From Patescibacteria group bacterium (GTDB lineage: Bacteria > Patescibacteriota > UBA1384 > XYA2-FULL-43-10 > 1-14-0-10-43-13): a stretch of DNA of 64,000 nucleotides. Both the position numbers and the translations under genes were made by a program. Positions 1 through 64,000 of this stretch are shown piece after piece. Below the pieces are notes generated by a model. That model saw nothing but the letters and a program-made list of their open reading frames with translations. It ran no database searches and had not been told where the DNA came from. Position 1 is the stretch's first letter. Every line of letters starts with the position of its first letter. The DNA lies in the NCBI GenBank assembly GCA_041666325.1, contig JBAYHC010000004.1, positions 128,929-192,928 on the forward strand. The letters are read 5' to 3'.

Positions 1-266
1 TTCTGTTCTGCTGGGCTGCCAGCCATCTTCACCCAAATCCTTACCCTCTCCAATCTGGCACAATGGCAATATTACGGCTATATTCTTCTCTACATCTTTT
101 TCTTCATGCTAGACGATCTCCTGGTCTTTTTCATCGCCATGACAACTCTTCGAGTGGCCGGTGTTACCACCAAATACACACGATTCTCCCACCTGATCGG
201 TGGGATACTAATGGTCATCATCGGTCTCTTGCTCCTCTTTAAGCCGGAGATATTGATGTTCGGATA
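1..266 (+). CDS. 3' end of a membrane protein. The ORF is truncated by the window edge. The visible part is hydrophobic and ends ...LLLLFKPEILMFG*.
   Basis: The frame starting at base 1 stays open until a TAG at 264-266. The translation consists of hydrophobic helices. No start codon lies inside the window. Confidence 0.4.
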
Positions 267-330
267 GGGCTTTGTCTAGCGCTTCTTGCCCAACCCTTTG
301 TTCTGTCTAAATTGATCTAAATAAAAAAAT

Positions 331-356
331 GCTCCCGCCCGGATGAGGGTGGGAGC
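331..356. terminator. GC-rich hairpin (gctcccgccc-ggatga-gggtgggagc) lying between two convergent genes. It is a candidate bidirectional intrinsic terminator.
   Basis: An inverted repeat was seen directly at 331-340 and 347-356, flanked by an A/T-rich run (aaataaaaaaa). It sits between the 3' ends of the 1..266 (+) and 429..1631 (-) genes. Confidence 0.4.
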
Positions 357-428
357 AAAGTCGTGTCTGCCCGCAAATGGAGCGGGCAGTCCAGGTTACA
401 CAGCCTGGCCTGTTAAATTGCTGGCGGC

Positions 429-1631
429 TTACGCCGCTTCGGTCTGCGTCTCGTCGGGCGCCGGAGTGGCCTTGGCCGCCTTCTTGTGGCGGTTACGGCC
501 GATCGACTGGTTGATGCGGTGCACCATCTCCAGGATGGAGACATTCTTGTTGTGCGCAATGCTCCAGTCGTACGACTCCGCGTGGGCGAGAGCCCTGCGG
601 ATGTTCTCCTGACTGAGGTCTTCGCCGACAATGCTCATGAAGTTTGGCGAAGAGATGATCAGCTGGAGAACGGCGTTGACACCGCGCGCCGTCTCGAGGA
701 TATGGTTCTCGCTGCCCCACGCCTTGGGCCAGACGTCCTTGGCCATCTTGATCATGGCCAGGATGATCTCGGCCCGCCGCTGCGGGGTCAGAGCGCCGAT
801 CGGGCTTGTCCGGCCGATGACCCGCCGGATGGTGGTGTGCAAGCCCTTGCCGTTGATGCCGACCGGGCGGTGGCGCCGCTCGTAGATGCGCGTCTCCTGC
901 TCCTCAAGCAAGATCTTGCCCTTAAGAGGGCTGCAGGTGTCGCTGTTGAGGCGCATGACGACCTCGTAAGCCTCACGATCCAGCGCGCTCGCCCATGTGT
1001 CCAGCTCGTGTTTGATCGCCATGGTCATGCGCGCATCGATCGGCTTGCGTTCGGCCTGCATGGCAAAGACGCGGAGGCGCTGCTTGTAGGACAGGCTCAT
1101 CGTCACCGTCAGGTTGAAGGCAAGGTGCGCCCGCTCTGCCTCATGCAGAACACTGAGAGCCATAACGCGGTGCTGGCCGTCGTCGACCGACACGAAGCAC
1201 TGGCTGGGATCGTACGCGAGCGAGCAGGTGGACTGGTCGTACGTCCACGGACCCTTGAGGTCGCCGAGGATGGCATCCAGCCAGAGGTTCTCCGGCTTCA
1301 GCATCGCCTGGCTGATGTCAAGGGCGTGGTCGTGGTCATACTTGCGGTTGACACCCTCGACGTCCTCGCCGAACCGCTCGATCTTGCACATAGCGACGAC
1401 CTGCTCCGCCGTAAGGCGGAAACTGTAGACGTCTACACCATGCTGCTGGAACCGTACTACTGGACCGACCTGAAACATCAGTTTCTCCGCGGGCGCTGCG
1501 GCCCGTTTCTCGTGGTAGTCATCAAGGGAAGTGGTCAGTGCTGAAAATGAAAGCACTTGCCTTGCGGCAAGTTTTATTTTTGCGTATTCAGCCACAGTCC
1601 AAGTCCAGTGATGCTGAGAGAAATATAGCAA
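429..1631 (-). CDS. DGQHR-domain protein (DndB-like / ParB-fold family), 400 aa. It is encoded in a block of strikingly high GC.
   Basis: The translation contains the diagnostic ...FVSVDDGQHRVMALSV... motif of the DGQHR (DndB) family. GC content across about 343-1631 is far higher than the rest of the window. The overlapping plus-strand ORF 486..1544 is a shadow ORF. Confidence 0.75.
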   Translation of the reverse strand: MLYFSQHHWTWTVAEYAKIKLAARQVLSFSALTTSLDDYHEKRAAAPAEKLMFQVGPVVRFQQHGVDVYSFRLTAEQVVAMCKIERFGEDVEGVNRKYDHDHALDISQAMLKPENLWLDAILGDLKGPWTYDQSTCSLAYDPSQCFVSVDDGQHRVMALSVLHEAERAHLAFNLTVTMSLSYKQRLRVFAMQAERKPIDARMTMAIKHELDTWASALDREAYEVVMRLNSDTCSPLKGKILLEEQETRIYERRHRPVGINGKGLHTTIRRVIGRTSPIGALTPQRRAEIILAMIKMAKDVWPKAWGSENHILETARGVNAVLQLIISSPNFMSIVGEDLSQENIRRALAHAESYDWSIAHNKNVSILEMVHRINQSIGRNRHKKAAKATPAPDETQTEAA

Positions 1632-2213
1632 ATAAACGCTTACTTGTCAATAGCCATAAACATTAACGATGGTAATTCTGCACCATTAGTTGACACATGA
1701 CACAATATGCCTGTGGTAACGATCACATGAATAGTATGTATAAACCAGCAAGCGAGACAAACTAGAGTTATACCAAACTGACATCAATGAAAAACACAGG
1801 CACTTTTACGCTGACAATGATTAATTTAATAGAACTAAAAATAAGTTAATCTTTTTGTCTTGCTCCCTTAAAATTAGATAACAAGAAACTTGATTACACC
1901 AAAAATATTAGAGTTGAGAGAATACTTACACCAAAATAGTATCGGATAAAGAAAGTCTACCAATAAAATAGAGTTTGCTGTCGATCTGTGTCCCCCAAAA
2001 TATTCCCAGGCATAGTCAACATTACAACAAAATTACCTAGTGTACCGAATTCCCGTAACAAAAAACAGATCTTAACGGGGTGCTCCTAAGTTAAGAGGTA
2101 ACTTAGATATTATCAATGTCCCCTCGGCGTTCTCTCAATACAGAACTTTTTCCCTCCGATGCATCTTTATGCTAGCGCCAATTGCAAATAGTTGTCAAGT
2201 AGCCAGTAATAGT

Positions 2214-2939
2214 TTATGCTTCCGACATCTTCCAGAGTGTGTCAAAAACCTTTCTCTGCGTCTCGGCATTGGGCTTGCTCTCAACAATTAGCCCGTGAAT
2301 TGTCTCGCCACAAGAGATTGTGGCAACCTTATCACCGTAAATAATGGTACTGGTTTCAAAATTGAGCTTTTCGGGCAAGAATCGTAGCTCTTTGCCGTGA
2401 GAGTGGTAAAACTCCTTGAACCTCTTTGTGACATCCGACTTTGGCACAAGCTCTCTCATCTCAACTTTCGATTTTAATCTACCATAGATATATTCCGGCA
2501 GGCCCTTGTAGTGCCTCTCCACCACCTCAATGTCACCATAAGCACATATCTCTTTGGCGCCCTCAATATCCCTATAAACCTTCTCCATCTCCTCGGCACC
2601 CTCGAAGAACATGACAGAGGGTTTCTCCTTGTCGGGCTTATGCAGTGCTGATAGCTCTGGCAGTATTGACTCAAAGTCCTTAACATAGCCCTTAATCATC
2701 TCATTGATCTTCTTGGGGTCGGTCGCGGCGTAGTGGCGTCTTCCACCCTTTTCAATGTGGCCCATCAAGTGCTTTTTCTCTAGATCGGTCAGAATATCAT
2801 AACAATAGGTCCGCTTCACACCTGACTTCTTAGAAATTGGTAAAACTGTTGACTCTCCAAGCTCAAGAGAAGCCAAATAGACCTTTATTTCTCTGTCGAG
2901 CAATCCTATTTCATTTAAAATACTCTCGATTTGTCCCAT
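2214..2939 (-). CDS. TrmB-family helix-turn-helix transcriptional regulator
   Basis: The N-terminal winged HTH (IGLLDREIKVYLASLELGESTVLPISKKSGVKRTYCYDILTDLEKKHLM) is typical of TrmB-like regulators. The protein is 241 aa. Confidence 0.65.
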   Translation of the reverse strand: MGQIESILNEIGLLDREIKVYLASLELGESTVLPISKKSGVKRTYCYDILTDLEKKHLMGHIEKGGRRHYAATDPKKINEMIKGYVKDFESILPELSALHKPDKEKPSVMFFEGAEEMEKVYRDIEGAKEICAYGDIEVVERHYKGLPEYIYGRLKSKVEMRELVPKSDVTKRFKEFYHSHGKELRFLPEKLNFETSTIIYGDKVATISCGETIHGLIVESKPNAETQRKVFDTLWKMSEA

Positions 2940-3124
2940 TTCCCTCTCCTTAAAAATATCAGACTGAAACCATTTTAGCGTTGATGTGATATTTTTCCAA
3001 GCCCCAATTGTGCCAACTCGTCGTTATCTTGCGACAGAACTAAGCAATTGATTATCAATTGCGGCCAAAACAAAAACACCCGCGAACTAATCTTGGGTGC
3101 CTTTTGTTGTTAAGCAGTTAACGA

Positions 3125-3484
3125 TTAGGCCTTCTTCTTCCCCTCGTCCAGTGCAACCGCCTTAAGCTCCTCTTTCATCACCTCTTTTGAGCGCAGGCCT
3201 ATGATCTCTTTTGCGATCTCACCATTTTTGAAAACTTTCATGTTTGGAATACTCAGAATCTCATATTTCTCAGCAACCTCCTGATTCTCGGGCGCCTCAA
3301 CATTAAATTTAACGATTTTGACCTTTCCGTCCAAGTCGGAATCTTCTGAGAGCTCATCCAAAATCGGTGCCATAATCAAACACGGCTGGCACCAGCTTGC
3401 CCAAAAATCAACCAGAACAGGTACCTCGGAGTTCAAAACTTCTGATTCAAAGTTTCCAGCGTTTACATCTACGACCTTTGCCAT
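3125..3484 (-). CDS. trxA: Thioredoxin with an atypical CQPC active site (W-C-Q-P-C)
   Basis: The translation contains ...DFWASWCQPCLIMAPILDEL... within a thioredoxin fold of thioredoxin length (119 aa). The canonical motif is WCGPC. Confidence 0.85.
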   Translation of the reverse strand: MAKVVDVNAGNFESEVLNSEVPVLVDFWASWCQPCLIMAPILDELSEDSDLDGKVKIVKFNVEAPENQEVAEKYEILSIPNMKVFKNGEIAKEIIGLRSKEVMKEELKAVALDEGKKKA

Positions 3485-3693
3485 CGCGCTTCCTTTCTCT
3501 TAATCCTTGATTCGAAATATAACATAAAGCCTAATTCCTTTGCCAACTTTTAGCTATAAATTTAATCACAGATTGTGCAGAGTGCACAAGTTCTGACAAA
3601 ACTAGATGGTCGATTTGGTTGATCTGCTTCTAGGAAAAATGAGTCATCCGTCTAGAATATAATGCTTACCTATACAATATTTGGAGTATTAAC

Positions 3694-3846
3694 ATGTGGC
3701 GATACAGAGTTAGCGGCATTTTGGGAATTTTCGTAGCCATAGTTCCCTTTCTCGGCCTCCCCGGCGGCATATTTAGGGCATTACTTTTTTTCATCGGACT
3801 TACCATAGGCGCCCTTGGCCTTGGCAACGCTAGCGAAGATGGCTAG
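3694..3846 (+). CDS. Small hypothetical membrane protein (50 aa) that is absent from the ORF track
   Basis: An ATG at 3694 is preceded by a GGAG ribosome-binding site (ttggagtattaacATG). The product MWRYRVSGILGIFVAIVPFLGLPGGIFRALLFFIGLTIGALGLGNASEDG is a two-helix hydrophobic peptide. A TACAAT -10-like box lies at 3672-3677. Confidence 0.3.
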   Translation: MWRYRVSGILGIFVAIVPFLGLPGGIFRALLFFIGLTIGALGLGNASEDG

Positions 3847-5015
3847 AGGACGATAGTGCCACCACCAAGAACAATCTCTCCGTCGTAAAAAACAGCGGCT
3901 TGACCTGGAGTGATTGCTCGAACGGACTTGTCAAATCGTAGTTCATAGCTCATAGCTCGCCTGCCTGCATCGCCTGGAGCGAAGCGACTGCGGGCAGGTA
4001 GCTCGGGATTCACGCCCAAAATACAAGATTCAACACACGAAATGCGAGCCGGCACTGTCTCACTTCGGTACCTAATCTTTACGCCGATCACAGACGGAAT
4101 CACGGGTTTTTCTCCGATCCAATGAATGTTGCTAACTGTGGCCTGATCAGAAAATAAATCTTTTTCTTCGCCAACATAGACAATATTTTTCTCGATGTTT
4201 TTGGACACGACTAGATATGGCCCACCCCCCAACTTAATGTCCAGTCCATGACGCTGGCCGACCGTATAGTAGTAGACACCGTCATGCTCGCCAAGCTCTC
4301 GACCATCGATATGAATAATCCTTCCCTTCTCAGGCTTAATATAGTCCTTTAAAAAGTTCTTCATTTTGAGGGGACCGATGAAGCAAACACCTTGGCTGTC
4401 CTTCTTGGTCGCAGTTGATAGATCAAACTTCTCAGCCATCTTTCTGACCTCCGGCTTGGTATAGTCACCAACAGGGAAGATGGTCTGCGCCAGATGTCTC
4501 TGCTCCAAAACATACAAGAAGTAACTCTGATCCTTATTCTTGTCAGCCGCTTGCAGCAACTTGTAGCTACTGTTGCGATGCCCTTCCACCTCAGCCTCCT
4601 CGTTTTCCGCCTTGATACGTGCGTAGTGTCCAGTGGCGACAAAATTTGCACCCTCTGCTATCGCCTGGTCAAAAAACATGCCGAACTTAATTTCCTTGTT
4701 GCACATTAAGTCCGGGTTAGGGGTAATTCCACTCTTGTATGCCCCCACCATGTATTCTACGACCTTTTTTTCATACTGTTGGGTAAAGTCCCAGGTAAGT
4801 AGCGGAATTTCTAATTTCGCTGCAACGCGAGCGGCATCAGCCCTCTCCTCTTTCCACAGGCAATAATCAAGGCGGGATTCATCCCGCGAAGCTTCAGCGG
4901 AGCGGGACCAGAACTTCATAAAAACGCCAACAACAGAATAGCCCTGTTCCTTGAGCAATGCTGCTGCAACAGAACTATCAACCCCTCCGCTCATTGCGAC
5001 ATAAACCTTCTTCAT
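3843..5015 (-). CDS. mnmA: tRNA-specific 2-thiouridylase MnmA. It carries an in-frame insertion of a repeat element near the C-terminus.
   Basis: The N-terminal PP-loop is MKKVYVAMSGGVDSSVAA. The conserved C-terminal ...ITPGQAAVFYDGEIVLGGG motif is present. The inserted segment reads ELPARSRFAPGDAGRRAMSY and is encoded by the repeat copy at 3963-3998. Confidence 0.9.
   Translation of the reverse strand: MKKVYVAMSGGVDSSVAAALLKEQGYSVVGVFMKFWSRSAEASRDESRLDYCLWKEERADAARVAAKLEIPLLTWDFTQQYEKKVVEYMVGAYKSGITPNPDLMCNKEIKFGMFFDQAIAEGANFVATGHYARIKAENEEAEVEGHRNSSYKLLQAADKNKDQSYFLYVLEQRHLAQTIFPVGDYTKPEVRKMAEKFDLSTATKKDSQGVCFIGPLKMKNFLKDYIKPEKGRIIHIDGRELGEHDGVYYYTVGQRHGLDIKLGGGPYLVVSKNIEKNIVYVGEEKDLFSDQATVSNIHWIGEKPVIPSVIGVKIRYRSETVPARISCVESCILGVNPELPARSRFAPGDAGRRAMSYELRFDKSVRAITPGQAAVFYDGEIVLGGGTIVL
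3953..4005. repeat. Copy of the 36-bp core repeat GCCTGCATCGCCTGGAGCGAAGCGACTGCGGGCAGG. It lies inside mnmA and is flanked by tagctcg direct repeats.
   Basis: The core at 3963-3998 is identical to the cores at 27071-27106 and, in reverse complement, at 7266-7301 and 7312-7347. The flanking direct repeat is tagctcg...tagctcg. Confidence 0.8.
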
Positions 5016-5089
5016 CCGAAAAATTATACAGAATTTCTAGACTTTTGTCTACCAGGCCAAATACAAAAAAGAAGCCCCGGGAAAGGGGC

Positions 5090-5881
5090 TCAAACGGGTA
5101 AAATCAACGAGGCCAGCAAGAGGCCGATACCGAGATCCATTGCCAGCTTGGTGACAGAAATGGTTTTCGGGTGGCAATCTCTGCTCTCCTGGAGCTGGTG
5201 AATAGCTGGCCAAAACACAATGAACATAAACCAACGATGGCCCCTCAATATCAAGGCACCAAGCACCAACAAGGTTGCCAACCACAGCAGACATATGACA
5301 ATCTTCTTGGTTCGGTCTTCTCCTAGCCACTGAATCAACGTCCACTTGTATCCGGGATCATGTTCCCTATCATCAAAATCCTTAAGAATCTCCCTGGCAT
5401 GTATGGCCAAGAATGTACTAGCAAACAAAATCCACAAACTTGGATCAGTGTGCCCAACAAACACCGGAAGTAGGGCCGGCAGCGCAGCAGCGGTTGCTAC
5501 CGCCAAGTTGGGCAACAAAGGGATTTGCCTTACTGCCGAGTAACAAAGGCCAACCATGATCAAAATAATCATGGGTTGAGAAAAACGGCTTTCTTGCCTT
5601 AAGGCCAGTGCCACAAGCACAAGCGCGATCAACCACATTGCCGTAGCAAAGGCCAAAAAGAGCTGCGAGTGCTCGGAAGCAGTGGTTTTGCCTTTCTTGG
5701 CATCATGGTTGCGATCACAATAATCGTTCCAAACCATCGTCGCAGATGTTATAAGCATTGTTGCCAGAGACGGCAACCAAGTCAAAGACACACTAAGATT
5801 TGAAATCCTAAAGGCGGCAAGCACCAATGCGCCCGCCATGAAACAAACTGGCAATCGTAAGGCCTTGATGATTGGCTTCAT
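5090..5881 (-). CDS. UbiA-family polyprenyltransferase (integral membrane protein)
   Basis: The NDYCDRNHDAKK sequence matches the NDxxDxxxD motif of the UbiA family. The rest of the 263-aa product is multiple hydrophobic helices. Confidence 0.75.
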   Translation of the reverse strand: MKPIIKALRLPVCFMAGALVLAAFRISNLSVSLTWLPSLATMLITSATMVWNDYCDRNHDAKKGKTTASEHSQLFLAFATAMWLIALVLVALALRQESRFSQPMIILIMVGLCYSAVRQIPLLPNLAVATAAALPALLPVFVGHTDPSLWILFASTFLAIHAREILKDFDDREHDPGYKWTLIQWLGEDRTKKIVICLLWLATLLVLGALILRGHRWFMFIVFWPAIHQLQESRDCHPKTISVTKLAMDLGIGLLLASLILPV

Positions 5882-5971
5882 TCAGTGCCCCCTCTCTCTC
5901 CACTTCCACCACGCTAGTGGCGCAATCATATTAGCACAAATATCTCCAGCACACCCACACGCTAGGCAATA

Positions 5972-6000
5972 TTGACAGGACAGCATTATTTAGGTATTTT
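5972..6000 (+). promoter_or_regulatory. Candidate sigma70-type promoter for iscR: TTGACA, 17 bp spacer, TATTTT
   Basis: A TTGACA box at 5972-5977 is followed by a 17-bp spacer and then TATTTT at 5995-6000. This is about 50 bp upstream of the iscR ATG at 6048. Confidence 0.35.
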
Positions 6001-6005
6001 AATTG

Positions 6006-6022
6006 CGGACTATCTTAGTCCG
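6006..6022. promoter_or_regulatory. Perfect palindrome CGGACTA-tct-TAGTCCG. It is a candidate IscR/Rrf2 operator overlapping the iscR promoter.
   Basis: The inverted repeat was seen directly. Its GACT...AGTC half-sites resemble IscR type-1 sites. It lies between the putative -10 box and the iscR start codon. Confidence 0.4.
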
Positions 6023-6047
6023 TAATTTTTAAGAAAGCCGGCCAAGT

Positions 6048-6437
6048 ATGAGATTGTCGACAAAAACCTACTATGGGCTCCGAGCGATGACCAACTTAGC
6101 TCGCAAAGAAGAGGTCTCCCCGATTGCTGATATTTCTTTTGAAGAGGATATTCCTTTTGCTTTTCTTGAAAAGATCTTCCAGCAACTCAAGCGAGCAGGA
6201 TTAGTTAAATCAAAGATAGGATCGATGGGTGGATACGAGCTGGCCAGATCGCCCAAAGAAATAACGGCAGGACAGATCTTCGAAGCATTGGGCGAGGAGG
6301 TTTCGTCTTCGTTTTGCCCAGGCAACTCGAGCTGCCCCAAGTATGGCTCGTGCGGAACAAAGGATTTTTTATCCAAGTTAGAATCATCGATCGGCCAAAC
6401 ACTCGAATCAATTACATTGGAAAGGTTAATCGTCTAA
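6048..6437 (+). CDS. iscR: Rrf2-family transcriptional regulator (IscR-like)
   Basis: The N-terminus MRLSTKTYYGLRAMTNLA is typical of the Rrf2 HTH. A Cys cluster (CPGNSSCPKYGSC) is present. The gene sits immediately upstream of iscS. Confidence 0.8.
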   Translation: MRLSTKTYYGLRAMTNLARKEEVSPIADISFEEDIPFAFLEKIFQQLKRAGLVKSKIGSMGGYELARSPKEITAGQIFEALGEEVSSSFCPGNSSCPKYGSCGTKDFLSKLESSIGQTLESITLERLIV

Positions 6438-6438
6438 T

Positions 6439-7725
6439 ATGAATAAGATTTACCTTGATCACTCAGCCACAACGCCACTCGATCCAGCAGTACTAGCAGC
6501 AATGATGCCATTCTTCAGTGACGACTTTGGCAACCCGGGATCCCTGCACTCTTTTGGCGTCGAAGCCAAGAAAGCAGTCGTCGAAGCGCGCAAGAATATT
6601 GCCTCCTTTTTGGGTTGCGATGAAACTGAAATCACTTTTACCTCCGGCGGAAGTGAAAGTGATAATCTTGCAATAAGGGGAATAGTAGAAAGTAGAAGGG
6701 GGAAAGTAGAAGGGGGAAGCAAGCCGCATGTCGTCACCAGTGCATTCGAGCACAAGGCTGTGTTGGACACTGTCAAAGCACTGGAAAAATCAGGTGATAT
6801 CGAGGCTACTTACGTTCAGCCGGGACCCAATGGTGTCATTCAGAGTGAAGACGTTAAAGCTGAAATTAAAGACAATACCATTCTAATTTCAATCATGTAC
6901 GTCAACAATGAAATCGGCACCATTCAGCCAATCCGCGAGATCGGAAAACTGGTCAAGAAGATCAATGCAAGCAGACACCTTCTATCCTCTACTTTCTACC
7001 CTCTACTTTTTCACACCGATGCTGTACAAGCTGCCGAATTTTGTCCGATGAATGTTAACGACCTCGGTGTTGACCTTCTTACCATGACCGCCCACAAAAT
7101 TTATGGCCCGAAGGCGATTGGCTTGCTTTATGCCCGGAAGGGGACGCCGATCCTGCCGGAAATTACTGGCGGAGGCCAGGAAAGAGGATTTCGCGCAGGA
7201 ACAGAGAACGTTCCCGGCATTGTCGGATTCGCAGCCGCTGTTCAGAAAATACGAGATCCAAGATACCTGCCCGCAGTCGCTTCGCTCCAGGCGATGCAGG
7301 CGGACGAGATACCTGCCCGCAGTCGCTTCGCTCCAGGCGATGCAGGCGGACGAGATACGACGCTGCTGCGCGACAAACTGATCGATGGCATTTTGAATAA
7401 CATTCCAAACTCTATTCTTAACGGCGATCGAACACACCTGGTCCCCCATATTGCCAACATTAGCTTTGTTAATGCCGAAGGTGAAGCAATCCTGCTCAAT
7501 CTTGATTTCTTGGGCATTGCCGTCTCTACCGGTTCGGCTTGCACCTCCCGCACCCTCGAGCCCAGCCATGTCCTCTCCTCGATGGGAGTCAGACCAGAAA
7601 ACGCCCATGGTTCAATTCGCTTCTCACTTGGCCGCGAAACTACAGCAGAGGAGATAGACCAAGTTCTCGAGATATTGCCAGGCATTATCAACAAATTAAG
7701 AGCAATGAGTCCATTCAAGAGCTAA
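6439..7725 (+). CDS. iscS: Cysteine desulfurase IscS/NifS. It carries an in-frame tandem insertion of the 46-bp repeat unit.
   Basis: The PLP-binding lysine is in the HKIYGPKAIG context. The SGSACTS active-site loop and a GNPGSLH motif are present. The inserted peptide reads ...LPAVASLQAMQADEIPARSRFAPGDAGG... and is encoded at 7261-7356. Confidence 0.9.
   Translation: MNKIYLDHSATTPLDPAVLAAMMPFFSDDFGNPGSLHSFGVEAKKAVVEARKNIASFLGCDETEITFTSGGSESDNLAIRGIVESRRGKVEGGSKPHVVTSAFEHKAVLDTVKALEKSGDIEATYVQPGPNGVIQSEDVKAEIKDNTILISIMYVNNEIGTIQPIREIGKLVKKINASRHLLSSTFYPLLFHTDAVQAAEFCPMNVNDLGVDLLTMTAHKIYGPKAIGLLYARKGTPILPEITGGGQERGFRAGTENVPGIVGFAAAVQKIRDPRYLPAVASLQAMQADEIPARSRFAPGDAGGRDTTLLRDKLIDGILNNIPNSILNGDRTHLVPHIANISFVNAEGEAILLNLDFLGIAVSTGSACTSRTLEPSHVLSSMGVRPENAHGSIRFSLGRETTAEEIDQVLEILPGIINKLRAMSPFKS
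7261..7356. repeat. Two tandem copies of a 46-bp unit lying inside iscS. Each unit is the reverse complement of the 36-bp core plus a ggacg linker and an agatac flank. The two copies are read in different frames.
   Basis: The cores at 7266-7301 and 7312-7347 are identical to each other. They are the reverse complement of the cores at 3963-3998 and 27071-27106. Confidence 0.85.
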
Positions 7726-7749
7726 GCCACAATGGGCAATTCGTGGCTT

Positions 7750-7805
7750 GTAGTTCGTATTTCGGAAACACTATGCAGTAGCCATAAACGAAATACGAGA
7801 TACAA
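7750..7805. repeat. Hairpin-forming intergenic element with stems TTCGTATTTCG / CGAAATACGAG
   Basis: The inverted repeat was seen directly between the iscS stop codon and the rubredoxin start codon. It belongs to the TACGAAA motif family. Confidence 0.5.
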
Positions 7806-7848
7806 TACACAAGATTGAACGAACAAAAACAAGGAAGCTGTTATCCCA

Positions 7849-8043
7849 ATGAACAAGACTAACGTAATAAAGAAATATGTCTGTCCACCCTGCGGTTACA
7901 TCTACGATCCGGCGGTTGGGGACCCCGAGATCGGTATTGCACCAGGCACGCCCTTCTCAGATCTTCCCGATGATTGGCTCTGTCCGCTCTGCGGCGTCAC
8001 GAAAGCTGAATTTGTCGAAGAACATGAATTCTATGGAGATTAA
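7849..8043 (+). CDS. Rubredoxin
   Basis: The product has two C-x-x-C-G knuckles (CPPCGY and CPLCGV) with aromatic residues between them. It is 64 aa long. Confidence 0.85.
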
Positions 8044-8057
8044 TCTCTGCATCTCGC

Positions 8058-8103
8058 CTATTTGTAATTTCGTATTTTCGTTTAATTTGTAATTTAGTAG
8101 GAG
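8058..8103. repeat. Intergenic element that is partly homologous to the element arms at 30142-30182 and 15815-15858. The shared core is ttcgtattttcgtt...taatttgtaatttagtaggag.
   Basis: The sequence similarity was seen directly. It ends in a TAGGAG Shine-Dalgarno-like box ahead of iscU. Confidence 0.45.
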
Positions 8104-8113
8104 ATCTGGAAAC

Positions 8114-8593
8114 GTGGAACAAGTACAATACTCACAACAAGTCCTAGACCACTTCTTTAATCCCAGAAACGTGGGTGAGATTTCTAATGCTGACGGCATC
8201 GGCGAGGTTGGCAACCTTCGTTGCGGCGATGTTATGTATGTGTATATCAAAGTAGGCGGAAGGCCCCGACAAAGTCGGGATAAACTCCAGGCGGAAGGCG
8301 AGACGCTTAGCGCCACTGAAGGCCGCGCCAAGCGTGGCGGAAGTGAAGAAGAGTATATTGAAGATATCAAATTCAAAACTTTAGGCTGCGCCGCCGCTAT
8401 CGCCTCAACAAGCATGATGACCGAGCTTGTTAAGGGAAAATCACTTGAGGATGCGATGAAAGTAACGCGCGACGATATCAATGAAGCCCTGGGGATTCTT
8501 CCCAAACAAAAATACCACTGCTCCATATTATCGGCAGACGGTATTCGCAAGGCGGTTGAGAACTATAGGGCAAGCAAAGCGGTAGGGCGGTAA
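8114..8593 (+). CDS. iscU: Fe-S cluster scaffold protein IscU/NifU. It contains a roughly 30-aa in-frame insertion inside its conserved core.
   Basis: The conserved Cys motifs are present: RCGDVM, KTLGCAAAIAS and KYHCSIL. Residues about 48-79 (GGRPRQSRDKLQAEGETLSATEGRAKRGGSEE) interrupt the conserved KV-x-IEDxKFKT segment. Confidence 0.85.
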   Translation: MEQVQYSQQVLDHFFNPRNVGEISNADGIGEVGNLRCGDVMYVYIKVGGRPRQSRDKLQAEGETLSATEGRAKRGGSEEEYIEDIKFKTLGCAAAIASTSMMTELVKGKSLEDAMKVTRDDINEALGILPKQKYHCSILSADGIRKAVENYRASKAVGR

Positions 8594-8638
8594 AGCAGTA
8601 GGGTAATAGTAGGTTTTTTTCTTATAACCTTACTAGCC

Positions 8639-10924
8639 TTATCCTGGCCATTCGGCGATCATGATGGACTCTGAAAGTGATGGATAAACCTCGCGTAGAT
8701 CCTGCCACACCGCCTCTGTCACAAATGGCATGAAGGGATGAAGCATTACCAGCGTTTCCGACAGAACACTCAAGAGAACTCTTCTGGTGTTGTTGTTCAG
8801 CTCGGCCGTAACATCCTCGCCAAGTTGCCCTTTGGATGCCTCGATATAGACATCGGCAAACGTGTGCCAGAAATAGTCATAGAGAAGTTCGCCGGCAAGT
8901 GAAAATTTAAATTTGTTAAGGTGTTCTGTCACCTTTTTCTTTACTTCCTCATGTTGTTTTAGGATGTCCCTGTCAGCGTCAGTCAACAGTCCACCGTTGA
9001 TTTTTAGATCAGAAACAATCGTTTGACCCAATTCGCCACTCTTTAGATCGCCCTCTGACGCTCGCAACATAACATAGCGAGAGGCGTTCCAAATTTTATT
9101 AGAGAAATTACGAAAACCCTTAATTTTGCCCTCGCCCACAGGTATGTCTTGACCGGGAGTAGATCCCACGGTCAGCGCCATACGGATAGCATCAGTGCCA
9201 TATTTCGGAATCAGGTCGAGCGGATCGAGCGCGTTGCCCAACGATTTGCTCATTTTGCGATTATGCTCGTCTCGAACCAATCCGTGAAAATAAACGGTCT
9301 CAAATGGCGCCTTGCCGGTAAACTCAAGGCCGAACATGATCATCCTCGCTACCCAGAAAAAGATAATGTCATAGGCAGTTTCCATCACAGTTGTTGGGTA
9401 AAAGTAATTGTAGTCACATGTGGTCATGCCCGGAGCATAGGGAAGGGGGTATTCGCACTTTTTGCTATCAATATTGTCGGGCCATCCCAGTGTTGAGAAA
9501 GGCCAGAGACCGGATGAGAACCAAGTATCCAAAACATCGGGGTCCTGCACCCAACCGGCGCCATCAGGCGCTTGCATGCCAACAAAAACTTCCTCCTCTC
9601 CCTTTTCATTTTTCTTATACCAAACAGGAATCTGGTGCCCCCACCAGAGTTGGCGCGAGATACACCAGTCACGAATATTGTCCATCCAGTGAAAATATAT
9701 CTTGTCGAAACGCTCAGGAATAATCTTGATTGTGCCATCTTCCACAACCTTCTTGGCCTTCTCGGCCAAAGGCCTCATCTTAACAAACCACTGCTTGGAC
9801 GGCAGCGGCTCAACTGCACCGCCGCAACGATAACAAACGCTTAGATTATTAAGGTATTCATCCTCTTTTTCGAGCAAATTGTTGCAAGAGAGCCAGGCAA
9901 TCAACTTTTCCTTTGCTTCGGTAACCTTTAGGCCAGTATAATTCTCTCCGGCCTCATCAGTCATACGGCCCTCTTCATTGATAACTTTAATAACCGGAAG
10001 ATCATGTTCCTCTGCCATGCGCCAGTCAACCATAGAGTGAGCAGGTGTGACACCAACAGCGCCGGTACCAAACTTGGCGTCAACAGCCCGATCCGCGACA
10101 ACCTTGATCTGTCGCTTGTTTCCGTCTATCTCAACATCAAAACTTTTACCAATATATCTTTGATAGCGTTTATCTGAAGGATTTACGGCCACGGCCGTAT
10201 CGCCAAGCTTCGTCTCCGGTCTGGTTGTTGCGATAGTAATCGGAAAATTCTTGTCGTATTTGAAATAGTATAGCTTGGATTTTTGTTCAACATGCTCAAC
10301 CTCATCATCGGCGATAGCTGTGTGACACCTTGGGCACCAGTTAACAATATATTCACCTCGATAGATGAGGCCTTTGCCATATAAATCGACAAATGCCCTC
10401 CGAACAGCAAGACTTAAGCCATCATCAAGCGTAAACCGCTCTCTCGACCAATCACAGGAGGCACCGAGACGACGTATCTGAGAGGTAATGATGTCGCCAT
10501 ACTTTCCTTTCCACTCCCAAACCTTCTCGACGAACTTCTCACGACCCAAATCGTTCTTATTTATCCCCTCTTTTCGTAGGGCTTTGTCGACAACGGTCTG
10601 AGTTGCTATACCAGCATGATCAGTGCCCGGCAGCCAAAGTGTTGGCTCTCCAAGGAGGCGATGGTAACGAGCCATAATATCCTCAACTGTCACAACCATG
10701 CCATGGCCCATGTGAAGCTTACCCGTAACGTTGGGTGGGGGCATTGATATCACAAAAGGCTTACCGTTGACTTCGCGATCATAGGCTAGCTGGCCGAGAA
10801 CTTTGCCACTATTGCCTTTCATGTTTATCTCTGGTTTAAAATAGCCGGAGCTTTCCCACTTTTGGTAAATCTTCTCCTCAAATTCCTTCGGCTCCCAGGT
10901 TTTTTCGATTGTTTTCTTTGCCAT
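8639..10924 (-). CDS. valS: Valine--tRNA ligase. It is a compact 761-aa form.
   Basis: The HIGH-class motif is PPPNVTGKLHMGHG and the KMSKS motif is NRKMSKSLGN. An editing-domain-like middle region is present. The N-terminal motif matches ValRS rather than IleRS or LeuRS. Confidence 0.8.
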   Translation of the reverse strand: MAKKTIEKTWEPKEFEEKIYQKWESSGYFKPEINMKGNSGKVLGQLAYDREVNGKPFVISMPPPNVTGKLHMGHGMVVTVEDIMARYHRLLGEPTLWLPGTDHAGIATQTVVDKALRKEGINKNDLGREKFVEKVWEWKGKYGDIITSQIRRLGASCDWSRERFTLDDGLSLAVRRAFVDLYGKGLIYRGEYIVNWCPRCHTAIADDEVEHVEQKSKLYYFKYDKNFPITIATTRPETKLGDTAVAVNPSDKRYQRYIGKSFDVEIDGNKRQIKVVADRAVDAKFGTGAVGVTPAHSMVDWRMAEEHDLPVIKVINEEGRMTDEAGENYTGLKVTEAKEKLIAWLSCNNLLEKEDEYLNNLSVCYRCGGAVEPLPSKQWFVKMRPLAEKAKKVVEDGTIKIIPERFDKIYFHWMDNIRDWCISRQLWWGHQIPVWYKKNEKGEEEVFVGMQAPDGAGWVQDPDVLDTWFSSGLWPFSTLGWPDNIDSKKCEYPLPYAPGMTTCDYNYFYPTTVMETAYDIIFFWVARMIMFGLEFTGKAPFETVYFHGLVRDEHNRKMSKSLGNALDPLDLIPKYGTDAIRMALTVGSTPGQDIPVGEGKIKGFRNFSNKIWNASRYVMLRASEGDLKSGELGQTIVSDLKINGGLLTDADRDILKQHEEVKKKVTEHLNKFKFSLAGELLYDYFWHTFADVYIEASKGQLGEDVTAELNNNTRRVLLSVLSETLVMLHPFMPFVTEAVWQDLREVYPSLSESIMIAEWPG

Positions 10925-11109
10925 AATTAAGCCTTATTTTTGTTAGTGCTATCTGTCCTTGATAATCAAAACTTAGCACAATTACGATCGAATTCCTAGT
11001 ACCACCCCATCATAATGATTGTGTATATTTCGCAGTACTAGTGCCGTGAGAATTCAGGGAAAGCGCAGTGGTGTTGACGGCGCGAAGCCTTGCGAAGAGC
11101 GAAGTAGCA

Positions 11110-11529
11110 CTAGGCATCGACCATATTATTACGAACAAATTTTTTGACAGCAGAGAGTGTCTCGTCCTTGAATTGAGCAGGAGAGGCTGCCACCCAGACA
11201 GCAAACTCATATAGCTCCTCGTTTTCGACCTGTATCCATTTCCCGTTTTTGGCCAAGAAGTGGAAGAGGGTCGTGATAGCAATACGCTTGTTTCCATTCT
11301 GAAAGGGGTGGTTTTTGATCATCAAATAAAAAAGGATGGAGGATTGATCGATAATGCCTCGATAAAGCGCACGCTTATTGAAGGTCTGAAAAGGGGCAGC
11401 AAGACAGCTCTCTAAAACATTAGGAAAACGAGAGGTAAAGTCGGGGATTGGCTCATCCCAAGCAAGCAACTTCTTGGCAAGACGATAGGAAATCATCTCA
11501 ACCTCTTGTAAAGAAACCATGAAGATCAT
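11110..11529 (-). CDS. Doc/Fic-family toxin. It carries an HPFQNGNKR motif.
   Basis: The ...KNHPFQNGNKRIAITTLF... sequence matches the Doc H-x-F-x-(D/N)-G-N-K-R active-site motif. The gene overlaps the upstream small HTH gene by 4 bp. Confidence 0.65.
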   Translation of the reverse strand: MIFMVSLQEVEMISYRLAKKLLAWDEPIPDFTSRFPNVLESCLAAPFQTFNKRALYRGIIDQSSILFYLMIKNHPFQNGNKRIAITTLFHFLAKNGKWIQVENEELYEFAVWVAASPAQFKDETLSAVKKFVRNNMVDA

Positions 11530-11780
11530 TCTCGCCCCAGTCTCTTTAGTGCCTCACCGTATTGATCAAAAAGCCGATCAACCGTACGGTTAACAACTTC
11601 TTTTTCAATATGGCTTAAGAATTCATTGGGTACTCCAAGGTCATGAATATTTATAAGGAAACCATGGCCCTTGCGTTTCGCCGGAATCGTGCCATTCTTA
11701 ACCAAGCGAAAGACCTGTGTTCGGTGAAGGCCAAGAATTTGACCGGCTTCTGTTGTGGATACGTATTTTTCTCTCTTCAT
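11526..11780 (-). CDS. Small HTH DNA-binding protein (excisionase/MerR-like helix-turn-helix). It is the putative antitoxin partner of the Doc toxin.
   Basis: The HTH reads TTEAGQILGLHRTQVFRLVKNGTIPAKR. The protein is 84 aa. It is translationally coupled to the Doc gene through an ATGA overlap. Confidence 0.5.
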   Translation of the reverse strand: MKREKYVSTTEAGQILGLHRTQVFRLVKNGTIPAKRKGHGFLINIHDLGVPNEFLSHIEKEVVNRTVDRLFDQYGEALKRLGRE

Positions 11781-12001
11781 AGTAAAATCACTATATCAAA
11801 AGTTGAACGATTAGAGCAATGCAACATGTACAAATGAGGCGGAGAAAGAGCATGATTAATGATTGTGCCAAATTGCGTACATGCGTTGGGTAAGCGCAAT
11901 GATGCAGCAAAACTTAGGAAAACAGGCTCATTTGAGCGTAAGCGAGTCAGACAGGAGAAATCACAAGTATTTAATATAATTGGGCACTATTCGGCTTGGG
12001 A

Positions 12002-13204
12002 TCACAAGGCCATATTTGAGTCGATTGTGACTTGATTCCAGGACTTTACGTCACCTTTGACCGCATGATAATAGCCTGCTAGAGCTATCATGGCGGCATT
12101 GTCGCCGCATAGGTGAATTGGAGGGACGTAGAGATCAGGCTTAATCTCCAGGCTATTTACGGCGTTTGCTAGGCTGTGGCGGAGATGCGTGTTTGCCGCT
12201 ACTCCGCCTGCAAGGATAATAGTTATTGGCTCGTATTTCTGCACGGCTTTCATCGTTTTAGCGACCAAAACATCAACTGCGGCATCCTCAAAGGCAGCTG
12301 CAATGCTAGCCTTGAGGTCAGCACTTAAGTGGCTTTTTTCCCTCACTTCCCGCAACACTGCCGTCTTTAAGCCGGAGAAAGAGAAATTAAATGTTCCATC
12401 ATTAAGCAGTGGCCGCGGAAAACTAACCGCATTCCTGGCCGCGGCTTGGCTAGTCCTGTATTTGCCGGCCAATTTCGAAACTGCGGGCCCTCCGGGGTAA
12501 CCTATACCTAATAGTTTTGCCACTTTATCGAAGGCTTCGCCAGCAGCGTCGTCGAGGGTTTGACCAATAATTTCGTATTTCCCGTGATCTCTCATCAATA
12601 TCAGGGATGTATGGCCACCCGAAACCACCAGCGCAAGGGCAGGGAAGCTGATTTCACGTAGCAGGTAGCATGTATCATGTATCGTGCCTTGTTTGTTTTG
12701 CTCTTTTCGGTTTTGGGCTGTTGGATCCTTACTTTGGATTTTCGATTTCGGATTTTGGATTTCCTCTGCGGCAGCAGAGTATATATGGCCCTCAATGTGA
12801 TGAATTGGAACTATGGGCAAATCGCAGGCATAGGCAAGTGACTTTGCCGCATTAAAGCCAACCAGGAGCGAGCCAATCAATCCTGGGCCAGAAGTAACGG
12901 CAATATGGCTAATTTTGTGGTGCAAAGAATTGATCGCTCCTTGAATATCTGGGTGATCACTGAAACCAGCCTGCAAAAGTGCCTCGGCTACAACCGGCAC
13001 AATTGCTTCCATGTGCGCTCTAGAGGCAACCTCCGGCACGATACCGCCGGTTTTTGCATGCAGGTCAACCTGAGAAGAAACAATGTTCGACAAAATGACA
13101 GGCGGGTTAACGCCATCGCCCGTCACTACTGCGGCTGCGGTCTCGTCGCAAGATGACTCAATTCCCAAAATGATATATTTTTTCTCTGTGTCTATGTGTG
13201 TCAT
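12002..13204 (-). CDS. tsaD: tRNA N6-adenosine threonylcarbamoyltransferase TsaD (Kae1/Gcp). It carries a roughly 35-aa low-complexity in-frame insertion.
   Basis: Conserved TsaD motifs are present: GIESSCDET, HHIEGH, VVSGGHT and DDAAGEAFDK. The insertion QNPKSKIQSKDPTAQNRKEQNKQGTIHDTCYLLRE is encoded by (gattttc)-type repeats at 12652-12760. Confidence 0.9.
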   Translation of the reverse strand: MTHIDTEKKYIILGIESSCDETAAAVVTGDGVNPPVILSNIVSSQVDLHAKTGGIVPEVASRAHMEAIVPVVAEALLQAGFSDHPDIQGAINSLHHKISHIAVTSGPGLIGSLLVGFNAAKSLAYACDLPIVPIHHIEGHIYSAAAEEIQNPKSKIQSKDPTAQNRKEQNKQGTIHDTCYLLREISFPALALVVSGGHTSLILMRDHGKYEIIGQTLDDAAGEAFDKVAKLLGIGYPGGPAVSKLAGKYRTSQAAARNAVSFPRPLLNDGTFNFSFSGLKTAVLREVREKSHLSADLKASIAAAFEDAAVDVLVAKTMKAVQKYEPITIILAGGVAANTHLRHSLANAVNSLEIKPDLYVPPIHLCGDNAAMIALAGYYHAVKGDVKSWNQVTIDSNMAL

Positions 13205-13403
13205 AACTTTATGAATTTCATCATGATAGCACCTTTCCCTGTCCGTCTCAAGACGAGACCCGGATTGACAACTTGTCTTGACACGAAACAGAGATCATTT
13301 CCGATAAAGACTGGGTTGCGCGAGCGTCCTGGCAACGATTATTTACACATCGATCCACATCCACGGTTGTTGAATACGCTCTCAAGTGGTAACATATTAA
13401 AAG

Positions 13404-14345
13404 ATGAATAACTCAATCTTCCAAACCGAATCGTGGGCAGAATTTAAACTTTCCACCGGTTACTCGGACAAATACCGGCTGGATGATGTTTTGGTTTTGG
13501 ACAAGAAATTACCACTACTCCGGTCGATGCTTTACTCGCCGATGGTAAGCGCAAGTCAGGAATCGAGGCTTCTAAACCAGGAGTTTATCAGTAGCATCAG
13601 GTCGCTGGCAACAAAAACAAATGCAATCTTTTATCGCCTAGAACTGGGCGTCCCCATCGACGAGATACGAGATACGAGATACGAGATACGAAAGCTCGGC
13701 TTTCGCAAGTCTTTCGAGGAGATGCAGCCCGAGCACACTCTCGTCCTCGACATAAATAATACCGAGGAAGATATTCTTGCCCAGATGAAGCCAAAGGGCA
13801 GATACAATATCAAGATTGCCAGCAAAAACCAAATCGAGATTATGGTCTCAGACAAACCGGGCCAAGAGCTGGACCACTTCTATGAGCTTTACGAAACAAT
13901 GGCAAGGCGCCAAAATATCTCCCGCAGAAACAAAGCATACTTCGAGGCTCTACTTGAAATCATGTCTAGATTGGGGTATATTAGAGTATACAACGCCGTG
14001 GCCACAGTTGAGAACAAGAAGCATGTTTTGGCAGCTGCGATCATTTGCTTCTATGGCGAGCGAGCAACGTATCTCTTCGGCGGTTCAAGCAATGAACACC
14101 GAAATCTCATGGCTCCATATCTTCTCCATTGGCAGATAATCAAAGACGCCAAGCAGATTGGATGTAGCGAATACGACCTTTTCGGTGTTGCGCCGAATGA
14201 CGACGAAAAGCACCCATGGGCTGGTGTAACACGCTTCAAAAACCAATTTGGCGGCAAACGAGTTGATCTTGTCGGCAGTTGGGATCTAGTGTTCAAGCCA
14301 ACTGAATACGAGATATTTAAATTTGTCGAAAAAATTAGACGCTAG
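13404..14345 (+). CDS. FemAB-family peptidyltransferase (peptidoglycan interpeptide bridge formation). It contains an in-frame (GAGATAC)4 heptamer run.
   Basis: The C-terminal motif ...GGSSNEHRNLMAPYLLHWQIIKDAKQIGCSEYDLFGV... is typical of the FemAB/FemX family. The heptamer repeat at 13662-13689 encodes ...DEIRDTRYEIRK... Confidence 0.75.
   Translation: MNNSIFQTESWAEFKLSTGYSDKYRLDDVLVLDKKLPLLRSMLYSPMVSASQESRLLNQEFISSIRSLATKTNAIFYRLELGVPIDEIRDTRYEIRKLGFRKSFEEMQPEHTLVLDINNTEEDILAQMKPKGRYNIKIASKNQIEIMVSDKPGQELDHFYELYETMARRQNISRRNKAYFEALLEIMSRLGYIRVYNAVATVENKKHVLAAAIICFYGERATYLFGGSSNEHRNLMAPYLLHWQIIKDAKQIGCSEYDLFGVAPNDDEKHPWAGVTRFKNQFGGKRVDLVGSWDLVFKPTEYEIFKFVEKIRR
13662..13689. repeat. Tandem heptanucleotide repeat (GAGATAC)x4 lying inside the femAB-like gene
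   Basis: The sequence cgagatacgagatacgagatacgagatacgaaa was seen directly. Confidence 0.9.
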
Positions 14346-15747
14346 ATATGACGAACAGAGACCGGAGCCGAAGATCACTCGCGTCCAACCGCTAGAAATT
14401 AATTGTCAATCCCGAATTATGAAAAGATTTATATCAAAAATTGTCCCACAGTTGACTAAGAACAGGTACCACAAGCTTCAAGCTAATTACGCCCGGTTCC
14501 GCTATGGCAACCCAAGCCGCAAACTTGTTGTCATCGGCGTAACGGGAACAAAGGGAAAAACAACCGTCTGTAACATGATCGCCTCAATTCTTGATGCCAG
14601 CGGCAAGCCTAATGCCATGGAGACAACCATCAACACCAAAATCCTCGACAAGATCACTCCTCATACAACAAAGGCTCGCTGGGTTACTACTCCGCCACCA
14701 TCAGTTGTTCAACAATTCTTGCGCGATGCAAAAAAGGCCGGTTGCGAATACGCCATCCTCGAAGTCACCTCCCAAGCTATCGATCAGTACCGAATCTGGG
14801 GGATTGAGTTCGACGTGCTGGTCTATACCAATCTTTCGCACGATCACCTTGATTATCATCTGACAAAGGAAAAATATCTCGAAGCTAAACTCAAGGTATT
14901 CAGAGATAATCCCAAGGCTAAATTTGTCATCAACCATGATGACAGTTACTGGAATCGCTTTTACTCGCTACCAGCAACAGAGCGGTTCCTGTATTCAATC
15001 AAGCAACCCATGGAACACGGAGCGGTTGCTCGAAAAATCTTGCCGGGCTCAAGCGACATCACCTTTACCGTTGCCCACGACGACGGCCAGATCACAATCA
15101 ACCTGAATCTTCCCGGCCAATTCAATGTCCTAAACTCGCTAGCAGCGTTCTGTGTGGGTCTAGCACTCGAACTGGAACCAGAGAAGATTAAGAAGGGATT
15201 AGAGGACATTAAGCAAATTACGGGCAGGATGGAACCGATCAGAACATCCTCGAAGCAAGACTTCACCGTCATCGTTGATTACGCTCATAACCCAGACTCC
15301 CTCAAGAACGTTTATGAAACGACTCGCGAAAGCATGAAAAAGGCCGGAGGAAGACTTATCGCAGTCCTCGGAGCAACCGGCAGAAGAGACAAGACAAAAA
15401 GACCATTGATGGGCGCACTTGCCGGGCGGTATGCAGACCTAGTTATTTTTACCAACGAAGACCCGTACGACGAAGACCCAAACACAATTATCGAAGAGGT
15501 TGCTGCCGGCATTCACAGGGGAGCACTCAAGAAACACCAGTGGCATCTGGGGCGCAACTACTGGAAGGTGATCGATAGGGCCCAAGCCATTCATCAAGCA
15601 ATCAAAGAAGCACACAAGGGCGATGTCGTCATCATCACCGGGAAGGGTGCCGAAGAGGTCATGGCAGTCGGCCTAGATGAATTTATTCCATTTTCTGACC
15701 GAAGCATCGCCAAGCAAGAGCTCTTGCGACGCTTCCGGGAAGACTAA
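14323..15747 (+). CDS. murE: Mur ligase family protein, MurE-like (UDP-MurNAc-dipeptide: diamino-acid ligase). It has a TTG start at 14323, or alternatively an ATG at 14419.
   Basis: The P-loop is VIGVTGTKGKTT. DYAHNPDSL and GRRDKTKRPLMG motifs typical of MurE are present. The gene overlaps the end of femAB. Confidence 0.7.
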   Translation: MSKKLDARYDEQRPEPKITRVQPLEINCQSRIMKRFISKIVPQLTKNRYHKLQANYARFRYGNPSRKLVVIGVTGTKGKTTVCNMIASILDASGKPNAMETTINTKILDKITPHTTKARWVTTPPPSVVQQFLRDAKKAGCEYAILEVTSQAIDQYRIWGIEFDVLVYTNLSHDHLDYHLTKEKYLEAKLKVFRDNPKAKFVINHDDSYWNRFYSLPATERFLYSIKQPMEHGAVARKILPGSSDITFTVAHDDGQITINLNLPGQFNVLNSLAAFCVGLALELEPEKIKKGLEDIKQITGRMEPIRTSSKQDFTVIVDYAHNPDSLKNVYETTRESMKKAGGRLIAVLGATGRRDKTKRPLMGALAGRYADLVIFTNEDPYDEDPNTIIEEVAAGIHRGALKKHQWHLGRNYWKVIDRAQAIHQAIKEAHKGDVVIITGKGAEEVMAVGLDEFIPFSDRSIAKQELLRRFRED

Positions 15748-15780
15748 ACGCCGCCCCTACAAACTTACGAATCACTCGAA

Positions 15781-15858
15781 ATTACCAAATTACGAAACTA
15801 CCAATAACGGTATTTGTATTTTCGTATTTTCGTTTGAATTCGTACTTTGGTAGGGGAT
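15781..15858. repeat. Palindromic intergenic element. Its arms are taccaaattacgaaact... and ...gaattcgtactttggtagg. It is related to the elements at 30051-30182 and 8058-8103.
   Basis: The inverted repeat and the similarity to the other copies were seen directly. Confidence 0.5.
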
Positions 15859-15872
15859 TTGGCCACGCGGTC

Positions 15873-15901
15873 TTGACAACAGGCGCCTTTTTTGTTACAA
15901 T
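15873..15901 (+). promoter_or_regulatory. Near-consensus sigma70 promoter: TTGACA, 17 bp spacer, TACAAT
   Basis: TTGACA lies at 15873-15878 and TACAAT at 15896-15901, with an exact 17-bp spacer. It is about 90 bp upstream of the small ORF at 15990. Confidence 0.45.
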
Positions 15902-15989
15902 GACATAATTTGCCAATCTGGAATCAAAGGTAAATCGATGCTGGCGACCATACCAGACCATAAATGTCAAGTAACAACCTAGGAGGGAA

Positions 15990-16166
15990 ATGTCAAAAAT
16001 CAAAGTTAAAAAAATAGAGGATCCGAATACTGAGGTCCCGATTCATAGCGCCTTCGACCGCATAGAGGCGATCAAGGCCGAGATCTCCGGCTTTACAACA
16101 GCGCCGCACCTTGCCGAGGTAGAGGTCTTTGATATGTGGGGGGACAGCTCAGCAGAGACAAGCTAG
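15990..16166 (+). CDS. Small hypothetical protein (58 aa, acidic) that is absent from the ORF track. It has a strong ribosome-binding site and a strong promoter.
   Basis: An AGGAGGG site lies 6 nt upstream of the ATG at 15990. The product is MSKIKVKKIEDPNTEVPIHSAFDRIEAIKAEISGFTTAPHLAEVEVFDMWGDSSAETS. I do not recognise its family. Confidence 0.35.
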   Translation: MSKIKVKKIEDPNTEVPIHSAFDRIEAIKAEISGFTTAPHLAEVEVFDMWGDSSAETS

Positions 16167-16217
16167 CCCACACGAGAGGGCTAGAAACAAAAAACCAACC
16201 CAATGACTAATCTTGCG

Positions 16218-17228
16218 TTATTGATTATCATTCTCGTGTCTGGGTTCTGGGCTAGGAACCTGAAGGTCAACACCAACAGGTTTTTTTGTTTGCAAGGTTT
16301 TGCCATGAAAAGCTTGATGGACTTCGCGCAGGTGCTGATCGGTCACATGGGTATAAACCTGGGTTGTCGTGATTGAAGAGTGACCGAGCAGTGATTGAAC
16401 ACTGCGGATATCAGCACCAGCCATCAAAAGGTCCGTAGCGAATGAGTGACGTAGCGTATGGGGCGAGACATGCTTCAATACTCCAGCCTTTTTAGCACAG
16501 CGCTCAACTATGCGCTGAACTGTTCTGACTGAGATGCGATCATTCTTGGGTGAAATAAAGAGTGGTTCGCTTGTCTTACCGGAGAGTGAACCCTCCTCAG
16601 GTTTCGTGAATCCTCGATTCTTAATGTATTGCTCCAACCACTGTTTGGCCTCGCCCGAGAGGAAAACTACACGCAGCTTTCGACCCTTGCCCAGCACAGC
16701 TATTTCACCACTTTCGAGATTTATATCATCAAGGTCCAAACTTACTAACTCCGATACTCGCATTCCAGTCGAGAAGAGAACCGCCAGGATTGCCCGGTCG
16801 CGCAAGCCCACCAACTTGCTTGTATCGAGTGAATTAAAGATCGAAGAAACTTCTCCTCCCTGTAAAAAATTTATCTCTCGGTCACCAATCTTGGCGAGAG
16901 AAACCTTTTCTGGAGAAAGAGAATTTACGCCTCGAAAAGCGAGGTAGCGCAAAAAAGCACGGAGAGAAATTACGTGATAATTCTGAGTCACTTTCTTTAG
17001 ACCGTGACCGGCGGGCTCCTTGAGCCGATTTACGTACAGCTTGTACTGTCTGACTATCTCCTGGTCAATCATCGACGGCACTAATTGCTCGCCCGACCTC
17101 TGAGTCTTGAGCCACTCGAGAAAACGACCGAGATATCGATCATAATTTTCGATAGTCAGAGCAGACTGGCCTTTGTCTAATTCGCAGTACTCGAGGAACT
17201 CTCTTTTTAGATCGAATAAATCCTTCAT
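16218..17228 (-). CDS. xerC: Tyrosine site-specific recombinase (XerC/XerD family). The likely start is the internal ATG at 17228. The track start at 17303 would read through 15-bp tandem repeats.
   Basis: The C-terminal catalytic region is ...HTLRHSFATDLLMAGADIRSVQSLLGHSSITTTQVYTHV. The N-terminal core-binding domain is present. In the long form the N-terminus would read GHLVLSRLVLSHLVLSHLVLSH, which is encoded by repeats. Confidence 0.8.
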   Translation of the reverse strand: MKDLFDLKREFLEYCELDKGQSALTIENYDRYLGRFLEWLKTQRSGEQLVPSMIDQEIVRQYKLYVNRLKEPAGHGLKKVTQNYHVISLRAFLRYLAFRGVNSLSPEKVSLAKIGDREINFLQGGEVSSIFNSLDTSKLVGLRDRAILAVLFSTGMRVSELVSLDLDDINLESGEIAVLGKGRKLRVVFLSGEAKQWLEQYIKNRGFTKPEEGSLSGKTSEPLFISPKNDRISVRTVQRIVERCAKKAGVLKHVSPHTLRHSFATDLLMAGADIRSVQSLLGHSSITTTQVYTHVTDQHLREVHQAFHGKTLQTKKPVGVDLQVPSPEPRHENDNQ

Positions 17229-17303
17229 AAAAAAGTGCGAAAGTACTAAGTGTGAAAGTACTAAGTGTGAAAGCACCAAGCGTGAAAGTACTAAGTGCCC
17301 CAC
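17229..17303. repeat. About four tandem copies of a 15-16 bp unit (GTGAAAGTACTAAGT) immediately 5' of the recombinase ATG
   Basis: The sequence gtgcgaaagtactaagtgtgaaagtactaagtgtgaaagcaccaagcgtgaaagtactaagtg was seen directly. Related motifs occur at 49320-49465. Confidence 0.8.
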
Positions 17304-17386
17304 CCGGGGCCCCTTTGCGGGGTGAAAGGAATCGCATCATTGCGACGCCACTTAGTGCTTAGAACCTTCACACCTTCATGCTATAT

Positions 17387-17950
17387 TTATGCTTCATATT
17401 TCCAGTATTTTTCGTATGTATGAACAAACCGATAGGCGGCCACACCAGAGAGAATGCCAAGTATGGCGCCAGCAATAGTGTCAGAGGGGTAGTGCAAACC
17501 GGTACCAACTCGCCCGAGAGCAACAAAGATTGCCAATACTAACAAAAAAGCACCCAGCTTCTTGTGGCCATACAAAAAAACACTTGTGGCTATAGCAAAA
17601 ACTATATAAGTGTGGCTAGAAGGAAAGGAGCTAATGCGGCCTTCGGCCAGCTCCCGAACGACGGGATTAATTATTGTCTCGTGCGTTATAAAAGGCCTCG
17701 GACGACGCCAAAACATAAAGATCAAGAGATCGATAAATCCACCCAGGGCCATCGCCGTAAAGGAACAAAGGAATGCGTTGATCCGGCGCATCCAGATGAG
17801 ATAGGTAAAAGAGACCAGAAAAAAGACAATTCCATACTGGGCAAAGAAATAATAGAACTTAAGCCACGCCGCAGACTCCACGCCTCTCTGATACAGAGCT
17901 TCGTAGATGGTGTAGTCATAATATCTGATAATATCAAGATATTTTTCCAT
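17387..17950 (-). CDS. PAP2-superfamily phosphatase (BcrC/PgpB-like undecaprenyl-diphosphate phosphatase)
   Basis: The three PAP2 motifs are present: FWRRPRPF (KxxxxxxRP), FPSSHT (PSGH) and GRVGTGLHYPSDTIAG (SRxxxxxHxxxD). The protein has multiple TM helices. Confidence 0.75.
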   Translation of the reverse strand: MEKYLDIIRYYDYTIYEALYQRGVESAAWLKFYYFFAQYGIVFFLVSFTYLIWMRRINAFLCSFTAMALGGFIDLLIFMFWRRPRPFITHETIINPVVRELAEGRISSFPSSHTYIVFAIATSVFLYGHKKLGAFLLVLAIFVALGRVGTGLHYPSDTIAGAILGILSGVAAYRFVHTYEKYWKYEA

Positions 17951-18174
17951 AGGATAATTTTAGCACAAAAAAAGTAGAAGTACTAAGGACACTATCTCAG
18001 CTGCTCGCACCCTTCTGTCACCCCGTATCAAGCACGGGATCGATTAAACTCAAAACACTAATTATCTGGATGCTGAATCAAGTTCAGCATGACACAATTT
18101 AAGGATACGAGCGAAAGCAGCAACACGCTGTTTGTCCATTTGAACTTTATCGGCCAACAACATATAATGGTTGC

Positions 18175-19023
18175 ATGATCGAAATCGGAAGGTCTTTTAT
18201 TATTGGGGCGATTCAGGGCATTGCTGAATTTTTGCCGATCTCCTCTTCTGGTCACCTTGTGCTTCTTCCCTATATTTTCAAGTGGGATTATCAGGGCCTG
18301 GCTTTTGATGTTGCCCTCCACTTTGGCACAGTGGTAGCACTGGTTGCCTACTTCTGGCGCGATTGGCTTGCGCTTTTCTTTAGCGCGGTAAGAATACGAA
18401 ATACAAAATATAAAATACGGGAATACCCAGACAACCTGCTCTGGCAAATTATTGTCGCCTCAATCCCCGCAGCAATGGTTGGCCTACTAATCAATGGCTA
18501 TGTCGAAAAATACCTGCACTCTCCTGCACTCCTGGCCTTCAATCTGATTTTCTTCGGTTGGCTGCTCTGGTTCGTAGACAAGAGGGCCAAGGCAAAATAC
18601 GATCTTCAACAAGCTCAGGTCGGCCTGAGTGGCAATAGACCGCCCGAAATACGAAATACGAGATACTCGCATTTGTTCCTCATGGGCATCGCCCAGTCTG
18701 TCGCCTTGGTCCCTGGCGTTTCTCGCTCCGGTATCACAATGACCGCCGGACGATCTCTGGGCTTAAGCAGAGAAAATTCAGCTAGGCTTTCCTTTTTGTT
18801 GGGCACCCCTGCGATGATCGGCGCGTTTATTGTCGAGTTTAAAGATATCGATAAGGGAGGCCTAAGCGCAGCATTCTTGATCGGCGTTATCTCAGCAGCT
18901 GTTTTTGGTTTTATCGCTATTAAATATTTGCTACAATACTTAAAGAAAAGCGACTTCTCAATTTTTTTGTGGTATAGGATCGCTCTGGCCATAATGGTTC
19001 TGGCCCTATATTTCACAAGATAA
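18175..19023 (+). CDS. uppP: Undecaprenyl-diphosphatase UppP (BacA). It carries two in-frame inserts encoded by RAAATAC heptamer runs.
   Basis: The UppP signature is ...EFLPISSSGHL.... The inserts ...VRIRNTKYKIREYPDN... (18391-18428) and ...PPEIRNTRYSHL... (18646-18666) coincide with the heptamer repeats. Confidence 0.85.
   Translation: MIEIGRSFIIGAIQGIAEFLPISSSGHLVLLPYIFKWDYQGLAFDVALHFGTVVALVAYFWRDWLALFFSAVRIRNTKYKIREYPDNLLWQIIVASIPAAMVGLLINGYVEKYLHSPALLAFNLIFFGWLLWFVDKRAKAKYDLQQAQVGLSGNRPPEIRNTRYSHLFLMGIAQSVALVPGVSRSGITMTAGRSLGLSRENSARLSFLLGTPAMIGAFIVEFKDIDKGGLSAAFLIGVISAAVFGFIAIKYLLQYLKKSDFSIFLWYRIALAIMVLALYFTR
18391..18428. repeat. Heptamer-like run (gaatac gaaatac aaaatat aaaatac gggaatac) lying inside uppP
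   Basis: Seen directly in the sequence. Confidence 0.75.
18646..18666. repeat. Heptamer run GAAATAC GAAATAC GAGATAC lying inside uppP
   Basis: Seen directly in the sequence. Confidence 0.85.
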
Positions 19024-19135
19024 TAAAACAGCACATAAGCTAGTAAGTAATTTTAGAGCAAATTGTGGTTCAGTTAAGTTTTCACTCGCTCACCAGCCTA
19101 TTAGCCCGCTAACTTACCGGCCAGCAAAGGAGGGT

Positions 19136-19795
19136 ATGAATTCGGTGACAGACCAAGCAAAAGTTAGCCAGACATCAGATCGGCCAATAATCTACTGGCT
19201 GGTTTTTAAGTGGCTGCTAGTTATTGCCGTCCTCGTAGCCGTCCTTTACCTTGGCACGCTCCCTGCCCGAAGCAAGCTATCCACACAACATCTCTACCGA
19301 GGCGACAAACTGCTCGAGGAGAGAAAATATCTTTCTGCCCGATTGGAATACAGAAAGGCCCTTGTTCTCGACAAAAACAACACCAAAGCCGCAGAGCACG
19401 AATTCCTTGCTAATGAAGCGTCCAGCGATATTACGAAATTAGAGAAATTTTTGCGTGACAGAGGAGCGGACAACCAATTAAACACAATGAAGGAAGCCAA
19501 GGCTGTTCCGGACAATGAGGTTGCAGCCGCACAGACATCAAGGGAACTGCTCGAGGCGGGCGAGTATCAGCTCGCAATCATCCCGGCGAAAACAGCCGTC
19601 CAGATGGACAAATCTTACCGCGATGGTTGGCTGTATCTTAGCATTGCTAGCCTCGAGTCCTCTCGACAACTGGAGATAGCGCAAGAAACCCGACAAGAAT
19701 ATCTGGACCAGGCTAGGCTCGCCCTTGAAAAAGCTGCGATTGCCGATCCGTCATATGAACCGATCAAACAAATAGAAAAAGAACTAAACTCTTAG
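19136..19795 (+). CDS. Membrane-anchored hypothetical protein with TPR-like helical repeats
   Basis: An N-terminal TM helix (WLVFKWLLVIAVLVAVLYL) is followed by a helical repeat region. No catalytic motifs were recognised. Confidence 0.4.
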   Translation: MNSVTDQAKVSQTSDRPIIYWLVFKWLLVIAVLVAVLYLGTLPARSKLSTQHLYRGDKLLEERKYLSARLEYRKALVLDKNNTKAAEHEFLANEASSDITKLEKFLRDRGADNQLNTMKEAKAVPDNEVAAAQTSRELLEAGEYQLAIIPAKTAVQMDKSYRDGWLYLSIASLESSRQLEIAQETRQEYLDQARLALEKAAIADPSYEPIKQIEKELNS

Positions 19796-19810
19796 TACGA
19801 GCGAGGGAAG

Positions 19811-21805
19811 ATGAGGGGATCAAGACGAATACATAACAGTGAAGCCGTGGACCAGTGTCTATCGACCAAGGTTATGGCTGCGCTATTGACCTTGGGTGTG
19901 ATAATTTTACCAATGGCCCCCTTCGGCAAAGCTTTGGCCGCAAACGAATACACAGAGCTTGCACCCTGCAGTCTGGCATTTAACTCAACCAGCAATCTTC
20001 TCAAAAATGAAGCGGGGGAAAGTTCGGGCAACAGACAATACATTTTTTCCGCCAGTGACTTTGGAGAAAGATTCCAGATCGCGGGTAGCGGCCTGGGTAT
20101 GTCGTTTGATTCTTCGCACCAAAAAATAAATCTGAATTTTAAGCATCGTTGGCGAAGCGATAACGGAATTAGAGATGTTTCTCTAGAATTTACTTTCTCC
20201 AGTAAAAGCGGGACCAACTATTCGTACCGAAACACAAAGGTTACAACAGTATACCGGGGCAGCACCACCACAACGACAGGTAATTCAGACAATCCAGTAC
20301 TAACTATTTTGAAGGCACCAAAACAAATCGACTTTAATGCGTCAGGGCACGTAGACTTCTTTCTCGCACTAGGCGATACAACTAACTCTCCGAATGATAA
20401 TGTCTACTATCTCAACTGCACGGCTGCTCCAGATGGCGAAGCAGAGCCACCACCCCTGCCTGACCCAGACGATGGCGGTGGTGCTGGCGGCACACCCACG
20501 AGCGGCAGCACGGCAGCCCCGACAGCACCGTCAGCTCCGTCCGTTCCAGATCTTTGGCTCGATATGCAAAACTGCCGCAATCCAGAGAGTGCGGTCAATG
20601 GACCGAATGGGTTTGTGGTAACAAAAATAGGTTTCAACACCAATTCGCCCGATGATCCCAATAATGGCAAAACAATGACTGTCCTAGCAACCAAAACCGT
20701 GAATGGCGCCACGGAAACCATTAACACGCCGTTCGTCTATGACGAAACCCCCGGCAAAAACTCTGCCACCAGCACCAAGCTCTACTACGGTATTAACAAC
20801 GTGGCGGTCAACAAAATTTATGCTGTTATAGATCTGACCAGCGCCGCCAAGCTCTCCATTATCAAGGAAGCCACGACACCGGCATCGGCATGGAAGCCAT
20901 GGATGGATGACCTGACGCAGATGAACATGCGCCTAAATTGCAAGTACCCGATCAGCGCCGACTTATCGGCCGAATCGATGGACAACAGTGGTCCCGATGG
21001 AAAGCCGAGAATAACTGTCGCCGGCGACCCAACTCTCGGCCGCCCAGACATGAGATTTGAGCTCGGACGACTCGTCGTAACAGGCGGCGCCGCAACAACA
21101 GACAACAACTCCTTTTACTTTCTCTACAATAAATCCCTTGGAGCTATTGGTAGCAGCGACGTGTTTGAAAACAGATACAAGCACATGGCGATCAGACTGG
21201 ACATGAGTCCAGGACCGAAGCTGGTTCAAGTTTTCTATGGCGATATCAGAAATCCGGGTGATGACTCCAAGGAGGGTATCGCCGGATATGGCGGAGGCTG
21301 GTCCGCCAACGTCTTCTATGGCTGGGGATTCAGGGTCGGAAATGAGCTCATCGGCAAATCCGTCGCCGACTATGTCTATCGCAAGAAGGATCCGAACGAT
21401 AACAGCAAGTGCAGTGATACAGTGGTGGGACCGGAAACAAACCCGACAACAGCAGCACCAGACTGGGACAGCCTTGACGGAGGTTCAACCCCGCCAAGAG
21501 AATGTTTAATCCTAAATGGCATCAACATCGGCGATAATGCTAGCAAAACGCCCATTGGCTGGCTAAAACACTGGGGCATTCCGACAACCAAATCATCGAT
21601 CACTGATGCGCTCGGCGAGACTGAAGATATCGGGCCCTGCCAGGTTATCAAGGTAGGAACACTGACAGCCTTCAGTCCCAGAGGACTGGTCACACTCCTA
21701 AACCGCTCGCTTTGCGAGGTTGCTTACTTCGTCTATAGTGTCGGCCAGGGTTTGGCCGCCAAAGGAAAGGAAATTCTGGAGCAATCACTGAGTCTGCACT
21801 CTTAG
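19811..21805 (+). CDS. Secreted hypothetical protein (664 aa) with a signal peptide and a Thr/Pro/Gly-rich linker. It is the first gene of the T4SS-like cluster.
   Basis: The signal peptide is MAALLTLGVIILPMAPFGKALAA. Low-complexity linkers include TTTTGNSD and PPPLPDPDDGGGAGGTPTSGSTAAPTAPSAPSVP. The true start may be the internal Met at about 19874. Confidence 0.45.
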   Translation: MRGSRRIHNSEAVDQCLSTKVMAALLTLGVIILPMAPFGKALAANEYTELAPCSLAFNSTSNLLKNEAGESSGNRQYIFSASDFGERFQIAGSGLGMSFDSSHQKINLNFKHRWRSDNGIRDVSLEFTFSSKSGTNYSYRNTKVTTVYRGSTTTTTGNSDNPVLTILKAPKQIDFNASGHVDFFLALGDTTNSPNDNVYYLNCTAAPDGEAEPPPLPDPDDGGGAGGTPTSGSTAAPTAPSAPSVPDLWLDMQNCRNPESAVNGPNGFVVTKIGFNTNSPDDPNNGKTMTVLATKTVNGATETINTPFVYDETPGKNSATSTKLYYGINNVAVNKIYAVIDLTSAAKLSIIKEATTPASAWKPWMDDLTQMNMRLNCKYPISADLSAESMDNSGPDGKPRITVAGDPTLGRPDMRFELGRLVVTGGAATTDNNSFYFLYNKSLGAIGSSDVFENRYKHMAIRLDMSPGPKLVQVFYGDIRNPGDDSKEGIAGYGGGWSANVFYGWGFRVGNELIGKSVADYVYRKKDPNDNSKCSDTVVGPETNPTTAAPDWDSLDGGSTPPRECLILNGINIGDNASKTPIGWLKHWGIPTTKSSITDALGETEDIGPCQVIKVGTLTAFSPRGLVTLLNRSLCEVAYFVYSVGQGLAAKGKEILEQSLSLHS

Positions 21806-21817
21806 CGTCACCTTACG

Positions 21818-24694
21818 ATGAAAATAATTACAAAAGAAAAATCATTCGCTTTTCTACTGCCGGGCTTTATCGTTGGTGTTTTGCTGGCCGTGTTCTTGTT
21901 GCCGAGCGAAAGGGCATATGCCGTGGCAATGGAGCCAATCTACAAGGTTCTCCAACAAAACGACGACATCAAGGGCATCTGGCGCAACATCACCGACCTG
22001 ATCAACTACCTGATAGTGGCGGTCCTGATCTTTGTCGCCTTTGCTCAGATCCTGCGCATCAACCTTAACACCTATGGCGTCAAGAAAATTATTCCGAGTT
22101 TAATATTCGCTATCGTAGCCACTAATTTTAGCTATCTTTTCTGCCGGTTTCTAGTTGATATAGCCAATGTTCTACTCTCGCTTTTTGTTAGCCCCAATTC
22201 AGCGGTGATTACCAACCAATTCACAAACATTATCTTTGACCCCAGACCGTCAAGTGATGGCCGCACAATCACCAATCTTTTTGAGTTGGCTCTGGATATC
22301 GTCTTCATCTATGCCTCCGGAATCCTCATGTTTATCTTGGGCTACCTTTATCTGATCAGAAACTGGGTTATTTATTTCCTGGTCGCCATCTCTCCGATCG
22401 CCTTTATGTCGATGGTTTTACCGCAAACAAAGAGCGTCTTCAACCAGTGGTGGAGCAACTTTGTCAAATGGACATTCATGCCCGTCGTCTCCATCTTCTG
22501 GATCTGGCTCGGAACTGCCTGGTTTACCAAAATACCCGACTCCTCAAATAAGACAATGCTCTTTGTCTTTGCCTTAGTTTGTCTCTATATGGCCATCAAG
22601 ACGCCGTTTAGCATGGGCGGCCAAGTTATGCAACAGTGGGGCAACCTCGGCAAAAAGGTTTGGAACCGAACGGGCGGCGATCTCGGCAAAGCGGCCTGGC
22701 GCAACACCGGCGGCAAGGGTGTGGGCTGGGCCAAAAATCAATACGACACAGCCAAAGCGGACCTTGGCAACGCAGTAGTTTTGGCTGGGCGCAACGCTTG
22801 GAGTCGAGGCACCGGATTTACTAAAAGGCAAACTCTCGGACGTCTTCCTGGAGGCAGAAACGCCCAAGGTCAAAGGCAATCTGCCAACGACTGGCTCAAC
22901 ACACGAGTTCAAGGCGCTAGACAGGGTAGAATCTCAGCCATAGAAAGAAGGAAACTACAAATGGAGGGACCAGAGCTCGTAAGAAAGAAGATGGTCGAAG
23001 ATGCTAGAACCGATGCTGCGGAAAGACTGGTTAGAGATAGAGGAATCCCTGCCGATCAAAAATCTCGATTTAGATCCATGTTGCGATCATGGGTGCGCAG
23101 CAACAGTGATGCCTATATGGACAACGACCTGGATGACAACATTGCGTACCTACGCCGTAACGAGCTTCGTGATGCTCAAGGAAATGTTGTTGGTAGAGGA
23201 AATTACACTTCAGGCGATGGCCTCGGAGAGGTCATGTCACATGTTGTTGCGCTAAAACGTCGCAGAAGACAAACCGGTCATGCCCAAGAATGGGCTCAAA
23301 TTGATGCTTTTTTGAATACTCTGCCCCTAGGAACTGTTAACAGAACAAGTGGGCAGGTTAACCGCGTTACCGGGCCGGCCATCATGAACACCGATGAATC
23401 TGGCATAGTCGGAATATCCGCCGGCGATAATGCAGCGAGTGCTCAAGACGGACAAGCTTCAGGCGCTAGCAGTCAACCGCCCACATCCCAGGATGAGACA
23501 TTGCTGCAGCAAGAACAATTTGGCAAGGGCGCAAAATATCAACGATTAGCTGGGGCCCTGAGCATTCACCAGGCCGAGTCCATGAGAAGAGTGTTCCTGC
23601 AGGGGGAGAGGGTTGAGGATTTGCCGGAAACAACCCGTGCCGATATTCAGAAAGGTGGCCTCGAGGAAGATGTTGAGGCATATCGCAAAGACCTAATCAG
23701 TTTACGCGAAAAAACGGCACACGACATTCTCCAGGTTAAAGTTGCCGAGAATGACGGCCCGCTGGAGGAGAGCGCCGCAGACTTTCAGTCTGGCCTTGGC
23801 CATATGGCCAGAGCAATAAGCCACGATGGCAAGAGCTTGCCCGACCTAATGTCCGAGCTTGAGTCAATTAAGAAAAACTTGCGCAGCGAAGCACCGGATG
23901 TCAAGAAAGGTGCGGTCGAGGACCTGTTTAGGATGACGGATGAACCTATGGTAGAAAATCTTGAGGTCAAGGGCCGACTCGACCTTGCGGCAGGGAGAGC
24001 CCAGAAAATAGTTGACTCCATGCTTGTTGCAGGAGAAGCTGCGCCGATGGATCATTATGCCTCCGTGAGAGGGGACAGATCGCCAGAACAGGCGATCGTC
24101 GAGGAGAGTGCTAAGGGACAACAGAATGGATTTATCCAAACGCTCAAGGACAACTCCACGCCAAGTCTAGATGAAGCGCGTGGAGAAGCCGTCACACAGC
24201 TGGTTCAGGCAGCACAAAGCAAACCCCAGCCGCAAACGCAAGAAACAAGTCAGCCATCGTCAGCGGTGGACGAAACAGGAGAAAAGGTTGCGTCCTCAAT
24301 CGACGCTGCTCTATCAAGGCTATTTCAGGGCGGAGAACATGGCGATCTTTCTCACCTGTCGATGGGGGGAATGCTAAACCATGAAGAACTTGCGGCTCAA
24401 ATAGCTGGGGCGCTCAAAGATGAGATGGGTAGATTCGTCGGAGTCACAACAGGCATTGGAAATGTCGGCACGATGACAGTAGGAGAATTCCAGCGCGTCA
24501 TGAAGCAGGCCTACATTGAGGCTCTCCAGACCAACCAACAGCTCAACAAGTCGACTGTAGGCGATGCCTTTTTGGATGAAAAGTTTCGCCGGATATTCTT
24601 CCAGCAACTCTCTCTGGCCACTGAACGCGGTGTAAAAAAGGGCACACCCAAGCCACCAACGATCCCGACTCCGCCGTCACCACCAGCAGCCTAA
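21818..24694 (+). CDS. Large polytopic membrane protein (958 aa), VirB6/TrbL-like. It has about 6-7 N-terminal TM helices and a long hydrophilic Arg/Gly-rich C-terminal tail.
   Basis: The hydrophobicity pattern of the first roughly 300 aa fits VirB6/TrbL. The gene neighbours PrgI-like and VirB4 genes. There is a 13-bp gap to the upstream gene. Confidence 0.4.
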   Translation: MKIITKEKSFAFLLPGFIVGVLLAVFLLPSERAYAVAMEPIYKVLQQNDDIKGIWRNITDLINYLIVAVLIFVAFAQILRINLNTYGVKKIIPSLIFAIVATNFSYLFCRFLVDIANVLLSLFVSPNSAVITNQFTNIIFDPRPSSDGRTITNLFELALDIVFIYASGILMFILGYLYLIRNWVIYFLVAISPIAFMSMVLPQTKSVFNQWWSNFVKWTFMPVVSIFWIWLGTAWFTKIPDSSNKTMLFVFALVCLYMAIKTPFSMGGQVMQQWGNLGKKVWNRTGGDLGKAAWRNTGGKGVGWAKNQYDTAKADLGNAVVLAGRNAWSRGTGFTKRQTLGRLPGGRNAQGQRQSANDWLNTRVQGARQGRISAIERRKLQMEGPELVRKKMVEDARTDAAERLVRDRGIPADQKSRFRSMLRSWVRSNSDAYMDNDLDDNIAYLRRNELRDAQGNVVGRGNYTSGDGLGEVMSHVVALKRRRRQTGHAQEWAQIDAFLNTLPLGTVNRTSGQVNRVTGPAIMNTDESGIVGISAGDNAASAQDGQASGASSQPPTSQDETLLQQEQFGKGAKYQRLAGALSIHQAESMRRVFLQGERVEDLPETTRADIQKGGLEEDVEAYRKDLISLREKTAHDILQVKVAENDGPLEESAADFQSGLGHMARAISHDGKSLPDLMSELESIKKNLRSEAPDVKKGAVEDLFRMTDEPMVENLEVKGRLDLAAGRAQKIVDSMLVAGEAAPMDHYASVRGDRSPEQAIVEESAKGQQNGFIQTLKDNSTPSLDEARGEAVTQLVQAAQSKPQPQTQETSQPSSAVDETGEKVASSIDAALSRLFQGGEHGDLSHLSMGGMLNHEELAAQIAGALKDEMGRFVGVTTGIGNVGTMTVGEFQRVMKQAYIEALQTNQQLNKSTVGDAFLDEKFRRIFFQQLSLATERGVKKGTPKPPTIPTPPSPPAA

Positions 24695-24729
24695 ATTCGT
24701 CAAAAATCGAATAAACACGGAGACGTTTT

Positions 24730-26367
24730 ATGACAGACGCAGCAGCAGAACAACCCGTCCCACCCCCGGTAACACCAGAGGCAGGAAGCGAAGGACAAGA
24801 AGCGGCAAAAGCGGCTGAGTTTTATTATCTTTCGGAGGAGGAGATTGCTCAAGCCATCGCCGAAGCCAAGAACCGCCCCATTCCGCCGGAGAAAGCACAA
24901 AGAATCAGTCGAGACCTGGACGCTGTTGAAAAAATTCGACAGGATATTATCGGATTGGAAGCGCTATCACCGGAAGAAAGAGATAAAACCCTTAGAACCA
25001 TGTCCGGCGCGCCGAATGTCCGCCCCGTCTTTGATGTTCTTCTCGGAAAACCAAGCCAACAGCCGGCTGAGGTCGTCTCCACCGAACAACATCCGCGACA
25101 ACGGCTAATAGAAGACCTGAGAACGCGATTTGCCGGACAAGAAATAGGCGCTGACACATGGGAAGAGGTCGAGGAGTTCGTTGCAGAGAACACCGAGCTA
25201 TTCGACACGCTAGAAGCCAAAATACAAGAGCTGAGCAGAAAACCTGAATACAGTCGAATAGAAGTCAAGAAGAAGACCATCGAGATTTGCCTCCTGCAAT
25301 CTGTTGTCAACGGACATCTCACGAAGGAAGATTTGAAAACTGTCCTCGAGGGCGGAGTCCGCATCTTGTCCAATGAGGAGATCTCGCAGCTTGCCAAAAC
25401 CGAGCAAAGCTACGAGGGCATCATGTATTATGATCTGGGTAACCGGGCGCTCATTATTTCGGAGAGCGCTTTGGTTGACGAGTACCGCATGAAGAATGCG
25501 GAAACCGGACAAGAGCGAATAATTGAGATCGACATAGAACACTCCATAAACCACGAAATTGCCCACGGCATAGTTGAGAGGGGATTACTAACCTCCGGCG
25601 AGAAAAGAGCTCGCAAGGAGCTGCGTGAGGGCAAAGAGGGGGTAGAAATTCCACCCGGCCTGCTCTCCCTCGCCATGTCAGTCATTGCTGCGGCCGGCGA
25701 GGTGAAAGAATACATGGTTTACCATTCAAGAAATGTCTTGAATGGCCTAGAAAAGCTAGGAGACATTCCGGCAAAGGACAGACAAAACGCTCAGGTTAAC
25801 GCAGCCATAGAGATAATTACTGACTATACAGCCATCTTTATGCAATCTGATGGCAAGGAAGAGAATTTTGTCGCCAAGTGTCTCGCCAAAACAGACACCG
25901 ACTTGCTTGTGAATCATCTTGCCAGGCGCTTCGGAATCAATGAAACTGACCCCGCGATAGTCAGGCAAAGGATCGGAGAAAAGATTAATGCGTTTAACGA
26001 GACGGACGAGAATGAGAAGAAGAGCATTCTCGCGCAGTACCCGGAGCTAGCCAAGGTCAACACTATGTTTCGAAAATTCTACGGGCTACTATATCAAGGA
26101 CGCGATGAGCTGGATAGAACCGAGGAAAAAATTGGCAAACGACAAGGCAAGCTCAAGGCGATGGGCAAGATCGGAACAGCAGCTGATGATAACGATGAGC
26201 GTACACTATTGCCGGATGAGGCAGCGTCTTTCCCGCAACAGAAAAACGAACAAAATGGTCAGCAAGAGGGCGGCGCTGTGAAGGAAGGTCTTGCAAGTGT
26301 TTTCCAATTTGTCCAGGCCTTTGCCGAAGAAGTAGGCGGGGGAGTAAATCAGGCCGTGTCACAATAG
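24730..26367 (+). CDS. Hypothetical soluble protein (545 aa) containing an HExxH motif (IEHSINHEIAHG). It may be a metallopeptidase-like protein.
   Basis: No confident family match was found. The HEIAH motif was seen in the translation. The N-terminus is Pro/Glu-rich. Confidence 0.35.
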   Translation: MTDAAAEQPVPPPVTPEAGSEGQEAAKAAEFYYLSEEEIAQAIAEAKNRPIPPEKAQRISRDLDAVEKIRQDIIGLEALSPEERDKTLRTMSGAPNVRPVFDVLLGKPSQQPAEVVSTEQHPRQRLIEDLRTRFAGQEIGADTWEEVEEFVAENTELFDTLEAKIQELSRKPEYSRIEVKKKTIEICLLQSVVNGHLTKEDLKTVLEGGVRILSNEEISQLAKTEQSYEGIMYYDLGNRALIISESALVDEYRMKNAETGQERIIEIDIEHSINHEIAHGIVERGLLTSGEKRARKELREGKEGVEIPPGLLSLAMSVIAAAGEVKEYMVYHSRNVLNGLEKLGDIPAKDRQNAQVNAAIEIITDYTAIFMQSDGKEENFVAKCLAKTDTDLLVNHLARRFGINETDPAIVRQRIGEKINAFNETDENEKKSILAQYPELAKVNTMFRKFYGLLYQGRDELDRTEEKIGKRQGKLKAMGKIGTAADDNDERTLLPDEAASFPQQKNEQNGQQEGGAVKEGLASVFQFVQAFAEEVGGGVNQAVSQ

Positions 26368-26432
26368 CATCTCAGGTCACAAAGCAAGTAGGCATGTAGG
26401 CTAGTAGGCAGAGTTGCACCACTGAAGAGTTA

Positions 26433-26493
26433 TTACTAGCTTACTAGCTTACTAGCTTACTAGCTTACTAGCTTACTAGCTTACTAGCTTATT
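26433..26493. repeat. Microsatellite (TTACTAGC)x7 with a partial eighth unit
   Basis: Seen directly in the sequence. The unit is related to the pervasive GCTTAC / CTAGTAAG intergenic motif family. Confidence 0.9.
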
Positions 26494-26587
26494 TTCTTTA
26501 TTGCTCTCATTACAGAACATTGTTATAATAGTTTCGAATCGTTAACTTCCTTATATTGGAAGTGGTTTTGGAAACTCGCGAGGGGAA

Positions 26588-26986
26588 ATGCGCTACAAGG
26601 TGCCACAAAATATCGACATGCAAGACAGAATCATTGGCCCACTGACGATGATTCAGTTTATCTATGCAATTGTTGGGACAGGCGCTGCCTACTCACTCTA
26701 TATGACCCTGCCAAAGCCACTCAATCTAATCGCGGCTGTTCCCGTTCTAATTTTTACAATTTGTATTGTCTTTATCAAAATTAACGAGAGACCCTTCCTA
26801 AATTTCTTCTTAGCCATGATAGAGTTTCTCTCCGCCCCCAAAAAACGCGTCTGGCATCACGGCAGTGTCGACAACCTTAAGGTTATTATTTACAGCAACA
26901 AAGACAACAGCAAACAGAAAGCTGCCGTCAAACATGTTTCCGAGGATGAAATCAAAAAACTAGCAAAAAAATTAGACGAGAATTAA
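26588..26986 (+). CDS. PrgI / VirB3-like small T4SS membrane protein (132 aa, two TM helices)
   Basis: The N-terminus ...YKVPQNIDMQDRIIGPLTMIQFIY... is followed by two hydrophobic helices. It sits upstream of the VirB4 homologue, as PrgI and TcpD do in Gram-positive T4SS loci. Confidence 0.5.
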   Translation: MRYKVPQNIDMQDRIIGPLTMIQFIYAIVGTGAAYSLYMTLPKPLNLIAAVPVLIFTICIVFIKINERPFLNFFLAMIEFLSAPKKRVWHHGSVDNLKVIIYSNKDNSKQKAAVKHVSEDEIKKLAKKLDEN

Positions 26987-27060
26987 TAGGCGTAAGCAAT
27001 CAGGCGCAAGGCGAAAGACCTTGACTCAGTTACATTAATTGCAATTGACTTACGACTGAC

Positions 27061-27116
27061 GCCTCTCGCCCGCCTGCATCGCCTGGAGCGAAGCGACTGC
27101 GGGCAGGCCTCTCACA
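27061..27116. repeat. Intergenic copy of the 36-bp core repeat (27071-27106), flanked by cctctc direct repeats
   Basis: The core is identical to the one at 3963-3998. The flanks are cctctc...cctctc. The spurious minus-strand ORF 27050..27373 reads through it. Confidence 0.8.
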
Positions 27117-27125
27117 CTATCAATT

Positions 27126-28184
27126 ATGACCCAAGACGCAACCCAACAAGTTATCGACATCGCAGGCATTAAAGACGGCATCATCATTCTAAAAGATGGC
27201 GGATACCGTATTGTTGTCTCGGTTTCGACCGTAAACTTTGCCCTCAAAAGCGAACAAGAACAAAATTCGATAATTTTCCAATACCAAAGCTTCCTTAACT
27301 CCCTGCACTTTCCAGTAGAGATCATCATGCGCTCGCGTCGACTCGACCTCACACCATACCTCAACAAGATCAAGGGACTTGCAGGGAAGCAGGAGAACGA
27401 ACTTCTTCGTATTCAAACAGAGGATTATATAGACTTTGTGGCGAAGCTGATCGATCTGGCCAACATCATGAAAAAGACCTTCTTTGTGGCGATTCCGTTC
27501 CAACCTCTGACAATCAAAAGTGGATCGTTCCTGAGCAACATCCTGAATCGCAACAAGGAAAAGACAGTGACCGAATTGCGTATTCCAGAGGAGGAGTTCA
27601 AGCGCAATGCAGATGAGGCGAGACAGCGCGCTCAAATTGTTGCGTCGGGCCTTGGATCAATTGGGCTTCACTGTGTCCAGCTAACAACAGAGGAACTGAT
27701 CGAAACATTTTATCAGATCTATAACCCCGAAATTGCCGGCAAGGAGCGATTCAGCGATGCTGACAACCTATCTGCGCCGATCATCGAGCACAGCAGTGAG
27801 AAAAGAGGGCTTCCCAAAGAGGATAAGGCAGGAGATAAGTCAGAGACGAGGATAGATAATTCCGCCGAGGTGATTGCTGTTCAGAAAGAAAAAAGCGCTT
27901 TAAGGCAGCAAGAAATGCTAAAGGACGGAGAGAGACAGATTGGCACATCGCCACACCAGCCTGCTTCCCCGGCCCAAAACCAGAAAGAACCGCCAAAACA
28001 AGAAACGGCCGGAACAACCGAAAGGGAAGAGAAGATCGGCCAACCGCAAACAGTTCAAGCGGGTGTCCCCCAAGCGGGCCAAACAGAGCAAGGGAGCAAC
28101 ACTACGAACGGTAGCACTGGGACCCAAACCAGCATCGCATATAACGTCCAGACACCAAGCACAGAACAAGAAGTTCAGAAGTAA
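27126..28184 (+). CDS. T4SS protein resembling the extreme N-terminal region of Gram-positive VirB4/TraE ATPases, followed by a Gln/Pro/Thr-rich low-complexity tail. It may be the detached N-terminal part of VirB4.
   Basis: The segment ...IDIAGIKDGIIILKDGGYRIVVSVSTVNFALKSEQEQNSIIFQYQSFLNSLHFPVEII... matches a pattern I associate with VirB4 N-termini from Firmicutes ICEs. The gene lies immediately upstream of the ATPase. Confidence 0.4.
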   Translation: MTQDATQQVIDIAGIKDGIIILKDGGYRIVVSVSTVNFALKSEQEQNSIIFQYQSFLNSLHFPVEIIMRSRRLDLTPYLNKIKGLAGKQENELLRIQTEDYIDFVAKLIDLANIMKKTFFVAIPFQPLTIKSGSFLSNILNRNKEKTVTELRIPEEEFKRNADEARQRAQIVASGLGSIGLHCVQLTTEELIETFYQIYNPEIAGKERFSDADNLSAPIIEHSSEKRGLPKEDKAGDKSETRIDNSAEVIAVQKEKSALRQQEMLKDGERQIGTSPHQPASPAQNQKEPPKQETAGTTEREEKIGQPQTVQAGVPQAGQTEQGSNTTNGSTGTQTSIAYNVQTPSTEQEVQK

Positions 28185-28201
28185 TCCAACAATAGGAATA
28201 C

Positions 28202-30043
28202 ATGCCAGAAGAAACCCAACAACAAGTTACAGCAGGGCAATCTGCCGACCCCAGAGTTCAAGCACAGGAAAACATCCGCCAGCGTGAGCAGAAGTCTCTT
28301 GGTGCCCTTAATGGCCTGGGCGACAGAAGTCGTGCCAGCATTGAAAGTGGCGAGATATCAATCAGGGATGTTGTCGCCCCTGCTGCCTTCATGGTGACAC
28401 CAAATTATGTTCAGATTGGACCATTGCTCGCCAAGACGCTCTTCGTGTTCACTTATCCGCGCTATCTTGAAACCAATTGGTTGTCCCCGATAATCAATTA
28501 CGACCTAACGCTCGACATGTCCATGTATGTTCACCCACTCGAATCCAAAGATGTCATGAATCAATTAAAGAACCAGGTGGGCAAACTTGAATCAACGCTG
28601 ATGATTGATGAGGAGAAGGGTTCGCCTCGCGATCCAGAACTAGAAACCGCACTCGGAGACATTGAGTCACTAAGAGATGTTTTGCAGAGGGGCGAGGTAA
28701 GATTATTCCAGTGCGGCCTGTACTTCACAGTTTATGCTGAAACATTTGAAGAGTTAAAAACTGTTACCGATCAGTTAGAGTCAACGTTGGGCGGGTTGCT
28801 CATCTACACCAAAGAATCGCTCTTTCAGATGGAGCAAGGGTTTAACACAACGTTGCCACTGATGAATGACAAACTCAATGTTCTGCGCAACCTGGACACG
28901 GGCTCACTTTCATCAACCTTCCCCTTTACCTCCAACGAATTAACTCAGGATGATGGTATTTTGTATGGTATCAATCGCCACAATAACTCGCTTATCATCT
29001 TTGATCGATTCAAGCTGGAGAACGCCAACAGTATAGTCTTCGCTAAATCTGGTTCTGGTAAATCATACTTCGTTAAGCTTGAGTGCTTGCGATATCTTAT
29101 GCTTGGAACAGATGTGATCATCATTGACCCAGAGAATGAGTACAAGATGCTGTGTGATGCAGTTGGAGGCAACTATCTTAACATATCACTGAACTCTGAC
29201 CAGCGGATCAACCCCTTTGATCTGCCTCTCAACCCGAATGAAAAAGGAGAGGATATACTTCGCTCAAATGTAGCCTCGCTCCATGGCCTGATCAACTTGA
29301 TGGCTGGTGGACTCTCACCAGAAGAGGATTCAATTATTGATAAAGCGATTTACGAAACATACGCACTTAAAGACATTACAGCAGACGCAGAGAGTCAGAA
29401 AAATGAGCCACCGATACTGCAAGACTTTTACAATATTCTCTCAAACATGCAGGGGACAGAGTCATTGCGGGCAAGGCTTACAAAATATGTTGAAGGCTCC
29501 TTTGCATCGCTCTATAACCAGAGGACTAACTTCCAGCTAAACTCCGGATTTGTTGTATTTTCCGTACGAGATTTGGAGGAGCAACTGAGACCTCTCTCCA
29601 TGTATACGATTCTCAACTTTATCTGGACTCAGGTCCGCATGACAATGAAGCGACGCCTCCTTGTCGTTGATGAGGCCTGGTGGATGATGCAATACGAAGA
29701 TTCAGCCAAGTTTCTTCACGGTCTCGCCAAGCGCGGCCGCAAATATTACCTTGGGCTCACCATTATCAGCCAAGACGTAGAAGACTTCTTGAGCAGCCGC
29801 TACGGAAAGGCTGTTGTTGCCAACTCATCGATGCAATTCTTGATGAAACAGTCCACTGCCTCTGTTGATGTTATCGCCGATGTCTTTAACCTTACCGAGG
29901 GAGAAAAGTACCTGCTGCTTGAATCCGACGTTGGTGAAGGCCTCTTCTTCGCTGGCCTCAATCATGTCGCCATTAAGGTTGTAGCATCCTATGCAGAGGA
30001 TCAGATAATTACGACGGATCCGAAACAACTGCTGGGAGAATGA
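28202..30043 (+). CDS. virB4: VirB4/TrbE/CagE-family T4SS ATPase
   Basis: The N-terminal motif is ...VAPAAFMVTPNYVQIGPLLAKTLFVFTYPRYLETNWL.... The Walker A motif is FAKSGSGKSY and the Walker B motif is LLVVDEAWWMM. Confidence 0.8.
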   Translation: MPEETQQQVTAGQSADPRVQAQENIRQREQKSLGALNGLGDRSRASIESGEISIRDVVAPAAFMVTPNYVQIGPLLAKTLFVFTYPRYLETNWLSPIINYDLTLDMSMYVHPLESKDVMNQLKNQVGKLESTLMIDEEKGSPRDPELETALGDIESLRDVLQRGEVRLFQCGLYFTVYAETFEELKTVTDQLESTLGGLLIYTKESLFQMEQGFNTTLPLMNDKLNVLRNLDTGSLSSTFPFTSNELTQDDGILYGINRHNNSLIIFDRFKLENANSIVFAKSGSGKSYFVKLECLRYLMLGTDVIIIDPENEYKMLCDAVGGNYLNISLNSDQRINPFDLPLNPNEKGEDILRSNVASLHGLINLMAGGLSPEEDSIIDKAIYETYALKDITADAESQKNEPPILQDFYNILSNMQGTESLRARLTKYVEGSFASLYNQRTNFQLNSGFVVFSVRDLEEQLRPLSMYTILNFIWTQVRMTMKRRLLVVDEAWWMMQYEDSAKFLHGLAKRGRKYYLGLTIISQDVEDFLSSRYGKAVVANSSMQFLMKQSTASVDVIADVFNLTEGEKYLLLESDVGEGLFFAGLNHVAIKVVASYAEDQIITTDPKQLLGE

Positions 30044-30050
30044 ACAAGTC

Positions 30051-30182
30051 CCTACAAAATTACGAATAGACGCACGAAAATACGAAAGTACGAATGGTTC
30101 TCCCCCTAGGACAGGAGGAGACAAAGGGAAAGCACGAAGAATTGTAGTTTCGTAATTTCGTTGGATTCGTAATTTTGTAGGA
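30051..30182. repeat. Palindromic MITE-like intergenic element. It has roughly 45-bp inverted arms (CCTACAAAATTACGAA...) around a 40-bp centre, and ends in a TAGGAG ribosome-binding site.
   Basis: The left arm at 30051-30100 matches the reverse complement of the right arm at 30142-30182. It lies between the virB4 stop codon and the next gene. Confidence 0.55.
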
Positions 30183-30206
30183 GCTTTGGAAATTGGAGGG
30201 AAATAG

Positions 30207-31475
30207 TTGCCAACATTGACGCAAATACCTGGAGTAGCCTCTGTGGGTGCCAGCAGAACAGGTGCGACAGCATCAACAGAAAAAAAGACAATCAAGGTTG
30301 TGGTAGCCATCTTGTTGTTTTTTATTTTGTTGATGCTTGGGATTGCGGTCACTGTCGGTGGACTCATGAGCATCAAAAACGCAGAGAAGGTCCCCGGCAC
30401 AACGGGCGAAGCAAGCCAATTAAACTCGTCATCAAGCAACTTTAGCTACCCGAGTAATGTCGACCCAGCGTCGTTAACTCAATGCCTAAACGATGCTCTT
30501 CAGGAATTACAGGCAGACTCACCCCTAAACGGGAGAGGAAACCGCTTTGCAGTCGCCGGCGTTGAACCAAATATCAATCCCGCCCTCTCAATCGCTATGG
30601 GTATGGCAGAGACCACACTTGGAACGGCCGGACACGGAGCCAGAGATAATCACCACAATCCGTTTGGGCTCACAACAAACCCATCACGAGCCGACGAAGA
30701 CTTGGCTGAGTATACAAACGCCGGCGATAGATACTACACCATTAATGGGGGTGACGGCATTACCCGACACTTCATTAAGTTCAAATCATGGGAAGCAGCC
30801 ATAGACTATCATCCCGCCTACATACAGAGAAGGTATATTAGTCAGGGCTATACGACCTTGCCACGAATATACAGCCTCTACGTGAGAGGATCGGAGCGCC
30901 TGGTTCCGGGAGCGGAAAACTCTGACTGGGTAAGGAATGTTACTGCCACCTATAACAAGGTGTTGCGTCATTGCCCTCAGCTATTTTCACCAGCAGGGAC
31001 AACTTCAGCACAGAAAATTGTCAGCACTGCCCGGGACGCACACGCCCGCTTTTCTGCGAATGAAAGTGAGTTTGTCGAAGAGCAGAATTGGCATAATCGC
31101 GCATGGTGTGCCGAATTCGCCACCTGGGTTTATCGGCAAGCGGGAGCTGACGTTCCACTCATCGGGCCGGCCATTAGCGTCGCAGATACCTTTGCCGCAG
31201 ATCCGACTAAATATGTCTGGATATCCGCCAATAAGCTAGAAACACCATCAATTAAGGCAGATCTCATAAAGCCAGGAGACATATTTGTCATGAAGGCAAA
31301 ACGGCGAAATCAACAAGGCTGGGGATATCACGCAGGCATAATTGAAGATGTCGACAGTGACAACATCTACACAATTGAGGGCAACACTCATGACGATGGG
31401 TCCAGAGGCCAACTCGGCAAGAACACACGAAGACTCTCTGAAACAGATTTTGTCGGTGTCGGCCGCATGAGATAG
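30207..31475 (+). CDS. Secreted or membrane-anchored cell-wall hydrolase with an N-terminal glucosaminidase/lysozyme-like domain and a C-terminal CHAP domain. It resembles PrgK/TraG and is a VirB1 analogue.
   Basis: An N-terminal TM or signal sequence is present. The N-terminal domain contains ...IAMGMAETTLGTAGHGARDNHHNPFGL.... The CHAP Cys is in ...NRAWCAEFATWVYRQAG... and the CHAP His is in ...GWGYHAGIIEDV.... Confidence 0.6.
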   Translation: MPTLTQIPGVASVGASRTGATASTEKKTIKVVVAILLFFILLMLGIAVTVGGLMSIKNAEKVPGTTGEASQLNSSSSNFSYPSNVDPASLTQCLNDALQELQADSPLNGRGNRFAVAGVEPNINPALSIAMGMAETTLGTAGHGARDNHHNPFGLTTNPSRADEDLAEYTNAGDRYYTINGGDGITRHFIKFKSWEAAIDYHPAYIQRRYISQGYTTLPRIYSLYVRGSERLVPGAENSDWVRNVTATYNKVLRHCPQLFSPAGTTSAQKIVSTARDAHARFSANESEFVEEQNWHNRAWCAEFATWVYRQAGADVPLIGPAISVADTFAADPTKYVWISANKLETPSIKADLIKPGDIFVMKAKRRNQQGWGYHAGIIEDVDSDNIYTIEGNTHDDGSRGQLGKNTRRLSETDFVGVGRMR

Positions 31476-31534
31476 CAACTCTTAAGGTATTATCAAAGTC
31501 AATTGAGACTGCACGTTAAACAAGAAGAGAAGGA

Positions 31535-32869
31535 GTGAAAATGAGCGCTCTAAAAGGACACTATCACCGCGTCAAGCACTCAATAAAGAGTAAAAAAATC
31601 CCAGTCCCATATGCTGATTTCGATCGCTCTTTTTACCTTGCCGTAATTATCTTTCTGGTGGCAGCACTCGGGTTCTACTGGTTCATAACTCATTCAACAC
31701 TAACAATCACAACTAGCCCGCAGGATGCCATTGTTACTATCAATAATGCTCCGCAAAGGTCAAATGGGGTCGGCAAAGTACGCAAGATATTAACCCCTGG
31801 AAATTATTCTCTTCGCATCGAGGCAGACGGGTATATTGCACACATTGAAACAGTAACCCTAAAGAGAGCTCAACAGAAAAAAATCAATGTCCCCCTTAAG
31901 GAAATTCCTGAACCCTTTGCTATTGCTAAGGACGGCAAGTTTTTATCATCTGGAAACGATTTTAATACCGTAATTTATCTTGGAAACGAGGGAAAAACCC
32001 TCTATCAAGCAAAGCTGGCTCTCGGGAACGATGGAAATATTGAACTCAAAAACCATGCTCCAATTACCGACGCAAAACTTTCTGGCATAGAAGAGGTGGT
32101 ACTGTCACCGAAAAAAGACCTTGCGCTCTTTCGGAAAAAAGACGGTATTTATCTTTTCGACTTCAAGAGGTATGATTTTATTAATCAGACAGAAACTCCT
32201 TGGGGAAAAAATATCGGAAGCGTTGCTTGGGCTCCCGACAACTCCAAGATTGCGTATTATTACGAACCGGGCGACGGAGAGCAATCACTTATATTCGCAC
32301 CCCTAGACAACTCTAATATTACTCGTGTTGCGAACTTTGCCGAGCTTAACATCAAAAATCCGATCCTTCGCTGGTCTCCAGACTCCGAATGGCTCCTGGT
32401 TATTCCAAGAAATACCACCGATTATGACAGTAATAAGGTTTACGTTTTTAATGCGTACAACAGAACAATTAAGGAACTGACGGAGATAGGCAGCCAGATT
32501 GACTCTATCTTTTCCCCGGATGCGTCAAAGATACTTTACGCCACATATTCAAAAGATTTGCGAAACCCTGTTCGCTCGCTTCTCTCTGTCATGAATAAGG
32601 ACGGAACAGAGAAAAGGCTGCTTGAGCTCAGGGCAGAGCCGAAAAAAATCTTCTGGAGAACGGACGGCAAAAACATCGTTGTGGCCAGCTTCGACGAAGA
32701 AAAGCAACGAGAGTCGTTTTTCAACTTCAACCTAGAGACTAAGGCAAAAGACGGTTTTGCAATCAACGCATTAAATCAGGGTTACGTCAACGCCTTAATG
32801 CTTTCTGAGGATGAAAAAATCATTATCTACGAAGCGCAGGGCGGGATATACGCGCTAAAGATAGAGTGA
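31535..32869 (+). CDS. Membrane-anchored protein with a PEGA-like domain and a TolB-like (PD40 beta-propeller) domain
   Basis: A TM helix (FYLAVIIFLVAALGFYWFI) is followed by a PEGA-like segment (TITTSPQDAIVTINNAP...GYIAHIETVTL). Repeated W/F-x-PD motifs follow (LRWSPDSEWL and FSPDASKIL). Confidence 0.5.
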   Translation: MKMSALKGHYHRVKHSIKSKKIPVPYADFDRSFYLAVIIFLVAALGFYWFITHSTLTITTSPQDAIVTINNAPQRSNGVGKVRKILTPGNYSLRIEADGYIAHIETVTLKRAQQKKINVPLKEIPEPFAIAKDGKFLSSGNDFNTVIYLGNEGKTLYQAKLALGNDGNIELKNHAPITDAKLSGIEEVVLSPKKDLALFRKKDGIYLFDFKRYDFINQTETPWGKNIGSVAWAPDNSKIAYYYEPGDGEQSLIFAPLDNSNITRVANFAELNIKNPILRWSPDSEWLLVIPRNTTDYDSNKVYVFNAYNRTIKELTEIGSQIDSIFSPDASKILYATYSKDLRNPVRSLLSVMNKDGTEKRLLELRAEPKKIFWRTDGKNIVVASFDEEKQRESFFNFNLETKAKDGFAINALNQGYVNALMLSEDEKIIIYEAQGGIYALKIE

Positions 32870-32957
32870 ATGAGGCTAGTAAGCTGGTAGGCAAGTAGGC
32901 ATTTAGGTAATAGTGATTCGCTGTGCTGTTGCTTCAGCCTACCAACGTACCTGCCTA

Positions 32958-32974
32958 CCCCGCCTTCGGCGGGG
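32958..32974 (+). terminator. Perfect GC hairpin CCCCGCC-ttcg-GCGGGG embedded in a longer GCTAGTAAG / CTTACTAGC inverted repeat
   Basis: Seen directly in the sequence. It lies about 90 bp downstream of the 31535..32869 gene. Confidence 0.4.
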
Positions 32975-32999
32975 CCTACTAGCTTAATCTTTGTGACTA

Positions 33000-34715
33000 T
33001 TGGAGGGGTTTTTGGACAATTCGGGCATTGGCCAGCTAGATCAGCTAAAGAGAAATTTAATCGATGCCCTGGGTAGCAATAGCCCAGAGGATTCTTTTTC
33101 TATTGCGCGAAAAATTAGGCAGTTGGCACGACAACTGAAGGTCAAGAGCAGCGACCCAACTTTTGATAACATTGTCAACAACTTGGCAAGCGGATCAACT
33201 GAATCAATAAAATCAGCCCAAAGCTATTTCGGGCTCAAGGTTGCTGCCAAAAAAGAAACAATGCTTGGCAGGTTTGCAGACCGATATCTGCCAAAGGTTG
33301 CCAAGCCAAAGAACAAACTGAAGGATGGTAGCGGAACCATCGAAGAAACAGATGGGGACGCAGACGAAACATTCGGCCAACCCATTGGGCCAACCAACGA
33401 GTCACCCGGAAAAACAGATAGCGAAGAATCAGGCGCAGACAGATATGTTCGCCAGGCAAGCGGCGGTGTCATCCGCAGAGAAGGACCTGAGCACGATAAG
33501 TTTCTGCACGACATAAGTGGTGGAATTGCCAGGAAGACCGGGCCCGAGCATGACGAACTATTGCGTCAGATAAGCGGTGGTACCGTGCGGATGGCCAAGA
33601 CAGGTGCCGCACAACCAGAAAAAACTCAGAAGGAAAAGAAACCAAAAGAAAAGCTGGCTGTAAGAATGGCCAAGAAATACCAAGACGCTGTCAAAAAGTT
33701 TCGGGTTGCCATGAAGGCCGCACAGCTAATCGCCAAACTTGTCCCCATCCTTCTCAATCCTGTTACGTGGGCGATTATCGGGGGCGTGATTGTCCTGGTT
33801 ATTTTGCTCGGACTAGGCCTTTCCTACTTTGGGGCTGGTAGTGCTGGCGTCGGTGGAAGCACACAGCAACAAAACGCGAACCTCATTAACGACAATAACG
33901 TTATCACTAAGGTGCTTCTACTAAACGGCGACGAGGACATCAAAGCCGTGATGACCAATGACTTCTTCAATAAACTAAGGCGAGAGTTGACCGACTATAG
34001 GGCGGCAACAACATCCTCAGAGAAGCAAACCAAGATCGACGAAATCATCAATGAGATTGGCCTTTACTTGAACGACCCAACTCTGGAACAGGGTAAAAAG
34101 GTTATTAGTCTCTGCCAAGAGGTCTTGCGCTACCAGGGCATACCGGTCATCGCCGGCGTGAGAACAAAAAAACCGCTAGACACCATTGTTGGATACAATA
34201 GCGCATTGCACGGAGGAGAGATTATTAATGGTAAAAGCGCCGGCTACCACAGTCTCTATGCCGTCGGAAACACGCGTGACGTAGGCAGTGGAGGTATCTG
34301 TGATGCAGTTGACCTTTACTCCGGCGAGGTCGGAGTGGCAGTTTATCCATTCTTTGACGGCAATGTCGTAAAGGTCTTCGACGACCACCCGGGACCAAAC
34401 CGTGAAGAACAAAAGGTCGTTGTCATAGAGAGCGGGCGCTACAGGGCTTACCTGGCTCATCTGCGCGATGTCAGTAAGAGGGCCGGGGACACAGTCAACA
34501 TTGATGAATCAATCGGTAAAACCGGAAAAATCGGAGGAAGCAGACCACAAGTTCACCTCGAATTACTCTACAAGCAAAACGATGGAAATTACAGGTGCGC
34601 CACAACAACGGATGTAGATAAAATCGAGGCAAAACAGACTAGCAAGCCAAAAGGATTTTTCCTGTGGCGCACAATGGCAAATATACTTAACATTAATTTA
34701 GGCAGTCAAGTCTAG
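33000..34715 (+). CDS. Membrane-anchored M23-family (LytM-type) metallopeptidase. It carries an internal triple repeat (ISGG-x-x-R-x-x-GPEHD).
   Basis: The M23 motifs are ...YHSLYAVGNT..D.. and ...SRPQVHLEL... (HxH). A TM helix (WAIIGGVIVLVILLGLGL) is present. The tandem peptide repeats are encoded at about 33450-33600. Confidence 0.6.
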   Translation: MEGFLDNSGIGQLDQLKRNLIDALGSNSPEDSFSIARKIRQLARQLKVKSSDPTFDNIVNNLASGSTESIKSAQSYFGLKVAAKKETMLGRFADRYLPKVAKPKNKLKDGSGTIEETDGDADETFGQPIGPTNESPGKTDSEESGADRYVRQASGGVIRREGPEHDKFLHDISGGIARKTGPEHDELLRQISGGTVRMAKTGAAQPEKTQKEKKPKEKLAVRMAKKYQDAVKKFRVAMKAAQLIAKLVPILLNPVTWAIIGGVIVLVILLGLGLSYFGAGSAGVGGSTQQQNANLINDNNVITKVLLLNGDEDIKAVMTNDFFNKLRRELTDYRAATTSSEKQTKIDEIINEIGLYLNDPTLEQGKKVISLCQEVLRYQGIPVIAGVRTKKPLDTIVGYNSALHGGEIINGKSAGYHSLYAVGNTRDVGSGGICDAVDLYSGEVGVAVYPFFDGNVVKVFDDHPGPNREEQKVVVIESGRYRAYLAHLRDVSKRAGDTVNIDESIGKTGKIGGSRPQVHLELLYKQNDGNYRCATTTDVDKIEAKQTSKPKGFFLWRTMANILNINLGSQV

Positions 34716-37700
34716 ATGAGATCAGTATTCCGAAAAACATTGCTCTGGCTAATCACAATCTCGATCACACTCGAACCAGTTTTCGTATTGCTGCCGCAAA
34801 ACGTCTCAGCCCAAGACGCTGCACCGGAGTCGCTCCAAGATTCTAACCCATATGACGAGAGTGATATCAGAAGCAATGCTGATAGCGACGACCTTGGAGA
34901 TGAAGAGAACTACAGACTTGAGCCGGGTCAACTGGAGAATATTGAGGACGTCAAAACCAAAGAGGCATTAGATCCTGTCATGGATGCCATAAGCAGAGAA
35001 AGCGATATTACTGTAGTTGGCGACTCTGCAGAAGAGCGGTCTGCCGCAAGAAGACTGGCTGCCATACTCGAGGAATACACCCCATACAGAAACTTAGTCA
35101 CATACGACGACTTCCTGGCTGGTCAGCAAGAGGCAAAGATTGTTCTCTCGGCAGGCGATCTCGAAGTACTGCGTGCCATGCACTACATATCAAAGGTTGC
35201 ACCAGATTTCAGTGAAGATTCTGTCGCCATGTTTAACAGCCTCAACCCCTCAACGACAGAGGCGGGCGAAAGGCTTCTGAGCAGAGACGATATTCGAAGT
35301 AGTGATGGTGTCGGCATTGTTGATGAAGCCACGATGCAGACGATACACAACAAGTGGCAGTCGGAAATAACGATTGATAGCGACAATGCAGTAGAACGAG
35401 GAGACAATGAAGATTTTGCAAACGCCATCCGATCATATTTTGTCAGCTTGAAACAAGGCGGGGCACTGGAGACCAATCAGAACAAGAAGATAGTAAACAA
35501 GGAACTCTTCCACGACTTCGTCCAACAGGCAAGACGAGACTTTGCCGAGTCATGGAGCATAGACAATGTTACGTCAGGTACTCTAGCAAACCTCAACAAA
35601 AACGACTTAATGGCAATTTCCGGATACAGCGAGTCAGAGATTGACCGCATCTTGCAGGACAAACCATCTGATTCACAACCACAAGGTGGTGATAGGTGGA
35701 GATACTTTGCGGAAAGCATTCTAGATATCGTAAAAAACTCCCAGATCGACATTCGCGTCCTTAAGACCCTAGTTTACCTTGTAACCCCGAAGAGTGAGGG
35801 CGGAGCAGGACACTGGCGAATCAGGGCAAGAAAAATCGTCCAAACCAACTCAAAATTATCGCATGAATCTGATAGCGTTCGAGATGCCACTTGCAGCGGC
35901 GACGGCACGCAATCAGCGGCTTCCTGCGGTGAATCGATAAACAATGAAGGAACACCAATAAGCGGTGCAAGTGCGGACATCCAGGACTCAAGCGGCAATG
36001 TTACCGGCCAAGCTGTCATCACAGATGAACCGGAGGAAATTCTCTCAGCCCATGGCGACGGCCAAGCAGTTGATATTTCGGAGATAGACGACATTAGATG
36101 CACCGTAATCAAATACCGCCACATTGGTCATTCCTTTAAAGAAAAACGACCAGCGACTCCCGTAAAGCTCGCCTGGCAAACAACAGAGGGGTATGCGAGT
36201 TCGGGCGGCAACAATCCGATCGATATCATGGGAATGATCCGAAGCTCAGCCACAGAAAGCCTACAAAACTTTGCTAATGACCTCGGCGCAGATGCAATAA
36301 CCGATTTTGAGGGTGACTTGTCGCAGTCAGGATTTTCCGATATCGTCGGTCTCTTCGGCAAGTCTATGATGGCCAGTGCCGTCAACTCTGCCAGTTTGGA
36401 TTTCTTTGGCGATAATGTCGAGGAAACACTTCGAAACCTCGGGTCCGTCTATTTTGCAGACTATCTCGGAATTCCACGAAATTTATTTGTCGGTACAGAA
36501 CAGGAGAAATTAGCATCGCTAGACTATGTCTCCCGTGTTATCGGACAGGCTGCAATCGAAAAACGACTCAATATACCCTTTGGATCCCTATCAACAGAGG
36601 TTAAGTTGTCGACCGCCGATGCAAGCACTGGCGACTCTTCGCAACCGACTATTTACTCTGGACTAGAGGCCATGATGCTAAATACGGGACTCCGCAAATT
36701 GGAGTGGGAGATGATACTTGATCCGGGCGATCTTGACAACATGTTTTGGAGTGATCCGAATAAACAGATACCGATTCAAACTCTTCACCATCGAATTGGA
36801 TCGCGAATCATCGAGAAAAAATTTAATCTGGACAAAGGTATGCTTGATTCAGTCGTGGCTGGAAAAGATTTGGCCTACCTCAAGACCCGGTTTGGCGAGA
36901 GAGCGAGGCTATTGTTTATCGACCCAACATACTTCGACAACATATTGAGTCTTAATGCCGGCACGACAAAATTACTTTTTGATGGGCAAACGTCTCCAAG
37001 CGACTACATCGCTACCGTGGGCAGAAGGAGATATCTCAATACTGTTAGGGGCCTTAGACACTTATCATCTACCAGTTCAGCATATGCGGTACCGCCGACA
37101 ACACCTGTCACAACGACAATCTACAGCCCTGATAATATTGCTCTAAATGATTGTCTCTCTAACCCACAAACGTGCCGAACTTTTACTAATCCTGATGGCA
37201 TAACTGTGCTGCAAAAAACCGAAAACATTGATACGTGGAATAGCGCCATATTGGGCCGCAAGGAGGCCATAGAAAATATTGGAACATTTACTGTAGCCAG
37301 ATTACTGGCGCATCCGCAAGATTACACACCAGAGGAGGCTAATAGGATCAATCAGGTAGGCCTTGAGCATCAACAACTTGACGACGGTGTTTCGATGACA
37401 ATTGATCCAAAAGATAAAGGCGTTGGTGCCTTGCATCAATGGATAATCGCCAACCAACAAAAATATGCTTTTGATCACAATGATGGATTTAACGGCCGAA
37501 CAGTAACATCCTGGGACAAGAAAAATGCGGAGATACCAAATTCCAGTACAGAAACCTGCCGAAATGGTATTGCCTGTGTAAGAGTAAGGGTCAATTCGGT
37601 CTTCATGGGAGAATCCAGCACACCAACAGAAACAGATACCATTGGCGCACCAGTGAACGTGAATGTACACACTCCTGTTTACAATGTTTATCCGGCAGGC

Positions 37701-40700
37701 GAGGCTGATGCATATATCTCAGAGGAACCAGGGCGAAAGCTTGACCTAAATCACGGCGACTTATACAGACTCTTTGGTTATGCCGAAGCTAATGGGGAGG
37801 CAGTCTTTAGACGTATTGGACAAAAGTTACTGTTTTATATGATCGCGAACAAAGCTCTAGCAGCGAAAGGACAAAGCTCTTCGGTTAAGCTTAATCTTAG
37901 TGAAACCAACCCCAGGCTTATTCCTGGTAGCGACACAGCGATCTTTTACTTCTCGCGTTTTGACCGCGCCCTGCAACTAGCAAGAACGATCAAGGGCGAC
38001 TGGGAAAATGAACGAGAGCCTGGTTTCGATCGAATCATAGGCCTGATGAATGAACTTGACCGCGAGTTTCAGGTTGGTAGTCAGGCGCTCCTGACTCTGA
38101 ACCTTCTCGAAATAGCGAACACCGTTAGAGCCAACATATACCTCATAGATCAGCTTACAATTGCTCTTGAGGAGAAGCGCCTCTACGCGACCCACATGAT
38201 CGAGAAGATCAACAAGACCATAAGAGATGTAAATGAGCTTATCAAGGTGACATCGGAGTTCCTGTCCGGACAAGAGATACCTTCAGCCGAGCTCTTAACT
38301 GTCGACCAAATTCGAACAGACGCATTTGCAAAGCCGCTCAGGGGCAGACCAAGAGCACAGCGAAAGATAAATCCGCTTGTGATCCTGGACTTCCTGGCGG
38401 GCAGAATCACCCCGTTAGACTTCTTTGTTCTGCTTGGTGCGAACCAACTTGAAGCTCGCCTTGGCTTACCACAAAACACCCTTGTTTACTACATACAGAA
38501 TTCTGAAACAATGGGAATCGCTAATCTCGATACATTTTATGTTGCGCTTGGTCAGGCCAGGATAGAGGAAGAATACGAGCTGCCCAGATACTACTTCCAG
38601 GGCTATGTTGTACCGGGCGACCGCAAGGTACCGGACTTCAGGCGAGACTGGACAGCACTAAAGCGACTTCTCGTTAACCGGCAGGATTCGGCCAAATACA
38701 GGCAAGAGGTGGGATGGACCGGGATATATCCGGCACTATTCCCACTAGCCAAGACGGATTCGTACTCCTTTGACGAACGCTTAATAAGTGATTTTGACAA
38801 CAGGATGAAGGCGATACGTGAAAGCGAGGAGAAAAAGAGAGTTACAAACAAACCATATACCGACCTGATCAAGGATGCTGAAAAGCTATGGCAAGACGAC
38901 CGAAAGCACGAAAGGGAAGAGCGATATAGTGACGAGGGCGCAGAACGCGGTAGGTTCGGAGACATCGACCTGGGCGATCTGCTCAAAAACCTAACAGACC
39001 GAAACTATGCCTCTACTGAGCCTTCAGCCCAGTCAAATCTGATGTTCAGTCTCAGAATGCCTGGCAATTATACTGCACTAACGCAAGGTTCGACAATCGC
39101 CTGGGAGACTAGCGGAGCAAAGGCAAGAGCTGCAGCGATCGATAAACAATTCGGCCTTGCCGCAAACACAACTCACAACTTATTCACCGGCGACACAGTC
39201 TTGGCGCCAAGCGGGACAAAGATACTGTCACAATCAGAGAAGGACCTCGCTAATTATTTTGGCGGGATGAGCATCGGAGCCGTTGAAACCTACCTTCAGG
39301 TTCTAAACAACGAGCTTCCCTTCGCAGACCTGCAAAAACTGGGCCTTGTTTCCGACTACAACTTCCAAAATCGCTATGCACTACAAGAGGACGCGCCAAG
39401 CGACAACGAGTGTCCGGTTCTTTATGCTCAGGTGGAGCCAGGAAAGCCATCAGGCAAAGGAAAATTCTCTGTTAACTACACTACTATCGAGCCTGATACT
39501 TATAGTTATTACGACAAAAGAGGACGCCACACCTTCAAGAGCAGGAGGGAGGCAGAACGATACTCCAACGAGCATGTCGATGACAGAATTGATGTTGTTG
39601 GTCATATGGCCAAACAATTAAAGACTCTTTACGGACCAATACTTGGAAGAACAGCGGGCGGCCAACTGGGATCAGGTGACAAGTGGCGAGTACCAAGTAT
39701 AGATTTCAATAATGAGTCTGAAATCGCCGATAACCTAAGACTGTTGTTGATGAAAAATATCGGCGGTCTGTTTACGCTTGCTGATATCAGGGCAATCAAC
39801 GAAGCCACCGATGCCAATGATTTAGATGGCGATGGCGACCGATCTGAACAGTCAATAATTACAGTCAGTATCACTCTTGAGAACGGGGAAACCAAAGACT
39901 ACACTCTTAGCCCCAACACATTGGCCGGATCACCATACGACCCAGGTGTACTAGAGAAACTTTTCATGCGAAAGAAGACACAGAAACCGCTACAGGAATT
40001 CAAGAAGGCAGTCGGCCAGGTAGAAGCAGAAAAGGCAGTCAGCTGGAAACTGTTCTCAGAGTTAGTTGGAGTCAAGATCAGGCCAGAGTTCTTCGGGCCA
40101 GATGACCTATATAGCATCTTGCACGGCGACATGAGACCGATTTATAGAATTGGCTCCTATCTTATCGAGAAAGAAATGCACCTGCCTCAGCACTCTATAG
40201 CTCTGCTGATGTCAGCACTGAGTGGCAAGGCGAAGGAGTGCCAACTATCCCAAATTGGAGCCAATGTCTTGGGGGGTCTTGTTGGCCTCAAGTATTTGCC
40301 GTTGAATTTTAATGTTGCCAGCCCCAACGACATGGCTCAAGCCATCGGACAAGCCAAGATAGAGGAAACGCTTGGATTACCAAGAAAAACATTCAGTGGT
40401 GATTCTCTGTTGGATATCATCAACAGGATTGGTCCGATCACATTTGCCCTTGTCTTCAACATCCCAGTCGGGAAATCGGTCATCAGTAACCAGAACACAA
40501 TATTTAGCGATTCTGTTGGCAACAATGTTTCTCGCTTGGATGCTATCCTTGGGAATGAAGCCAATCAGGTTAGAAACACTAGCGGTAGATACAAACTCAA
40601 AAAGATTCATGATTTCCTTATCTCAAATCATGTTATCAACGACTTGGCCGGAGCGGGGGTCGAGAGCCTTGAGAATGAGCTAATTCAACAAACCATACAC

Positions 40701-43700
40701 TTTGTCCAAAACTATGCCACCTATGCCGGGCAGCAATTACCAGATAGAGCGTCATCAACAGAGATTGAATTTGCCGAAGAGGTTAAAAACTTTACCTCGC
40801 AAGTGAATAGTATTGACTCCCTGCTCAAAATCGACCGCAATTCTACGCTATATCTCCTAAGCACACTCTATGCCGGCGATAATCAGTCAGAACACGGTCC
40901 AAATAAGTTCAGGGAAAAGGTTGGCTGGGCTCACGTTCAAAAACTGATTACTCTTAGACTTGCGGAATTATTGAATATCGACACCGAAAGAGAACAGGCC
41001 GCCGCAGATATCATCACTGGCATTGCCAGCTACTTCCACTGCAGCGAGGATGACACCAACCAAGTTACCGGGCAGTGCGAAAACAGCAATTATGGCAATG
41101 TAGCTTGGCTCTTTAGTAAACTCTCGACTGTCTTTGTTCTTCGCTTAGACGAAAGAGCCGGTTTTCCGACCGGAACATTTGACCAGATGATCAAAGACCC
41201 GGTCAACGCCCCTATGACACTGCTTAAGATCGGGGCAAACAAACTTGATGCGAAGCTACAAAGGGACCCCAGCCGAATTTTTTCCTTCACAGGTTCATAT
41301 CGCTTCATTAACCAGGAATACCAGCAATCTCTTAGTGACGGTTCTCTTGGTTTTATTTCTGATTACCGTGACCAAAACATTGCGGATCAGCAATGTCACG
41401 CCCAGTACTATCCCAACGGCCTAGATATGCGGTTAGACAGTCAATACAAGGCAGTCTTGGCCGTTTACAACGAGCCAGCCCCAAGCAGAACCGAACACCC
41501 AGAAGAATATCAAGCTTGGTATGACCGACATGCTGATGCTTCTGACCAGCTCTACTCTGGTCGCAGTGGTACAATCGGACGAACGATATCTGATCTCAAT
41601 ACACAATACAATAATTGTGTAGAGAGCAAGCGCGAGAGAGAGACCGTTGCAAAATGCGTCGGAGAAACACCAGCACCAGGCGGAACATGCACCACGGGAG
41701 GAGGAAGTGGAAACAATATCTTCCGCGACCTCATCCATCATATCAAGCTCGGCATAGCTGAGGAGATCGTGTATGCAATCAGACACGTCGCAGATGTAAA
41801 TGGAGTTCCCGTGGGCGTTGAAATGCCCAAAGAAGACATGTATGAGTTGCTATTCAGAGGCGATATTCGCTTCCTCTACATCGCTGCCACCGCCTTCACT
41901 GTCAACTTCATCACAGCTATTGTCGAGGGTGATGAAAGTCGACAACCGTGGCCGCCGGCACTCCGCATTACTTATGGGGAGATCCGGCTAGTCTATATCG
42001 GCGACCCGAGATCAGACCAGGCCGCCAGAGATGCCGCTACAATTGCTTTTGCCAACACATACACCCCAGGTGACATCAATGTTACAAGTGGCGACATAAA
42101 CGCGAGTCTTCCGGGTAGTCCACATGCCCCTCCTGTACCCAATGGTGAAGTCTGTCCCCCTAACGCACCAACAGGATCTCAATGTATTCCCTCCGACTCT
42201 TATCGCAACGGAACAGCCACCGGCACTGGCCTGGATCCAAGATCAAACGCTACCCAAATGGGTAATGTCTATGGTGTAAACACAAATGACCCAACCCTGC
42301 ACGCAAGAGCAGAGGCCTACACAACATCAGTACTGGGAAATGTTGGAAGTGCCTGGAGCAACCTACAAACAGCATACGGCGAAGAACCTCAAAGAGGTGC
42401 TTACCGCAATGATGCGGAATACCAGAGCGCACATAGCACATGGGAGGAAAGAATCGGCGAGTACCCAAGTGCAGACAATCCCCAGGGCTCTGGTTTGCGC
42501 GGACAACTCGCTGCGGCAGGCGATAGAAGAGATGAACTCAACAGGCGAAGAGACGAGGCAGAGGGCAAATCTCGCGCCATTTATCGCAACAATTTGATAT
42601 ACAAAACCTTTGATGCCGCCCTGTGGAAAGTAGACAAAAACATTTTCCCTGGCTTTACCCGTGCACTGATGGCCGGTAGTCTAAGAGAGAAACAGCTAGC
42701 GCTACTCACATATCTTGAAAACGGCCTCAAAAACGGCAACCTATTCTTTGGTGTTCTTAGATTTGATGCCATCCCTGCAGAACTCGTCGGAGTCATTGAT
42801 GACTTTGTCCATATCTTCCTGTTAAAGGATAGGGACTGGAACAGCTTCCTTACAGGAAGTGGCGCTAAGGTTCTAGCAGGTTTTGTCTCCAACAATTCCA
42901 GGAAATGGTTTAACGGTCTCTATATTCCGCCCGATATGATCATTGGTCTAATGGTGGGAATCACTACTGGTGAATGGGGCTTTGATTTCTCATCTCGCGG
43001 CGACACTATCACCCCAACCGCCACAGTTAATGGCGTCAAATTGCCAACACTGGGCAGTGCTCTCATGAGTATCGTTGAAACGAGAATATTCTCCTGGGCC
43101 GACACAAAGCTGGGTCTCCCGCCAGGAACAGTATCAACCGCGTTCAAGATGGTGGTAAAAATATACAAGGCGACAATGCTGTACTTCGAGCTACAGCACG
43201 CAATCGGAATATACAGCCAAATAACGAACCTACAGGGGATATATGATGCCGCTGAAGCAGCAGGAGCGGGCGCTGACGTACTGGGTGATATCTCAGGCGA
43301 GATTAGCGCCTTAGAGGGCAAGATTGACCCCAGCACCCTCGATGCCCTAGATGCCAACCAGGCGGGCAATGGCGAGATGCTTGACGGCAAGATTCTCGAC
43401 ATCAGAAAATTAATTGCGGCAGCCATAGCTGAGTTGATTACCTTTGCGATCATGCAAGCAATTCAGAAACTATTTGGCGAAGAAATTGGACGGTTTGAGG
43501 AAAGTATGGGACTGGTGCCAGGATCAACGATGGTTTTGATTAATTTCGTAGTAGGGGAGCTGGTTGTGATGGCTGTAAACGCAGTTGCTGGATCTGCTTT
43601 GCTTCCAGCCGCTGGCCCGATCGGTTTTGGAATCGCTGTGATTTTATTCATTGCCATTAATCTCTGGGGCATACATAAAATTGAGATAAAATGTAATGCT

Positions 43701-44237
43701 GACGGTCAGTACGTTAACTGGAGCGAGGAAAAGGGGACCTATACAACCGGTCCAGATGGCCAACCCTTGACTAGTCAGACATTAGCAGACTATGATGTTA
43801 CCCCTATTGGTTGGTGGGAAAAACGGGTTACGAGCAGCTCTAGCTTCCAGACAGAGTTTAGTGAATTAATGAAACAAAAAACAATTCTCACTGCTAGGTA
43901 TAAGGCCAACAGGTTAATTAAAGATATGCTAGAGATGCAAAATAGCTCAAGATTCAGAGATGAAACAGGCAAGGGCATAGTTCCAACGCAAATAATGATC
44001 GGCAGGGCAGAAGACGCAAAGAACGTTGAGCAGAACGGCGATATGATCTCTAGAAAGATGTGTCAACAAAGACTGGGCAAAGACTCTGTTGCTGTTGAAA
44101 CCAGAAGCAGCGAGACAGGAGAGCTGCTCGGATATGTTTGCGGTGACAGGGATACTAAACCAGGGGGGACCCCTCCGACAAAGATAGGTATCTGGAAAAA
44201 CCTCCAAACAACAGCTTGGTCACATATAGGGTTCTAA
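34716..44237 (+). CDS. Giant secreted or surface protein (3173 aa). It has an N-terminal signal peptide and C-terminal hydrophobic anchor helices. It is translationally coupled to the M23 peptidase gene.
   Basis: A single uninterrupted 9.5-kb ORF was found. The signal peptide is MRSVFRKTLLWLITISITLEPVFVLLPQNVSAQDA. C-terminal TM segments include ...VVGELVVMAVNAVAGSALLPAAGPIGFGIAVILFIAINLWGI.... The ATG at 34716 abuts the TAG at 34713-34715. Confidence 0.6.
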   Translation: MRSVFRKTLLWLITISITLEPVFVLLPQNVSAQDAAPESLQDSNPYDESDIRSNADSDDLGDEENYRLEPGQLENIEDVKTKEALDPVMDAISRESDITVVGDSAEERSAARRLAAILEEYTPYRNLVTYDDFLAGQQEAKIVLSAGDLEVLRAMHYISKVAPDFSEDSVAMFNSLNPSTTEAGERLLSRDDIRSSDGVGIVDEATMQTIHNKWQSEITIDSDNAVERGDNEDFANAIRSYFVSLKQGGALETNQNKKIVNKELFHDFVQQARRDFAESWSIDNVTSGTLANLNKNDLMAISGYSESEIDRILQDKPSDSQPQGGDRWRYFAESILDIVKNSQIDIRVLKTLVYLVTPKSEGGAGHWRIRARKIVQTNSKLSHESDSVRDATCSGDGTQSAASCGESINNEGTPISGASADIQDSSGNVTGQAVITDEPEEILSAHGDGQAVDISEIDDIRCTVIKYRHIGHSFKEKRPATPVKLAWQTTEGYASSGGNNPIDIMGMIRSSATESLQNFANDLGADAITDFEGDLSQSGFSDIVGLFGKSMMASAVNSASLDFFGDNVEETLRNLGSVYFADYLGIPRNLFVGTEQEKLASLDYVSRVIGQAAIEKRLNIPFGSLSTEVKLSTADASTGDSSQPTIYSGLEAMMLNTGLRKLEWEMILDPGDLDNMFWSDPNKQIPIQTLHHRIGSRIIEKKFNLDKGMLDSVVAGKDLAYLKTRFGERARLLFIDPTYFDNILSLNAGTTKLLFDGQTSPSDYIATVGRRRYLNTVRGLRHLSSTSSAYAVPPTTPVTTTIYSPDNIALNDCLSNPQTCRTFTNPDGITVLQKTENIDTWNSAILGRKEAIENIGTFTVARLLAHPQDYTPEEANRINQVGLEHQQLDDGVSMTIDPKDKGVGALHQWIIANQQKYAFDHNDGFNGRTVTSWDKKNAEIPNSSTETCRNGIACVRVRVNSVFMGESSTPTETDTIGAPVNVNVHTPVYNVYPAGEADAYISEEPGRKLDLNHGDLYRLFGYAEANGEAVFRRIGQKLLFYMIANKALAAKGQSSSVKLNLSETNPRLIPGSDTAIFYFSRFDRALQLARTIKGDWENEREPGFDRIIGLMNELDREFQVGSQALLTLNLLEIANTVRANIYLIDQLTIALEEKRLYATHMIEKINKTIRDVNELIKVTSEFLSGQEIPSAELLTVDQIRTDAFAKPLRGRPRAQRKINPLVILDFLAGRITPLDFFVLLGANQLEARLGLPQNTLVYYIQNSETMGIANLDTFYVALGQARIEEEYELPRYYFQGYVVPGDRKVPDFRRDWTALKRLLVNRQDSAKYRQEVGWTGIYPALFPLAKTDSYSFDERLISDFDNRMKAIRESEEKKRVTNKPYTDLIKDAEKLWQDDRKHEREERYSDEGAERGRFGDIDLGDLLKNLTDRNYASTEPSAQSNLMFSLRMPGNYTALTQGSTIAWETSGAKARAAAIDKQFGLAANTTHNLFTGDTVLAPSGTKILSQSEKDLANYFGGMSIGAVETYLQVLNNELPFADLQKLGLVSDYNFQNRYALQEDAPSDNECPVLYAQVEPGKPSGKGKFSVNYTTIEPDTYSYYDKRGRHTFKSRREAERYSNEHVDDRIDVVGHMAKQLKTLYGPILGRTAGGQLGSGDKWRVPSIDFNNESEIADNLRLLLMKNIGGLFTLADIRAINEATDANDLDGDGDRSEQSIITVSITLENGETKDYTLSPNTLAGSPYDPGVLEKLFMRKKTQKPLQEFKKAVGQVEAEKAVSWKLFSELVGVKIRPEFFGPDDLYSILHGDMRPIYRIGSYLIEKEMHLPQHSIALLMSALSGKAKECQLSQIGANVLGGLVGLKYLPLNFNVASPNDMAQAIGQAKIEETLGLPRKTFSGDSLLDIINRIGPITFALVFNIPVGKSVISNQNTIFSDSVGNNVSRLDAILGNEANQVRNTSGRYKLKKIHDFLISNHVINDLAGAGVESLENELIQQTIHFVQNYATYAGQQLPDRASSTEIEFAEEVKNFTSQVNSIDSLLKIDRNSTLYLLSTLYAGDNQSEHGPNKFREKVGWAHVQKLITLRLAELLNIDTEREQAAADIITGIASYFHCSEDDTNQVTGQCENSNYGNVAWLFSKLSTVFVLRLDERAGFPTGTFDQMIKDPVNAPMTLLKIGANKLDAKLQRDPSRIFSFTGSYRFINQEYQQSLSDGSLGFISDYRDQNIADQQCHAQYYPNGLDMRLDSQYKAVLAVYNEPAPSRTEHPEEYQAWYDRHADASDQLYSGRSGTIGRTISDLNTQYNNCVESKRERETVAKCVGETPAPGGTCTTGGGSGNNIFRDLIHHIKLGIAEEIVYAIRHVADVNGVPVGVEMPKEDMYELLFRGDIRFLYIAATAFTVNFITAIVEGDESRQPWPPALRITYGEIRLVYIGDPRSDQAARDAATIAFANTYTPGDINVTSGDINASLPGSPHAPPVPNGEVCPPNAPTGSQCIPSDSYRNGTATGTGLDPRSNATQMGNVYGVNTNDPTLHARAEAYTTSVLGNVGSAWSNLQTAYGEEPQRGAYRNDAEYQSAHSTWEERIGEYPSADNPQGSGLRGQLAAAGDRRDELNRRRDEAEGKSRAIYRNNLIYKTFDAALWKVDKNIFPGFTRALMAGSLREKQLALLTYLENGLKNGNLFFGVLRFDAIPAELVGVIDDFVHIFLLKDRDWNSFLTGSGAKVLAGFVSNNSRKWFNGLYIPPDMIIGLMVGITTGEWGFDFSSRGDTITPTATVNGVKLPTLGSALMSIVETRIFSWADTKLGLPPGTVSTAFKMVVKIYKATMLYFELQHAIGIYSQITNLQGIYDAAEAAGAGADVLGDISGEISALEGKIDPSTLDALDANQAGNGEMLDGKILDIRKLIAAAIAELITFAIMQAIQKLFGEEIGRFEESMGLVPGSTMVLINFVVGELVVMAVNAVAGSALLPAAGPIGFGIAVILFIAINLWGIHKIEIKCNADGQYVNWSEEKGTYTTGPDGQPLTSQTLADYDVTPIGWWEKRVTSSSSFQTEFSELMKQKTILTARYKANRLIKDMLEMQNSSRFRDETGKGIVPTQIMIGRAEDAKNVEQNGDMISRKMCQQRLGKDSVAVETRSSETGELLGYVCGDRDTKPGGTPPTKIGIWKNLQTTAWSHIGF

Positions 44238-44284
44238 ATTAGCTAGCAAGAATTAAGCTAGCAAGCAAAAGGCTTATAAAGAAT

Positions 44285-44641
44285 ATGAAAATTAACTCCT
44301 TTCAAGATATTGTGGTTTAGCAAAGGGCTCACAAATTAGTGCTAGAAACATACAAGATTTCGGATGGTTTTCCCAAATGTGAAATGTTTGGCCTAACAAG
44401 TCAGATCCGCTGAGCAACTGTTTCGGTCGCATCAAATATTGCCGAGGGCTTTAAACGCAACTCAAAAAAAGATTCTCTGCACTTCTACAACATAGCTGAA
44501 AGCTCTCCTGAGGAGTCAAAATACCAGTTAATTCTTGCTAAAGACCTTGGGTATGTTGACCAAGCGGGTTACACTGAGCTCATAAAATTAGCCGAAGAGG
44601 CTGGTAGAATGTTGTGTGGGTGGCGCAAGTCACAGAGCTAG
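44285..44641 (+). pseudogene. Four-helix-bundle protein gene (the '23S rRNA-intervening-sequence protein' family) that has been inactivated by two in-frame stop codons. An intact paralogue lies at 60154..60513.
   Basis: The translation MKINSFQDIVV*QRAHKLVLETYKISDGFPKCEMFGLTSQIR*ATVSVASNIAEGFKRNSKKDSLHFYNIAESSPEESKYQLILAKDLGYVDQAGYTELIKLAEEAGRMLCGWRKSQS aligns along its whole length with the 60154 product. A TAG replaces the conserved Trp, and a TGA replaces an Arg. Confidence 0.6.
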
Positions 44642-44668
44642 CTTGTTAGCTTAATTCTTACTAACTTA

Positions 44669-44941
44669 CTAGCTATTATTAACTATTCTCACTCCCTTTA
44701 CGATCTTCCTGCCAATCTTTTTATTGAGGTATTCTATGATTTCTTCCTCTTTCATCTGAAGCTCTTGGGCTGCCGAAGAAGAGGTCACAGAAACCTTCAA
44801 AATCCCCCTAGAAAAGGATACTGACCGAAAAGGATACTTGCCCCAACTCTCTGCATAAAAACAAATCTGGGCACCTACCGTCTCCTTGATGAGGCCTTTC
44901 TTGGCCATCGAAGAGAAGATAAACTCGCCAATTTTTTTCAT
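44669..44941 (-). CDS. DUF721 / DciA-like small protein lying downstream of recF
   Basis: The protein is 90 aa. It sits after recF, as DUF721 genes do in the dnaA-dnaN-recF-DUF721 synteny of many bacteria. I did not see a strong motif-level match. Confidence 0.45.
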   Translation of the reverse strand: MKKIGEFIFSSMAKKGLIKETVGAQICFYAESWGKYPFRSVSFSRGILKVSVTSSSAAQELQMKEEEIIEYLNKKIGRKIVKGVRIVNNS

Positions 44942-44977
44942 AAAGCTCCAAAACCTAAGTGGCTTAAGTAACTCAGG

Positions 44978-46093
44978 TTACTTAAACCTGATAACCTTGG
45001 CCTTTTTGACTAGCTCCGGATCAAGCAGACTCTCCTCGGCCGTCGTAATAATGGATTGATATTTGCTAATTAGCCCGGTTAGCTGCCGCCTTCTACTAGC
45101 ATCAAATTCAGAAAAAACATCATCTAGTAGAAGCATCGGTTCCTTCTTCTCTCTTGCTGTCGAATACTTGTCCTGGTGCAACTCAAGATACTGCAACTCA
45201 ACAATCTTTAGAGCAAGAACAGCAGATTTCATCTCTCCTCTGGAGGAAAACTTTGACATCTCTCTTTGGTTGAGACTGGTCAACAGATCATCTCTATGGG
45301 GACCATGCGTTGTTCTTTCTATCGCAATGTCCTGATTCCTGGCACTCTCCAGGTCTTCCAAAAAATTGGAGTAGTTTTTTTGATAGGTAATACTAATCTC
45401 AGCCCCTTCCTGCTCAGAGATTAGACGATAAATTGCAACAATCCGATTGTTAATAAAACTAATTGCATCATCGCGCTTGATAGCTATTAGCGCCCCCTGA
45501 GACACCAGCTCTTTGTTCCAATAAGACAGCTCCGAGATACTGCCCTCACCCCTCTTTAATCGTTTAAGTAGATGGTTTCTCTGTTTTTTAACCTTATCAT
45601 AATCAACCAGAGCCCTTAGGTATTCTTTATCAACCTGGCTTATCATAATATCCAGAAATCGCCGTCTATCTCCCGGTGAGCCAGAGAGAATAGATAGCGT
45701 TTCCGGAGAAAAGACAACAACAGGGGTATGGCCAATAAAGTCAGACAAACGGCATGATGTACCCTTCGATTTTGCTTTCATAAAAAAGCGTGGGAGACGC
45801 GATAGAAAAATCTCTTGATCATCACCACTGACTCGAGCAAACTGACTCGAAAAATTAATCAAATCTTGTTTGTTTATTTCACGGAACGGTCGACAAAAAG
45901 AAAGCACTGAAACTGCTTCAATAATATTGCTTTTACCCGCACCATTCTTTCCGACCAGGATCGTGATCGGTTCAAGGGTTAGTTCAAGATGCTGATGATT
46001 GCGAAAGTTCTCAAGTTTTAGATGTTTTAACATAAAGAAGTAAGCTAGTAAGAAGTAAGCAGGTAAGCTAGATAATATTTTTTCACTTATCAC
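44978..46093 (-). CDS. recF: DNA replication and repair protein RecF
   Basis: The N-terminal Walker A is ...LKLENFRNHQHLELTLEPITILVGKNGAGKSNIIEAV... A C-terminal SMC-like signature is present. The gene is downstream of dnaN. Confidence 0.9.
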   Translation of the reverse strand: MISEKILSSLPAYFLLAYFFMLKHLKLENFRNHQHLELTLEPITILVGKNGAGKSNIIEAVSVLSFCRPFREINKQDLINFSSQFARVSGDDQEIFLSRLPRFFMKAKSKGTSCRLSDFIGHTPVVVFSPETLSILSGSPGDRRRFLDIMISQVDKEYLRALVDYDKVKKQRNHLLKRLKRGEGSISELSYWNKELVSQGALIAIKRDDAISFINNRIVAIYRLISEQEGAEISITYQKNYSNFLEDLESARNQDIAIERTTHGPHRDDLLTSLNQREMSKFSSRGEMKSAVLALKIVELQYLELHQDKYSTAREKKEPMLLLDDVFSEFDASRRRQLTGLISKYQSIITTAEESLLDPELVKKAKVIRFK

Positions 46094-46121
46094 TCACAAT
46101 CTTACTTGCTTGCATGCTGGT

Positions 46122-47222
46122 TTACTCTATCTTTAGCGGCATAACGATATATAGGTAATCTTTGTCGTCACCAAATTCCAGCATACCGGCTGAATTTCCA
46201 TCATTCAGCTTTATCGTCACCGGAGCAGGGGAAACAACCTGAAGCGCGTCAAGAAGATACTTCGCATTGAAGGATATTTCAATACCCTCTCCTGAAACCT
46301 TGGCGGGCATTTGAGATGTGGCATTGCCAGACTCGACCAAAGCAGAGGAGGCAACAAGTTTGTCGCCATCAACTTTCATCTTGATATTGTTGGCTGCATC
46401 TTTGGCAAACAAAGCCGTCATCTTAATTGCCGAGACAAGTTCTTTGTGATCAACTGTAGCACTTACTTTGAATGAACCAGGTATAATTTGTGAATAGTTG
46501 GGAAATGAACCCTCAATAACTCGTGAGACCAGCCAACTCTCACCAAAAATAAAGAAGACCTGATTTTCCGTAACAGCAATCTCAATATCCTCTTTGCCCT
46601 CAGAACCAGCCAGGCGCAACACCTCTGCCATTGTTCTTGATGGAATAATAATCTTCGTCTCAGGCACGTCTTTGTCAAGCGCGATTTTCTTCTCGGCCAA
46701 CCGATAAGAATCAGTTGCGGCAAGAGTTAAGCTTTTACCACTAAATTGAAAATAGATACCCGCAATTGTCGGTCGTGTTTCATCATGTGCTGGAGCAATA
46801 ATAATTTTTTTGACTGTATCAACAAACACATCTCGTCCAAACGAGCAGAGTGAATCTTTTGGCTTCGAAGGAATAGTTGGAAACTCCTCCGCGCTAATAC
46901 CGGCTATTTTCGCATTATAGCGGGCAGATGACGCCTTCAACGTCGTTTCATCTGACTCAATAGTAATCGTGTCGTCGCTATTATTGGAGATAAAATCACT
47001 GATCAATCGAGCAGGAACAGTAACATCTCCCTCCTCCTCAATCTTGCCAGTTACAGTAGTGGTTACCCCAACTTCAAGATCGGTTGCAGAGAAAGATATC
47101 CTGCCTTTTTTCGCAGAAATAAGGATGTTGCCAAGCACTGGCAGTGTGGTGCGGGTACCGACTATTCTGTAAACCTGATTTAGCCCCTTTGCAAAGTGAC
47201 TTTGAAGTATCGTTGCTTTCAT
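46122..47222 (-). CDS. dnaN: DNA polymerase III beta sliding clamp. The preferred start is the ATG at 47222, which has an AAGGA ribosome-binding site. The track's GTG start is at 47258.
   Basis: The N-terminus reads MKATILQSHFAKGLNQVYRIVGTRTTLPVLGNILI.... The three-domain length fits a clamp. The gene sits between dnaA and recF. Confidence 0.9.
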   Translation of the reverse strand: MKATILQSHFAKGLNQVYRIVGTRTTLPVLGNILISAKKGRISFSATDLEVGVTTTVTGKIEEEGDVTVPARLISDFISNNSDDTITIESDETTLKASSARYNAKIAGISAEEFPTIPSKPKDSLCSFGRDVFVDTVKKIIIAPAHDETRPTIAGIYFQFSGKSLTLAATDSYRLAEKKIALDKDVPETKIIIPSRTMAEVLRLAGSEGKEDIEIAVTENQVFFIFGESWLVSRVIEGSFPNYSQIIPGSFKVSATVDHKELVSAIKMTALFAKDAANNIKMKVDGDKLVASSALVESGNATSQMPAKVSGEGIEISFNAKYLLDALQVVSPAPVTIKLNDGNSAGMLEFGDDKDYLYIVMPLKIE

Positions 47223-47258
47223 AGAATCCTTTCTAAATACAACACACCGATTTATCAC

Positions 47259-47829
47259 GATGTATTGTCATCCCAACCCCCGCACTTGAGTGCGGGGCAA
47301 GCTCCACGGAGGGATCTCTTGTTTCAAAACAACCATTCAATTTATTCTAAGATTTCTCGACTCAGCCCATAAGTCGACTTCGCTCGAAATGACGAAGCAG
47401 GCGGTTATCAACACGAACAGGGAAACTTGTTGATAACGTTCTAAAAATTTTTCTTTGTGCGAGCGGTAATTCGCCCCAATGAGAAATTTTTGTGGAAAAG
47501 GGCAATTTTGCTCCGAAATCCTGTCAACAACCTGATGATAAGTTAGTATTTTTGCCCTTAACCGGTTTGACGATTAATTTAATCCACAGATTTAGTATAC
47601 TTTTGAACAGCTTATCCCAAGTTTTTTAAACAGATTATCACCAGTCTTATTTCCATTTTTTTCTCTCAGGGATGATATTTTTTGGCTTTTCCCCATCTTC
47701 CACAGCCCTTACTATTACTATTACTGTATTAATAACCTTTTTATTACAAGATCTAACTGTGTATAAAGTGTGACAAAACGTAACAAAGGAACGATTCAAA
47801 CTTATCTCAGAAAACTCGTGGGTGAAACA
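47259..47829. promoter_or_regulatory. Candidate replication origin (oriC) in the dnaA-dnaN spacer. It contains about 5-6 DnaA boxes and an AT-rich tract.
   Basis: The boxes are: TTATCAACA at about 47405 and again in inverse orientation at about 47432 (tgttgataa); TTTTCCACA in inverse orientation at about 47490; TAATCCACA at about 47580; TTATCACCA at about 47632. An AT-rich stretch at about 47640-47760 contains tactattactattactg. Confidence 0.5.
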
Positions 47830-49218
47830 TTAGTGGATCAGGGAATAAATCTTTTCCTTAATTGCAGAGATGTCGTCTTTTATTCTCTTGTTATGAGCAA
47901 CATCGGCCTCTATCTTGTTGCATCCATGAATAATTGTCGAATGATCTTTTCCACCCATTTCTCGACCAATCTCAGGATAAGATAATCCAGCCTCATGTCT
48001 CAATAAATACATCGTTATTTGGCGCGGAACAACAATTTCCTTGTTCCTTTTTTTACCCAACAAATCCTCTATCGAGAGATGATAATATTTGTGAGCTTCT
48101 CTGATAATTAGCTCTGAAGTTATTACCTGTTTTCGCTCACTGATCATCCCACTCATTATTTCAGAGACTTTTTCGATCGTTACTGGGACATTGGTCAATT
48201 CGCAAGTAGCAACAATCTTGGTTAGCGCTCCTTCCAGCTCACGTATTGAGGATTGGATGTTCTCAGCAATGTAGCGAATAATGTCATTGTCAATATTTTT
48301 TTGTTGCTCTTTGGCCTTGTGGCGCAGGATCGCCTCTCTGGTTTCTAGATCTGGTTGACTAATATCTGTAACCATACCTCCCTCAAAACGAGTTTGAAGT
48401 CGTGACTCAAGTCCCTTGATTGACTTTGGAGGGCAGTCAGCGGTCAGGACGACCTGTTTTTTGTGCTGATGAAGGTGATTAAATGTGTGGAAAAACTCTT
48501 CTTGAGTTGATTCTTTGCGGGAGAGGAATTGGATATCATCAATCAGCAAGAGATCAACATTTCGATACCTTTCCTTAAAGTCCTTGGCTTTACCAAAGCC
48601 TGATTCAACAGCATTGATGAATTCGTTGATAAAAGTTTCTGTGGATACGTACAAAACCCGTTTTTCAGGTTGCTTATCCAAAAAGGAGTGACCAATAGCT
48701 TGCATCAAGTGAGTTTTACCCAGGCCAGAGTCACCATAGATGAATAGGGGATTGTAGAGCTCGCCCGGCTTGTTTGATACAGCCTGAGCAGCAGCGTGGG
48801 CTAGTTGGTTGGATGATCCAACAATAAAGTTTTCAAATCTATATTTATCGTTAAGGGTGGTGTTTGTCGGCAGGGATTGCATTGGGTGGTAATGAGGTGA
48901 GATGACTGGTTTGTCCACAGGGGTGTTGATAACACGAGTATTTTCGATTAGGTTTGCTTGGCCTTCTGGGGGCGTGGCTATCTTGAACTTAACAGCAACA
49001 ACCTCTTCATCTACCTGCTTTTGCAGGGCTCTTTGTATCTCCTTTAAATACTTTTTCTTAAGCCAGTCTTCAGCAAAGAAATTTGGCACTCCTATTGTAA
49101 AAATTCCCTTTTTAAACTCTAGTATGAATGTTCCTTTGAACCAGGTTTGGAAGTTGGCTTTGGAGAGTGTTACCTCTAGTTCGCCTAAGACATTTCGCCA
49201 AATTTCAGCAACATTCAT
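47830..49218 (-). CDS. dnaA: Chromosomal replication initiator DnaA. The preferred start is the ATG at 49218, which has a GGAG ribosome-binding site. The track's GTG start is at 49251.
   Basis: The AAA+ Walker A is NPLFIYGDSGLGKTHLM. The C-terminal DNA-binding domain is present. The synteny is dnaA-dnaN-recF. Confidence 0.9.
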   Translation of the reverse strand: MNVAEIWRNVLGELEVTLSKANFQTWFKGTFILEFKKGIFTIGVPNFFAEDWLKKKYLKEIQRALQKQVDEEVVAVKFKIATPPEGQANLIENTRVINTPVDKPVISPHYHPMQSLPTNTTLNDKYRFENFIVGSSNQLAHAAAQAVSNKPGELYNPLFIYGDSGLGKTHLMQAIGHSFLDKQPEKRVLYVSTETFINEFINAVESGFGKAKDFKERYRNVDLLLIDDIQFLSRKESTQEEFFHTFNHLHQHKKQVVLTADCPPKSIKGLESRLQTRFEGGMVTDISQPDLETREAILRHKAKEQQKNIDNDIIRYIAENIQSSIRELEGALTKIVATCELTNVPVTIEKVSEIMSGMISERKQVITSELIIREAHKYYHLSIEDLLGKKRNKEIVVPRQITMYLLRHEAGLSYPEIGREMGGKDHSTIIHGCNKIEADVAHNKRIKDDISAIKEKIYSLIH

Positions 49219-49262
49219 GGTGGTTTTTACTCCTAAAAATAATCTATACACACTATAACAAG

Positions 49263-49271
49263 TTATCCACA
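49263..49271 (+). promoter_or_regulatory. Perfect consensus DnaA box TTATCCACA lying just upstream of dnaA
   Basis: Seen directly in the sequence (acaagTTATCCACAggtt). Confidence 0.6.
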
Positions 49272-49303
49272 GGTTAAGTCAATACCGCTCATGCCAAGGC
49301 ATA

Positions 49304-49467
49304 CGAGAGTGTGAAGGTTGGAGAGTACGAAAGTATTAAGTACTAAGCAACATGTGACAAGTCTCACCTTTGGTGAACATGGAATAGCTTCGCCTCCTTG
49401 AAAAGGAGAGGGTTAGAGCGTGGGTGGCAATACTTACAACTTAGCACTTAGCACTTTCACACTCTCG
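49304..49467. repeat. Long imperfect inverted repeat (cgagagtgtgaagg...agtattaagtactaagc // gcttagcacttagcactttcacactctcg) enclosing about 100 bp. It lies between dnaA and rpmH.
   Basis: The arms were seen directly. They contain the same GAAAGTACTAAGT-type units as the repeats at 17229-17303. Confidence 0.45.
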
Positions 49468-49520
49468 CCTCTGGCGAGATATTTGACTTTGAGGCTAAAA
49501 TAGGTTATTCTAACTCTATT

Positions 49521-49655
49521 ATGAAGCGAACATTTCAACCAAACAAGCGTAAACGAGCCAAAAGACATGGTTTTTTGCATCGCATGTCCTCATTAGCTGG
49601 CCGTCTCGTTCTCAAGCGTCGCCGTTTCAAAGGGCGCAAAGTTATCTCGGCTTAA
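49521..49655 (+). CDS. rpmH: 50S ribosomal protein L34
   Basis: The product is [44 protein letters not shown] (44 aa). It is absent from the ORF track because it is shorter than 60 aa. Confidence 0.9.
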
Positions 49656-49656
49656 C

Positions 49657-49853
49657 TTTAAAAGCCTGTTTAATAACTACATCCGATAGCCATAAGTGGC
49701 ATCTTTCGGCTGCAAAACAAGATTTGTTCGTCACAATAGCTTTGGCTATTCCTCCTCACAAGATCTTGTTTTTCGCCCCACAGAGGAGCCCTTTGGTGGG
49801 ACTTGAAATCTGCTCACTTCTGTCTTATGGAGCAGTTATTAAACAGGCTTTAA
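49657..49853. repeat. MITE-like element of about 197 bp with roughly 22-bp terminal inverted repeats (TAAAAGCCTGTTTAATAACTAC ... reverse complement). It lies between rpmH and rnpA.
   Basis: The left terminal repeat at 49657-49680 matches the reverse complement of the right one at 49832-49853. The element contains nested hairpins, including the 26-nt near-palindrome at 49776-49802. Confidence 0.45.
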
Positions 49854-49978
49854 GTGAGCTATTTTGGTCATTTCTTGGATCAATTTTTTGATACTTGAGT
49901 GAGAAACTGTGGTCGCGGTTAGGGGGTCTCTTTGGTGGTGGATATCGGATTAGTGTGGTACTATAACTATAGTCAAGT

Positions 49979-50359
49979 TTGATGCTTAAAAAAGAAAATC
50001 GATTAAAAAAAGAATCCAGCTTCCAGTGGGTGTTTAGGCGTTCAAAGCCAGTTTTTTTTGATAACCTGGTTTTTCGTGTTGTACCAGCAAAAAAAACGGC
50101 AACAGGTCCAGTGTCAGATTTGTCGCGTTTTGGTCTTGTTATTAGTGCGAAGACTGAAAAGAGTGCTGTTCGACGCAATGCAATCAGGCGCTATCTCTAT
50201 AGTTTGATTAAAGAGTTTTTACCATCAATCAGAGAGGGAATAGACGTCGTGGTTGTGATTAAAAAAAGTTTTACTCTTCCACTTAATTCAGATGAGATCA
50301 GGCGGCGCTTTAGGCGAGGAGGAGAGTTGGCTGGAATATTTAGGACCACAAGGCAATAG
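49979..50359 (+). CDS. rnpA: Ribonuclease P protein component
   Basis: The basic protein ...RLKKESSFQWVFRRSKP...FGLVISAKTEKSAVRRNAIRRYL... matches RnpA. The gene is downstream of rpmH. Confidence 0.85.
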   Translation: MMLKKENRLKKESSFQWVFRRSKPVFFDNLVFRVVPAKKTATGPVSDLSRFGLVISAKTEKSAVRRNAIRRYLYSLIKEFLPSIREGIDVVVVIKKSFTLPLNSDEIRRRFRRGGELAGIFRTTRQ

Positions 50360-50374
50360 TGTTGCAAGCCAAGC

Positions 50375-50472
50375 AAAGCAGTAAAGCTGGTAAAGCCAGT
50401 AAAGCGGTAAGGTCACAAGGAGAAAAAGTTTATTATTACCTTACTGCTCTACTGCCTTATTGCCTCATTCTC
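50375..50472. terminator. Long imperfect hairpin built from (AGTAAAGC)n and (GCTTTACT)n-type repeats (aagcagtaaagctggtaaagccagtaaagcggtaagg ... ccttactgctctactgccttattgcc). It lies downstream of rnpA.
   Basis: The inverted repeat was seen directly. The loop is AT-rich. Confidence 0.35.
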
Positions 50473-50481
50473 ATATAAGAC

Positions 50482-50718
50482 ATGTTAAAAAGATTAATAA
50501 TTAGCTTAATCAAGCTATACCAGCGTACATTGTCTCTGGATACGGGATGGTTTAGACACAATCATCCTGGGGGTTATTGTAGGTTTGCCCCGCATTGTTC
50601 GCAGTATGGCATTGAGGCGATTGAAAAATATGGTGTTGTGGTTGGTGGGGCCAAAACAGCTTGGCGTATTGTGCGCTGCAACCCCTGGAGTAAGGGCGGG
50701 GAAGATCCGGTAAGATAA
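50482..50718 (+). CDS. yidD: Membrane protein insertion efficiency factor YidD
   Basis: The diagnostic Cys motifs CRFAPHCSQY and RCNPW are present. The protein is 78 aa and sits upstream of yidC. Confidence 0.85.
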   Translation: MLKRLIISLIKLYQRTLSLDTGWFRHNHPGGYCRFAPHCSQYGIEAIEKYGVVVGGAKTAWRIVRCNPWSKGGEDPVR

Positions 50719-50887
50719 GCCAATAAGCTAGTAAGAATTAAGTTCAGCCACAATTTGATTTTTCAGCCATTTATTTTCTTTCCGGCTTACGTACCTATTT
50801 GTCAACCATTAGCTTACATGCCCATTAACTTATTAGCTTAATTCTTACCAACCTACTAGCTTACATGCTAATACTCGAAAGGTAATC

Positions 50888-51766
50888 ATGGGTGGAATAA
50901 TCAGAACTTTGCTTTACCAACCTCTTTATAATGTTTTAGTTTTTTTGGCTTGGCTAATACCAGGCCATTCGATTGGTTGGTCGATTATTATTTTGACCAT
51001 ATTAGTGAGATTACTCTTGCTGCCTACTTCTCTTAAGGCTGCTAAGGCACAGGCCCACATTCAGGTGCTGCAGCCCAAGATCAATGAGATTCGGAAGAAG
51101 TACAAAAGCACAACAGAGCAAAGCAAGGCTCTGGTTGATCTTTACAAGGAAGAGGGGGTATCTCAGTTTGGTGCCTGCTTGCCTCTCTTGGCCCAATTTC
51201 CTCTCCTGATCGTTCTCTATATAGTGTTTCAAAACATAGTCAAGAGTGGCGTTGATCTTTCCCTTCTCTATAGTTTTACTCCTCATCCAGATACACTTAG
51301 TCATTTTTGGTTTGGCCTGGATGTGACTAAACCAAATTTGTGGGTTTTGCCAATCTTGGCTGGGGTAACACAGTTTGTTCTATCAAGAATGACAACTCCT
51401 CCAATAACCCACGAGAATACCGAAGGAGTGCCTGACCCAACAAAGGTTATTCAGCAAATGAGCTATGTTTTTCCGGTAGTGACAATTATCTTTGCCCGAC
51501 AGTTTCCTGCTGCAATCAGCTTGTATTGGGTTATATCGACTCTAATCGGAATCGCTCAGCAGTGGTATGTTAACAAGCACATCAAGACCAAAATCAGAGT
51601 TTCGTCTGGCGCTGTGAACAAGAGCGTCTCAACTGGTAGCAAGACAGGGGTTCTGGTTGAAAAGGAAAACAAGAAGAAAAATTTGTTGTCCAAGGTTATT
51701 GATCAGAGATTATCCAAAGCCGAGAAAAAAAGTGGAGTAAGTGTTACAATTCGAAAAAAGAATTAG
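50888..51766 (+). CDS. yidC: Membrane protein insertase YidC/Oxa1 (short Gram-positive-type form)
   Basis: The ...ILTILVRLLLLPTSLKAAKAQAHIQVLQPKINEIRKKYK... helix and the overall 5-TM arrangement fit YidC. It is syntenic with rnpA and yidD. Confidence 0.85.
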   Translation: MGGIIRTLLYQPLYNVLVFLAWLIPGHSIGWSIIILTILVRLLLLPTSLKAAKAQAHIQVLQPKINEIRKKYKSTTEQSKALVDLYKEEGVSQFGACLPLLAQFPLLIVLYIVFQNIVKSGVDLSLLYSFTPHPDTLSHFWFGLDVTKPNLWVLPILAGVTQFVLSRMTTPPITHENTEGVPDPTKVIQQMSYVFPVVTIIFARQFPAAISLYWVISTLIGIAQQWYVNKHIKTKIRVSSGAVNKSVSTGSKTGVLVEKENKKKNLLSKVIDQRLSKAEKKSGVSVTIRKKN

Positions 51767-51778
51767 GCTAGCAGTGAA

Positions 51779-52270
51779 TTGGGGAAAGTGGAAACGCACC
51801 TAAAAGTGAAAATTATCTTTCTGGTTGGTCTAATGTTTTTGATTTATTCAAGCGTCCAGCTAGTCGGTGCCGACCTTAAAAAGATAAACAATATCGTGAA
51901 CAATGGTGCTGTCGCCATGGTGAAGATTGGACGTTCAGAGATCAGGGCCGAAATGGCCACAACAGATCCGGAGCGTGAAAAGGGGTTATCAAACAGAGGC
52001 AGCCTTGAATCTGATGCTGGTATGGTGTTTATTTACGACAAGCCCCTGCAACCATCTTTTTGGATGAAGGGAGTTCTGTTTCCAATTGATATTATTTGGG
52101 TTTACAACAGCAAGGTGGTGGAAACAACTACCAACATTCCGGTTGCCGGCAGTAGCACACAGTTGCCAACTTATTCGCCTAGGGTTAATGTGGACACGGT
52201 TATAGAAGTTAATGCCGGTTGGGTAGATAATAATGGGATTCGGGTGGGGGACAGAGTAAAGATAGATTAG
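51779..52270 (+). CDS. DUF192-domain protein (COG1430-like), secreted or membrane-anchored
   Basis: A signal or anchor helix is present. The core ...AGMVFIYDKPLQPSFWMKGVLFPIDIIWV... is typical of DUF192. Confidence 0.55.
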   Translation: MGKVETHLKVKIIFLVGLMFLIYSSVQLVGADLKKINNIVNNGAVAMVKIGRSEIRAEMATTDPEREKGLSNRGSLESDAGMVFIYDKPLQPSFWMKGVLFPIDIIWVYNSKVVETTTNIPVAGSSTQLPTYSPRVNVDTVIEVNAGWVDNNGIRVGDRVKID

Positions 52271-52274
52271 TTCG

Positions 52275-52365
52275 GGTGGGATGTCTGAGTGGTTGAAAGA
52301 GCTGGTCTCGAAAACCAGTAGTCGCCCTAGGTGACTCGTGGGTTCAAATCCCACTCCCACCGCCA
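52275..52365 (+). tRNA. tRNA-Ser (anticodon CGA) with a long variable arm and an encoded CCA
   Basis: The acceptor stem is GGTGGGA / TCCCACC. The anticodon loop is cuCGAaa. The T-arm is GTGGGTTCAAATCCCAC. The long extra arm indicates a type II tRNA. Confidence 0.8.
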
Positions 52366-52449
52366 GTTAACAAGTGCATAAAAGTCGGCTTGCAGGCTAG
52401 TGAGTAATTAGCTACTGAAATTGGTTGTGGTGTACTTAATTCTTACCAG

Positions 52450-52475
52450 CCCCACAGAGGGGCCCCTTGGTGGGG
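52450..52475. repeat. 26-nt near-perfect palindrome CCCCACAGAGGGGCCCCTTGGTGGGG. A variant copy lies at 49776-49802.
   Basis: Seen directly. The inner 10-mer AGGGGCCCCT is a perfect palindrome. Confidence 0.6.
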
Positions 52476-52509
52476 CTTACACGCCTACTAGCTAAAACGG
52501 AGTGGGTTT

Positions 52510-54159
52510 ATGGTAGACATCTCAAAAAAAATATCTGGCTTCAATCGTGAGTTAGAGGAGAGGCATACCTCTGAACTTGCCCAAAGATTGGGTCTTCCAT
52601 ACATCGATTTACACAACTATCCTCTCACCAAAGAGGTCTTGGAGACGATTCCAATAGAGTTGGTTTCCCGTTATCAGATCGTGCCATACTTAAAGATTGG
52701 TCGGTCAGTAAAACTGGGAACAGTTCATCCGAGCGATCCGGCCGTAAAAGAGTTCGTCGACCAGCTCTCCAAAACAAGCGGACTCCAGTTCAGTATCTGT
52801 GTGATTTCGGGTAGTAGTTTTGCCTATGGCGTGAACTCATACAAAGAGGCAAAACAAGAAGTTGAGGACAAGGTTCAGAAGGAAGTCAAGGAGAAGGAAG
52901 AGGTCTATGAGTCAGAGCTAGGGGATATCAACTCAATCAGCGAGGTTGTTAAAAAGGTTAGCACTACTCGCTTACTCGATGTAGTTATCTTCGGCGCCGT
53001 AAAACTCAAAGCCTCTGATGTCCACATGGAGCCGGAGGAGAAGGATGTCCTTATCCGCTATCGCGTTGATGGTGTCCTGCAGGATGTCTCTCATGTCTCA
53101 GCCTCTCATTATCATCAGCTGCTATCTCGGATAAAGTTTCTGTGCCAGATAAGAATGGACTCGACCAATCAGCCCCAAGACGGACGGTTCTCAATTAAGA
53201 CTCCCACTGGCGGTAATATTGATTTGCGCGTTTCGATTATGCCATCTACCTTCGGCGAGGCCGTAGTTATTCGAATTCTTGGCCAAGAGACTTCTATTTT
53301 GCGTCTAGATAAATTGGGTTTTAGATCCGAAGCACTCGTTGCTGTCAGGCAATCCATCTCGAAGCCAAATGGCATGATTCTAACCTCCGGTCCGACCGGT
53401 AGTGGCAAATCATCAACTTTGTATGCGGTTTTGATGGAGCTCAAGAAGCCTGACGTGAAGATCATTACACTGGAGGATCCGGTAGAATATCGCATTGAGG
53501 GGATAGAGCAGAGCCAGATTAAATCAGAGGAGGGATACACATTTGCACAGGCGCTCCGGGCCTCTCTGCGCCAAGATCCCGACATTTTAATGGTCGGTGA
53601 GATACGTGATGGGGAAACGGCCGAAATCGCTGTCCAGGCTGCTTTGACGGGCCACCTGCTTATATCAACAATTCATGCCAATTCCGCTCCGGCCGTCTTT
53701 GTCCGACTCTTGGAGATGGGGGTTAAGCCGTTCCTCCTTTCTGGCTCAATGAACTTGGTTATGGCTCAGCGGCTTATCCGCAAAATTTGTGCCAACTGCC
53801 GCGAACAATACACACCTCGCCCAGAGGTTTGGCAGGAGGTCAGGGACACTCTCATGCCCATCAAGGACAGGATCGAACCATCGCTTCAGCAGTTTCTGCT
53901 TTCACCGCAAGTCTCTCTTGTGAGAGGTAAGGGCTGCGACAAGTGCGGCAAGAGCGGCTATCTCGGAAGGCAGGTCGTTATCGAGGTTTTGGTGCCGGAC
54001 AGTACGATCGAGGGTTTGGTTGCAAAGGGTGCGTCTATCTCGGAGTTCGAAAGGGCAGCCAAGACCCAGGGAATGGTCTCCATGGAACAAGACGGCTTAA
54101 TCAAGGTTCTCAAGGGAGAGACAACAATCGAAGAGGTTTGGAGAGTAACGAAGGATTAG
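52510..54159 (+). CDS. pilB: Type IV pilus assembly / type II secretion ATPase (PilB/GspE family)
   Basis: The N-terminal T2SSE_N-like domain is present. The Walker A is LTSGPTGSGKSSTL. The Asp and His boxes are DPDILMVGEIRD and TGHLLISTIHAN. A tetracysteine motif (CANC...CDKCGKSGYLGR) is present. Confidence 0.85.
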   Translation: MVDISKKISGFNRELEERHTSELAQRLGLPYIDLHNYPLTKEVLETIPIELVSRYQIVPYLKIGRSVKLGTVHPSDPAVKEFVDQLSKTSGLQFSICVISGSSFAYGVNSYKEAKQEVEDKVQKEVKEKEEVYESELGDINSISEVVKKVSTTRLLDVVIFGAVKLKASDVHMEPEEKDVLIRYRVDGVLQDVSHVSASHYHQLLSRIKFLCQIRMDSTNQPQDGRFSIKTPTGGNIDLRVSIMPSTFGEAVVIRILGQETSILRLDKLGFRSEALVAVRQSISKPNGMILTSGPTGSGKSSTLYAVLMELKKPDVKIITLEDPVEYRIEGIEQSQIKSEEGYTFAQALRASLRQDPDILMVGEIRDGETAEIAVQAALTGHLLISTIHANSAPAVFVRLLEMGVKPFLLSGSMNLVMAQRLIRKICANCREQYTPRPEVWQEVRDTLMPIKDRIEPSLQQFLLSPQVSLVRGKGCDKCGKSGYLGRQVVIEVLVPDSTIEGLVAKGASISEFERAAKTQGMVSMEQDGLIKVLKGETTIEEVWRVTKD

Positions 54160-54249
54160 CTGCCACTTATAACTCAACTTTATCTTCTGATTATAGCTAA
54201 CAGAATATTGCGCCAACGGGTCTAGTTAATTTAGAGGATTGTTATTTTT

Positions 54250-55734
54250 ATGCCTAAAAAATATGTTCTAGAGATTAGTATTTTTGTCAGTGGCGCGGTC
54301 GTAATGATTCTGGAGTTGTTGGGATCAAGGATGTTTGCGCCCTTTTTTGGAAACTCATTGATTGTCTGGACCAACCTGATTGGTATTGTAATGGCCAGCT
54401 TAAGCATTGGCTATTGGTTTGGTGGTCGCATTGCCGACAAAGAGCCAACCTACAAAAAATATTCGGTTATACTTTTTGTTGTGGGCTTGCTTATCTTTTT
54501 GGTTTATCTCTTGCAGCTTCCGGTTTTGGTTTTGCTGCAAAACAATATAGTTGATATTCGGTATGGATCCATTTTGGCTGGTGTGATATTGCTGGCTCCA
54601 GCCAGTGCTTTTCTGGGCATGGTTTCGCCCTATGCTGTGCGATTAAAAATGAAAGACATCAAGGCATCTGGTGCAACAGTCGGGCGGTTATACGCTATTT
54701 CTACTTTTGGCAGTATTGCCGGTACCTTTTTGGCAGGCTTCTGGCTTATAGCACGCCTTGGAACATCCCAGAGTATTGTTTTACTATCTTTGGTTGCGAT
54801 TGCTTTGTCTGTTGTTGTTTGGACAGATGTCAAGTTTCTTATTATAAGATTGGTGGCTATCACGATTATCGCAATAGGCGCTCTCTCTTTCAGAGTGCAG
54901 TTATCCGGTGTTGTTGCTGATATTGACACCCAATATAGTCGCGCCTTGATATACGACTCTGTTGAGGAGATTTCCAGCAGGAATGTTAGAACTATTGCCT
55001 TTGTGCCCGGAGAAGCCGAATCGGCTATGTATGAAGATAATCCAGATGAGTTAGTTTCTGATTACACAAAGTTTTTTCGCATTGCCGGTTTTCTTAAGCC
55101 GGATCAAAAGCGCACACTGCTAATTGGCGGCGGAACGTATATGTATCCACGAGATTACTTGAAGCAATTTCCTGAGTCTGAGATGGATGTAGTTGAGATT
55201 GATCCGGAGATGACCGACATTGCCAAAAAGTATTTTTCCTTTAAGGAAGACCCTCGTCTCAACATCTATCATGAAGATGGCAGGACTTTTATAAACCGGA
55301 GCAAGGCATCATACGATGCGATTTTCCTAGACGCTTTCAAATCCTACAATTCAGTGCCATTCTATCTAGCTACGCGAGAATCTCTCGAGAGGATTAGGGG
55401 ATTACTCAGTGAGAATGGTGTTGTGGTCACGAATATTGTTTCTGCACTTGAGGGAGAGAATGCAAGGTTTTTCGAAGCCGAATATGTCACATTGAAATCA
55501 GTCTTTCCATCAGTTTCCATATTCAGAGTATCTTCAGGTTCTAGCAATCAAGACATACAAAACATTATCTTGGTGGCCGCAAGGGCATCCGTCGATCTTG
55601 GTCAAGCCGTGAAATATTCCCCGACCTATGCTGACAAGATCGTAGACAAAGATGCCATTAAGAGTGGTGCGCTCGTTCTGACTGACAACTTTGCTCCTGT
55701 CGATCAATATCTTTTTTCGCTCAATCTTAAATAA
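54250..55734 (+). CDS. Membrane-anchored spermidine-synthase-like aminopropyltransferase. It has an N-terminal multi-TM domain and a C-terminal SpeE-like domain.
   Basis: The first roughly 200 aa form about 7 TM helices. The C-terminal ...LLIGGGTYMYPRDYLKQFPESEMDVVEIDPEMTDIAKKYF...YDAIFLDAF... is a SpeE fold. Confidence 0.6.
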   Translation: MPKKYVLEISIFVSGAVVMILELLGSRMFAPFFGNSLIVWTNLIGIVMASLSIGYWFGGRIADKEPTYKKYSVILFVVGLLIFLVYLLQLPVLVLLQNNIVDIRYGSILAGVILLAPASAFLGMVSPYAVRLKMKDIKASGATVGRLYAISTFGSIAGTFLAGFWLIARLGTSQSIVLLSLVAIALSVVVWTDVKFLIIRLVAITIIAIGALSFRVQLSGVVADIDTQYSRALIYDSVEEISSRNVRTIAFVPGEAESAMYEDNPDELVSDYTKFFRIAGFLKPDQKRTLLIGGGTYMYPRDYLKQFPESEMDVVEIDPEMTDIAKKYFSFKEDPRLNIYHEDGRTFINRSKASYDAIFLDAFKSYNSVPFYLATRESLERIRGLLSENGVVVTNIVSALEGENARFFEAEYVTLKSVFPSVSIFRVSSGSSNQDIQNIILVAARASVDLGQAVKYSPTYADKIVDKDAIKSGALVLTDNFAPVDQYLFSLNLK

Positions 55735-55824
55735 TCATCAAAAAATGGGTTTTAAACCCATTTTTTGATGATCTAGGCCGCACCAAGCACCGTTTGGATG
55801 GGCGACTTGTCAGTGAAGACAGTA

Positions 55825-56172
55825 CTATAAATCTTTAAGAGCGCCACCCTCTGTAGCGGAGCCGAAGCCCTTTGAGACAGCTGAGACAATTGTGTAGGCC
55901 AGGATAATAATGATGATACCGATAACAGCATTGATGATACCTTGCTGTGCTTTTTTAGTTTGTTCGGCGTTTCCACCTGCTGTCAAATAGAGAATGCCGG
56001 AATAAACTAGATAGAAGAAGGCTAGAACGCCGGCAATAACTCCAATCCAGCCTGCGATTTGAACAACTAGCTCATCAAGAGTGGTTGAAGAGCCTGTCAG
56101 GTTGAGTTTTAGACCAGCGGTGCCTGTCTCTGCTGCTGAGGCATCAGCAGCAACGCGATTGATTAAGTTCAT
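55825..56172 (-). CDS. Pilin-like small membrane protein, paralogue 1 (putative T4SS pilin / VirB2-like)
   Basis: Two hydrophobic helices flank the conserved ...YSGILYLTAGGNAEQTKKAQQGIINAVIGIIIIILAY... motif, which is shared by five proteins in this cluster. Confidence 0.45.
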   Translation of the reverse strand: MNLINRVAADASAAETGTAGLKLNLTGSSTTLDELVVQIAGWIGVIAGVLAFFYLVYSGILYLTAGGNAEQTKKAQQGIINAVIGIIIIILAYTIVSAVSKGFGSATEGGALKDL

Positions 56173-56352
56173 TTATCCTCCTTAGAATTTTACTTCACAA
56201 CCGTGTTTGAAGTGTTGAGAAGATGATGTTAATGATATCGGCGTGCCTAATGATCGACCATTTGGGGATAATTGTCCCCGCCACAGGACCGATAGATATT
56301 TACTAATACATATTATATAGATGTTCCCAACCGCGTCAAGGGTGTCTGGTTT

Positions 56353-56652
56353 TTACTTAACAACATCCTTGACGGCAGTGACAATGACATAGGCAAGAAT
56401 AATGACAATCATACCTATAATAGCACTCACTATGCCCTGGGTTGCCTTCTTGGTTTGCTCTGAGTTGCCGCCCGATGTCAGATAGAGAAAGCCCGAGTAA
56501 AGCAAGAATATAAAAGCAGCGACTCCGGCAACGACTCCGACAACAGAAATAATTTTTGCCACCAGTGAATCGAGGCTGTCTATTCCCACCGGCGCCACAG
56601 CAAGGTCCGAGCTAGCGGCAGCCAGGGCTCTTGAGGTTATCAATTGTTTCAC
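56353..56652 (-). CDS. Pilin-like small membrane protein, paralogue 2
   Basis: The motif ...YSGFLYLTSGGNSEQTKKATQGIVSAIIGMIVIILAY... was seen. Confidence 0.45.
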   Translation of the reverse strand: MKQLITSRALAAASSDLAVAPVGIDSLDSLVAKIISVVGVVAGVAAFIFLLYSGFLYLTSGGNSEQTKKATQGIVSAIIGMIVIILAYVIVTAVKDVVK

Positions 56653-56756
56653 AACCGTCCTCCTTTACAAGAAGTCATCGATCTATTACAAGATATGATA
56701 ATACCCGACTCGGCGATGCCGAAGGTGAGACGGGGATCCTTTGGGGTCAATACCTT

Positions 56757-57071
56757 TTATTTCAGCGCATTCACAAATATACCGACCAGTGCTTTGGCAA
56801 CTGCGACAACAACAACGCCGATTATGGCCCAATAGAGGGTCTTTTTGCCGTTTTCGGCTTTGCTGTCATCGCCATATGCGGTCACGTACATGAATGAACC
56901 ATATAGTATATAACCAAAGGCCACTACGCCGGCGAGATCAAGAGCAGTGTCGACCACGCGATCAACAAAAATCTTGATCGTATTAAGGTTATTTGCTGAT
57001 CCTGTCGTATCTTGATTAAGCAGTTCGGATAGCTTCATCGCCGCTTTAGTTTTTTGAACCAGTGTTATCAT
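56757..57071 (-). CDS. Pilin-like small membrane protein, paralogue 3 (more divergent)
   Basis: The sequence ...GYILYGSFMYVTAYGDDSKAENGKKTLYWAIIGVVVVAVAKA... has the same architecture. Confidence 0.4.
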   Translation of the reverse strand: MITLVQKTKAAMKLSELLNQDTTGSANNLNTIKIFVDRVVDTALDLAGVVAFGYILYGSFMYVTAYGDDSKAENGKKTLYWAIIGVVVVAVAKALVGIFVNALK

Positions 57072-58306
57072 TAGCCCCTCATTATTCCGAGTATGAAATT
57101 AACTAGTTGTATGATGGCGTAAGAGAAGGTGGCCAGGACAAAGCCGGTAATGGAGTACATTATACTCTTTTTGCCCTTTTCTCGTTGGGTTGAGTTGCCG
57201 GCAGATGACAACATCTGGAAGCCGCCGACAATGACACCAATAAATGATAGTATGCCGATCAGTTCAAGGGCAAATCGAATGATTTTTCCAAGAACAGAGG
57301 CATCAGCACCACGAACATCTGGGCTTGATAGATCCACGACCGTGCTGCCGTCTCCTGCGTTGAATTCAGGCGGTCGCAGAATCGGTAATGGGGTAGATCG
57401 GTCTGCAGTATCTCCAGATGTGTCGCGTGGCATTTGTCCATTGGTAACATCAATAGCCAGTTCGCTTATTGCCATCAGATATGTACCTTCTTTGATTTCC
57501 AGGCTTGCTCTGTGGTTGCCGGATATGGTGCCGCTGGTTCCGGCAGTTGTTTGCCAAAAACAGGCGTCGATGGGAGGAGTTCTGTCGTTTCTGATATCTC
57601 CGGCGCACTTCTCAACGTCTGGTTCTCCTCCGGCTTGAGATGAGACCTTAAGAGAATATCTGTATGTATGTGTTGAGGAATTGTCCCAATATGCTAGATT
57701 GAAAGTTACTTTTTCTCCGGCGATGACACCCTGTGTCTTGTCGGCTGATAAATATGCGAGACAGCCCGAACCATCAGAGCAAGCAGTGGTGCCACCGCTC
57801 TCGATGATAAGCCGGAAGAGGTCGCTTTCAAATACCGGTGTCTCATAATTTCCGGTCGCTGCTTTGTATTGATAAATAATTACCTTGTAACCGTACCTCT
57901 CTCCGTCCCGTGAGCCGGGGATTGACCAGGACCTAGAGAAACCGGAACTAATTTGCGGACCCTCGATGAGTTGGGGGCTGCCCAGGCGCTGAACATCGCC
58001 GCTAACACTTGTTGGCTGCGGTGTAACATAGACAGAGGCACTCCAGATGGGGATCTCGGGGGTGGCTGGATTGCTGTCGTGGTCAAAGACGAAGCTTGCT
58101 CCCTGAAGAGACAATTCAACCCTAAGTGTTGTGCTGCCGCCGGGTCTTATTTGTCCCGGATCCGCTGTAATAGTAGGAGTAAGAGTGCTGGCAAAAGCGT
58201 GGGCGGGCAAGATGACTTGGATCAGCGTGCTTAGTCCGCCCAATATCATAATATGCGCCACTAGTGCCAGTCCGTATCTTTTTTTCCAAATTTTGAATCT
58301 TGTCAT
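57071..58306 (-). CDS. Secreted protein of 411 aa. It has an N-terminal signal peptide, a large extracellular domain and a C-terminal pilin-like module. It is a candidate pilus tip or adhesin subunit.
   Basis: The signal is ...ILGGLSTLIQVILPAHAFAST. The C-terminus ...ILSFIGVIVGGFQMLSSAGNSTQREKGKKSIMYSITGFVLATFSYAI... matches the paralogue motif. The start overlaps the upstream gene's stop codon at 57071. Confidence 0.45.
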   Translation of the reverse strand: MTRFKIWKKRYGLALVAHIMILGGLSTLIQVILPAHAFASTLTPTITADPGQIRPGGSTTLRVELSLQGASFVFDHDSNPATPEIPIWSASVYVTPQPTSVSGDVQRLGSPQLIEGPQISSGFSRSWSIPGSRDGERYGYKVIIYQYKAATGNYETPVFESDLFRLIIESGGTTACSDGSGCLAYLSADKTQGVIAGEKVTFNLAYWDNSSTHTYRYSLKVSSQAGGEPDVEKCAGDIRNDRTPPIDACFWQTTAGTSGTISGNHRASLEIKEGTYLMAISELAIDVTNGQMPRDTSGDTADRSTPLPILRPPEFNAGDGSTVVDLSSPDVRGADASVLGKIIRFALELIGILSFIGVIVGGFQMLSSAGNSTQREKGKKSIMYSITGFVLATFSYAIIQLVNFILGIMRG

Positions 58307-58325
58307 TAGTCGATCCGTATCACAA

Positions 58326-58679
58326 TTATAGAATCTTAACTTCGTCTAAGCCGATGAAGTTAAGGATAAACTTAATCAGTATAAGTACGGCGAGCCCCAA
58401 GAGAGCCCCTGTAGCAATTTCCTTGGCGTCGCCAATCGCTGATTGATTTCCTGCTGATGTCAGGTATTTGTAGCCGGCATAGACAATCATAAGTGTTGCC
58501 AGAGAAGTGCCGAGACCGATTGAAAAGTTATAAATAGCCTCAACATATTCCTTGTAGGTGTAGCTTGTTCTGCCACTGCTCGGTGGCAAGCCAACTTCGA
58601 CCGCGCTGCGGCCCAGCTGGGGCGCAGCAGCAAGTGTTTTTGTTGCCGGCCAATATGTAATTGTCTCGCTTTCTACCAT
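58326..58679 (-). CDS. Pilin-like small membrane protein, paralogue 4
   Basis: The motif ...AGYKYLTSAGNQSAIGDAKEIATGALLGLAVLILIKF... was seen. Confidence 0.4.
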   Translation of the reverse strand: MVESETITYWPATKTLAAAPQLGRSAVEVGLPPSSGRTSYTYKEYVEAIYNFSIGLGTSLATLMIVYAGYKYLTSAGNQSAIGDAKEIATGALLGLAVLILIKFILNFIGLDEVKIL

Positions 58680-60091
58680 GTTTCTTTTCGCAGGAGGTTA
58701 TTGATATCGTTGGCTGCCAGATCTATGGCCGCCTTGGAGTCTTGGCGACCACTGTTCACTGAGTCGATAGAGTTTTTTATAATAGCATCAAATTCTGCCG
58801 GAAAACGTCCTTTGACCAGTGAATTTGCTGTCACCAAGGAAATTCGCTCTGGGTTGCCTGGAGTGCGCGCCTTCAATGAAACATCAGTATCAGTTGATTT
58901 TTGGCTGCTGTACAGGCGGTTTACGGAGTTGAGAGAACTGCTGCTTGCTGTGGCAACCAAATAATTTAGCCTCCAGGTCATGACGGTAGCTTTTGAGAAC
59001 CTATTAACTCCAAAGGCCATAAACTTTGCGTAGTCCGTGAGTTTGTCAGTTTGTTCGCTAAGCTGGGGAGCAGGCGCTTTTTTGTAACTAATTTTCGAGG
59101 AGGGATACTTTTGCAAAATGTAGTTCTGGAAATCGCTGTAACCGAAGATCATGGCCACTTTTCCATTTACGAAGGCATCGACTTCGTCTCCAAGAGAGTC
59201 ATTCCATGTGTAATTAGAGGAGCCCGGGTTAGAGAATGAGGTGTAAAACTCCAACGCTCTCTTGCCGGGGTAATCATCTTTGCCGGACGAGGTTTGAGTT
59301 GGTAAATTAAAGGTCGAAAGCTTGAGGTCGTCGGAGAGTATTTTGGTCTCATTCTGCATCATGAGTAGATAGAGGATGTCCTGGGAGCTTCTGAGACTGC
59401 TTGTTCCTATAGCTAGTCCAGATATATCAATATTGTTGCCATTTTTTTCTGTTAGTAGATTTGCTAGCTCGCTTAGGCCAGTCCATGATGTGGGGAAATT
59501 TCGTGATAATTCTTGTGCTCTTTGTCTTGTTTTTTGATCAATCTTGGAGTCTTGGGCAATTTTGGCCAGATTTGAGTCAAGCATTCCCTGGTTGTAATAG
59601 ATCATGAGCGGTTCCGCAGAGGGAGCCAAGGCGTAAATTCTGTCGTTAAACATGACTGATTGCTTGACTGACTTTGCAAATGTGCTATTCATGGTGAAGC
59701 CTTGCTTGCCCACGGCCTCGCCAAGTTTATCTTCACCTGCGCTGGCAAGCTTATCCTTGTGTCGGTAAACCCAATCACTTGGCATTGCCCATAAATCGGG
59801 CTTTGTTGTTGAGAGGATTGAGTTCAAAACTCTACCCTCGTATCCATCATCAAGAATTTGCTTTTCGTATTTGAGCGTATATCCCTTGTAGGTTGATGCA
59901 AATGTTTTGGCGATTGGCTTCCAGGCGTCTTCGTCCTCAAAGCTCCAGACCACAATTGTGGACGCGTCCGGGTCGGCTGTTGTTGCGGCTTTTTTGCTCC
60001 AAGGGAGAGTACATCCTGAGAGGGCGATAGAGAAAATAACTGCAAAAGTAGAGAATTTTGCAATTCGGCCAATTTTCTTAATTGAGCTCAT
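58673..60091 (-). CDS. Extracellular solute-binding lipoprotein (family-1 SBP-like). The likely start is the ATG at 60091. The track's longer start is at 60148.
   Basis: The lipobox-like sequence is ...FSIALSGCTLPW.... The overall length and composition fit a periplasmic-type binding protein. No adjacent permease or ATPase genes were seen. Confidence 0.45.
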   Translation of the reverse strand: MSSIKKIGRIAKFSTFAVIFSIALSGCTLPWSKKAATTADPDASTIVVWSFEDEDAWKPIAKTFASTYKGYTLKYEKQILDDGYEGRVLNSILSTTKPDLWAMPSDWVYRHKDKLASAGEDKLGEAVGKQGFTMNSTFAKSVKQSVMFNDRIYALAPSAEPLMIYYNQGMLDSNLAKIAQDSKIDQKTRQRAQELSRNFPTSWTGLSELANLLTEKNGNNIDISGLAIGTSSLRSSQDILYLLMMQNETKILSDDLKLSTFNLPTQTSSGKDDYPGKRALEFYTSFSNPGSSNYTWNDSLGDEVDAFVNGKVAMIFGYSDFQNYILQKYPSSKISYKKAPAPQLSEQTDKLTDYAKFMAFGVNRFSKATVMTWRLNYLVATASSSSLNSVNRLYSSQKSTDTDVSLKARTPGNPERISLVTANSLVKGRFPAEFDAIIKNSIDSVNSGRQDSKAAIDLAANDINNLLRKETW

Positions 60092-60153
60092 GGGTTCCCT
60101 CCGTGTGACAAGGCTAATTGGATAGTAGGCAAGTAAGCAGGTAGGCAAGTAGG

Positions 60154-60513
60154 TTAGTAGTGTTGAGATTTTTTCCAGTTATTTAGTAATCCACCGACTG
60201 ATTCACACTCACGGAATATTTTATCAAATTCCTCCGTGCTAATATATTCTAAGTCTTTGGAAAGAATTAGTTGGTATTTTAGCTCTTCCAGTGATCCTTC
60301 GGCGATATTGTAGAAACGGATACTGTCTTTCAGTCCTTTTCTTTTAAAACCTTCTGCGATATTTGATGGTATTGAAGATGAAGATCGGCGCATTTGGCTT
60401 GCCAGGCCATACTCTTCATGCTTTGGAAATTTTGAAACGAGCCTGTATGTGAGAAGTGTTAACTGATGCGCTTTTTGCCAAACTAGTAGATCTTGAAACG
60501 ATGTTATTGCCAT
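60154..60513 (-). CDS. Four-helix-bundle protein (TIGR02436-like), intact copy
   Basis: The product ...LLVWQKAHQLTLLTYRLVSKFPKHEEYGLASQMRRSSSSIPSNIAEGFKRKGLKDSIRFYNIAEGSLEELKYQLILSKDL... belongs to a family I recognise as the 23S rRNA-intervening-sequence protein family. Confidence 0.65.
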   Translation of the reverse strand: MAITSFQDLLVWQKAHQLTLLTYRLVSKFPKHEEYGLASQMRRSSSSIPSNIAEGFKRKGLKDSIRFYNIAEGSLEELKYQLILSKDLEYISTEEFDKIFRECESVGGLLNNWKKSQHY

Positions 60514-60576
60514 ATTGACCTACTTGCCTACTAGCTTACATGCTTACCGCTCTACCGCCTTACTGCTTTACCGCTT

Positions 60577-61458
60577 CTATAATCTGTCTGCTGTTTCTTT
60601 GATAAACTGGGCAAATTCACCGTTGATATCTGGCCGCTTTAGCGCCATCTCAACATTGGTCTTAAGGTACTCTGTGATATTGCCACAATCGTAATATCTG
60701 CCACCCTTAATTTCAACAGCATATGCGTCGCGTCCTTCAGCTAGAAGAGTGTTGACTCCGTCGACCCAAACTAACTCGTTTCCTGGCTCAGGTTTAAAAC
60801 TTTCGAGAGCGCTAAATATTTCCGGAGTAAAGACGAAACCGGAAACAACAGCCAGATTCGAAGGAGCATTGGCTGGGCCGGGTTTCTCGACCAATTGTTC
60901 AACCTTTATAAAGCCAGGCTCAACTTCTTGACCCTTGGCATATCCGTATCTCTTTGTGTCTTCGGGCTTGTCTGTCCTGACAGCACCCAGGATAGTCGTG
61001 CCATATTTGTTATATGCATCGATTAGCTGGCGAGCCCTAGAAGGCTCAGCTACAATGAAATCATCACTCCACATAACCAGAAATGGCTCATCTCCAATGA
61101 TATTTTTGGCTGTAAGGATAGCGTCGCCATTGCCCTTTGCTTCTCTTTGGCGAACATAGATGAATTCCGCCATATTGGAGAGCTTGCGAATGGCTTCAAG
61201 CTGCTCTGTTTTTCCGGCTGCTTCTAATCTTTGCTCGAGCTCTGCGTGTCTGTCAAAATGGTCCTCAATCGCTCTTTTGTGCCAACCTGTAATAAATGTT
61301 ATTTGTTCAATTCCGGCCTCAGCCAACTCTTCTACGACGTACTGGATAACTGGTTTGTCAACGATTGGCAGCATTTGCTTAGGGATGGCTTTTGCGGCAG
61401 GCATGAATCTTGTAGCAAACCCAGCTGCCGGAACAACAGCTTTTCTAACTTTAGCCAT
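60577..61458 (-). CDS. galU: UTP--glucose-1-phosphate uridylyltransferase
   Basis: The N-terminus is ...KAVVPAAGFATRFMPAAKAIPKQMLPIVDKPVIQYVVEE... and a VEKP motif is present. Confidence 0.85.
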   Translation of the reverse strand: MAKVRKAVVPAAGFATRFMPAAKAIPKQMLPIVDKPVIQYVVEELAEAGIEQITFITGWHKRAIEDHFDRHAELEQRLEAAGKTEQLEAIRKLSNMAEFIYVRQREAKGNGDAILTAKNIIGDEPFLVMWSDDFIVAEPSRARQLIDAYNKYGTTILGAVRTDKPEDTKRYGYAKGQEVEPGFIKVEQLVEKPGPANAPSNLAVVSGFVFTPEIFSALESFKPEPGNELVWVDGVNTLLAEGRDAYAVEIKGGRYYDCGNITEYLKTNVEMALKRPDINGEFAQFIKETADRL

Positions 61459-61557
61459 ATTTTTCCTTAATTTAAAAGTTTGTGGGCTGGTAGGCGATTA
61501 GGTACAAAAACATGCTGGTATTAGCTTGTTTGCATATTTACTTACTAGCCTACAAAC

Positions 61558-61989
61558 TTACCTGCTTATCTGTCTCTTTGTTCTTGAACTTTCGTAATCG
61601 CCCTCATTGATAGCGATTATCTTGGTTTTGACTTTGGCGTCTTTGGGAATCTCGACTTTCAAGAGTCCGTCTTTAAGTGTTGCCTTTGCGCTTTCTGAGT
61701 TAACGGCCATTGGCAGGACATAGGAGCGAGAGAAGGGTCCCCAGTAGCATTCCTGGGTGAAAAAGTGGTCTTCGTTGGGAGTGGTATCGTTTAGTTTGCG
61801 TTCACCACGAATTGTAACCACCTCGTCGGTGATGGAAACATCAAGATCGCTGGATTTGACACCAGCAACCGGAGCAACAATATAAATAGTGTGCTCGTCT
61901 TGATATACGTCAATAGCCAGCTCCCCGTCTACATGCTCGGTTAGCCAGTCGTCGTGCGGATTCTCTCCCTGCACATTCCCTCCTGTCAA
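61558..61989 (-). CDS. Hsp20 / alpha-crystallin small heat-shock protein
   Basis: The alpha-crystallin-domain pattern is ...AIDVYQDEHTIYIVAPVAGVKSSDLDVSITDEVVTIRGERK...FSRSYVLP...LKDGLLKVEIPK. Confidence 0.85.
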   Translation of the reverse strand: MTGGNVQGENPHDDWLTEHVDGELAIDVYQDEHTIYIVAPVAGVKSSDLDVSITDEVVTIRGERKLNDTTPNEDHFFTQECYWGPFSRSYVLPMAVNSESAKATLKDGLLKVEIPKDAKVKTKIIAINEGDYESSRTKRQISR

Positions 61990-62153
61990 TCAACCGTTAA
62001 GTATTGATTGATTAACTAGATTATAGTCATATAGTAAAAAGGAGTCAACTGGTCCGGTGGAGCACAAGCGATAAAGAGGTAAGGTAATAAAGCAGTAAGG
62101 CGATAGGGCAGTAGAGCCGCACTGCTTTAATTTTACATAAAATATTTTATAGT

Positions 62154-62852
62154 ATGAACAAAATATTTTCTTTTTTGAGCGACATATTCCTCGATATCTT
62201 TTTCCCAAAGCGCTGTGTTAACTGTGGAAAATATGGGGATCTGCTTTGTTTTGGTTGTGTCGGCGAGATAGAGGCAATCAAAACGGATACCTGTCCGGAG
62301 TGTGGCAGGATATCTAAGCACGGACGATTTTGTACGAATTGCAAGCGTAAACTTGGGATGGAATTGACGGGGTTGCTTGTTGCTGCTCATTATAGGGGAC
62401 CAATAAAGAAGATGATTCATCAGTATAAATATGCCGGAATAAGGGATTTATCAGTGTTGTTGGGCGAGATTTTGTTTCAGCGTCTCCATGATCATACTCT
62501 GCCAGGCCTAATTGTTGTTCCTGTGCCGTTACATCGCAAGAGAGAGGCAGGGAGAGGGTTTAATCAATCTGAACTCATGGCAAGATACATTTCTAAAAAA
62601 TTGAATCTTGCGGGAGGTATGGCTTTGGCTAGGGTAAAAAATACTGAGCCACAGGCCAGGCTTGCCAAAGCCAAGAGATTGACAAACCTGACAGGTGCTT
62701 TCGCTGTTGTTGACAAGGATCTTGTCTCGGGTAGGGACGTTCTGCTGGTGGATGATGTGGCCACAACTCTGGCTACACTCAATGAATGTGCTAAGGTTTT
62801 GCGGCAAAGTGGCGCGAGGCGGGTCTGGGGGAGTGTCGTGGCGCGAGGATAA
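62154..62852 (+). CDS. comF: ComF-family protein (phosphoribosyltransferase domain, competence-associated)
   Basis: The N-terminal Zn-finger-like cysteines are CVNCGKY...CFGC...CPECGR. The C-terminal PRTase motif is VLLVDDVATTLATL. Confidence 0.75.
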   Translation: MNKIFSFLSDIFLDIFFPKRCVNCGKYGDLLCFGCVGEIEAIKTDTCPECGRISKHGRFCTNCKRKLGMELTGLLVAAHYRGPIKKMIHQYKYAGIRDLSVLLGEILFQRLHDHTLPGLIVVPVPLHRKREAGRGFNQSELMARYISKKLNLAGGMALARVKNTEPQARLAKAKRLTNLTGAFAVVDKDLVSGRDVLLVDDVATTLATLNECAKVLRQSGARRVWGSVVARG

Positions 62853-62974
62853 TATTCTTGCGCTTGTTCGGCGCTAGCCAACAAAAAACCAGCAACTAAG
62901 TGCCGGTGTTCTTTGGCTCGTCTGACTGCGTCAGATGACACCACATTCTGGTTGGAAGCCATGAGCTTGTTGAG

Positions 62975-63064
62975 TGGCGGAGAGGGTGGGATTTGAACCC
63001 ACGAGGAGCTTGCACCCCTGGCTGTTTTCAAGACAGCTGCACTAGACCACTATGCGACCTCTCC
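62975..63064 (-). tRNA. tRNA-Ser (anticodon UGA) with a long variable arm and an encoded CCA
   Basis: The reverse complement reads GGAGAGG...gctgt-cuUGAaa-acagc...GTGGGTTCAAATCCCAC-CCTCTCC-G-CCA. Confidence 0.8.
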
Positions 63065-63082
63065 AATGTTATTCAAGAAACA

Positions 63083-63157
63083 AAGCCCTACTTTAGAGGG
63101 CAACCTCCTTGGTATCAATTTACGATGCGAAGCCCTACTTTAGAGGGCGACCTCTCC
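63083..63157. repeat. Two direct repeats of about 26 bp (AAGCCCTACTTTAGAGGGCRACCTC[TCC]) lying 5' of the tRNA-Ser(UGA). They reiterate the first 11 nt of the tRNA (GGAGAGGTCGC) fused to a small hairpin.
   Basis: Copies were seen at 63083-63108 and 63130-63157. The second copy ends GCGACCTCTCC, which is identical to the tRNA 5' end on the other strand. Confidence 0.5.
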
Positions 63158-63368
63158 GATGTTATTTTAAATGTGGAGTCCCGACGACTGTCGGGTCGAT
63201 CTCTTCCGAATGAGAAAATTATACTATATTTGAAGCTGTTTTGCAATGCAGTGTGGGAAATATTTTGGCTGATTCTTTTTGATAGCCGTCTATCCTAATA
63301 TTATCGTTAATATTGTTAGCAGTTAGGGATAGTGGTAAGCTAATATGTCAAAGTAAATTGGAGATACT

Positions 63369-63980
63369 ATGGAAAATGAGATTATGGTTGATGATCCGTG
63401 TGATTGTTTGCCCGAACCAATGATCGGCAAGAAATTGCCTGATATTGGTCTAAAAGCTTACCATGAGGGTGGTGAAAAGAGCATAAAATTGGCTGATTAC
63501 CGAGGCAAGTGGATGGTTTTAATTTTTTATCCCGCAGACTTTACATTTATTTGCCCGACAGAGCTGGAAGAAGCAGCAGAATATTATGACCAGTTTCAGA
63601 AAGAGGGGGCCGAGGTTTTTTCTATCAGCACCGACACAGTTTATGTGCACAAAGCCTGGCATGATCAGTCTCCCTCAATCAAAAAAATTAAGTTTCCCAT
63701 GTTGGCAGATCCTGCCGGTAAACTGTCCCGCTTGCTTGGGGTGTATCTGGAGGATGAGGGCTTGGCCTTGCGTGGGAGCTTTATCGTTGATCCGGAAGGT
63801 GTTATCAAGGCAATAGAAGTTCATGATAACAGCATTGGCAGGAGTGCTGCCGAGCTGCTAAGAAAGCTTCAGGCGGCAAAGCTTGTATATGACAATGACG
63901 GCGCTATTGTTTGCCCTGCCAATTGGCACAAAGGTGGCAAGACATTGAAGCCGGGGATGGACCTGGTCGGGAAGATATAA
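63369..63980 (+). CDS. Peroxiredoxin (AhpC/TSA family, typical 2-Cys type)
   Basis: The peroxidatic Cys is in ...FYPADFTFICPTELEE.... The resolving Cys is near ...GAIVCPANW.... The protein is 203 aa. Confidence 0.85.
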   Translation: MENEIMVDDPCDCLPEPMIGKKLPDIGLKAYHEGGEKSIKLADYRGKWMVLIFYPADFTFICPTELEEAAEYYDQFQKEGAEVFSISTDTVYVHKAWHDQSPSIKKIKFPMLADPAGKLSRLLGVYLEDEGLALRGSFIVDPEGVIKAIEVHDNSIGRSAAELLRKLQAAKLVYDNDGAIVCPANWHKGGKTLKPGMDLVGKI

Positions 63981-64000
63981 ATTAGCTAGTAAGCTAGTAA

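Follow-up and report, generated by a model that had tools for sequence, protein, structure and literature searches.

A probable miniature mobile element: a 39-nt palindromic repeat read in frame within mnmA and iscS of a Patescibacteria genome

Introduction

How can one hairpin-forming sequence lie within two unrelated enzyme genes, twice in tandem in one of them, and leave both reading frames open? Rickettsia is the textbook case of palindromic repeats inserted in frame, and some Proteobacteria and Verrucomicrobia are known to have REPs within genes. No report of in-frame palindromic repeats in Patescibacteria was found in the searchable literature. In the 64,000-nt stretch of a Patescibacteria contig analyzed here (the window), such a sequence is present in mnmA, as a tandem pair in iscS, and once between genes. 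A reading of this DNA made from the sequence alone had compared it with the Rickettsia palindromic elements (RPEs), but had left the preservation of the frame as a puzzle. The anatomy of the repeat, its consequences for the two proteins and its occurrence in other genomes are described below, and the possible origins are weighed.

Results

Anatomy of the element

The 36-nt core GCCTGCATCGCCTGGAGCGAAGCGACTGCGGGCAGG occurs four times in the window with 0 mismatches, compared with 0.00 occurrences in shuffles, which bears out the four copies counted by the sequence-only reading. The cores are located at 3963-3998 (+), 7266-7301 (-), 7312-7347 (-) and 27072-27107 (+); the earlier positions are correct for the first three and one base off for the fourth. 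No extra copies or half-sites at up to 3 mismatches exist in the window, and no further copy was found in the 9.4 kb of the contig upstream of it, the portion of the genome read for copies being about 73 kb. The full element is a 39-nt imperfect palindrome, CCTGCCCGCAGTCGCTTCGCTCCAGGCGATGCAGGC plus 3 nt, situated between locus-specific 7-nt direct repeats (Table 1), and the unit of about 46 bp proposed earlier is better described as the 39-nt element with one 7-nt repeat. Its inverted termini, CCTGCCCGC...GCAGGCGGG, are conserved and enclose a variable centre. Folded as RNA, copy 1 gives a hairpin of -22 to -24 kcal/mol (z about -3.5), in keeping with the self-complementarity noted earlier; relative to shuffles, hairpin stability amounts to z = -3.1 to -3.6. 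The GC content of the element is 74% versus 47% for the window.

The element is open in all six frames. Since 33% of same-composition shuffles are likewise open, this was rejected as a designed feature. The Rfam search returned no family for the element, with only two tRNAs matched, and a CRISPR repeat, an attC site and a loxP/FRT scar were dropped without any matching feature.

Table 1. Host genes, element copies and flanking heptamers in the window.
Feature	Position	Strand	Basis
mnmA, tRNA 2-thiouridine synthase, 390 aa, host of copy 1	3843-5015	-	ORF list
Heptamers CGAGCTA, TGAGCTA, TGAACTA, 3′ of copy 1 (coding strand)	3939-3959	-	
Element copy 1, 39 nt, coding strand CCTGCCCGCAGTCGCTTCGCTCCAGGCGATGCAGGCAGG	3960-3998	-	covariance model, 67.5 bits
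Heptamer CGAGCTA, 5′ of copy 1 (coding strand)	3999-4005	-	
iscS/nifS-type cysteine desulfurase, 428 aa, host of copies 2 and 3	6439-7725	+	ORF list, PF00266
Two degenerate heptamers CGAGATC, CAAGATA, 5′ of copy 2	7252-7265	+	
Element copy 2, 39 nt, 3′ end GGA	7266-7304	+	covariance model, 66.3 bits
Heptamer CGAGATA, separating copies 2 and 3	7305-7311	+	
Element copy 3, 39 nt, same sequence as copy 2	7312-7350	+	46-nt units 100% identical
Heptamer CGAGATA, 3′ of copy 3	7351-7357	+	
Heptamer CGAGAGG, 3′ of copy 4 (element orientation)	27062-27068	-	
Element copy 4, 39 nt, 3′ end GGG	27069-27107	-	covariance model, 69.3 bits
Heptamer TGAGAGG, 5′ of copy 4 (element orientation)	27108-27114	-	

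Reading frame

Both ORFs read through the element, and the extra peptides expected in the proteins are indeed encoded, as MnmA residues 338-357 (ELPARSRFAPGDAGRRAMSY) and IscS residues 274-306 (PRYLPAVASLQAMQADEIPARSRFAPGDAGGRD). A hidden 1-nt difference in size or a compensating indel had been invoked to reconcile a 46-bp unit with an open frame; the frame is not kept in this way, the net inserts being 60 nt and 99 nt. In mnmA the heptamers total 28 nt and the net insert is 39+28-7 = 60 nt, and in iscS two elements with four heptamers result in 99 nt (2x39+21). The frame is kept in both genes because the element is 39 nt long, or 13 codons, and is accompanied by four heptamers per gene; in-frame loci therefore need a heptamer number of 1 modulo 3. 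Copy 1 is read in frame 1 as PARSRFAPGDAGR. The iscS pair, an exact direct 46-nt tandem repeat, is read in two different frames as had been stated, copy 2 in frame 2 as LPAVASLQAMQAD and copy 3 in frame 1 as PARSRFAPGDAGG. At the non-coding site of copy 4 a single heptamer lies on each side. This copy is located between a PrgI-family gene (26588-26986) and an ORF at 27126, antisense to both, and no terminator-like site was called there.

Flanking heptamers

Direct repeats of 7 nt (6-7 nt) flank the element at all three loci, as described before. On the window strand they read TAGCTCG/TAGCTCG at mnmA, (C)AAGATA, CGAGATA, CGAGATA at iscS and CCTCTCG/CCTCTCA at copy 4. The heptamers differ by locus (CGAGCTA/CGAGCTA, CGAGATA/CGAGATA, GAGAGG/GAGAGG) with GAG in common. 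Their earlier interpretation as target-site duplication has one competitor. Arrays of four heptamers that hold no element are common in ORFs of the window (femAB at 13660, tsaD, bacA), and one occupies the homologous iscS site of L016, a relative; the element may therefore have inserted into arrays already present. The flanking heptamers may thus be target-site duplications or the periodicity of a pre-existing array. Throughout the window identical 7-mers recur at distance 7 in 38 cases and at distance 8 in 60 cases, against 4.6 expected for either, and CGAGATA is enriched 2.7-fold. Units of direct repeat, palindrome and direct repeat with unrelated palindromes are found in iscU, bacA and the N-terminus of mnmA. 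A generic screen for direct repeats around a hairpin is unspecific (84 matches versus 40-64 in shuffles).

Location of the inserts in the proteins

MnmA homologues carry PF03054, PF20259 and PF20258. Solved structures in the PDB match MnmA at E = 5.7e-89 and IscS, through cysteine desulfurases, at E = 7.7e-102, with both alignments split around the insert; the inserts are absent from these PDB homologues, which align as two blocks around each of them. When the inserts were placed on predicted structures, as had been suggested, both fell in low-confidence loops between well-predicted secondary-structure elements. In the AlphaFold model of MnmA, pLDDT is <50 at 331-349, between the strands 321-327 and 357-366; in that of IscS it is <50 at 278-304, between the helices 258-272 and 307-321. 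The inserts are predicted by these models to be floppy, disordered surface loops.

Relatives and wider occurrence

Alignment with orthologues shows that the element is absent from relatives at 64-69% protein identity, and the syntenic loci L014-L018 contain no core even with 9 mismatches allowed. In these relatives the same loops of IscS, MnmA and IscU hold other heptamer arrays or palindromes. The near-identical assemblies L014 and L015 differ by point differences and a gap only, with no repeat-number polymorphism between them. Records for another contig, 193,034 bp long, and two series of NCBI accessions contain the same MnmA, IscS and IscU proteins with their inserts; the NCBI proteins MFA5926735-40 and MFA6532281-86 belong to the metagenome-assembled genome of the window.

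The core extends beyond this genome; variants are present in six other contigs (L001, L003, L010, L011, L012, L023), mostly evidently from Patescibacteria, both within and between genes. For instance, the L001 copy lies in iscS at a site other than that in the window, and the L003 copy in tsaD. A covariance model recovers the copies of L001, L003, L010, L011 and L012 together with a diverged copy in L023. Genome representatives gave one true match, L003, and metagenomes three true matches along with seven high-GC chance matches; viral contigs scanned with two patterns gave no match. A scan for the termini produced 16 matches versus 0-1 in shuffles, among them 21-nt mini-versions inside recG and iscS of L020. 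The stems are conserved in sequence without covariation and the changes are concentrated in the loop, a pattern that fits recognition of the element ends by a protein. The flanking repeats are perfect in the window genome only; L001, L010 and L011 have partial ones and L003, L012 and L023 none. The 5′ flank of the L010 copy, CAAGATA, is the same as that of iscS copy 2. All intragenic copies (mnmA and iscS of the window, L001, L003, L023) are in sense orientation.

Discussion

We favor, with somewhat better than even confidence, the view that these are REP/MITE-like palindromic repeats of Patescibacteria, very small and non-autonomous, that form a new family and behave like the RPEs of Rickettsia. 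The 39-nt hairpin repeat is probably a miniature mobile element; the same degree of confidence extends to its spread to unrelated sites and its embedding in short tandem arrays of 7-nt units.

The resemblance to RPEs proposed by the sequence-only reading holds for behavior and fails for size. RPEs, described in Rickettsia (Ogata et al. 2000, 2002; summarized in PMC10969869), measure about 100-150 bp and, like the present element, are palindromic, lie in frame in unrelated housekeeping genes where they encode fold-compatible peptides, and also occur between genes. The element differs, in a comparison by description only, in its 39 nt (21 nt in the mini-versions), its occurrence in Patescibacteria and its location within heptamer arrays. 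Intragenic REPs of the GTAG/CGTC superfamilies, which include RPE-4 and RPE-6 (Di Nocera et al. 2013, PMC3733652), are likewise GC-rich imperfect palindromes of 20-40 bp, whose singles or dimers in ORFs encode about 13-30 aa and of which several families may coexist in one genome. While the element shares with REPs an imperfect palindrome in this size range and multiple copies, the habit of being mostly extragenic and forming inverted dimers is not seen, as three of the four window copies lie within genes and the two iscS copies follow each other in direct orientation. With MITEs it shares terminal inverted repeats, short flanking direct repeats, lack of coding capacity, multiple copies and occasional in-frame fusions with ORFs, the last known from Coxiella QMITEs (PMC5896051) and from ERIC, BOX and Correia elements (PMC10969869). 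Those MITEs are, however, roughly 100-400 bp long, some with known parent insertion sequences (PMC5896051, PMC10969869), and at 39 nt the element would be among the smallest MITE-like elements described.

Alternatively, the repeat could be a REP/REPIN-type element moved as single-stranded DNA by a RAYT, a Y1 HUH transposase encoded elsewhere in the genome. A GC-rich imperfect palindrome of 39 nt is within the size range of REPs, and intragenic REPs, including dimers encoding 20-30 aa, are on record (PMC3733652). In L014, the closest relative, tsaD and femAB of the syntenic block are separated by a Y1_Tnp gene, such genes are widespread across Patescibacteria with 60-76% identity, and an L014 palindrome akin to the transposase flanks, GGGGACTGTCCCC, is in frame in mnmA, iscS and nifU. 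Nevertheless, no Y1_Tnp is encoded in the window or in the approximately 73 kb read, and the Y1_Tnp genes of L014, L022 and L023/L024 are always bracketed by GGGGACGGTTCTC / GAGAACCGTCCCC and not by the core; in these loci no link between the element and a RAYT was found. No constant GTAG or CGTC tag is present at an element end; GTAG appears only at the mnmA copy, where it is contributed by the flank, and the junctions vary between copies. The iscS dimer is direct rather than inverted. HUH transposition proceeds without target duplication. We consider this origin unlikely.

Recombination without any transposition is a second alternative, in which a hairpin stimulates slippage or template switching during replication, and gene conversion among heptamer arrays then spreads the palindrome between them and homogenizes it. 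Tandem arrays of 7 and 8 nt are unusually abundant in the window and CGAGATA is enriched there, unrelated palindromes occupy similar units in iscU, bacA and the N-terminus of mnmA, and slippage classically yields tandems such as the 46-nt one in iscS. However, flank homology cannot have guided the copying, because one and the same 36-nt core has a different heptamer at each of its three loci. Near-identical cores at non-orthologous sites in distant genomes of 40% GC also argue against this origin, which we regard as improbable.

Equally improbable is a functional motif selected by the host, whether a DNA site bound by a protein or a structured RNA module, whose copies would be identical through selection and not through recent spread. 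The identity of 36 of 36 positions in the four copies, the stems invariant across genera without compensatory changes, and the uniform sense orientation of the intragenic copies agree with such a motif. Against it, the copies lie in different frames, in unrelated genes, between genes and, at 27069-27107, in antisense; neither an Rfam family nor terminator features were detected, and the orthologues function without the element.

It is hardly credible that the insert is skipped by ribosome hopping between the flanking repeats, or removed from the mRNA, instead of being translated. Ribosome hopping is known from T4 gene 60 and the yeast mitochondrial byps, and matched direct repeats around a strong hairpin superficially resemble a take-off and landing arrangement. 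Programmed bypass was nevertheless rejected on the reading frames, since in mnmA a hop to the second CTA meets TGA at once, while straight translation preserves the conserved downstream frame ELRFDKSVRAITPGQ, as it likewise does in iscS; no ribozyme or intron family was matched. An assembly or sequencing artefact is just as implausible: short repeats can be collapsed or misjoined in metagenome assemblies, but the inserts recur on the second contig and in both accession series, the frames are preserved, and variants exist in unrelated ENA, NCBI and JGI data sets.

For a miniature mobile element, a trans-acting enzyme recognizing the conserved termini would insert the element, preferring CGAG-type heptamers, and insertion would either create a 7-bp target duplication or use an existing heptamer array. 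Neither the window nor the fetched loci yielded a transposase or a parent insertion sequence whose ends match. Within genes, the survivors would be those products whose total added length is divisible by three. Slippage between the flanking repeats could then have produced the exact 46-nt tandem duplication in iscS, and the frame could be restored by gain or loss of single heptamers. The element peptide would be tolerated as a translated surface loop. Both routes of insertion imply out-of-frame intermediates, unless the 39-nt unit entered without duplication.

A broader possibility, which we hold only tentatively and rate as somewhat unlikely, is a clade-wide process in Patescibacteria, with the 39-nt element as one visible part of it, by which small palindromes and 7-nt arrays would be added again and again to the same permissive loops in core enzymes (MnmA, IscS, IscU, TsaD, FemAB, BacA). 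The heptamer arrays would then be footprints or landing pads of a putative insertion enzyme, and array slippage would serve as the frame-restoring step. If true, loops would expand by a mechanism not described before, which could explain the frequent lineage-specific inserts in proteins of these reduced genomes.

The case supplies a very small example of an in-frame palindromic repeat with clean anatomy in two essential-type enzyme genes, an explicit frame arithmetic of a 13-codon element and a heptamer number of 1 modulo 3, and a broader pattern in which the same loops of three enzymes hold differing arrays and palindromes in relatives. In the annotation of candidate-phyla proteins such inserts could pass for domain differences, and they are also relevant to structure prediction and to the genome dynamics of not-yet-cultured organisms. 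Predicted junction-spanning peptides include NPELPAR, FAPGDAGR and SLQAMQADEIPAR.

Anatomy of the element and the reading frame

The feature is real and well defined. A 36-nt core recurs with 0 mismatches at four sites, as the sequence-only reading had reported; chance matches in dinucleotide-preserving shuffles were 0.00, and a search with a 15-nt arm (<=3 mismatches) found no further copy in the window. The two iscS copies, rightly taken for a tandem pair, form an exact 46-nt tandem repeat, but the element itself is 39 nt and not the 46-bp unit first proposed. On the strand starting with CCTGCCC, all copies are an imperfect palindrome, CCTGCCCGCAGTCGCTTCGCTCCAGGCGATGCAGGC followed by AGG, GGA or GGG, which folds into a hairpin with a 10-nt loop and a singly bulged stem of 13–14 bp. 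The hairpin energy is −22 to −24 kcal/mol as RNA (z ~ −3.5) and −11 to −13 kcal/mol as DNA, and the G+C content is 74% versus 47% for the window. A 7-nt direct repeat, different in sequence at each locus, stands on both sides of every copy.

Translation confirms that both ORFs stay open and carry extra peptides. The coding strand reads CGAGCTA-(39 nt)-CGAGCTA-TGAGCTA-TGAACTA in mnmA and CGAGATC-CAAGATA-(39 nt)-CGAGATA-(39 nt)-CGAGATA in iscS. The 39 nt make 13 codons, and four heptamers are 28 nt, equal to 7 nt modulo 3; reckoned against one native heptamer, the net insert is 39+21 = 60 nt (20 aa) in mnmA and 78+21 = 99 nt (33 aa) in iscS. Both frames are therefore kept by the heptamer count, and the one-base difference in insertion size or compensating indel suggested earlier is not needed. 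The reading frames rule out ribosome hopping from one repeat to the next: the mnmA landing codon would be followed by TGA, and straight reading retains the conserved downstream ELRFDKSVRAITPGQ. The N-terminal region of mnmA holds a second small insert, in which two TCCCGC motifs 30 nt apart surround a palindrome (peptide RSAEASRDES); in relatives this loop is occupied by different inserts.

Coordinates of the repeats and associated features (window positions unless a locus is named)
Feature	Position (strand)	Remarks
Core, mnmA	3963-3998 (+)	heptamer CGAGCTA
Core, iscS	7266-7301 (-), 7312-7347 (-)	heptamer CGAGATA; leftmost CAAGATA
Core, intergenic	27072-27107 (+)	heptamer (T/C)GAGAGG; element 27069-27107
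mnmA element with heptamers	3939-4005
iscS elements with heptamers	7252-7357
mnmA N-terminal insert	4872-4907 (-)
iscU/nifU triplet	8255, 8290, 8336	region 8255-8343; ORF 8114-8593
Period-7 arrays in ORFs (femAB, tsaD, bacA, iscS)	13660-13691, 12654-12763, 18393-18666, 6684-6718, 6980-7009	~3-4 copies, frame kept
Clear arrays between ORFs	8060-8099, 15779-15833, 26384-26491, 30074-30168, 50375-50469, 60123-60160, 60519-60576, 63984-64000	mostly period 8
PF05635 gene	60154-60513 (-)	arrays 60125-60159, 60513-60547
47-nt tandem	63071-63164	tRNA-Ser(tga) 62975-63064
15-nt repeat	17233-17297	integrase ORF 16218-17303 (-)
Type IV secretion-like cluster	21818-44237
dnaA-dnaN-recF	44978-49251
RAYT-like Y1_Tnp regions	L014 15656-16385; L022 ~9950-10640; L023 ~9900-10690
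~100-nt element	L021 mnmA (770-2053); L020 iscS (1530-2978)

Host proteins and relatives

The window belongs to a 193-kb contig of a Patescibacteria MAG (ENA sample ERZ27249449); the same proteins are recorded in two NCBI accession series and for another contig, 193,034 bp long. The closest available relatives share only 64–69% identity in MnmA and IscS; their orthologues lack the peptides, in keeping with the insertion first proposed, and the core is absent from their syntenic loci even allowing nine mismatches. Across 70 IscS and 68 MnmA homologues, inserts fall in the same few loops, which hold unrelated inserts of up to ~68 residues; the homologous iscS site of L014, a syntenic relative, carries a different palindrome, CCCCCCCTTTCTAAGGGGGGG. 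AlphaFold2 models predicted from these homologue alignments have high overall confidence, with pLDDT 87.5 (IscS) and 86.5 (MnmA). The IscS insert (residues 274–306) matches a predicted stretch of pLDDT<50 (278–304) between helices 258–272 and 307–321 at the large/small domain boundary, and the MnmA insert (338–357) overlaps such a stretch (331–349) between strands 321–327 and 357–366 of the C-terminal barrel. Alignment with the solved structures of cysteine desulfurases and MnmA breaks into two blocks at each insert, where those proteins have ~25 fewer residues.

Origin of the heptamers

The heptamers may be a target-site duplication made on insertion of the element. The two flanking copies change together from locus to locus, exactly one heptamer stands on each side of the non-coding element, and the two iscS units form an exact tandem. 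Alternatively, heptamer arrays may have existed first and been entered by the element. The window and a relative are full of period-7 arrays in ORFs without a palindrome (in the window femAB, ACGAGAT x4.6, as well as tsaD, bacA and iscS), and the syntenic relative L016 has a four-copy array (CAAATGT) without palindrome at the same iscS site. Moreover, four heptamers lie upstream of the intergenic copy of L011, and the L023 copy has two upstream and zero downstream. Four heptamers at the genic loci are predicted alike by duplication and by prior arrays. The direct repeats claimed at the outset are thus present, while their reading as target-site duplication is incomplete, since prior arrays fit too. 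The heptamers of different loci are alike (xGAGxxx), a CAAGATA 5′ flank is common to L010 and iscS, and CGAGATA is over-represented 2.7-fold in the window; these observations suggest either that certain targets are preferred or that arrays and element share an origin. If arrays and palindromes were products of one clade-wide insertion mechanism, the significance would be greater.

A family of elements and its possible mobilisation

The element is a family, with related copies outside this genome. Degenerate pattern scans and look-ups located the variant CCTGCCCGCAGACGCTTCGCGTCAAGCGATGCAGGCGGG in tsaD (L003), downstream of metG (L010) and in a further Patescibacterium, L001, where it sits elsewhere within iscS; other variants occur in L011 and L012. 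A covariance model built from the six distinct sequences recovers all of these at 62–69 bits and picks up a diverged 40-nt copy that provides an S1-domain gene of L023/L024 with its C-terminus and stop. A termini-only scan gave 16 hairpin-forming matches versus 0–1 in shuffles, among them mini-versions of only 21 nt within the L020 genes recG and iscS. Nine of 13 stem pairs are invariant, no pair shows a compensatory change, and changes fall mostly in the loop; constant termini around a changeable middle would be expected if a transposase or recombinase recognises the sequence. Intragenic copies are all in sense orientation, which at five independent loci is suggestive only. Other Patescibacteria carry in frame a ~100-nt palindromic element, GTCATTCTGAACGAAG...CTCAGGATGAC (peptides HSERSEES...PQDD), and several element families therefore insert in this way in the phylum.

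No transposase gene is encoded in the window. The nearest relative (L014) has a RAYT-like Y1_Tnp gene within the syntenic block, and such genes, 60–76% identical to each other, are widespread across the phylum. In L014, L022 and L023/L024 they are always bracketed by the inverted motif GGGGACGGTTCTC / GAGAACCGTCCCC, not by the element core. A palindrome kin to this motif, GGGGACTGTCCCC, lies in frame in L014 mnmA, iscS and nifU; a parallel system thus exists, but its repeat differs.

Comparison with known repeats

The likeness to Rickettsia RPEs drawn earlier holds for behaviour, although size excludes the element from the RPEs (PMC10969869). Intragenic REPs, which as singles and dimers encode 20–30 aa (Di Nocera et al., PMC3733652), also behave alike. 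Nevertheless, REPs have a GTAG/CGTC tag, an inverted dimer and an expected RAYT link, whereas the element lacks the tag, forms a direct dimer and shows no RAYT link within the window. It conforms to the MITE definition except on two points, a clear-cut target duplication and an established parent. In the full-text literature searched, whose coverage is incomplete, nothing of this kind was described for Patescibacteria. The element is best classed as a new family of an already known kind, the protein-coding palindromic mini-repeats; the observation and analogy of the first account were largely right, its treatment of unit, frame and direct repeats incomplete.

Other repeats in the window

Three copies of GGCGGAAG in iscU/nifU enclose two unrelated palindromes, CCCGACAAAGTCGGG and ACGCTTAGCGCC...GCGCCAAGCGT, in units of 35 + 46 nt that together make 81 nt in frame; L014 has (GAAAGGC)x3.6 and GGGGACTGTCCCC doublets at this site. 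Several in-ORF arrays adjoin small hairpins, and in iscS a single motif, AAAGTAGA(A/G)GG, underlies two 14-nt duplications that are inverted relative to each other. The array period is 7 within genes versus mostly 8 between them, where three inverted pairs of octamer arrays could form long hairpins, e.g. GCAAGTAG x3.4 facing TTACTAGC x7.4. Inverted 35-nt octamer arrays flank, cassette-like, a gene for a 23S-rRNA-intervening-sequence/bAvd-like four-helix protein (PF05635, E = 2.4e-40). Directly beside tRNA-Ser lies a 47-nt tandem of two copies, 74% identical, each with hairpin GCCCTACTTTAGAGGGC, and AAGTGTGAAAGTACT is repeated x4.3 at the 5′ end of a tyrosine-integrase ORF. The type IV secretion-like cluster includes PrgI, a VirB4/TraG-type ATPase, CHAP and M23 hydrolases and a weak, sub-threshold TrbL/VirB6 match, and is followed by a 3173-aa ORF without Pfam match. 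Adjoining this region is dnaA-dnaN-recF, an arrangement usually found beside the replication origin.

What the first reader, a model, noticed from the sequence alone, without database searches (positions are those of the whole stretch)
7745..30182. Family of palindromic intergenic elements built on CGAAATACGA / TTCGTATTTCG, placed immediately after stop codons and ending in TAGGAG
At least four intergenic sites share homologous arms: 7750-7805, 8058-8103, 15781-15858 and 30051-30182. Arm sequences include cctacaaaattacgaa, ttcgtattttcgtt and ttcgtaattttgtaggag. These form long hairpins.

The element at 30051-30182 has about 45-bp arms that start 8 nt after the virB4 stop codon. It ends in the Shine-Dalgarno region of the hydrolase gene. 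This is reminiscent of REP/ERIC/BOX-type elements, with possible roles as terminators, mRNA stabilisers or translational couplers. Alternatively they may be MITEs related to the in-gene heptamer tracts.
Basis: seen in the sequence. Interest (0 to 1): 0.55.

Follow-up and report, generated by a model that had tools for sequence, protein, structure and literature searches.

The report
Mobile TACGAA hairpin elements of CPR bacteria
Two full copies and one half copy in this window belong to a widespread, apparently undescribed family of ~100-base palindromic DNA elements of Patescibacteria (CPR) that sit between genes and inside ribosomal RNA genes, and whose full-length form carries a small nuclease gene of unknown function.

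Summary
Sites 15754-15856 and 30046-30186 are full copies of one element, 8058-8103 is a lone 3' arm, and 7750-7805 is a different small hairpin.

The element is not private to this genome. An exact two-arm pattern found at least 118 metagenome contigs (host GC 32-61%) and a Saccharibacteria ribosomal-protein operon. The window itself is from a Berkelbacteria-like Patescibacteria MAG.

Each arm carries four TACGAA hexamers in two pairs. The hexamers pair across the arms, but the bases between them do not.

About 80% of copies lie between co-directional genes, a median 3.5 nt after the stop codon and 9 nt before the next start. Others sit in the tips of 16S and 23S rRNA helices.

In six independent contexts the same arms bracket a GxxExxY (PF13366, PD-(D/E)XK) gene with invariant catalytic residues. 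I therefore read the window's hairpins as ORF-less miniature copies of a nuclease-bearing, IVS-like/REPIN-like mobile cassette.

Dispersal is shown. Mobilisation by the nuclease and any RNA-level role are inferred.

I found no target-site duplication, no Rfam family and no paper containing these sequences.

The parts
15754..15856 (.). Full TACGAA element (site 3). The 5' arm is about 15750-15802, the terminal loop 15803-15808 and the 3' arm 15809-15863. It lies 6 nt after the stop of the Mur-ligase gene (14323-15747), in a 470-nt gap that is only 38 nt in a syntenic relative.
   Evidence: z -7.75; 62.4 bits, E 1.6e-11; relative L005.
30046..30186 (.). Full TACGAA element with a long loop (site 4). 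Arms are about 30046-30093 and 30143-30186, with a 49-nt loop. It lies between the VirB4/TraG-like ATPase gene (stop 30041-30043) and the glucosaminidase+CHAP hydrolase gene (TTG start 30207).
   Evidence: I3, 22-nt arms, 91% complementary; z -6.27; 41.3 bits.
8058..8103 (+). Lone 3' arm (site 2) between the rubredoxin stop (8041-8043) and the IscU-like GTG start (8114). It carries the family's 25-nt 3' terminus.
   Evidence: (no fold of its own, z +0.11).
7781..7812 (+). Candidate degraded inner 5' module (TAAACGAAATACGAGATACAATA). It is complementary to the site 2 arm and lies across the rubredoxin gene from it.
   Evidence: third-best match in the window, score 27. The duplex is not significant against composition-matched shuffles (z -1.2). 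Tentative.
7750..7805 (.). Small hairpin TTCGTATTTCG..24 nt..CGAAATACGA (site 1). It uses the same hexamer vocabulary but has reversed polarity, and it is not a family member by the model.
   Evidence: I6; z -4.9; no match.
7849..8043 (+). Rubredoxin gene (64 aa). It is a possible cargo ORF in the loop of the degraded element formed by 7781-7812 and 8058-8103.
   Evidence: PF00301. By analogy with L134, where a second ORF rides in the loop. Inference only.

Best explanation
The window's TACGAA hairpins are ORF-less miniature copies of a palindromic mobile cassette found across Patescibacteria (CPR).

Anatomy:
- The full cassette is [5' arm]-GxxExxY gene-[3' arm].
- Each arm is CTACGAAAxTACGAAW, then 3-8 nt, then TACGAAAxTACGAAW. 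That is four TACGAA hexamers in two pairs.
- Miniature copies keep the arms and replace the gene with a 10-60 nt loop.

Shown:
- The copies are dispersed in many genomes, at non-orthologous sites.
- Several copies can occur per contig.
- Copies are nested in other palindromes and in rRNA helix tips.
- The same arms bracket the nuclease gene.

Inferred, step 1 (mobilisation): the GxxExxY protein is a PD-(D/E)XK nuclease with an intact E/D/ExK catalytic set. I propose that it recognises the hexamer arrays and mobilises both its own cassette and, in trans, the miniature copies. This would resemble the RAYT-REPIN or IS-MITE relationship, but it leaves no target-site duplication.

Inferred, step 2 (tolerance): the element is tolerated because the transcribed palindrome folds back on itself. 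In an operon this brings the upstream stop codon (median 3.5 nt before the stem) next to the downstream start codon (median 9 nt after it), so translational coupling would survive the insertion. In rRNA the element merely extends a helix tip, where it could be kept as an expansion or cut out by RNase III like a classical intervening sequence.
For: Family and spread:
- The two-arm pattern gives 2 sites in the window against 0 expected.
- It gives at least 118 metagenome contigs with 126 sites, host GC 0.32-0.61.
- It gives 0 of 2.9 M viral contigs.
- The one genome-contig hit of the 25-nt terminus is a Saccharibacteria ribosomal-protein operon. It has four TACGAA copies plus other hairpins in its spacers.
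- Hosts identified as Patescibacteria: the window and L125. The nuclease homologues carry names from Parcu-, Taylor-, Nealson-, Giovannoni-, Falkow- and Staskawiczbacteria.

Architecture:
- In the 71-sequence alignment the inner hexamer pair was not part of the search pattern, yet it is at least 90% conserved.
- 88% of cells pair, against 34-45% when the partner columns are slid.
- W-W positions and flanking positions covary.
- The x-y bases between hexamers are unpaired in 40/69 and 43/69 sequences, which is chance level.

Copy number:
- The model gives 254 strand-wise matches in 637 kb, with 3-7 copies on some contigs.
- It gives none in three relatives of the window organism.
- Two copies on L038 are near-identical, loop included.

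Context:
- 77 of 91 classifiable sites lie between co-directional genes.
- The oriented distances are 3.5 and 9 nt.

rRNA:
- One copy lies in a 187-nt insertion in a 23S hairpin loop.
- One copy lies in a 144-nt insertion at a 16S helix tip.
- The same composite palindrome occurs at three sites.

Nuclease link:
- TACGAA arms bracket PF13366/TIGR04256 genes at L028, L080, L126, L128, L130/131 and L134. The ATG abuts the 5' arm.
- L022 and L017 carry CGAA-type variant arms.
- E38, D77 and E87-x-K89 are invariant in 30 homologues.
Against: - No presence/absence polymorphism of a TACGAA copy between close strains was found in the data held. Insertion events are therefore inferred, not observed.
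- No target-site duplication was found, so a classical DDE-type mechanism is excluded and the actual mechanism is unknown.
- No GxxExxY gene lies in the 64-kb window. The rest of this genome could not be read.
- Co-occurrence of the gene and the miniature copies genome by genome was not tested.
- Sense and antisense strands fold about equally (mean difference -2.1 kcal/mol, p 0.04; 140 against 145 G-U pairs). There is therefore no clear sign of selection on the transcript.
- The outer hexamer pair and the CTAC/GTAG termini were fixed by the search pattern. Their invariance is not independent evidence.
- Only a few host contigs were assigned taxonomically.
Confidence: 0.6

Rival explanations
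1. Host-selected RNA structure. On this view the hairpins are cis-acting mRNA elements kept by the host for their function, such as RNase III processing sites, 3'-end stabilisers or translational couplers. They would not be mobile DNA.
For: - The placement is precise: a median 3.5 nt after the stop codon and 9 nt before the next start codon.
- The stems are stable.
- 44% of oriented copies have G after GTAG, giving a TAGG(A/G) purine run at the ribosome-binding position.
- The stem often extends 1-3 covarying base pairs beyond the conserved termini.
Against: - The same sequence, not just the same structure, recurs at non-orthologous sites in hosts of 32-61% GC.
- Copies occur inside rRNA genes, nested in other palindromes, and around a nuclease gene.
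- Relatives of the window organism have compact spacers and lack the hairpins.
- The bases between hexamers are not paired.
- There is no sense-strand bias in G-U pairs.
- Tiny CPR spacers would force any tolerated insertion into this position anyway.
Confidence: 0.12
2. Local growth. On this view the arms arise in place by slippage of 7-8-nt units. The two arms are then kept complementary by hairpin-templated repair, so the resemblance between sites is convergent.
For: - Unit number varies between copies.
- The window has a perfect (TTACTAGC)x7.4 array in one arm of another hairpin.
- Many different unit types form similar hairpins in the window and in L007.
Against: - The irregular parts are shared too. 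The window site 4 5' arm and the L007 arms agree at roughly 80% by eye, including the non-periodic spacer.
- The two-pair architecture is conserved in 71 copies.
- Near-identical loops occur in copies on one contig.
- The arms are specifically associated with GxxExxY genes.

Slippage probably does modify the arms, but it does not explain the family.
Confidence: 0.08
3. The hairpins are intrinsic transcription terminators at gene ends.
For: They are hairpins placed directly after stop codons.
Against: - The stems are AT-rich with regular mismatches and are not followed by a U-run.
- About 80% lie between co-directional genes, a few nt from the next start. These include essential ribosomal-protein, ATP-synthase and pilus operons.
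Confidence: 0.02
4. The hairpins are guide-RNA arrays of the TIGR-Tas or CRISPR kind, which are known from CPR bacteria.
For: A literature search for repeats in Patescibacteria returned the TIGR-Tas papers.
Against: - TIGR arrays are tandem 36-nt units made of two alternating 8-12-nt repeats and 9-nt spacers, and they lie next to a Nop-domain Tas gene.
- Here the elements are single, dispersed palindromes between housekeeping genes. They have no variable spacers, and no such gene was seen among the flanking genes annotated.
Confidence: 0.01

Closest known systems
Intervening sequences (IVS) of 23S rRNA, with or without an ORF (Leptospira, Coxiella S23p, Salmonella)
   Same: - Both are insertions bounded by inverted repeats that extend the tip of an rRNA helix.
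- Both occur with a small ORF of an 'IVS protein' family or without one.
- Both are sporadically distributed.
- Copies of the TACGAA element lie in 23S and 16S helix tips.
- The window's other hairpin type brackets a PF05635 IVS-protein gene.
- Short ORF-less insertions of unknown nature in CPR rRNA genes are on record (PMC11270868).
   Different: - Most copies here are in mRNA spacers between protein genes, not in rRNA.
- The arms are built from conserved TACGAA hexamers.
- The ORF is a GxxExxY PD-(D/E)XK protein.
- RNase III excision was not tested.
REP/REPIN elements with their RAYT gene (own knowledge: Nunvar 2010; Bertels and Rainey 2011; Ton-Hoang 2012)
   Same: - Both are ~100-nt hairpin doublets dispersed in intergenic regions.
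- In both, a protein gene is flanked by the same repeats, with many ORF-less copies.
- Neither leaves a target-site duplication.
- Both have a GTAG motif at the repeat ends.
   Different: - The associated protein is a PD-(D/E)XK fold, not a Y1 HUH transposase.
- GTAG lies at the outer 3' end of each arm rather than 5' of a REP hairpin.
- The arms consist of four hexamers with unpaired bases between them.
- The hosts are CPR bacteria rather than Proteobacteria.
- No RAYT gene was looked for systematically.
MITEs that are co-transcribed and fold in mRNA (Correia/NEMIS of Neisseria, ERIC, RUP, BOX; own knowledge)
   Same: - They are small non-autonomous palindromic elements.
- They are inserted close to genes and transcribed with them.
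- They form long hairpins that RNase III can cut.
   Different: - No target-site duplication was found.
- No DDE transposase parent was found.
- The internal structure is a periodic hexamer array.
- Copies also insert in rRNA helices.
Short tandemly repeated heptamers (STRR) and small dispersed repeats of heterocystous cyanobacteria (own knowledge: Mazel 1990; Elhai 2008)
   Same: Both involve intergenic arrays of 7-8-nt units. Small dispersed elements are embedded in them, and they have hairpin potential.
   Different: They differ in unit sequences and hosts. The cyanobacterial repeats have no known bracketing of a nuclease gene and no rRNA insertions. This comparison is from memory only and was not tested.

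Membership tests
rRNA intervening sequence (IVS) | Insertion in the terminal loop of an rRNA helix | tested here: met
   L044 227-350 lies in a 187-nt insertion at LSU model position ~688. L084 2498-2580 lies in a 144-nt insertion replacing SSU model 1118-1138. The window copies themselves are not in rRNA.
rRNA intervening sequence (IVS) | Excision from the precursor by RNase III without religation | not testable with these tools
   This needs RNA data from a CPR culture or a metatranscriptome.
rRNA intervening sequence (IVS) | Optional ORF of an IVS-protein family between the inverted repeats | tested here: met
   A GxxExxY (TIGR04256/PF13366) gene lies between TACGAA arms in six contexts. 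A PF05635 gene lies between the other arm type in the window.
REP/REPIN-RAYT | Associated Y1 (RAYT) transposase gene flanked by the repeats | tested here: not met
   The flanked genes found are PD-(D/E)XK GxxExxY proteins. No systematic search for Y1 transposases was made in the loci.
REP/REPIN-RAYT | Hairpin doublets dispersed in intergenic DNA without target-site duplication | tested here: met
MITE (DDE-type) | Terminal inverted repeats | tested here: met
   The CTACGAAAxTACGAA / TTCGTAyTTTCGTAG termini. These termini were partly imposed by the search pattern.
MITE (DDE-type) | Target-site duplication of fixed length | tested here: not met
   No length and offset combination is clearly enriched among 121 distinct copies.
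MITE (DDE-type) | Parent IS with matching ends and a transposase | tested here: not met
   The full-length form carries a GxxExxY nuclease-fold gene, not a known transposase.
Intrinsic terminator | GC-rich stem followed by a U-run, at the end of a transcription unit | tested here: not met
   The stems are AT-rich with no T-run. Most copies are inside operons.
TIGR array | Tandem units of two alternating repeats and 9-nt spacers beside a Nop-domain Tas gene | tested here: not met
   Definition from PMC12045711. The elements here are single palindromes without spacers.
Any Rfam family | Match at the gathering score | tested here: not met
   Only two tRNAs were found in the window and L007.

The most novel reading that the evidence does not exclude
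GxxExxY (TIGR04256) proteins may be the mobility nucleases of a new class of autonomous 'hairpin cassette'. On this reading:
- The nuclease recognises arrays of TACGAA hexamers.
- The cassette inserts without target duplication at hairpin tips and at stop/start junctions.
- It spawns ORF-less miniature copies and sometimes picks up cargo ORFs.

The four-helix-bundle 'IVS proteins' (TIGR02436), with their own arm types, would be a parallel system. This would explain where bacterial rRNA intervening sequences come from, and what these two widespread orphan protein families do.
Probability: 0.35. Interest if true: 0.8.

Novelty: new variant of a known kind. Interest (0 to 1): 0.66.

Why it matters
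- **Streamlined genomes still carry selfish DNA.** CPR bacteria have roughly 1-Mb genomes with very short spacers. Yet some carry a ~100-nt palindrome in nearly every spacer of their ribosomal-protein operon, and in their rRNA genes.
- **A sequence identity for unclassified rRNA insertions.** A defined family with a covariance model gives a name to part of the 'short uncharacterised insertions' reported in CPR rRNA genes.
- **A lead on two orphan protein families.** It ties those insertions to intergenic elements. It also gives a concrete, testable substrate, the TACGAA arms, for the GxxExxY family, whose function is listed as unknown.
- **Practical consequences.** These repeats probably break metagenome assemblies and can mislead gene callers. 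In my crude calling, 28 of 126 copies were overlapped by spurious ORFs or over-extended ORF starts.

Tried and rejected
- **Rfam** at gathering thresholds on the window and L007: only tRNAs.
- **TIGR-Tas arrays:** rejected after reading the definition.
- **Orthologous comparison:** three ValRS-anchored relatives (about 70% identity) are AT-rich and have no such hairpins. They gave no covariation data, only the 38-nt against 470-nt gap at site 3. Contigs L002 and L003 are identical to the window.
- **Strand asymmetry of folding or of G-U pairs,** as a sign of RNA-level selection: not found.
- **Target-site duplications:** none.
- **Presence/absence polymorphism between near-identical contigs:** the only indels found belong to other small palindromes.
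- **Viral contigs:** no copy.
- **Long-range pairing of site 1 with site 2:** not significant against shuffles, because both partners are A-rich or T-rich. It is kept only as a tentative reading on the strength.
- **Solved structures for GxxExxY:** no informative match.
- **Literature:** no paper holds the arm sequences. GxxExxY/PDDEXK_3 is mentioned only in passing, with unknown function.
- **Polarity as evidence of orientation:** I first took 'purine-rich arm first' as evidence of orientation with transcription, then dropped it. A palindrome reads the same on both strands, so this polarity is intrinsic.


Full report
**What is in the window**

The four sites exist as described. The flanking genes are:
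- an IscS-like aminotransferase, a rubredoxin and an IscU-like protein around sites 1 and 2;
- a Mur ligase before site 3;
- a TraG/VirB4-like P-loop ATPase and a glucosaminidase+CHAP hydrolase around site 4.

Sites 3 and 4 fold into long hairpins far beyond shuffled controls (z -7.75 and -6.27). Site 1 folds into a short hairpin (z -4.9). Site 2 does not fold on its own (z +0.11).

Sites 2, 3 and 4 share a 25-nt 3' terminus that occurs 3 times against 0 expected. Site 1 has the opposite arm order.

The window comes from a 193-kb metagenome contig. Its ValRS is annotated in NCBI as from a Patescibacteria group MAG. The nearest relatives, at about 70% identity, include Berkelbacteria.

**The family outside the window**

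- A scan of species-representative genomes with the 25-nt terminus gave one hit, a Saccharibacteria MAG. That locus is a ribosomal-protein operon. Its spacers hold four TACGAA hairpins plus hairpins built from other short units. Two of its copies are close duplicates. Their 5' arms resemble the window's site 4 arm, including the non-periodic spacer.
- A two-arm pattern matches sites 3 and 4 (0 expected). These give 126 sites in hosts of 32-61% GC, from groundwater, sediment and sludge.
- The same pattern found none in 2.9 M viral contigs.
- A high-GC host was checked and is also Patescibacteria.
- Three relatives of the window organism have no copies. One of them is syntenic and has a 38-nt gap where the window has 470 nt including site 3.

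**Anatomy**

The consensus from an alignment of 71 copies is:

nnnCTACGAAAxTACGAAW-(3-8)-TACGAAAxTACGAAW-loop-WTTCGTAyTTTCGTA-(3-8)-WTTCGTAyTTTCGTAGnnn

- The inner hexamer pair was not part of the search pattern, yet it is at least 90% conserved.
- With my structure, 88% of cells pair, against 34-45% when the partners are slid.
- The W positions switch U-A to A-U together.
- The three bases outside the termini pair in 51-71% of copies, with many pair types.
- The x and y bases between hexamers are unpaired at chance frequency (40/69 and 43/69).
- The spacers between the two modules form an internal loop.

So the hexamer sequence itself is conserved, not merely helix formation. This points to sequence-specific recognition.

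A covariance model built from this alignment finds only sites 3 and 4 in the window. In the fetched loci it finds many copies that the strict pattern missed, up to 4-7 per contig.

**Context**

- Of 91 classifiable copies, 77 lie between co-directional genes.
- In 50 oriented cases the stem starts a median 3.5 nt after the stop codon and ends a median 9 nt before the next start codon.
- The elements fill spacers in ribosomal-protein operons. The gene-bearing cassettes also sit in ATP-synthase and type IV pilus operons.
- They are therefore not terminators.
- Sense and antisense strands fold alike and carry equal numbers of G-U pairs. I see no direct sign of selection on the RNA.
- No target-site duplication exists.

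**rRNA**

- One copy lies in a 187-nt insertion in the loop of a 23S hairpin.
- Another lies in a 144-nt insertion at the tip of a 16S helix.
- In these, the TACGAA element is nested inside an outer palindrome. The composite recurs at three different sites.
- GC-rich mini-palindromes are in turn nested in TACGAA loops and arms.
- A survey of CPR rRNA genes reports many short ORF-less insertions of unknown type, 'probably IVS', and IVS-protein ORFs in both rRNAs. It does not describe palindromes or intergenic copies (PMC11270868).

**The gene-bearing form**

- On two contigs that also carry short copies, the same arms bracket a PF13366 (PDDEXK_3) ORF.
- I searched for homologues (TIGR04256, 'GxxExxY protein', abundant in CPR) and read five independent contexts.
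- The gene lies between TACGAA arms, with the ATG abutting the 5' arm, in four settings: an ATP-synthase operon, a Taylorbacteria contig, a pilus operon (7-nt period), and the ribosomal-protein operon of a complete Giovannonibacteria genome. In the last one the loop also holds a tRNA-binding-domain ORF.
- Two further genes have CGAA-type variant arms.
- The catalytic E, D and ExK residues are invariant in 30 homologues of 41-80% identity.
- The family's function is listed as unknown.

**Interpretation**

Shown: a dispersed, multi-copy, cross-lineage element with a gene-bearing form and a miniature form, able to sit in operon spacers and in rRNA helix tips.

Inferred: the nuclease mobilises the arms. 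The fold-back RNA keeps stop and start codons adjacent, so that coupling survives. rRNA copies behave as IVS.

The closest known systems are rRNA IVS with ORF, REPIN-RAYT, and co-transcribed MITEs such as Correia elements. The element meets some defining features of each and fails others: no Y1 transposase, no DDE transposase, no target-site duplication.

- Site 2 is a lone 3' arm.
- Its best partner in the window, after the arms of sites 3 and 4, is the right half of site 1, across the rubredoxin gene. This suggests a degraded element with rubredoxin in its loop, but the pairing is not significant against shuffles.
- TAGGAG is not a family feature. G follows GTAG in 44% of oriented copies.

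**Limits**

- The outer termini were fixed by the search pattern.
- Most host contigs were not classified.
- No insertion polymorphism of a TACGAA copy was seen.
- The remainder of this genome was not available.

Noticed in passing
window 26384-26491, 32873-32990, 46035-46115, 50375-50469, 50716-50872, 52400-52495, 61476-61559, 8566-8640, 19040-19120, 63984-64000: A second, more abundant set of intergenic arrays is built from GTAAGC-type octamers (GCTAGTAA, GCAAGTAG, GCGGTAAA). The purine-rich copies come first and their complements second. One arm is a perfect (TTACTAGC)x7.4 array. Some fold significantly (z -2.0 to -4.5) and others do not (z -1.7 to +0.3). The TACGAA model does not match them.
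   Followed up: partly
window 60100-60580 (- strand gene 60154-60513) and 44237-44680: A 23S-rRNA-IVS four-helix-bundle gene (PF05635/TIGR02436) and a pseudogene of the same family are each bracketed by long-range complementary octamer arms (duplex z -5.2 and -8.2). IVP genes in loci L013, L124 and L018 are likewise bracketed by other purine-rich/pyrimidine-rich arms. This looks like a system parallel to GxxExxY and its TACGAA arms.
   Followed up: partly
window 7261-7358 and about 27060-27110: A perfect 46-bp x2.1 tandem repeat containing a GC-rich palindrome lies inside the IscS-like ORF. A reverse-complement copy lies in the spacer after the PrgI-like gene. Two other assemblies of this organism (L002, L003) break within this repeat (their first base is window 7329).
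   Followed up: no
window 13660-13691; 18393-18418; 18645-18666: Tandem heptamers lie inside ORFs. A perfect (ACGAGAT)x4.6 tract sits in the FemAB-like gene, encoding DEIRDTRYEIR in a region that varies against a relative. A perfect CGAAATA tract and an imperfect (84%) AATACAA tract sit in the BacA gene. A 7-nt unit in a reading frame is slippage-prone and would shift the frame.
   Followed up: partly
window 32960-32977, 52448-52477; L007 about 470-505; L013, L058, L112; L131 1761-1930: Small GC-rich palindromes (CCCCGCCTTCGGCGGGG, CCTGCCTGCCGGCAGGCAGG and similar) are nested in arms or loops of the larger hairpins. In L131 a 170-nt insertion containing one of them is present in one Nealsonbacteria strain and absent in three others. 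It replaces 10 nt at a stop/start overlap.
   Followed up: partly
window 15873-15901: A near-consensus sigma-70-like promoter, TTGACA-17 nt-TACAAT, lies directly after the site 3 element and points towards a 58-aa ORF (15990-16166). This was read from the sequence only.
   Followed up: no
window about 26500-44240: This is a conjugation-like gene cluster: a PrgI-like protein, a VirB4/TraG-like ATPase, a glucosaminidase+CHAP hydrolase, a PEGA/beta-propeller protein and a 3173-aa ORF. It hosts the site 4 element. A transfer apparatus carrying a copy could help the family cross lineages.
   Followed up: no
L134 6408-6740 (Giovannonibacteria CP066687.1): A tRNA-binding-domain ORF rides with the GxxExxY gene inside one pair of TACGAA arms, between rpsN and rpsH. 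The cassette can therefore carry cargo.
   Followed up: partly
L066 about 2620-2710 against L056 about 3040-3050: Another hairpin element (CCCCGTTAGAAATT...AATTTCTAACGGGG, about 70 nt) is present in one of two contigs that are 85-90% identical and absent in the other.
   Followed up: no

Follow-up and report, generated by a model that had tools for sequence, protein, structure and literature searches.

Short heptanucleotide arrays in femX, uppP and other housekeeping genes of a Patescibacteria lineage near Berkelbacteria

The DNA analysed here, called the window, is a stretch of 64,000 nucleotides from the metagenome-assembled genome (MAG) of a Patescibacteria group bacterium (contig JBAYHC010000004.1) of a lineage close to Berkelbacteria, and its synteny with relatives is conserved. 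Short tandem arrays with a unit of seven nucleotides lie within femX and uppP, and small hairpin elements are found in genes as well as between them (Table 1). A sequence-only reading had connected the arrays with essential cell-wall genes, but a special tie of this sort does not hold, because arrays of the same kind are present in iscS, tsaD and mnmA and at the end of iscU.

Table 1. Heptamer arrays and hairpin elements of the window (positions of the whole stretch)
Feature	Position	Strand	Description
mnmA in-frame 38-nt element	3939..3998	-	element 3961-3998; CGAGCTA on both sides, then TGAGCTA TGAACTA
iscS array 1	6677..6719	+	(GAAAGTAGAAGGGG)x2.2 or AGTAGAA; variable loop
iscS array 2	6980..7009	+	TCTACTT, reverse complement of array 1, 270 nt downstream
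iscS composite insertion	7246..7358	+	AAAATAC GAGATCC AAGATA, then two 38-nt GC-rich hairpin elements
Intergenic hairpin	7738..7810	+	arms GTATTTCG and CGAAATAC GAGATAC; unit family of the coding tracts
tsaD insertion with two heptamer arrays	12654..12763	-	(GAAATCC)x4 at 12736-12763, (TACATGA)x4.3 at 12654-12683; gene strand
femX heptamer array	13660..13691	+	AC(GAGATAC)x4GA, 32 nt, perfect; E87-K97 = EIRDTRYEIRK
TACGAAA-type long intergenic hairpin	15757..15856	+	downstream of Mur ligase gene; arms of about 8-nt units
uppP loop-1 degenerate array (tract 1)	18391..18428	+	AGAATAC GAAATAC AAAATAT AAAATAC GGGAATAC; encodes RIRNTKYKIREY
uppP loop-2 array, first unit	18594..18600	+	AAAATAC; split off from the rest
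uppP 45-nt in-frame insertion	18601..18645	+	DLQQAQVGLSGNRPP, 15 aa; hairpin CTCAGGTCGGCCTGAG (18614-18629); interrupts the array
uppP tract 2	18646..18666	+	GAAATAC GAAATAC GAGATAC; encodes EIRNTRY
38-nt element, intergenic copy	27070..27107	-	flanks GTGAGAGG / GCGAGAGG in element orientation
Second TACGAAA-type long intergenic hairpin	30050..30190	+	direct-repeat family D5, with 8059 and 15811

The (GAGATAC)x4 tract reported in femX is real: TRF finds period 7, 4.6 copies and 100% matches at 13660-13691, and this perfection implies recent homogenisation. It had been taken for a peptide insertion; in the alignment, however, the FemX loop is not longer than that of 22 orthologues, so the array replaces a loop of normal length, and the orthologue P0124 reads LIRDTYY there. 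In the AF2 model the array forms a turn and a short helix (91-97) with pLDDT of about 80 versus about 95 in its neighbours. The unit at this loop is GAGATAC in the window, GTGATAC in the related locus L004, ACCTTCG in L007 and GCAATTGA in L006, and further lineages carry CTCCCAA, CAAATAC, CGACCGA, GTCAACC, CTCGGCT, ATTCATA and others. Read in frame, the femX tract and both uppP tracts give E/R-I-R-D/N-T-R/K-Y.

Two RARATAC tracts are likewise present in uppP, both of them degenerate. Tract 1 (TRF 18393-18418, period 7, 3.7 copies, 84% matches) encodes a hypervariable loop, one of the shortest in the orthologue alignment A1, and lies in a non-helical loop, 72-87, of the AF2 model (pLDDT about 72). 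Tract 2 (TRF 18645-18666, period 7, 3.1 copies, 93% matches) encodes a peptide that aligns with the conserved orthologue segment xIKNxSY, which is EIKNTRY in P0027. Neither tract is therefore the peptide insertion that it was supposed to be. A true insertion of 15 amino acids does exist directly upstream of tract 2, as compared with 21 of 22 orthologues; when its 45 nucleotides are removed, the first unit joins tract 2 to give AAAATAC GAAATAC GAAATAC GAGATAC, exactly four units. Its hairpin is visible in the fold, and L007 has the hairpin motif both in the same uppP loop, between GCCTTCG arrays, and in tsaD. As to whether the array segments are ordinary conserved sequence in orthologues, this is true of uppP tract 2 and partly of femX.

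Both uppP loops carry heptamer units that differ between lineages in L007, L154 and L155, and in the tract-1 loop these three have other heptamer arrays. At tract 2 the orthologue DNA is quasi-periodic, namely, gaa ata aag aat aca aga tat in L154 and gat gta cga aat aca tca tac in L155. Including the two preceding codons, L154 reads AAA TTA GAA ATA AAG AAT ACA AGA TAT and the window AAA TAC GAA ATA CGA AAT ACG AGA TAC; all four codon differences, one of which (AAG to CGA) affects all three bases, shift toward GAAATAC, a pattern that reads as a signature of homogenisation.

Loops of iscS, tsaD and iscU also carry period-7 arrays with different units in sister lineages. For example, in L007 the loop of iscS array 1 has a different repeat and that of array 2 has (AAAATCG)x3.9, and L007 IscS is without about 19 amino acids at the site of the composite insertion. 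The tsaD arrays fall in the same indel region when TsaD is aligned with L006 and L007, and the Pfam TsaD match in the window is broken into two stretches. In mnmA, where TRF detects period 7 at 3939-3958, an interruption breaks the match to Pfam's MnmA C-terminal domain.

The 38-nt hairpin element (fold, -18.4 kcal/mol) occurs in four copies at three insertion sites: mnmA, iscS (two copies) and the intergenic position 27070. Direct repeats of 7-8 nt flank it at all three sites (CGAGCTA/CGAGCTA in mnmA, CAAGATA/CGAGATA in iscS and the intergenic pair of Table 1), and CGAGATA, as found beside the element in iscS, is the unit of the femX array. The iscS copies, 7266-7303 and 7312-7349, are each followed by ACGAGATA to form a 46-bp unit repeated 2.1 times (TRF, 100% matches), and the octamer CGAGATAC said to flank this unit was found at 7305 and 7351. 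The motif reported at 7788-7805 was located at 7789-7803, within the intergenic hairpin at 7738-7810 (-21.8 kcal/mol, z = -4.1), and in the TACGAAA-type palindromes it is present as the complement. The first of these folds with -42.9 kcal/mol (z = -7.0) and contains 8-mers detected by TRF at 15779-15804 and 15816-15833; the second folds with -51.9 kcal/mol (z = -6.7). The link between heptamer tracts and small hairpin mini-elements is real.

The arrays are far more abundant than expected. CGARATAC occurs 15 times in the window against 3.0 +/- 1.7 expected, a number reached in 0 of 100 shuffles, and the window has 10 period-7 arrays (1.15 in shuffles) and 11 period-8 arrays (1.5), although its period-7 richness is only 2.4 times that of real-genome controls. 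Among relatives, L007 has 17 period-7 arrays versus 0.3 in shuffles and L004 has 9 versus 0.05. Across 65 FemX-related loci of the clade (447 kb), in which 7 is the dominant period, there are 310 arrays, that is, 6.9 per 10 kb, compared with 0.66 per 10 kb in a control of 80 loci (1.26 Mb) from other bacteria. Arrays of period 7 characterise this Patescibacteria clade near Berkelbacteria, and no report of heptamer arrays in the lineage was found in the literature searched. Their modal size is four units and their median span 28 nt, and 228 of 312 (73%) lie within ORFs. Moreover, units from one genome resemble each other more than units from different genomes do: at most one mismatch separates 16.5% of unit pairs within a locus versus 6.1% between loci, a value reached in 0 of 300 permutations, and RARATAC in the window and GCCTTCG in L007 are each common to at least five loci of one genome. 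This sharing suggests spread in trans, for which local slippage alone is insufficient.

At 85-96% identity, array columns diverge by 28% and other columns by 14.6%, so the divergence of arrays is roughly double that of their surroundings. Among closer relatives, three pairs 98-100% identical, not one position differed in the 607 nt that arrays occupy. For uppP, two independent Logan run assemblies equal the window exactly at the consensus level (their contigs do not cover femX); an ENA contig, which may be the window's own source, equals it for both femX and uppP; the exact FemX and UppP proteins have two NCBI accessions each, MAG entries whose independence is not established; and the 90% protein clusters hold no length variants and have a single member each. 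The comparison comprises few independent assemblies, and these are consensus sequences, in which minority alleles, and with them a low-level switch, would be invisible. Variation in unit number, which the sequence-only reading had considered, was thus absent from assemblies and from relatives with 98% identity or more. Phase variation as in neuO accordingly finds no support.

The femX and uppP tracts are probably local members of a genome- and clade-wide population of short heptamer arrays. Such arrays would arise on quasi-periodic seeds and would then be re-homogenised repeatedly by slipped-strand mispairing or short-tract conversion, often in association with small hairpin mini-elements inside or beside them. 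Selection would keep them only where they are in frame, stop-free and within structurally tolerant variable loops, so that orthologous loops would share the period and have units peculiar to each lineage. In the proteins, the array peptides would be mere loop residues; the models of FemX and UppP, otherwise confident, place them in loops or turns of lower confidence. An array that gained or lost one unit would make a null allele of an essential gene and would be purged, not act as a switch. Against this account, the generating process is one that we infer, the period of 7 is unaccounted for, and simple slippage does not explain the replacement of units at constant loop length.

It is unlikely that the arrays are instead traces of a mobile hairpin mini-element, be it footprints or duplicated target sites, with a 7-bp target doubled at each insertion and tandem heptamers remaining after excision and re-insertion, or that they are parts of a composite array-hairpin-array mobile unit. 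The direct repeats around the 38-nt element, the femX unit in its iscS flank, the extra heptamers adjoining it in mnmA and iscS, the L007 hairpins between GCCTTCG arrays in uppP and tsaD and the units common within a genome all speak for it, but any insertion into a tandem array appears flanked by direct repeats. The earlier suggestion of a relation to the mini-element is borne out as far as the 38-nt element has such flanks and another hairpin splits the uppP array; a footprint of excision is not evident, this 45-nt hairpin sitting within the array with no unit duplicated. In addition, the femX array and most arrays of the clade have no adjoining hairpin and, in keeping with slippage, terminate in an incomplete unit (4.6 copies), and the analysis linked no transposase to the elements, a Y1 transposase gene lying near the L007 locus only.

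A functional cis-element, either sites recognised by a factor that binds RNA or DNA, or rare codons (ATA, CGA, AGA) pacing translation at the loop, is distinctly improbable. Array positions are conserved across lineages, about four units are preferred as in the GGGNATC repeats of Xanthomonas and Nostoc (PMC4692102), TAACTGA heptamers have been proposed to act in regulation (PMC4679880), and the unit family is also present in intergenic hairpins downstream of genes. However, unit sequence varies between lineages and within a genome, where only 16.5% of pairs are similar, arrays lie in either orientation in genes of every functional class, the coding tracts have no significant RNA structure (z = -0.7, +0.1, -1.0), and Rfam gives no match.

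The phase-variable switch of the sequence-only reading, in which FemX or UppP would be lost to a frameshift whenever the array slips by a single heptamer, as happens with the heptanucleotide VNTR of E. coli K1 neuO, is very improbable. Seven is no multiple of three, the femX tract is perfect, arrays turn over on evolutionary time scales, and neuO, which is ON only if the repeat number is divisible by 3 (PMC13001214), is a precedent; nevertheless, the tracts run to no more than 3 to 4.6 units, both of those in uppP are imperfect, uppP tract 2 encodes a conserved segment, and all three tracts lie mid-gene in single-copy housekeeping genes, as others do in iscS, tsaD and mnmA, with the constancy among assemblies, protein clusters and close relatives noted above. 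Chance or codon usage, that is, a 7-nt rhythm of AT-rich I, K, N, T, R and Y codons such as the native UppP xIKNTxY has in orthologues with other array units (L154, L155), is a negligible prospect and effectively refuted by shuffles and controls, considering the perfect 32-nt array, the 15 motif matches against 3 and the tenfold period-7 excess of the clade over real-genome controls.

Three known systems resemble the arrays in part. The O-acetyltransferase gene neuO of the E. coli K1 prophage CUS-3 is phase-variable through a heptanucleotide VNTR at its 5' end, which has 3-53 units (mode 20) and varies in copy number between strains and within cultures; it is an accessory, phage-borne surface-modification gene, OFF in 66% of genomes (PMC13001214). 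The likeness is a 7-nt tandem repeat within coding sequence, read in all three frames, whereas the femX and uppP tracts are short, mid-gene and in housekeeping genes, with no variation seen in consensus assemblies. Rickettsia palindromic elements (RPEs) and other MITEs are small, dispersed palindromes that insert in frame at structurally tolerated sites of unrelated housekeeping genes (PMC10969869). The 38-nt element behaves likewise in mnmA and iscS, as does the 45-nt hairpin in uppP. RPEs, however, are about 100-150 bp and are neither built of nor flanked by tandem heptamers, while the window elements are 38-45 nt and embedded in heptamer arrays, which are not themselves palindromic elements. 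Over-represented heptameric SSRs include the STRR of heterocystous cyanobacteria, the GGGNATC repeats of Xanthomonas and Nostoc (PMC4692102) and the TAACTGA repeats of Beggiatoaceae, Cyanobacteria and Bacteroidetes (PMC4679880). Like the present arrays, they are dispersed, strongly over-represented, of several unit families and preferentially of about four units, and the mechanism generating them is not established either (PMC4692102; PMC4679880). In contrast to those repeats, which are described as mainly intergenic and ORF-depleted and have one or a few fixed units per genome, the arrays described here lie mostly in ORFs, have many lineage-specific units, recur in orthologous protein loops and belong to Patescibacteria.

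Heptanucleotide tracts had been seen in femX and uppP in the sequence-only reading, and they are present as described, since TRF finds period 7 at all three sites. Their translation is EIRDTRYEIRK in FemX and, in UppP, RIRNTKYKIREY (tract 1) and EIRNTRY (tract 2); the peptide is common to the tracts because the unit is common, three heptamers being seven codons, and is not an independent coincidence. The motif CGARATAC occurs 15 times in the window, where 3.0 +/- 1.7 occurrences are expected and none of 100 shuffles reaches 15, and 13 of the 15 fall within 7.3-18.7 kb. Fourteen of the 15 matches are on the + strand. The window belongs to a metagenome-assembled genome of the Patescibacteria, the name also carried by the records of its exact proteins; the nearest named relatives of the organism are Candidatus Berkelbacteria, and the gene order was assigned from Pfam. 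In the wider setting, dciA, recF, dnaN and dnaA are grouped on the minus strand at 44669-49251, so the replication origin is probably in or adjoining 47.3-50 kb, about 30 kb away from the femX and uppP tracts. The region 19811-44237 holds a type-IV-secretion-like cluster (a weak TrbL/VirB6 match, PrgI, TraC-like and a VirB4/TraG-type ATPase), then cell-wall hydrolases (CHAP/glucosaminidase, M23) and, after these, a 3173-aa ORF without a Pfam match.

Table. Genes, tandem arrays, mini-element copies and intergenic hairpins, in window positions
Feature	Position	Strand	Remark
MnmA	3843-5015	-	Pfam
mnmA heptamers adjoining mini-element	3939-3958		coding
38-nt element copy	3961-3998	-	in frame, mnmA
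Rrf2	6048-6437	+	Pfam
IscS-like	6439-7725	+	Pfam
iscS array	6677-6719		coding, heptamer-type
iscS array	6980-7009		coding; reverse complement of the 6677-6719 array
38-nt element, two tandem copies	7266-7303, 7312-7349	+	in frame, iscS
Intergenic hairpin	7738-7810		fold z = -4.1; CGAAATAC unit as in coding tracts
Rubredoxin	7849-8043	+	Pfam; 64 aa
IscU	8114-8593	+	Pfam
Class-I aminoacyl-tRNA synthetase	8639-10924	-	Pfam
TsaD	12002-13204	-	Pfam
tsaD insertion arrays, two	12654-12683, 12736-12763		coding
FemAB-family (FemX)	13404-14345	+	Pfam
femX tract	13660-13691		TRF: period 7, 4.6 copies, 100% matches
Mur ligase	14323-15747	+	Pfam
Intergenic hairpin	15757-15856		fold z = -7.0
Tyrosine recombinase	16218-17228	-	Pfam
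PAP2	17387-17950	-	Pfam
UppP/BacA	18175-19023	+	Pfam
uppP tract 1	18393-18418		TRF: period 7, 3.7 units, 84%
uppP tract 2	18645-18666		TRF: period 7, 3.1 units, 93%
38-nt element copy	27070-27107	-	intergenic
Intergenic hairpin	30050-30190		fold z = -6.7
Further long imperfect hairpins	26384-26491, 32870-32990, 50375-50470, 60519-60576, 61476-61557		downstream of genes

Both tracts had also been taken for peptide insertions, and this does not agree with the alignments. Among 22 orthologues (50-62% identity) the array-coded segment of FemX occupies a variable loop of normal length, where the orthologue P0124 has LIRDTYY. UppP tract 2 aligns with the orthologue segment xIKNxSY preceding a transmembrane helix (EIKNTRY in P0027), and tract 1 lies within a loop hypervariable in both length and sequence, of which the window copy is among the shortest and several orthologues have long low-complexity inserts. 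The genuine insertion in UppP consists of the 15 residues directly upstream of tract 2 (18601-18645) and contains the hairpin CTCAGGTCGGCCTGAG; deletion of these 45 nt joins AAAATAC GAAATAC GAAATAC GAGATAC into a four-unit array and yields the peptide AKYEIRNTRYSHLF, of orthologue length. Both AlphaFold models have high overall confidence (pLDDT 90 and 91.5). In them, tract 1 is a non-helical loop (residues 72-87, pLDDT ~72), the insertion is the least confident block of UppP (pLDDT 66), tract 2 stands at the start of helix 164-176, and the FemX array peptide is a turn and a short helix (pLDDT ~80). Four candidate phyla radiation (CPR) orthologues of UppP (P0007, P0010, P0052 and P0104) carry long inserts in both tract-bearing loops, with peptides such as ...VIARSEATKQS..., ...RHPERSEGS... 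and ...VIPAKAGIH..., which look like translations of widespread GC-rich palindromic repeats.

Arrays of this kind are abundant in the window and its clade. The window has 10 period-7 and 11 period-8 arrays, as compared with 1.15 and 1.5 in dinucleotide shuffles. The two iscS arrays are 270 nt apart, with a conserved coding segment between them across which they could base-pair in the mRNA. A 16-nt tandem array (8566-8603) encodes the C-terminal tail of IscU; in addition, IscU has at 8255-8350 a GC-rich insertion of ~30 aa with small hairpins such as CCCGACAAAGTCGGG, and the relatives L006 and L007 hold different inserts in this loop. Three syntenic relatives of ~60% amino-acid identity (L004, L006 and L007) were fetched through exact-protein look-ups; the 21 kb of L007 contain 17 period-7 arrays (0.3 expected) and the 5.3 kb of L004 contain 9 (0.05 expected). 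Moreover, the 65 FemX-related clade loci obtained by a protein-based metagenome scan (447 kb) contain 310 period-7 arrays, or 6.9 per 10 kb, and period 7 is by far the commonest period, whereas 80 UppP loci of other bacteria (1.26 Mb), collected for control use only by a contig scan with very generic UppP-alignment peptide patterns and mostly from distant phyla, have 0.66 per 10 kb and periods 9, 12 and 6 as the commonest. After dereplication, 228 of 312 period-7 arrays (73%) lie within ORFs of at least 100 aa, 86% of the sequence being coding; four units is the commonest size, and the span has a median of 28 nt. Arrays of 7-8 units number 9 in coding sequence and 3 outside ORFs, those of 6 units 2 and 7, in a post hoc count; the coding excess at 7-8 units fits three-unit steps, but a hypergeometric estimate (p ~0.02), likewise post hoc, is too weak to carry this conclusion.

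The same loops hold different units in different genomes. The femX loop, which adjoins FEEMQPE on its upstream side, has GAGATAC x4.6 in the window, GTGATAC x3.3 in L004, ACCTTCG x4 in L007 and GCAATTGA x2.1 in L006; further clade loci have CTCCCAA, CAAATAC x4, CGACCGA, GTCAACC x4, CTCGGCT, ATTCATA, TAATACC-type units or an 8-mer there, and in one sub-clade the loop is ordinary, without a repeat. The first uppP loop contains inverted GCTGAAG/GGCCTTA arrays in L007, ACGCCCT x3.7 in the relative L154, and GTCGGCA x4 with a 14-mer x2 in the relative L155. The second uppP loop of L007 has GCCTTCG x4, then a 44-nt hairpin, then GGCCTTCGG; this hairpin (CTCAGG.CG..CTGAGT) is the same as that in the window uppP, and a second L007 copy in tsaD also stands between GCCTTCG-type arrays. 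The iscS arrays are at codons ~82-86 and ~183 in the window and in L007 alike, with unrelated units. Unit pairs with at most one mismatch, in any rotation and on either strand, make up 16.5% within loci and 6.1% between loci, and the within-locus figure was not attained in 300 permutations or in 300 composition-preserving shuffles.

The arrays turn over on an evolutionary time scale. In related locus pairs that are 85-96% identical, array columns differ by 28% as against 14.6% elsewhere (45% and 8% in L100/L111, 50% and 11% in L108/L112), and at several sites an array is swapped for one of another unit. In three pairs of relatives at least 98% identical, by contrast, there are no differences across 607 array nt; the turnover is therefore fast in evolutionary terms and is not the behaviour of hypermutable tracts. 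Between L094 (~1373-1600) and L133, ~96% identical, an entire ~230-nt segment, a putative loop cassette, differs, with heptamer arrays in one and a GC-rich palindromic insert in the other, as if cassettes were exchanged whole. From L154 to the window, four codons of uppP tract 2 differ (TTA to TAC, AAG to CGA, ACA to ACG and TAT to TAC), and all four changes go toward the unit GAAATAC, a direct sign of homogenisation.

The favoured account of this pattern has three steps. Arrays of 7-nt units would start from quasi-periodic native sequence or from older arrays; they may be re-homogenised by slippage or short-tract conversion, probably with the aid of extrusion of embedded hairpins; and selection would retain solely in-frame, stop-free arrays in tolerant loops. 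This account leaves unexplained the period of 7, the preference for about four units and the spread of units between loci. It is conceivable, though we consider it rather improbable, that this Berkelbacteria-like clade has an undescribed active mechanism by which arrays of about four 7-nt units, specific to each genome, are installed and re-homogenised in essential genes, at loops that permit them, the candidates being a mobile array-hairpin-array composite and a templated repeat-writing or conversion activity. Under such a mechanism the sequence of an orthologous loop would be rewritten in each lineage, but its position, length and period would be kept.

The suggested link between the tracts and a mini-element is supported, although cause could run in either direction. 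The 38-nt GC-rich element CCTGCCCGCAGTCGCTTCGCTCCAGGCGATGCAGGCGG folds as a hairpin and has four copies with at most one mismatch, and the 46-bp unit of iscS is this element with an 8-nt spacer. At each insertion site it is bordered by direct repeats of 7-8 nt, and the sites are in or adjoining tandem arrays: the flanks are CGAGCTA/CGAGCTA, then TGAGCTA TGAACTA, in mnmA, CAAGATA/CGAGATA in iscS, where the flank is the femX unit, and GTGAGAGG/GCGAGAGG at the intergenic copy. The uppP hairpin lies within its array without a duplicated unit. Any insertion within a tandem array looks repeat-flanked, and the flanking heptamers themselves would favour the 46-bp duplication. No transposase was identified in the window. 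In many intergenic regions there are also long hairpins whose arms are ~8-nt tandem units with a TAC/GTA core. TACGAAA, GCTAGTAA/GCAAGTAG and GCGGTAAA are among the families of their units, one arm consists of a perfect (TTACTAGC)x7.4, and several of these hairpins surround a small GC-rich hairpin (e.g., 32945-32962 and 52449-52478). The noted recurrence of the motif near 7788-7805 is confirmed, with CGAAATAC-type units at 7789-7805, upstream of the rubredoxin gene; the complementary ATTTCGTA-type units, of period 8, are downstream of it (8060-8099), and 8050-8110 forms no hairpin alone (fold z = 0.0). In the spacer between PAP2 and the recombinase, a 15-nt unit, AAGTGTGAAAGTACT x4.3, is found at 17233-17297, directly upstream of the recombinase start codon, and its complement ~60 nt away at 17350-17380, with a GC-rich hairpin between. 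Rfam gives two tRNAs only in the window and nothing at the tracts, and the three coding tracts fold as RNA no better than shuffles, on which ground a structural-RNA reading of them is rejected.

Phase-variable SSR contingency loci belong to accessory, surface or restriction-modification genes, where a long uninterrupted tract, typically well over ~6-10 units, lies in the promoter or in the 5' part of the coding region. The phase-variation switch proposed for femX and uppP departs from this in its testable defining features, namely tract length, copy-number differences at the consensus level and gene location. All three tracts are shorter than this. In FemX, of 313 codons, the tract begins at codon 87; in UppP, of 282 codons, the two begin at codons 73 and 158. 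Such arrays are also carried by iscS, tsaD and mnmA. A change of one unit would shift the frame, the unit being 7 nt, but this follows from the sequence itself and is no evidence of use. Comparison of copy number across assemblies and near-identical relatives, at consensus level, gave no difference. The window is matched at 100% identity by contigs of three samples: the Logan run assemblies SRR6484324 and SRR18595301 (100.000% over 8.4 and 4.5 kb, uppP included) and the ENA contig ERZ27249449 (possibly the window's own source), which matches over 20.8 kb and alone covers femX. Two NCBI accessions (MAG entries) exist for each of the exact FemX, UppP and IscS proteins, and each protein is alone in its 90% cluster. 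JGI metagenome contigs were matched against the femX flanking sequences, allowing from 2 to 6 units between them so as to catch copy-number variants, with 0 hits, and the protein-based metagenome scan gave no strain-level relative, the best being 61% identical. A NeuO-type switch is the right precedent for the idea; neuO, which is ON only with a repeat number divisible by 3, has 3-53 repeats across 64 genomes, with a mode of 20 (PMC13001214), whereas femX and uppP have 3.1-4.6 units. The result removes an attractive but unsupported idea, that an uncultured bacterium of the episymbiont type has cell-wall enzymes subject to phase variation.

A molecular drive for genome-specific motifs like that of DNA uptake sequences is rejected, because units vary between arrays of one genome. 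An assembly artefact is likewise rejected, since the arrays (~28-32 nt) are below the assembly k-mer length and are identical in independent assemblies.

Heptamer arrays in this Patescibacteria clade are about ten times as dense as usual; most are intragenic, their loop positions recur, and their units are specific to the lineage. CPR proteins are well known for lineage-specific insertions, and the pattern would account for part of these insertions and low-complexity loops; it bears on the annotation, alignment and structure prediction of CPR proteins. The clade is also a natural system for asking why bacteria favour 7-nt units, which has been an open question from the first observation of heptamer over-representation (PMC4692102).

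In the collection of papers searched there was no report of heptamer arrays in Patescibacteria or Berkelbacteria, which is not proof of novelty. The closest described phenomena are the heptamer SSRs over-represented in cyanobacteria, Xanthomonas and Beggiatoaceae and located mainly between genes (PMC4692102; PMC4679880), and the in-frame Rickettsia palindromic elements (RPE) (PMC10969869). The clade heptamers resemble STRR-like repeats in being tandem, dispersed and in excess over chance and over other genomes. However, STRR-like repeats are mainly intergenic with one or a few fixed units per genome, whereas here 73% are in ORFs and there are many units per locus. It is the 38-nt and 45-nt hairpins, and not the heptamers, that are RPE-like in being dispersed, near-identical palindromic copies, some of them in frame at variable sites of conserved genes (MnmA and IscS for the 38-nt element).
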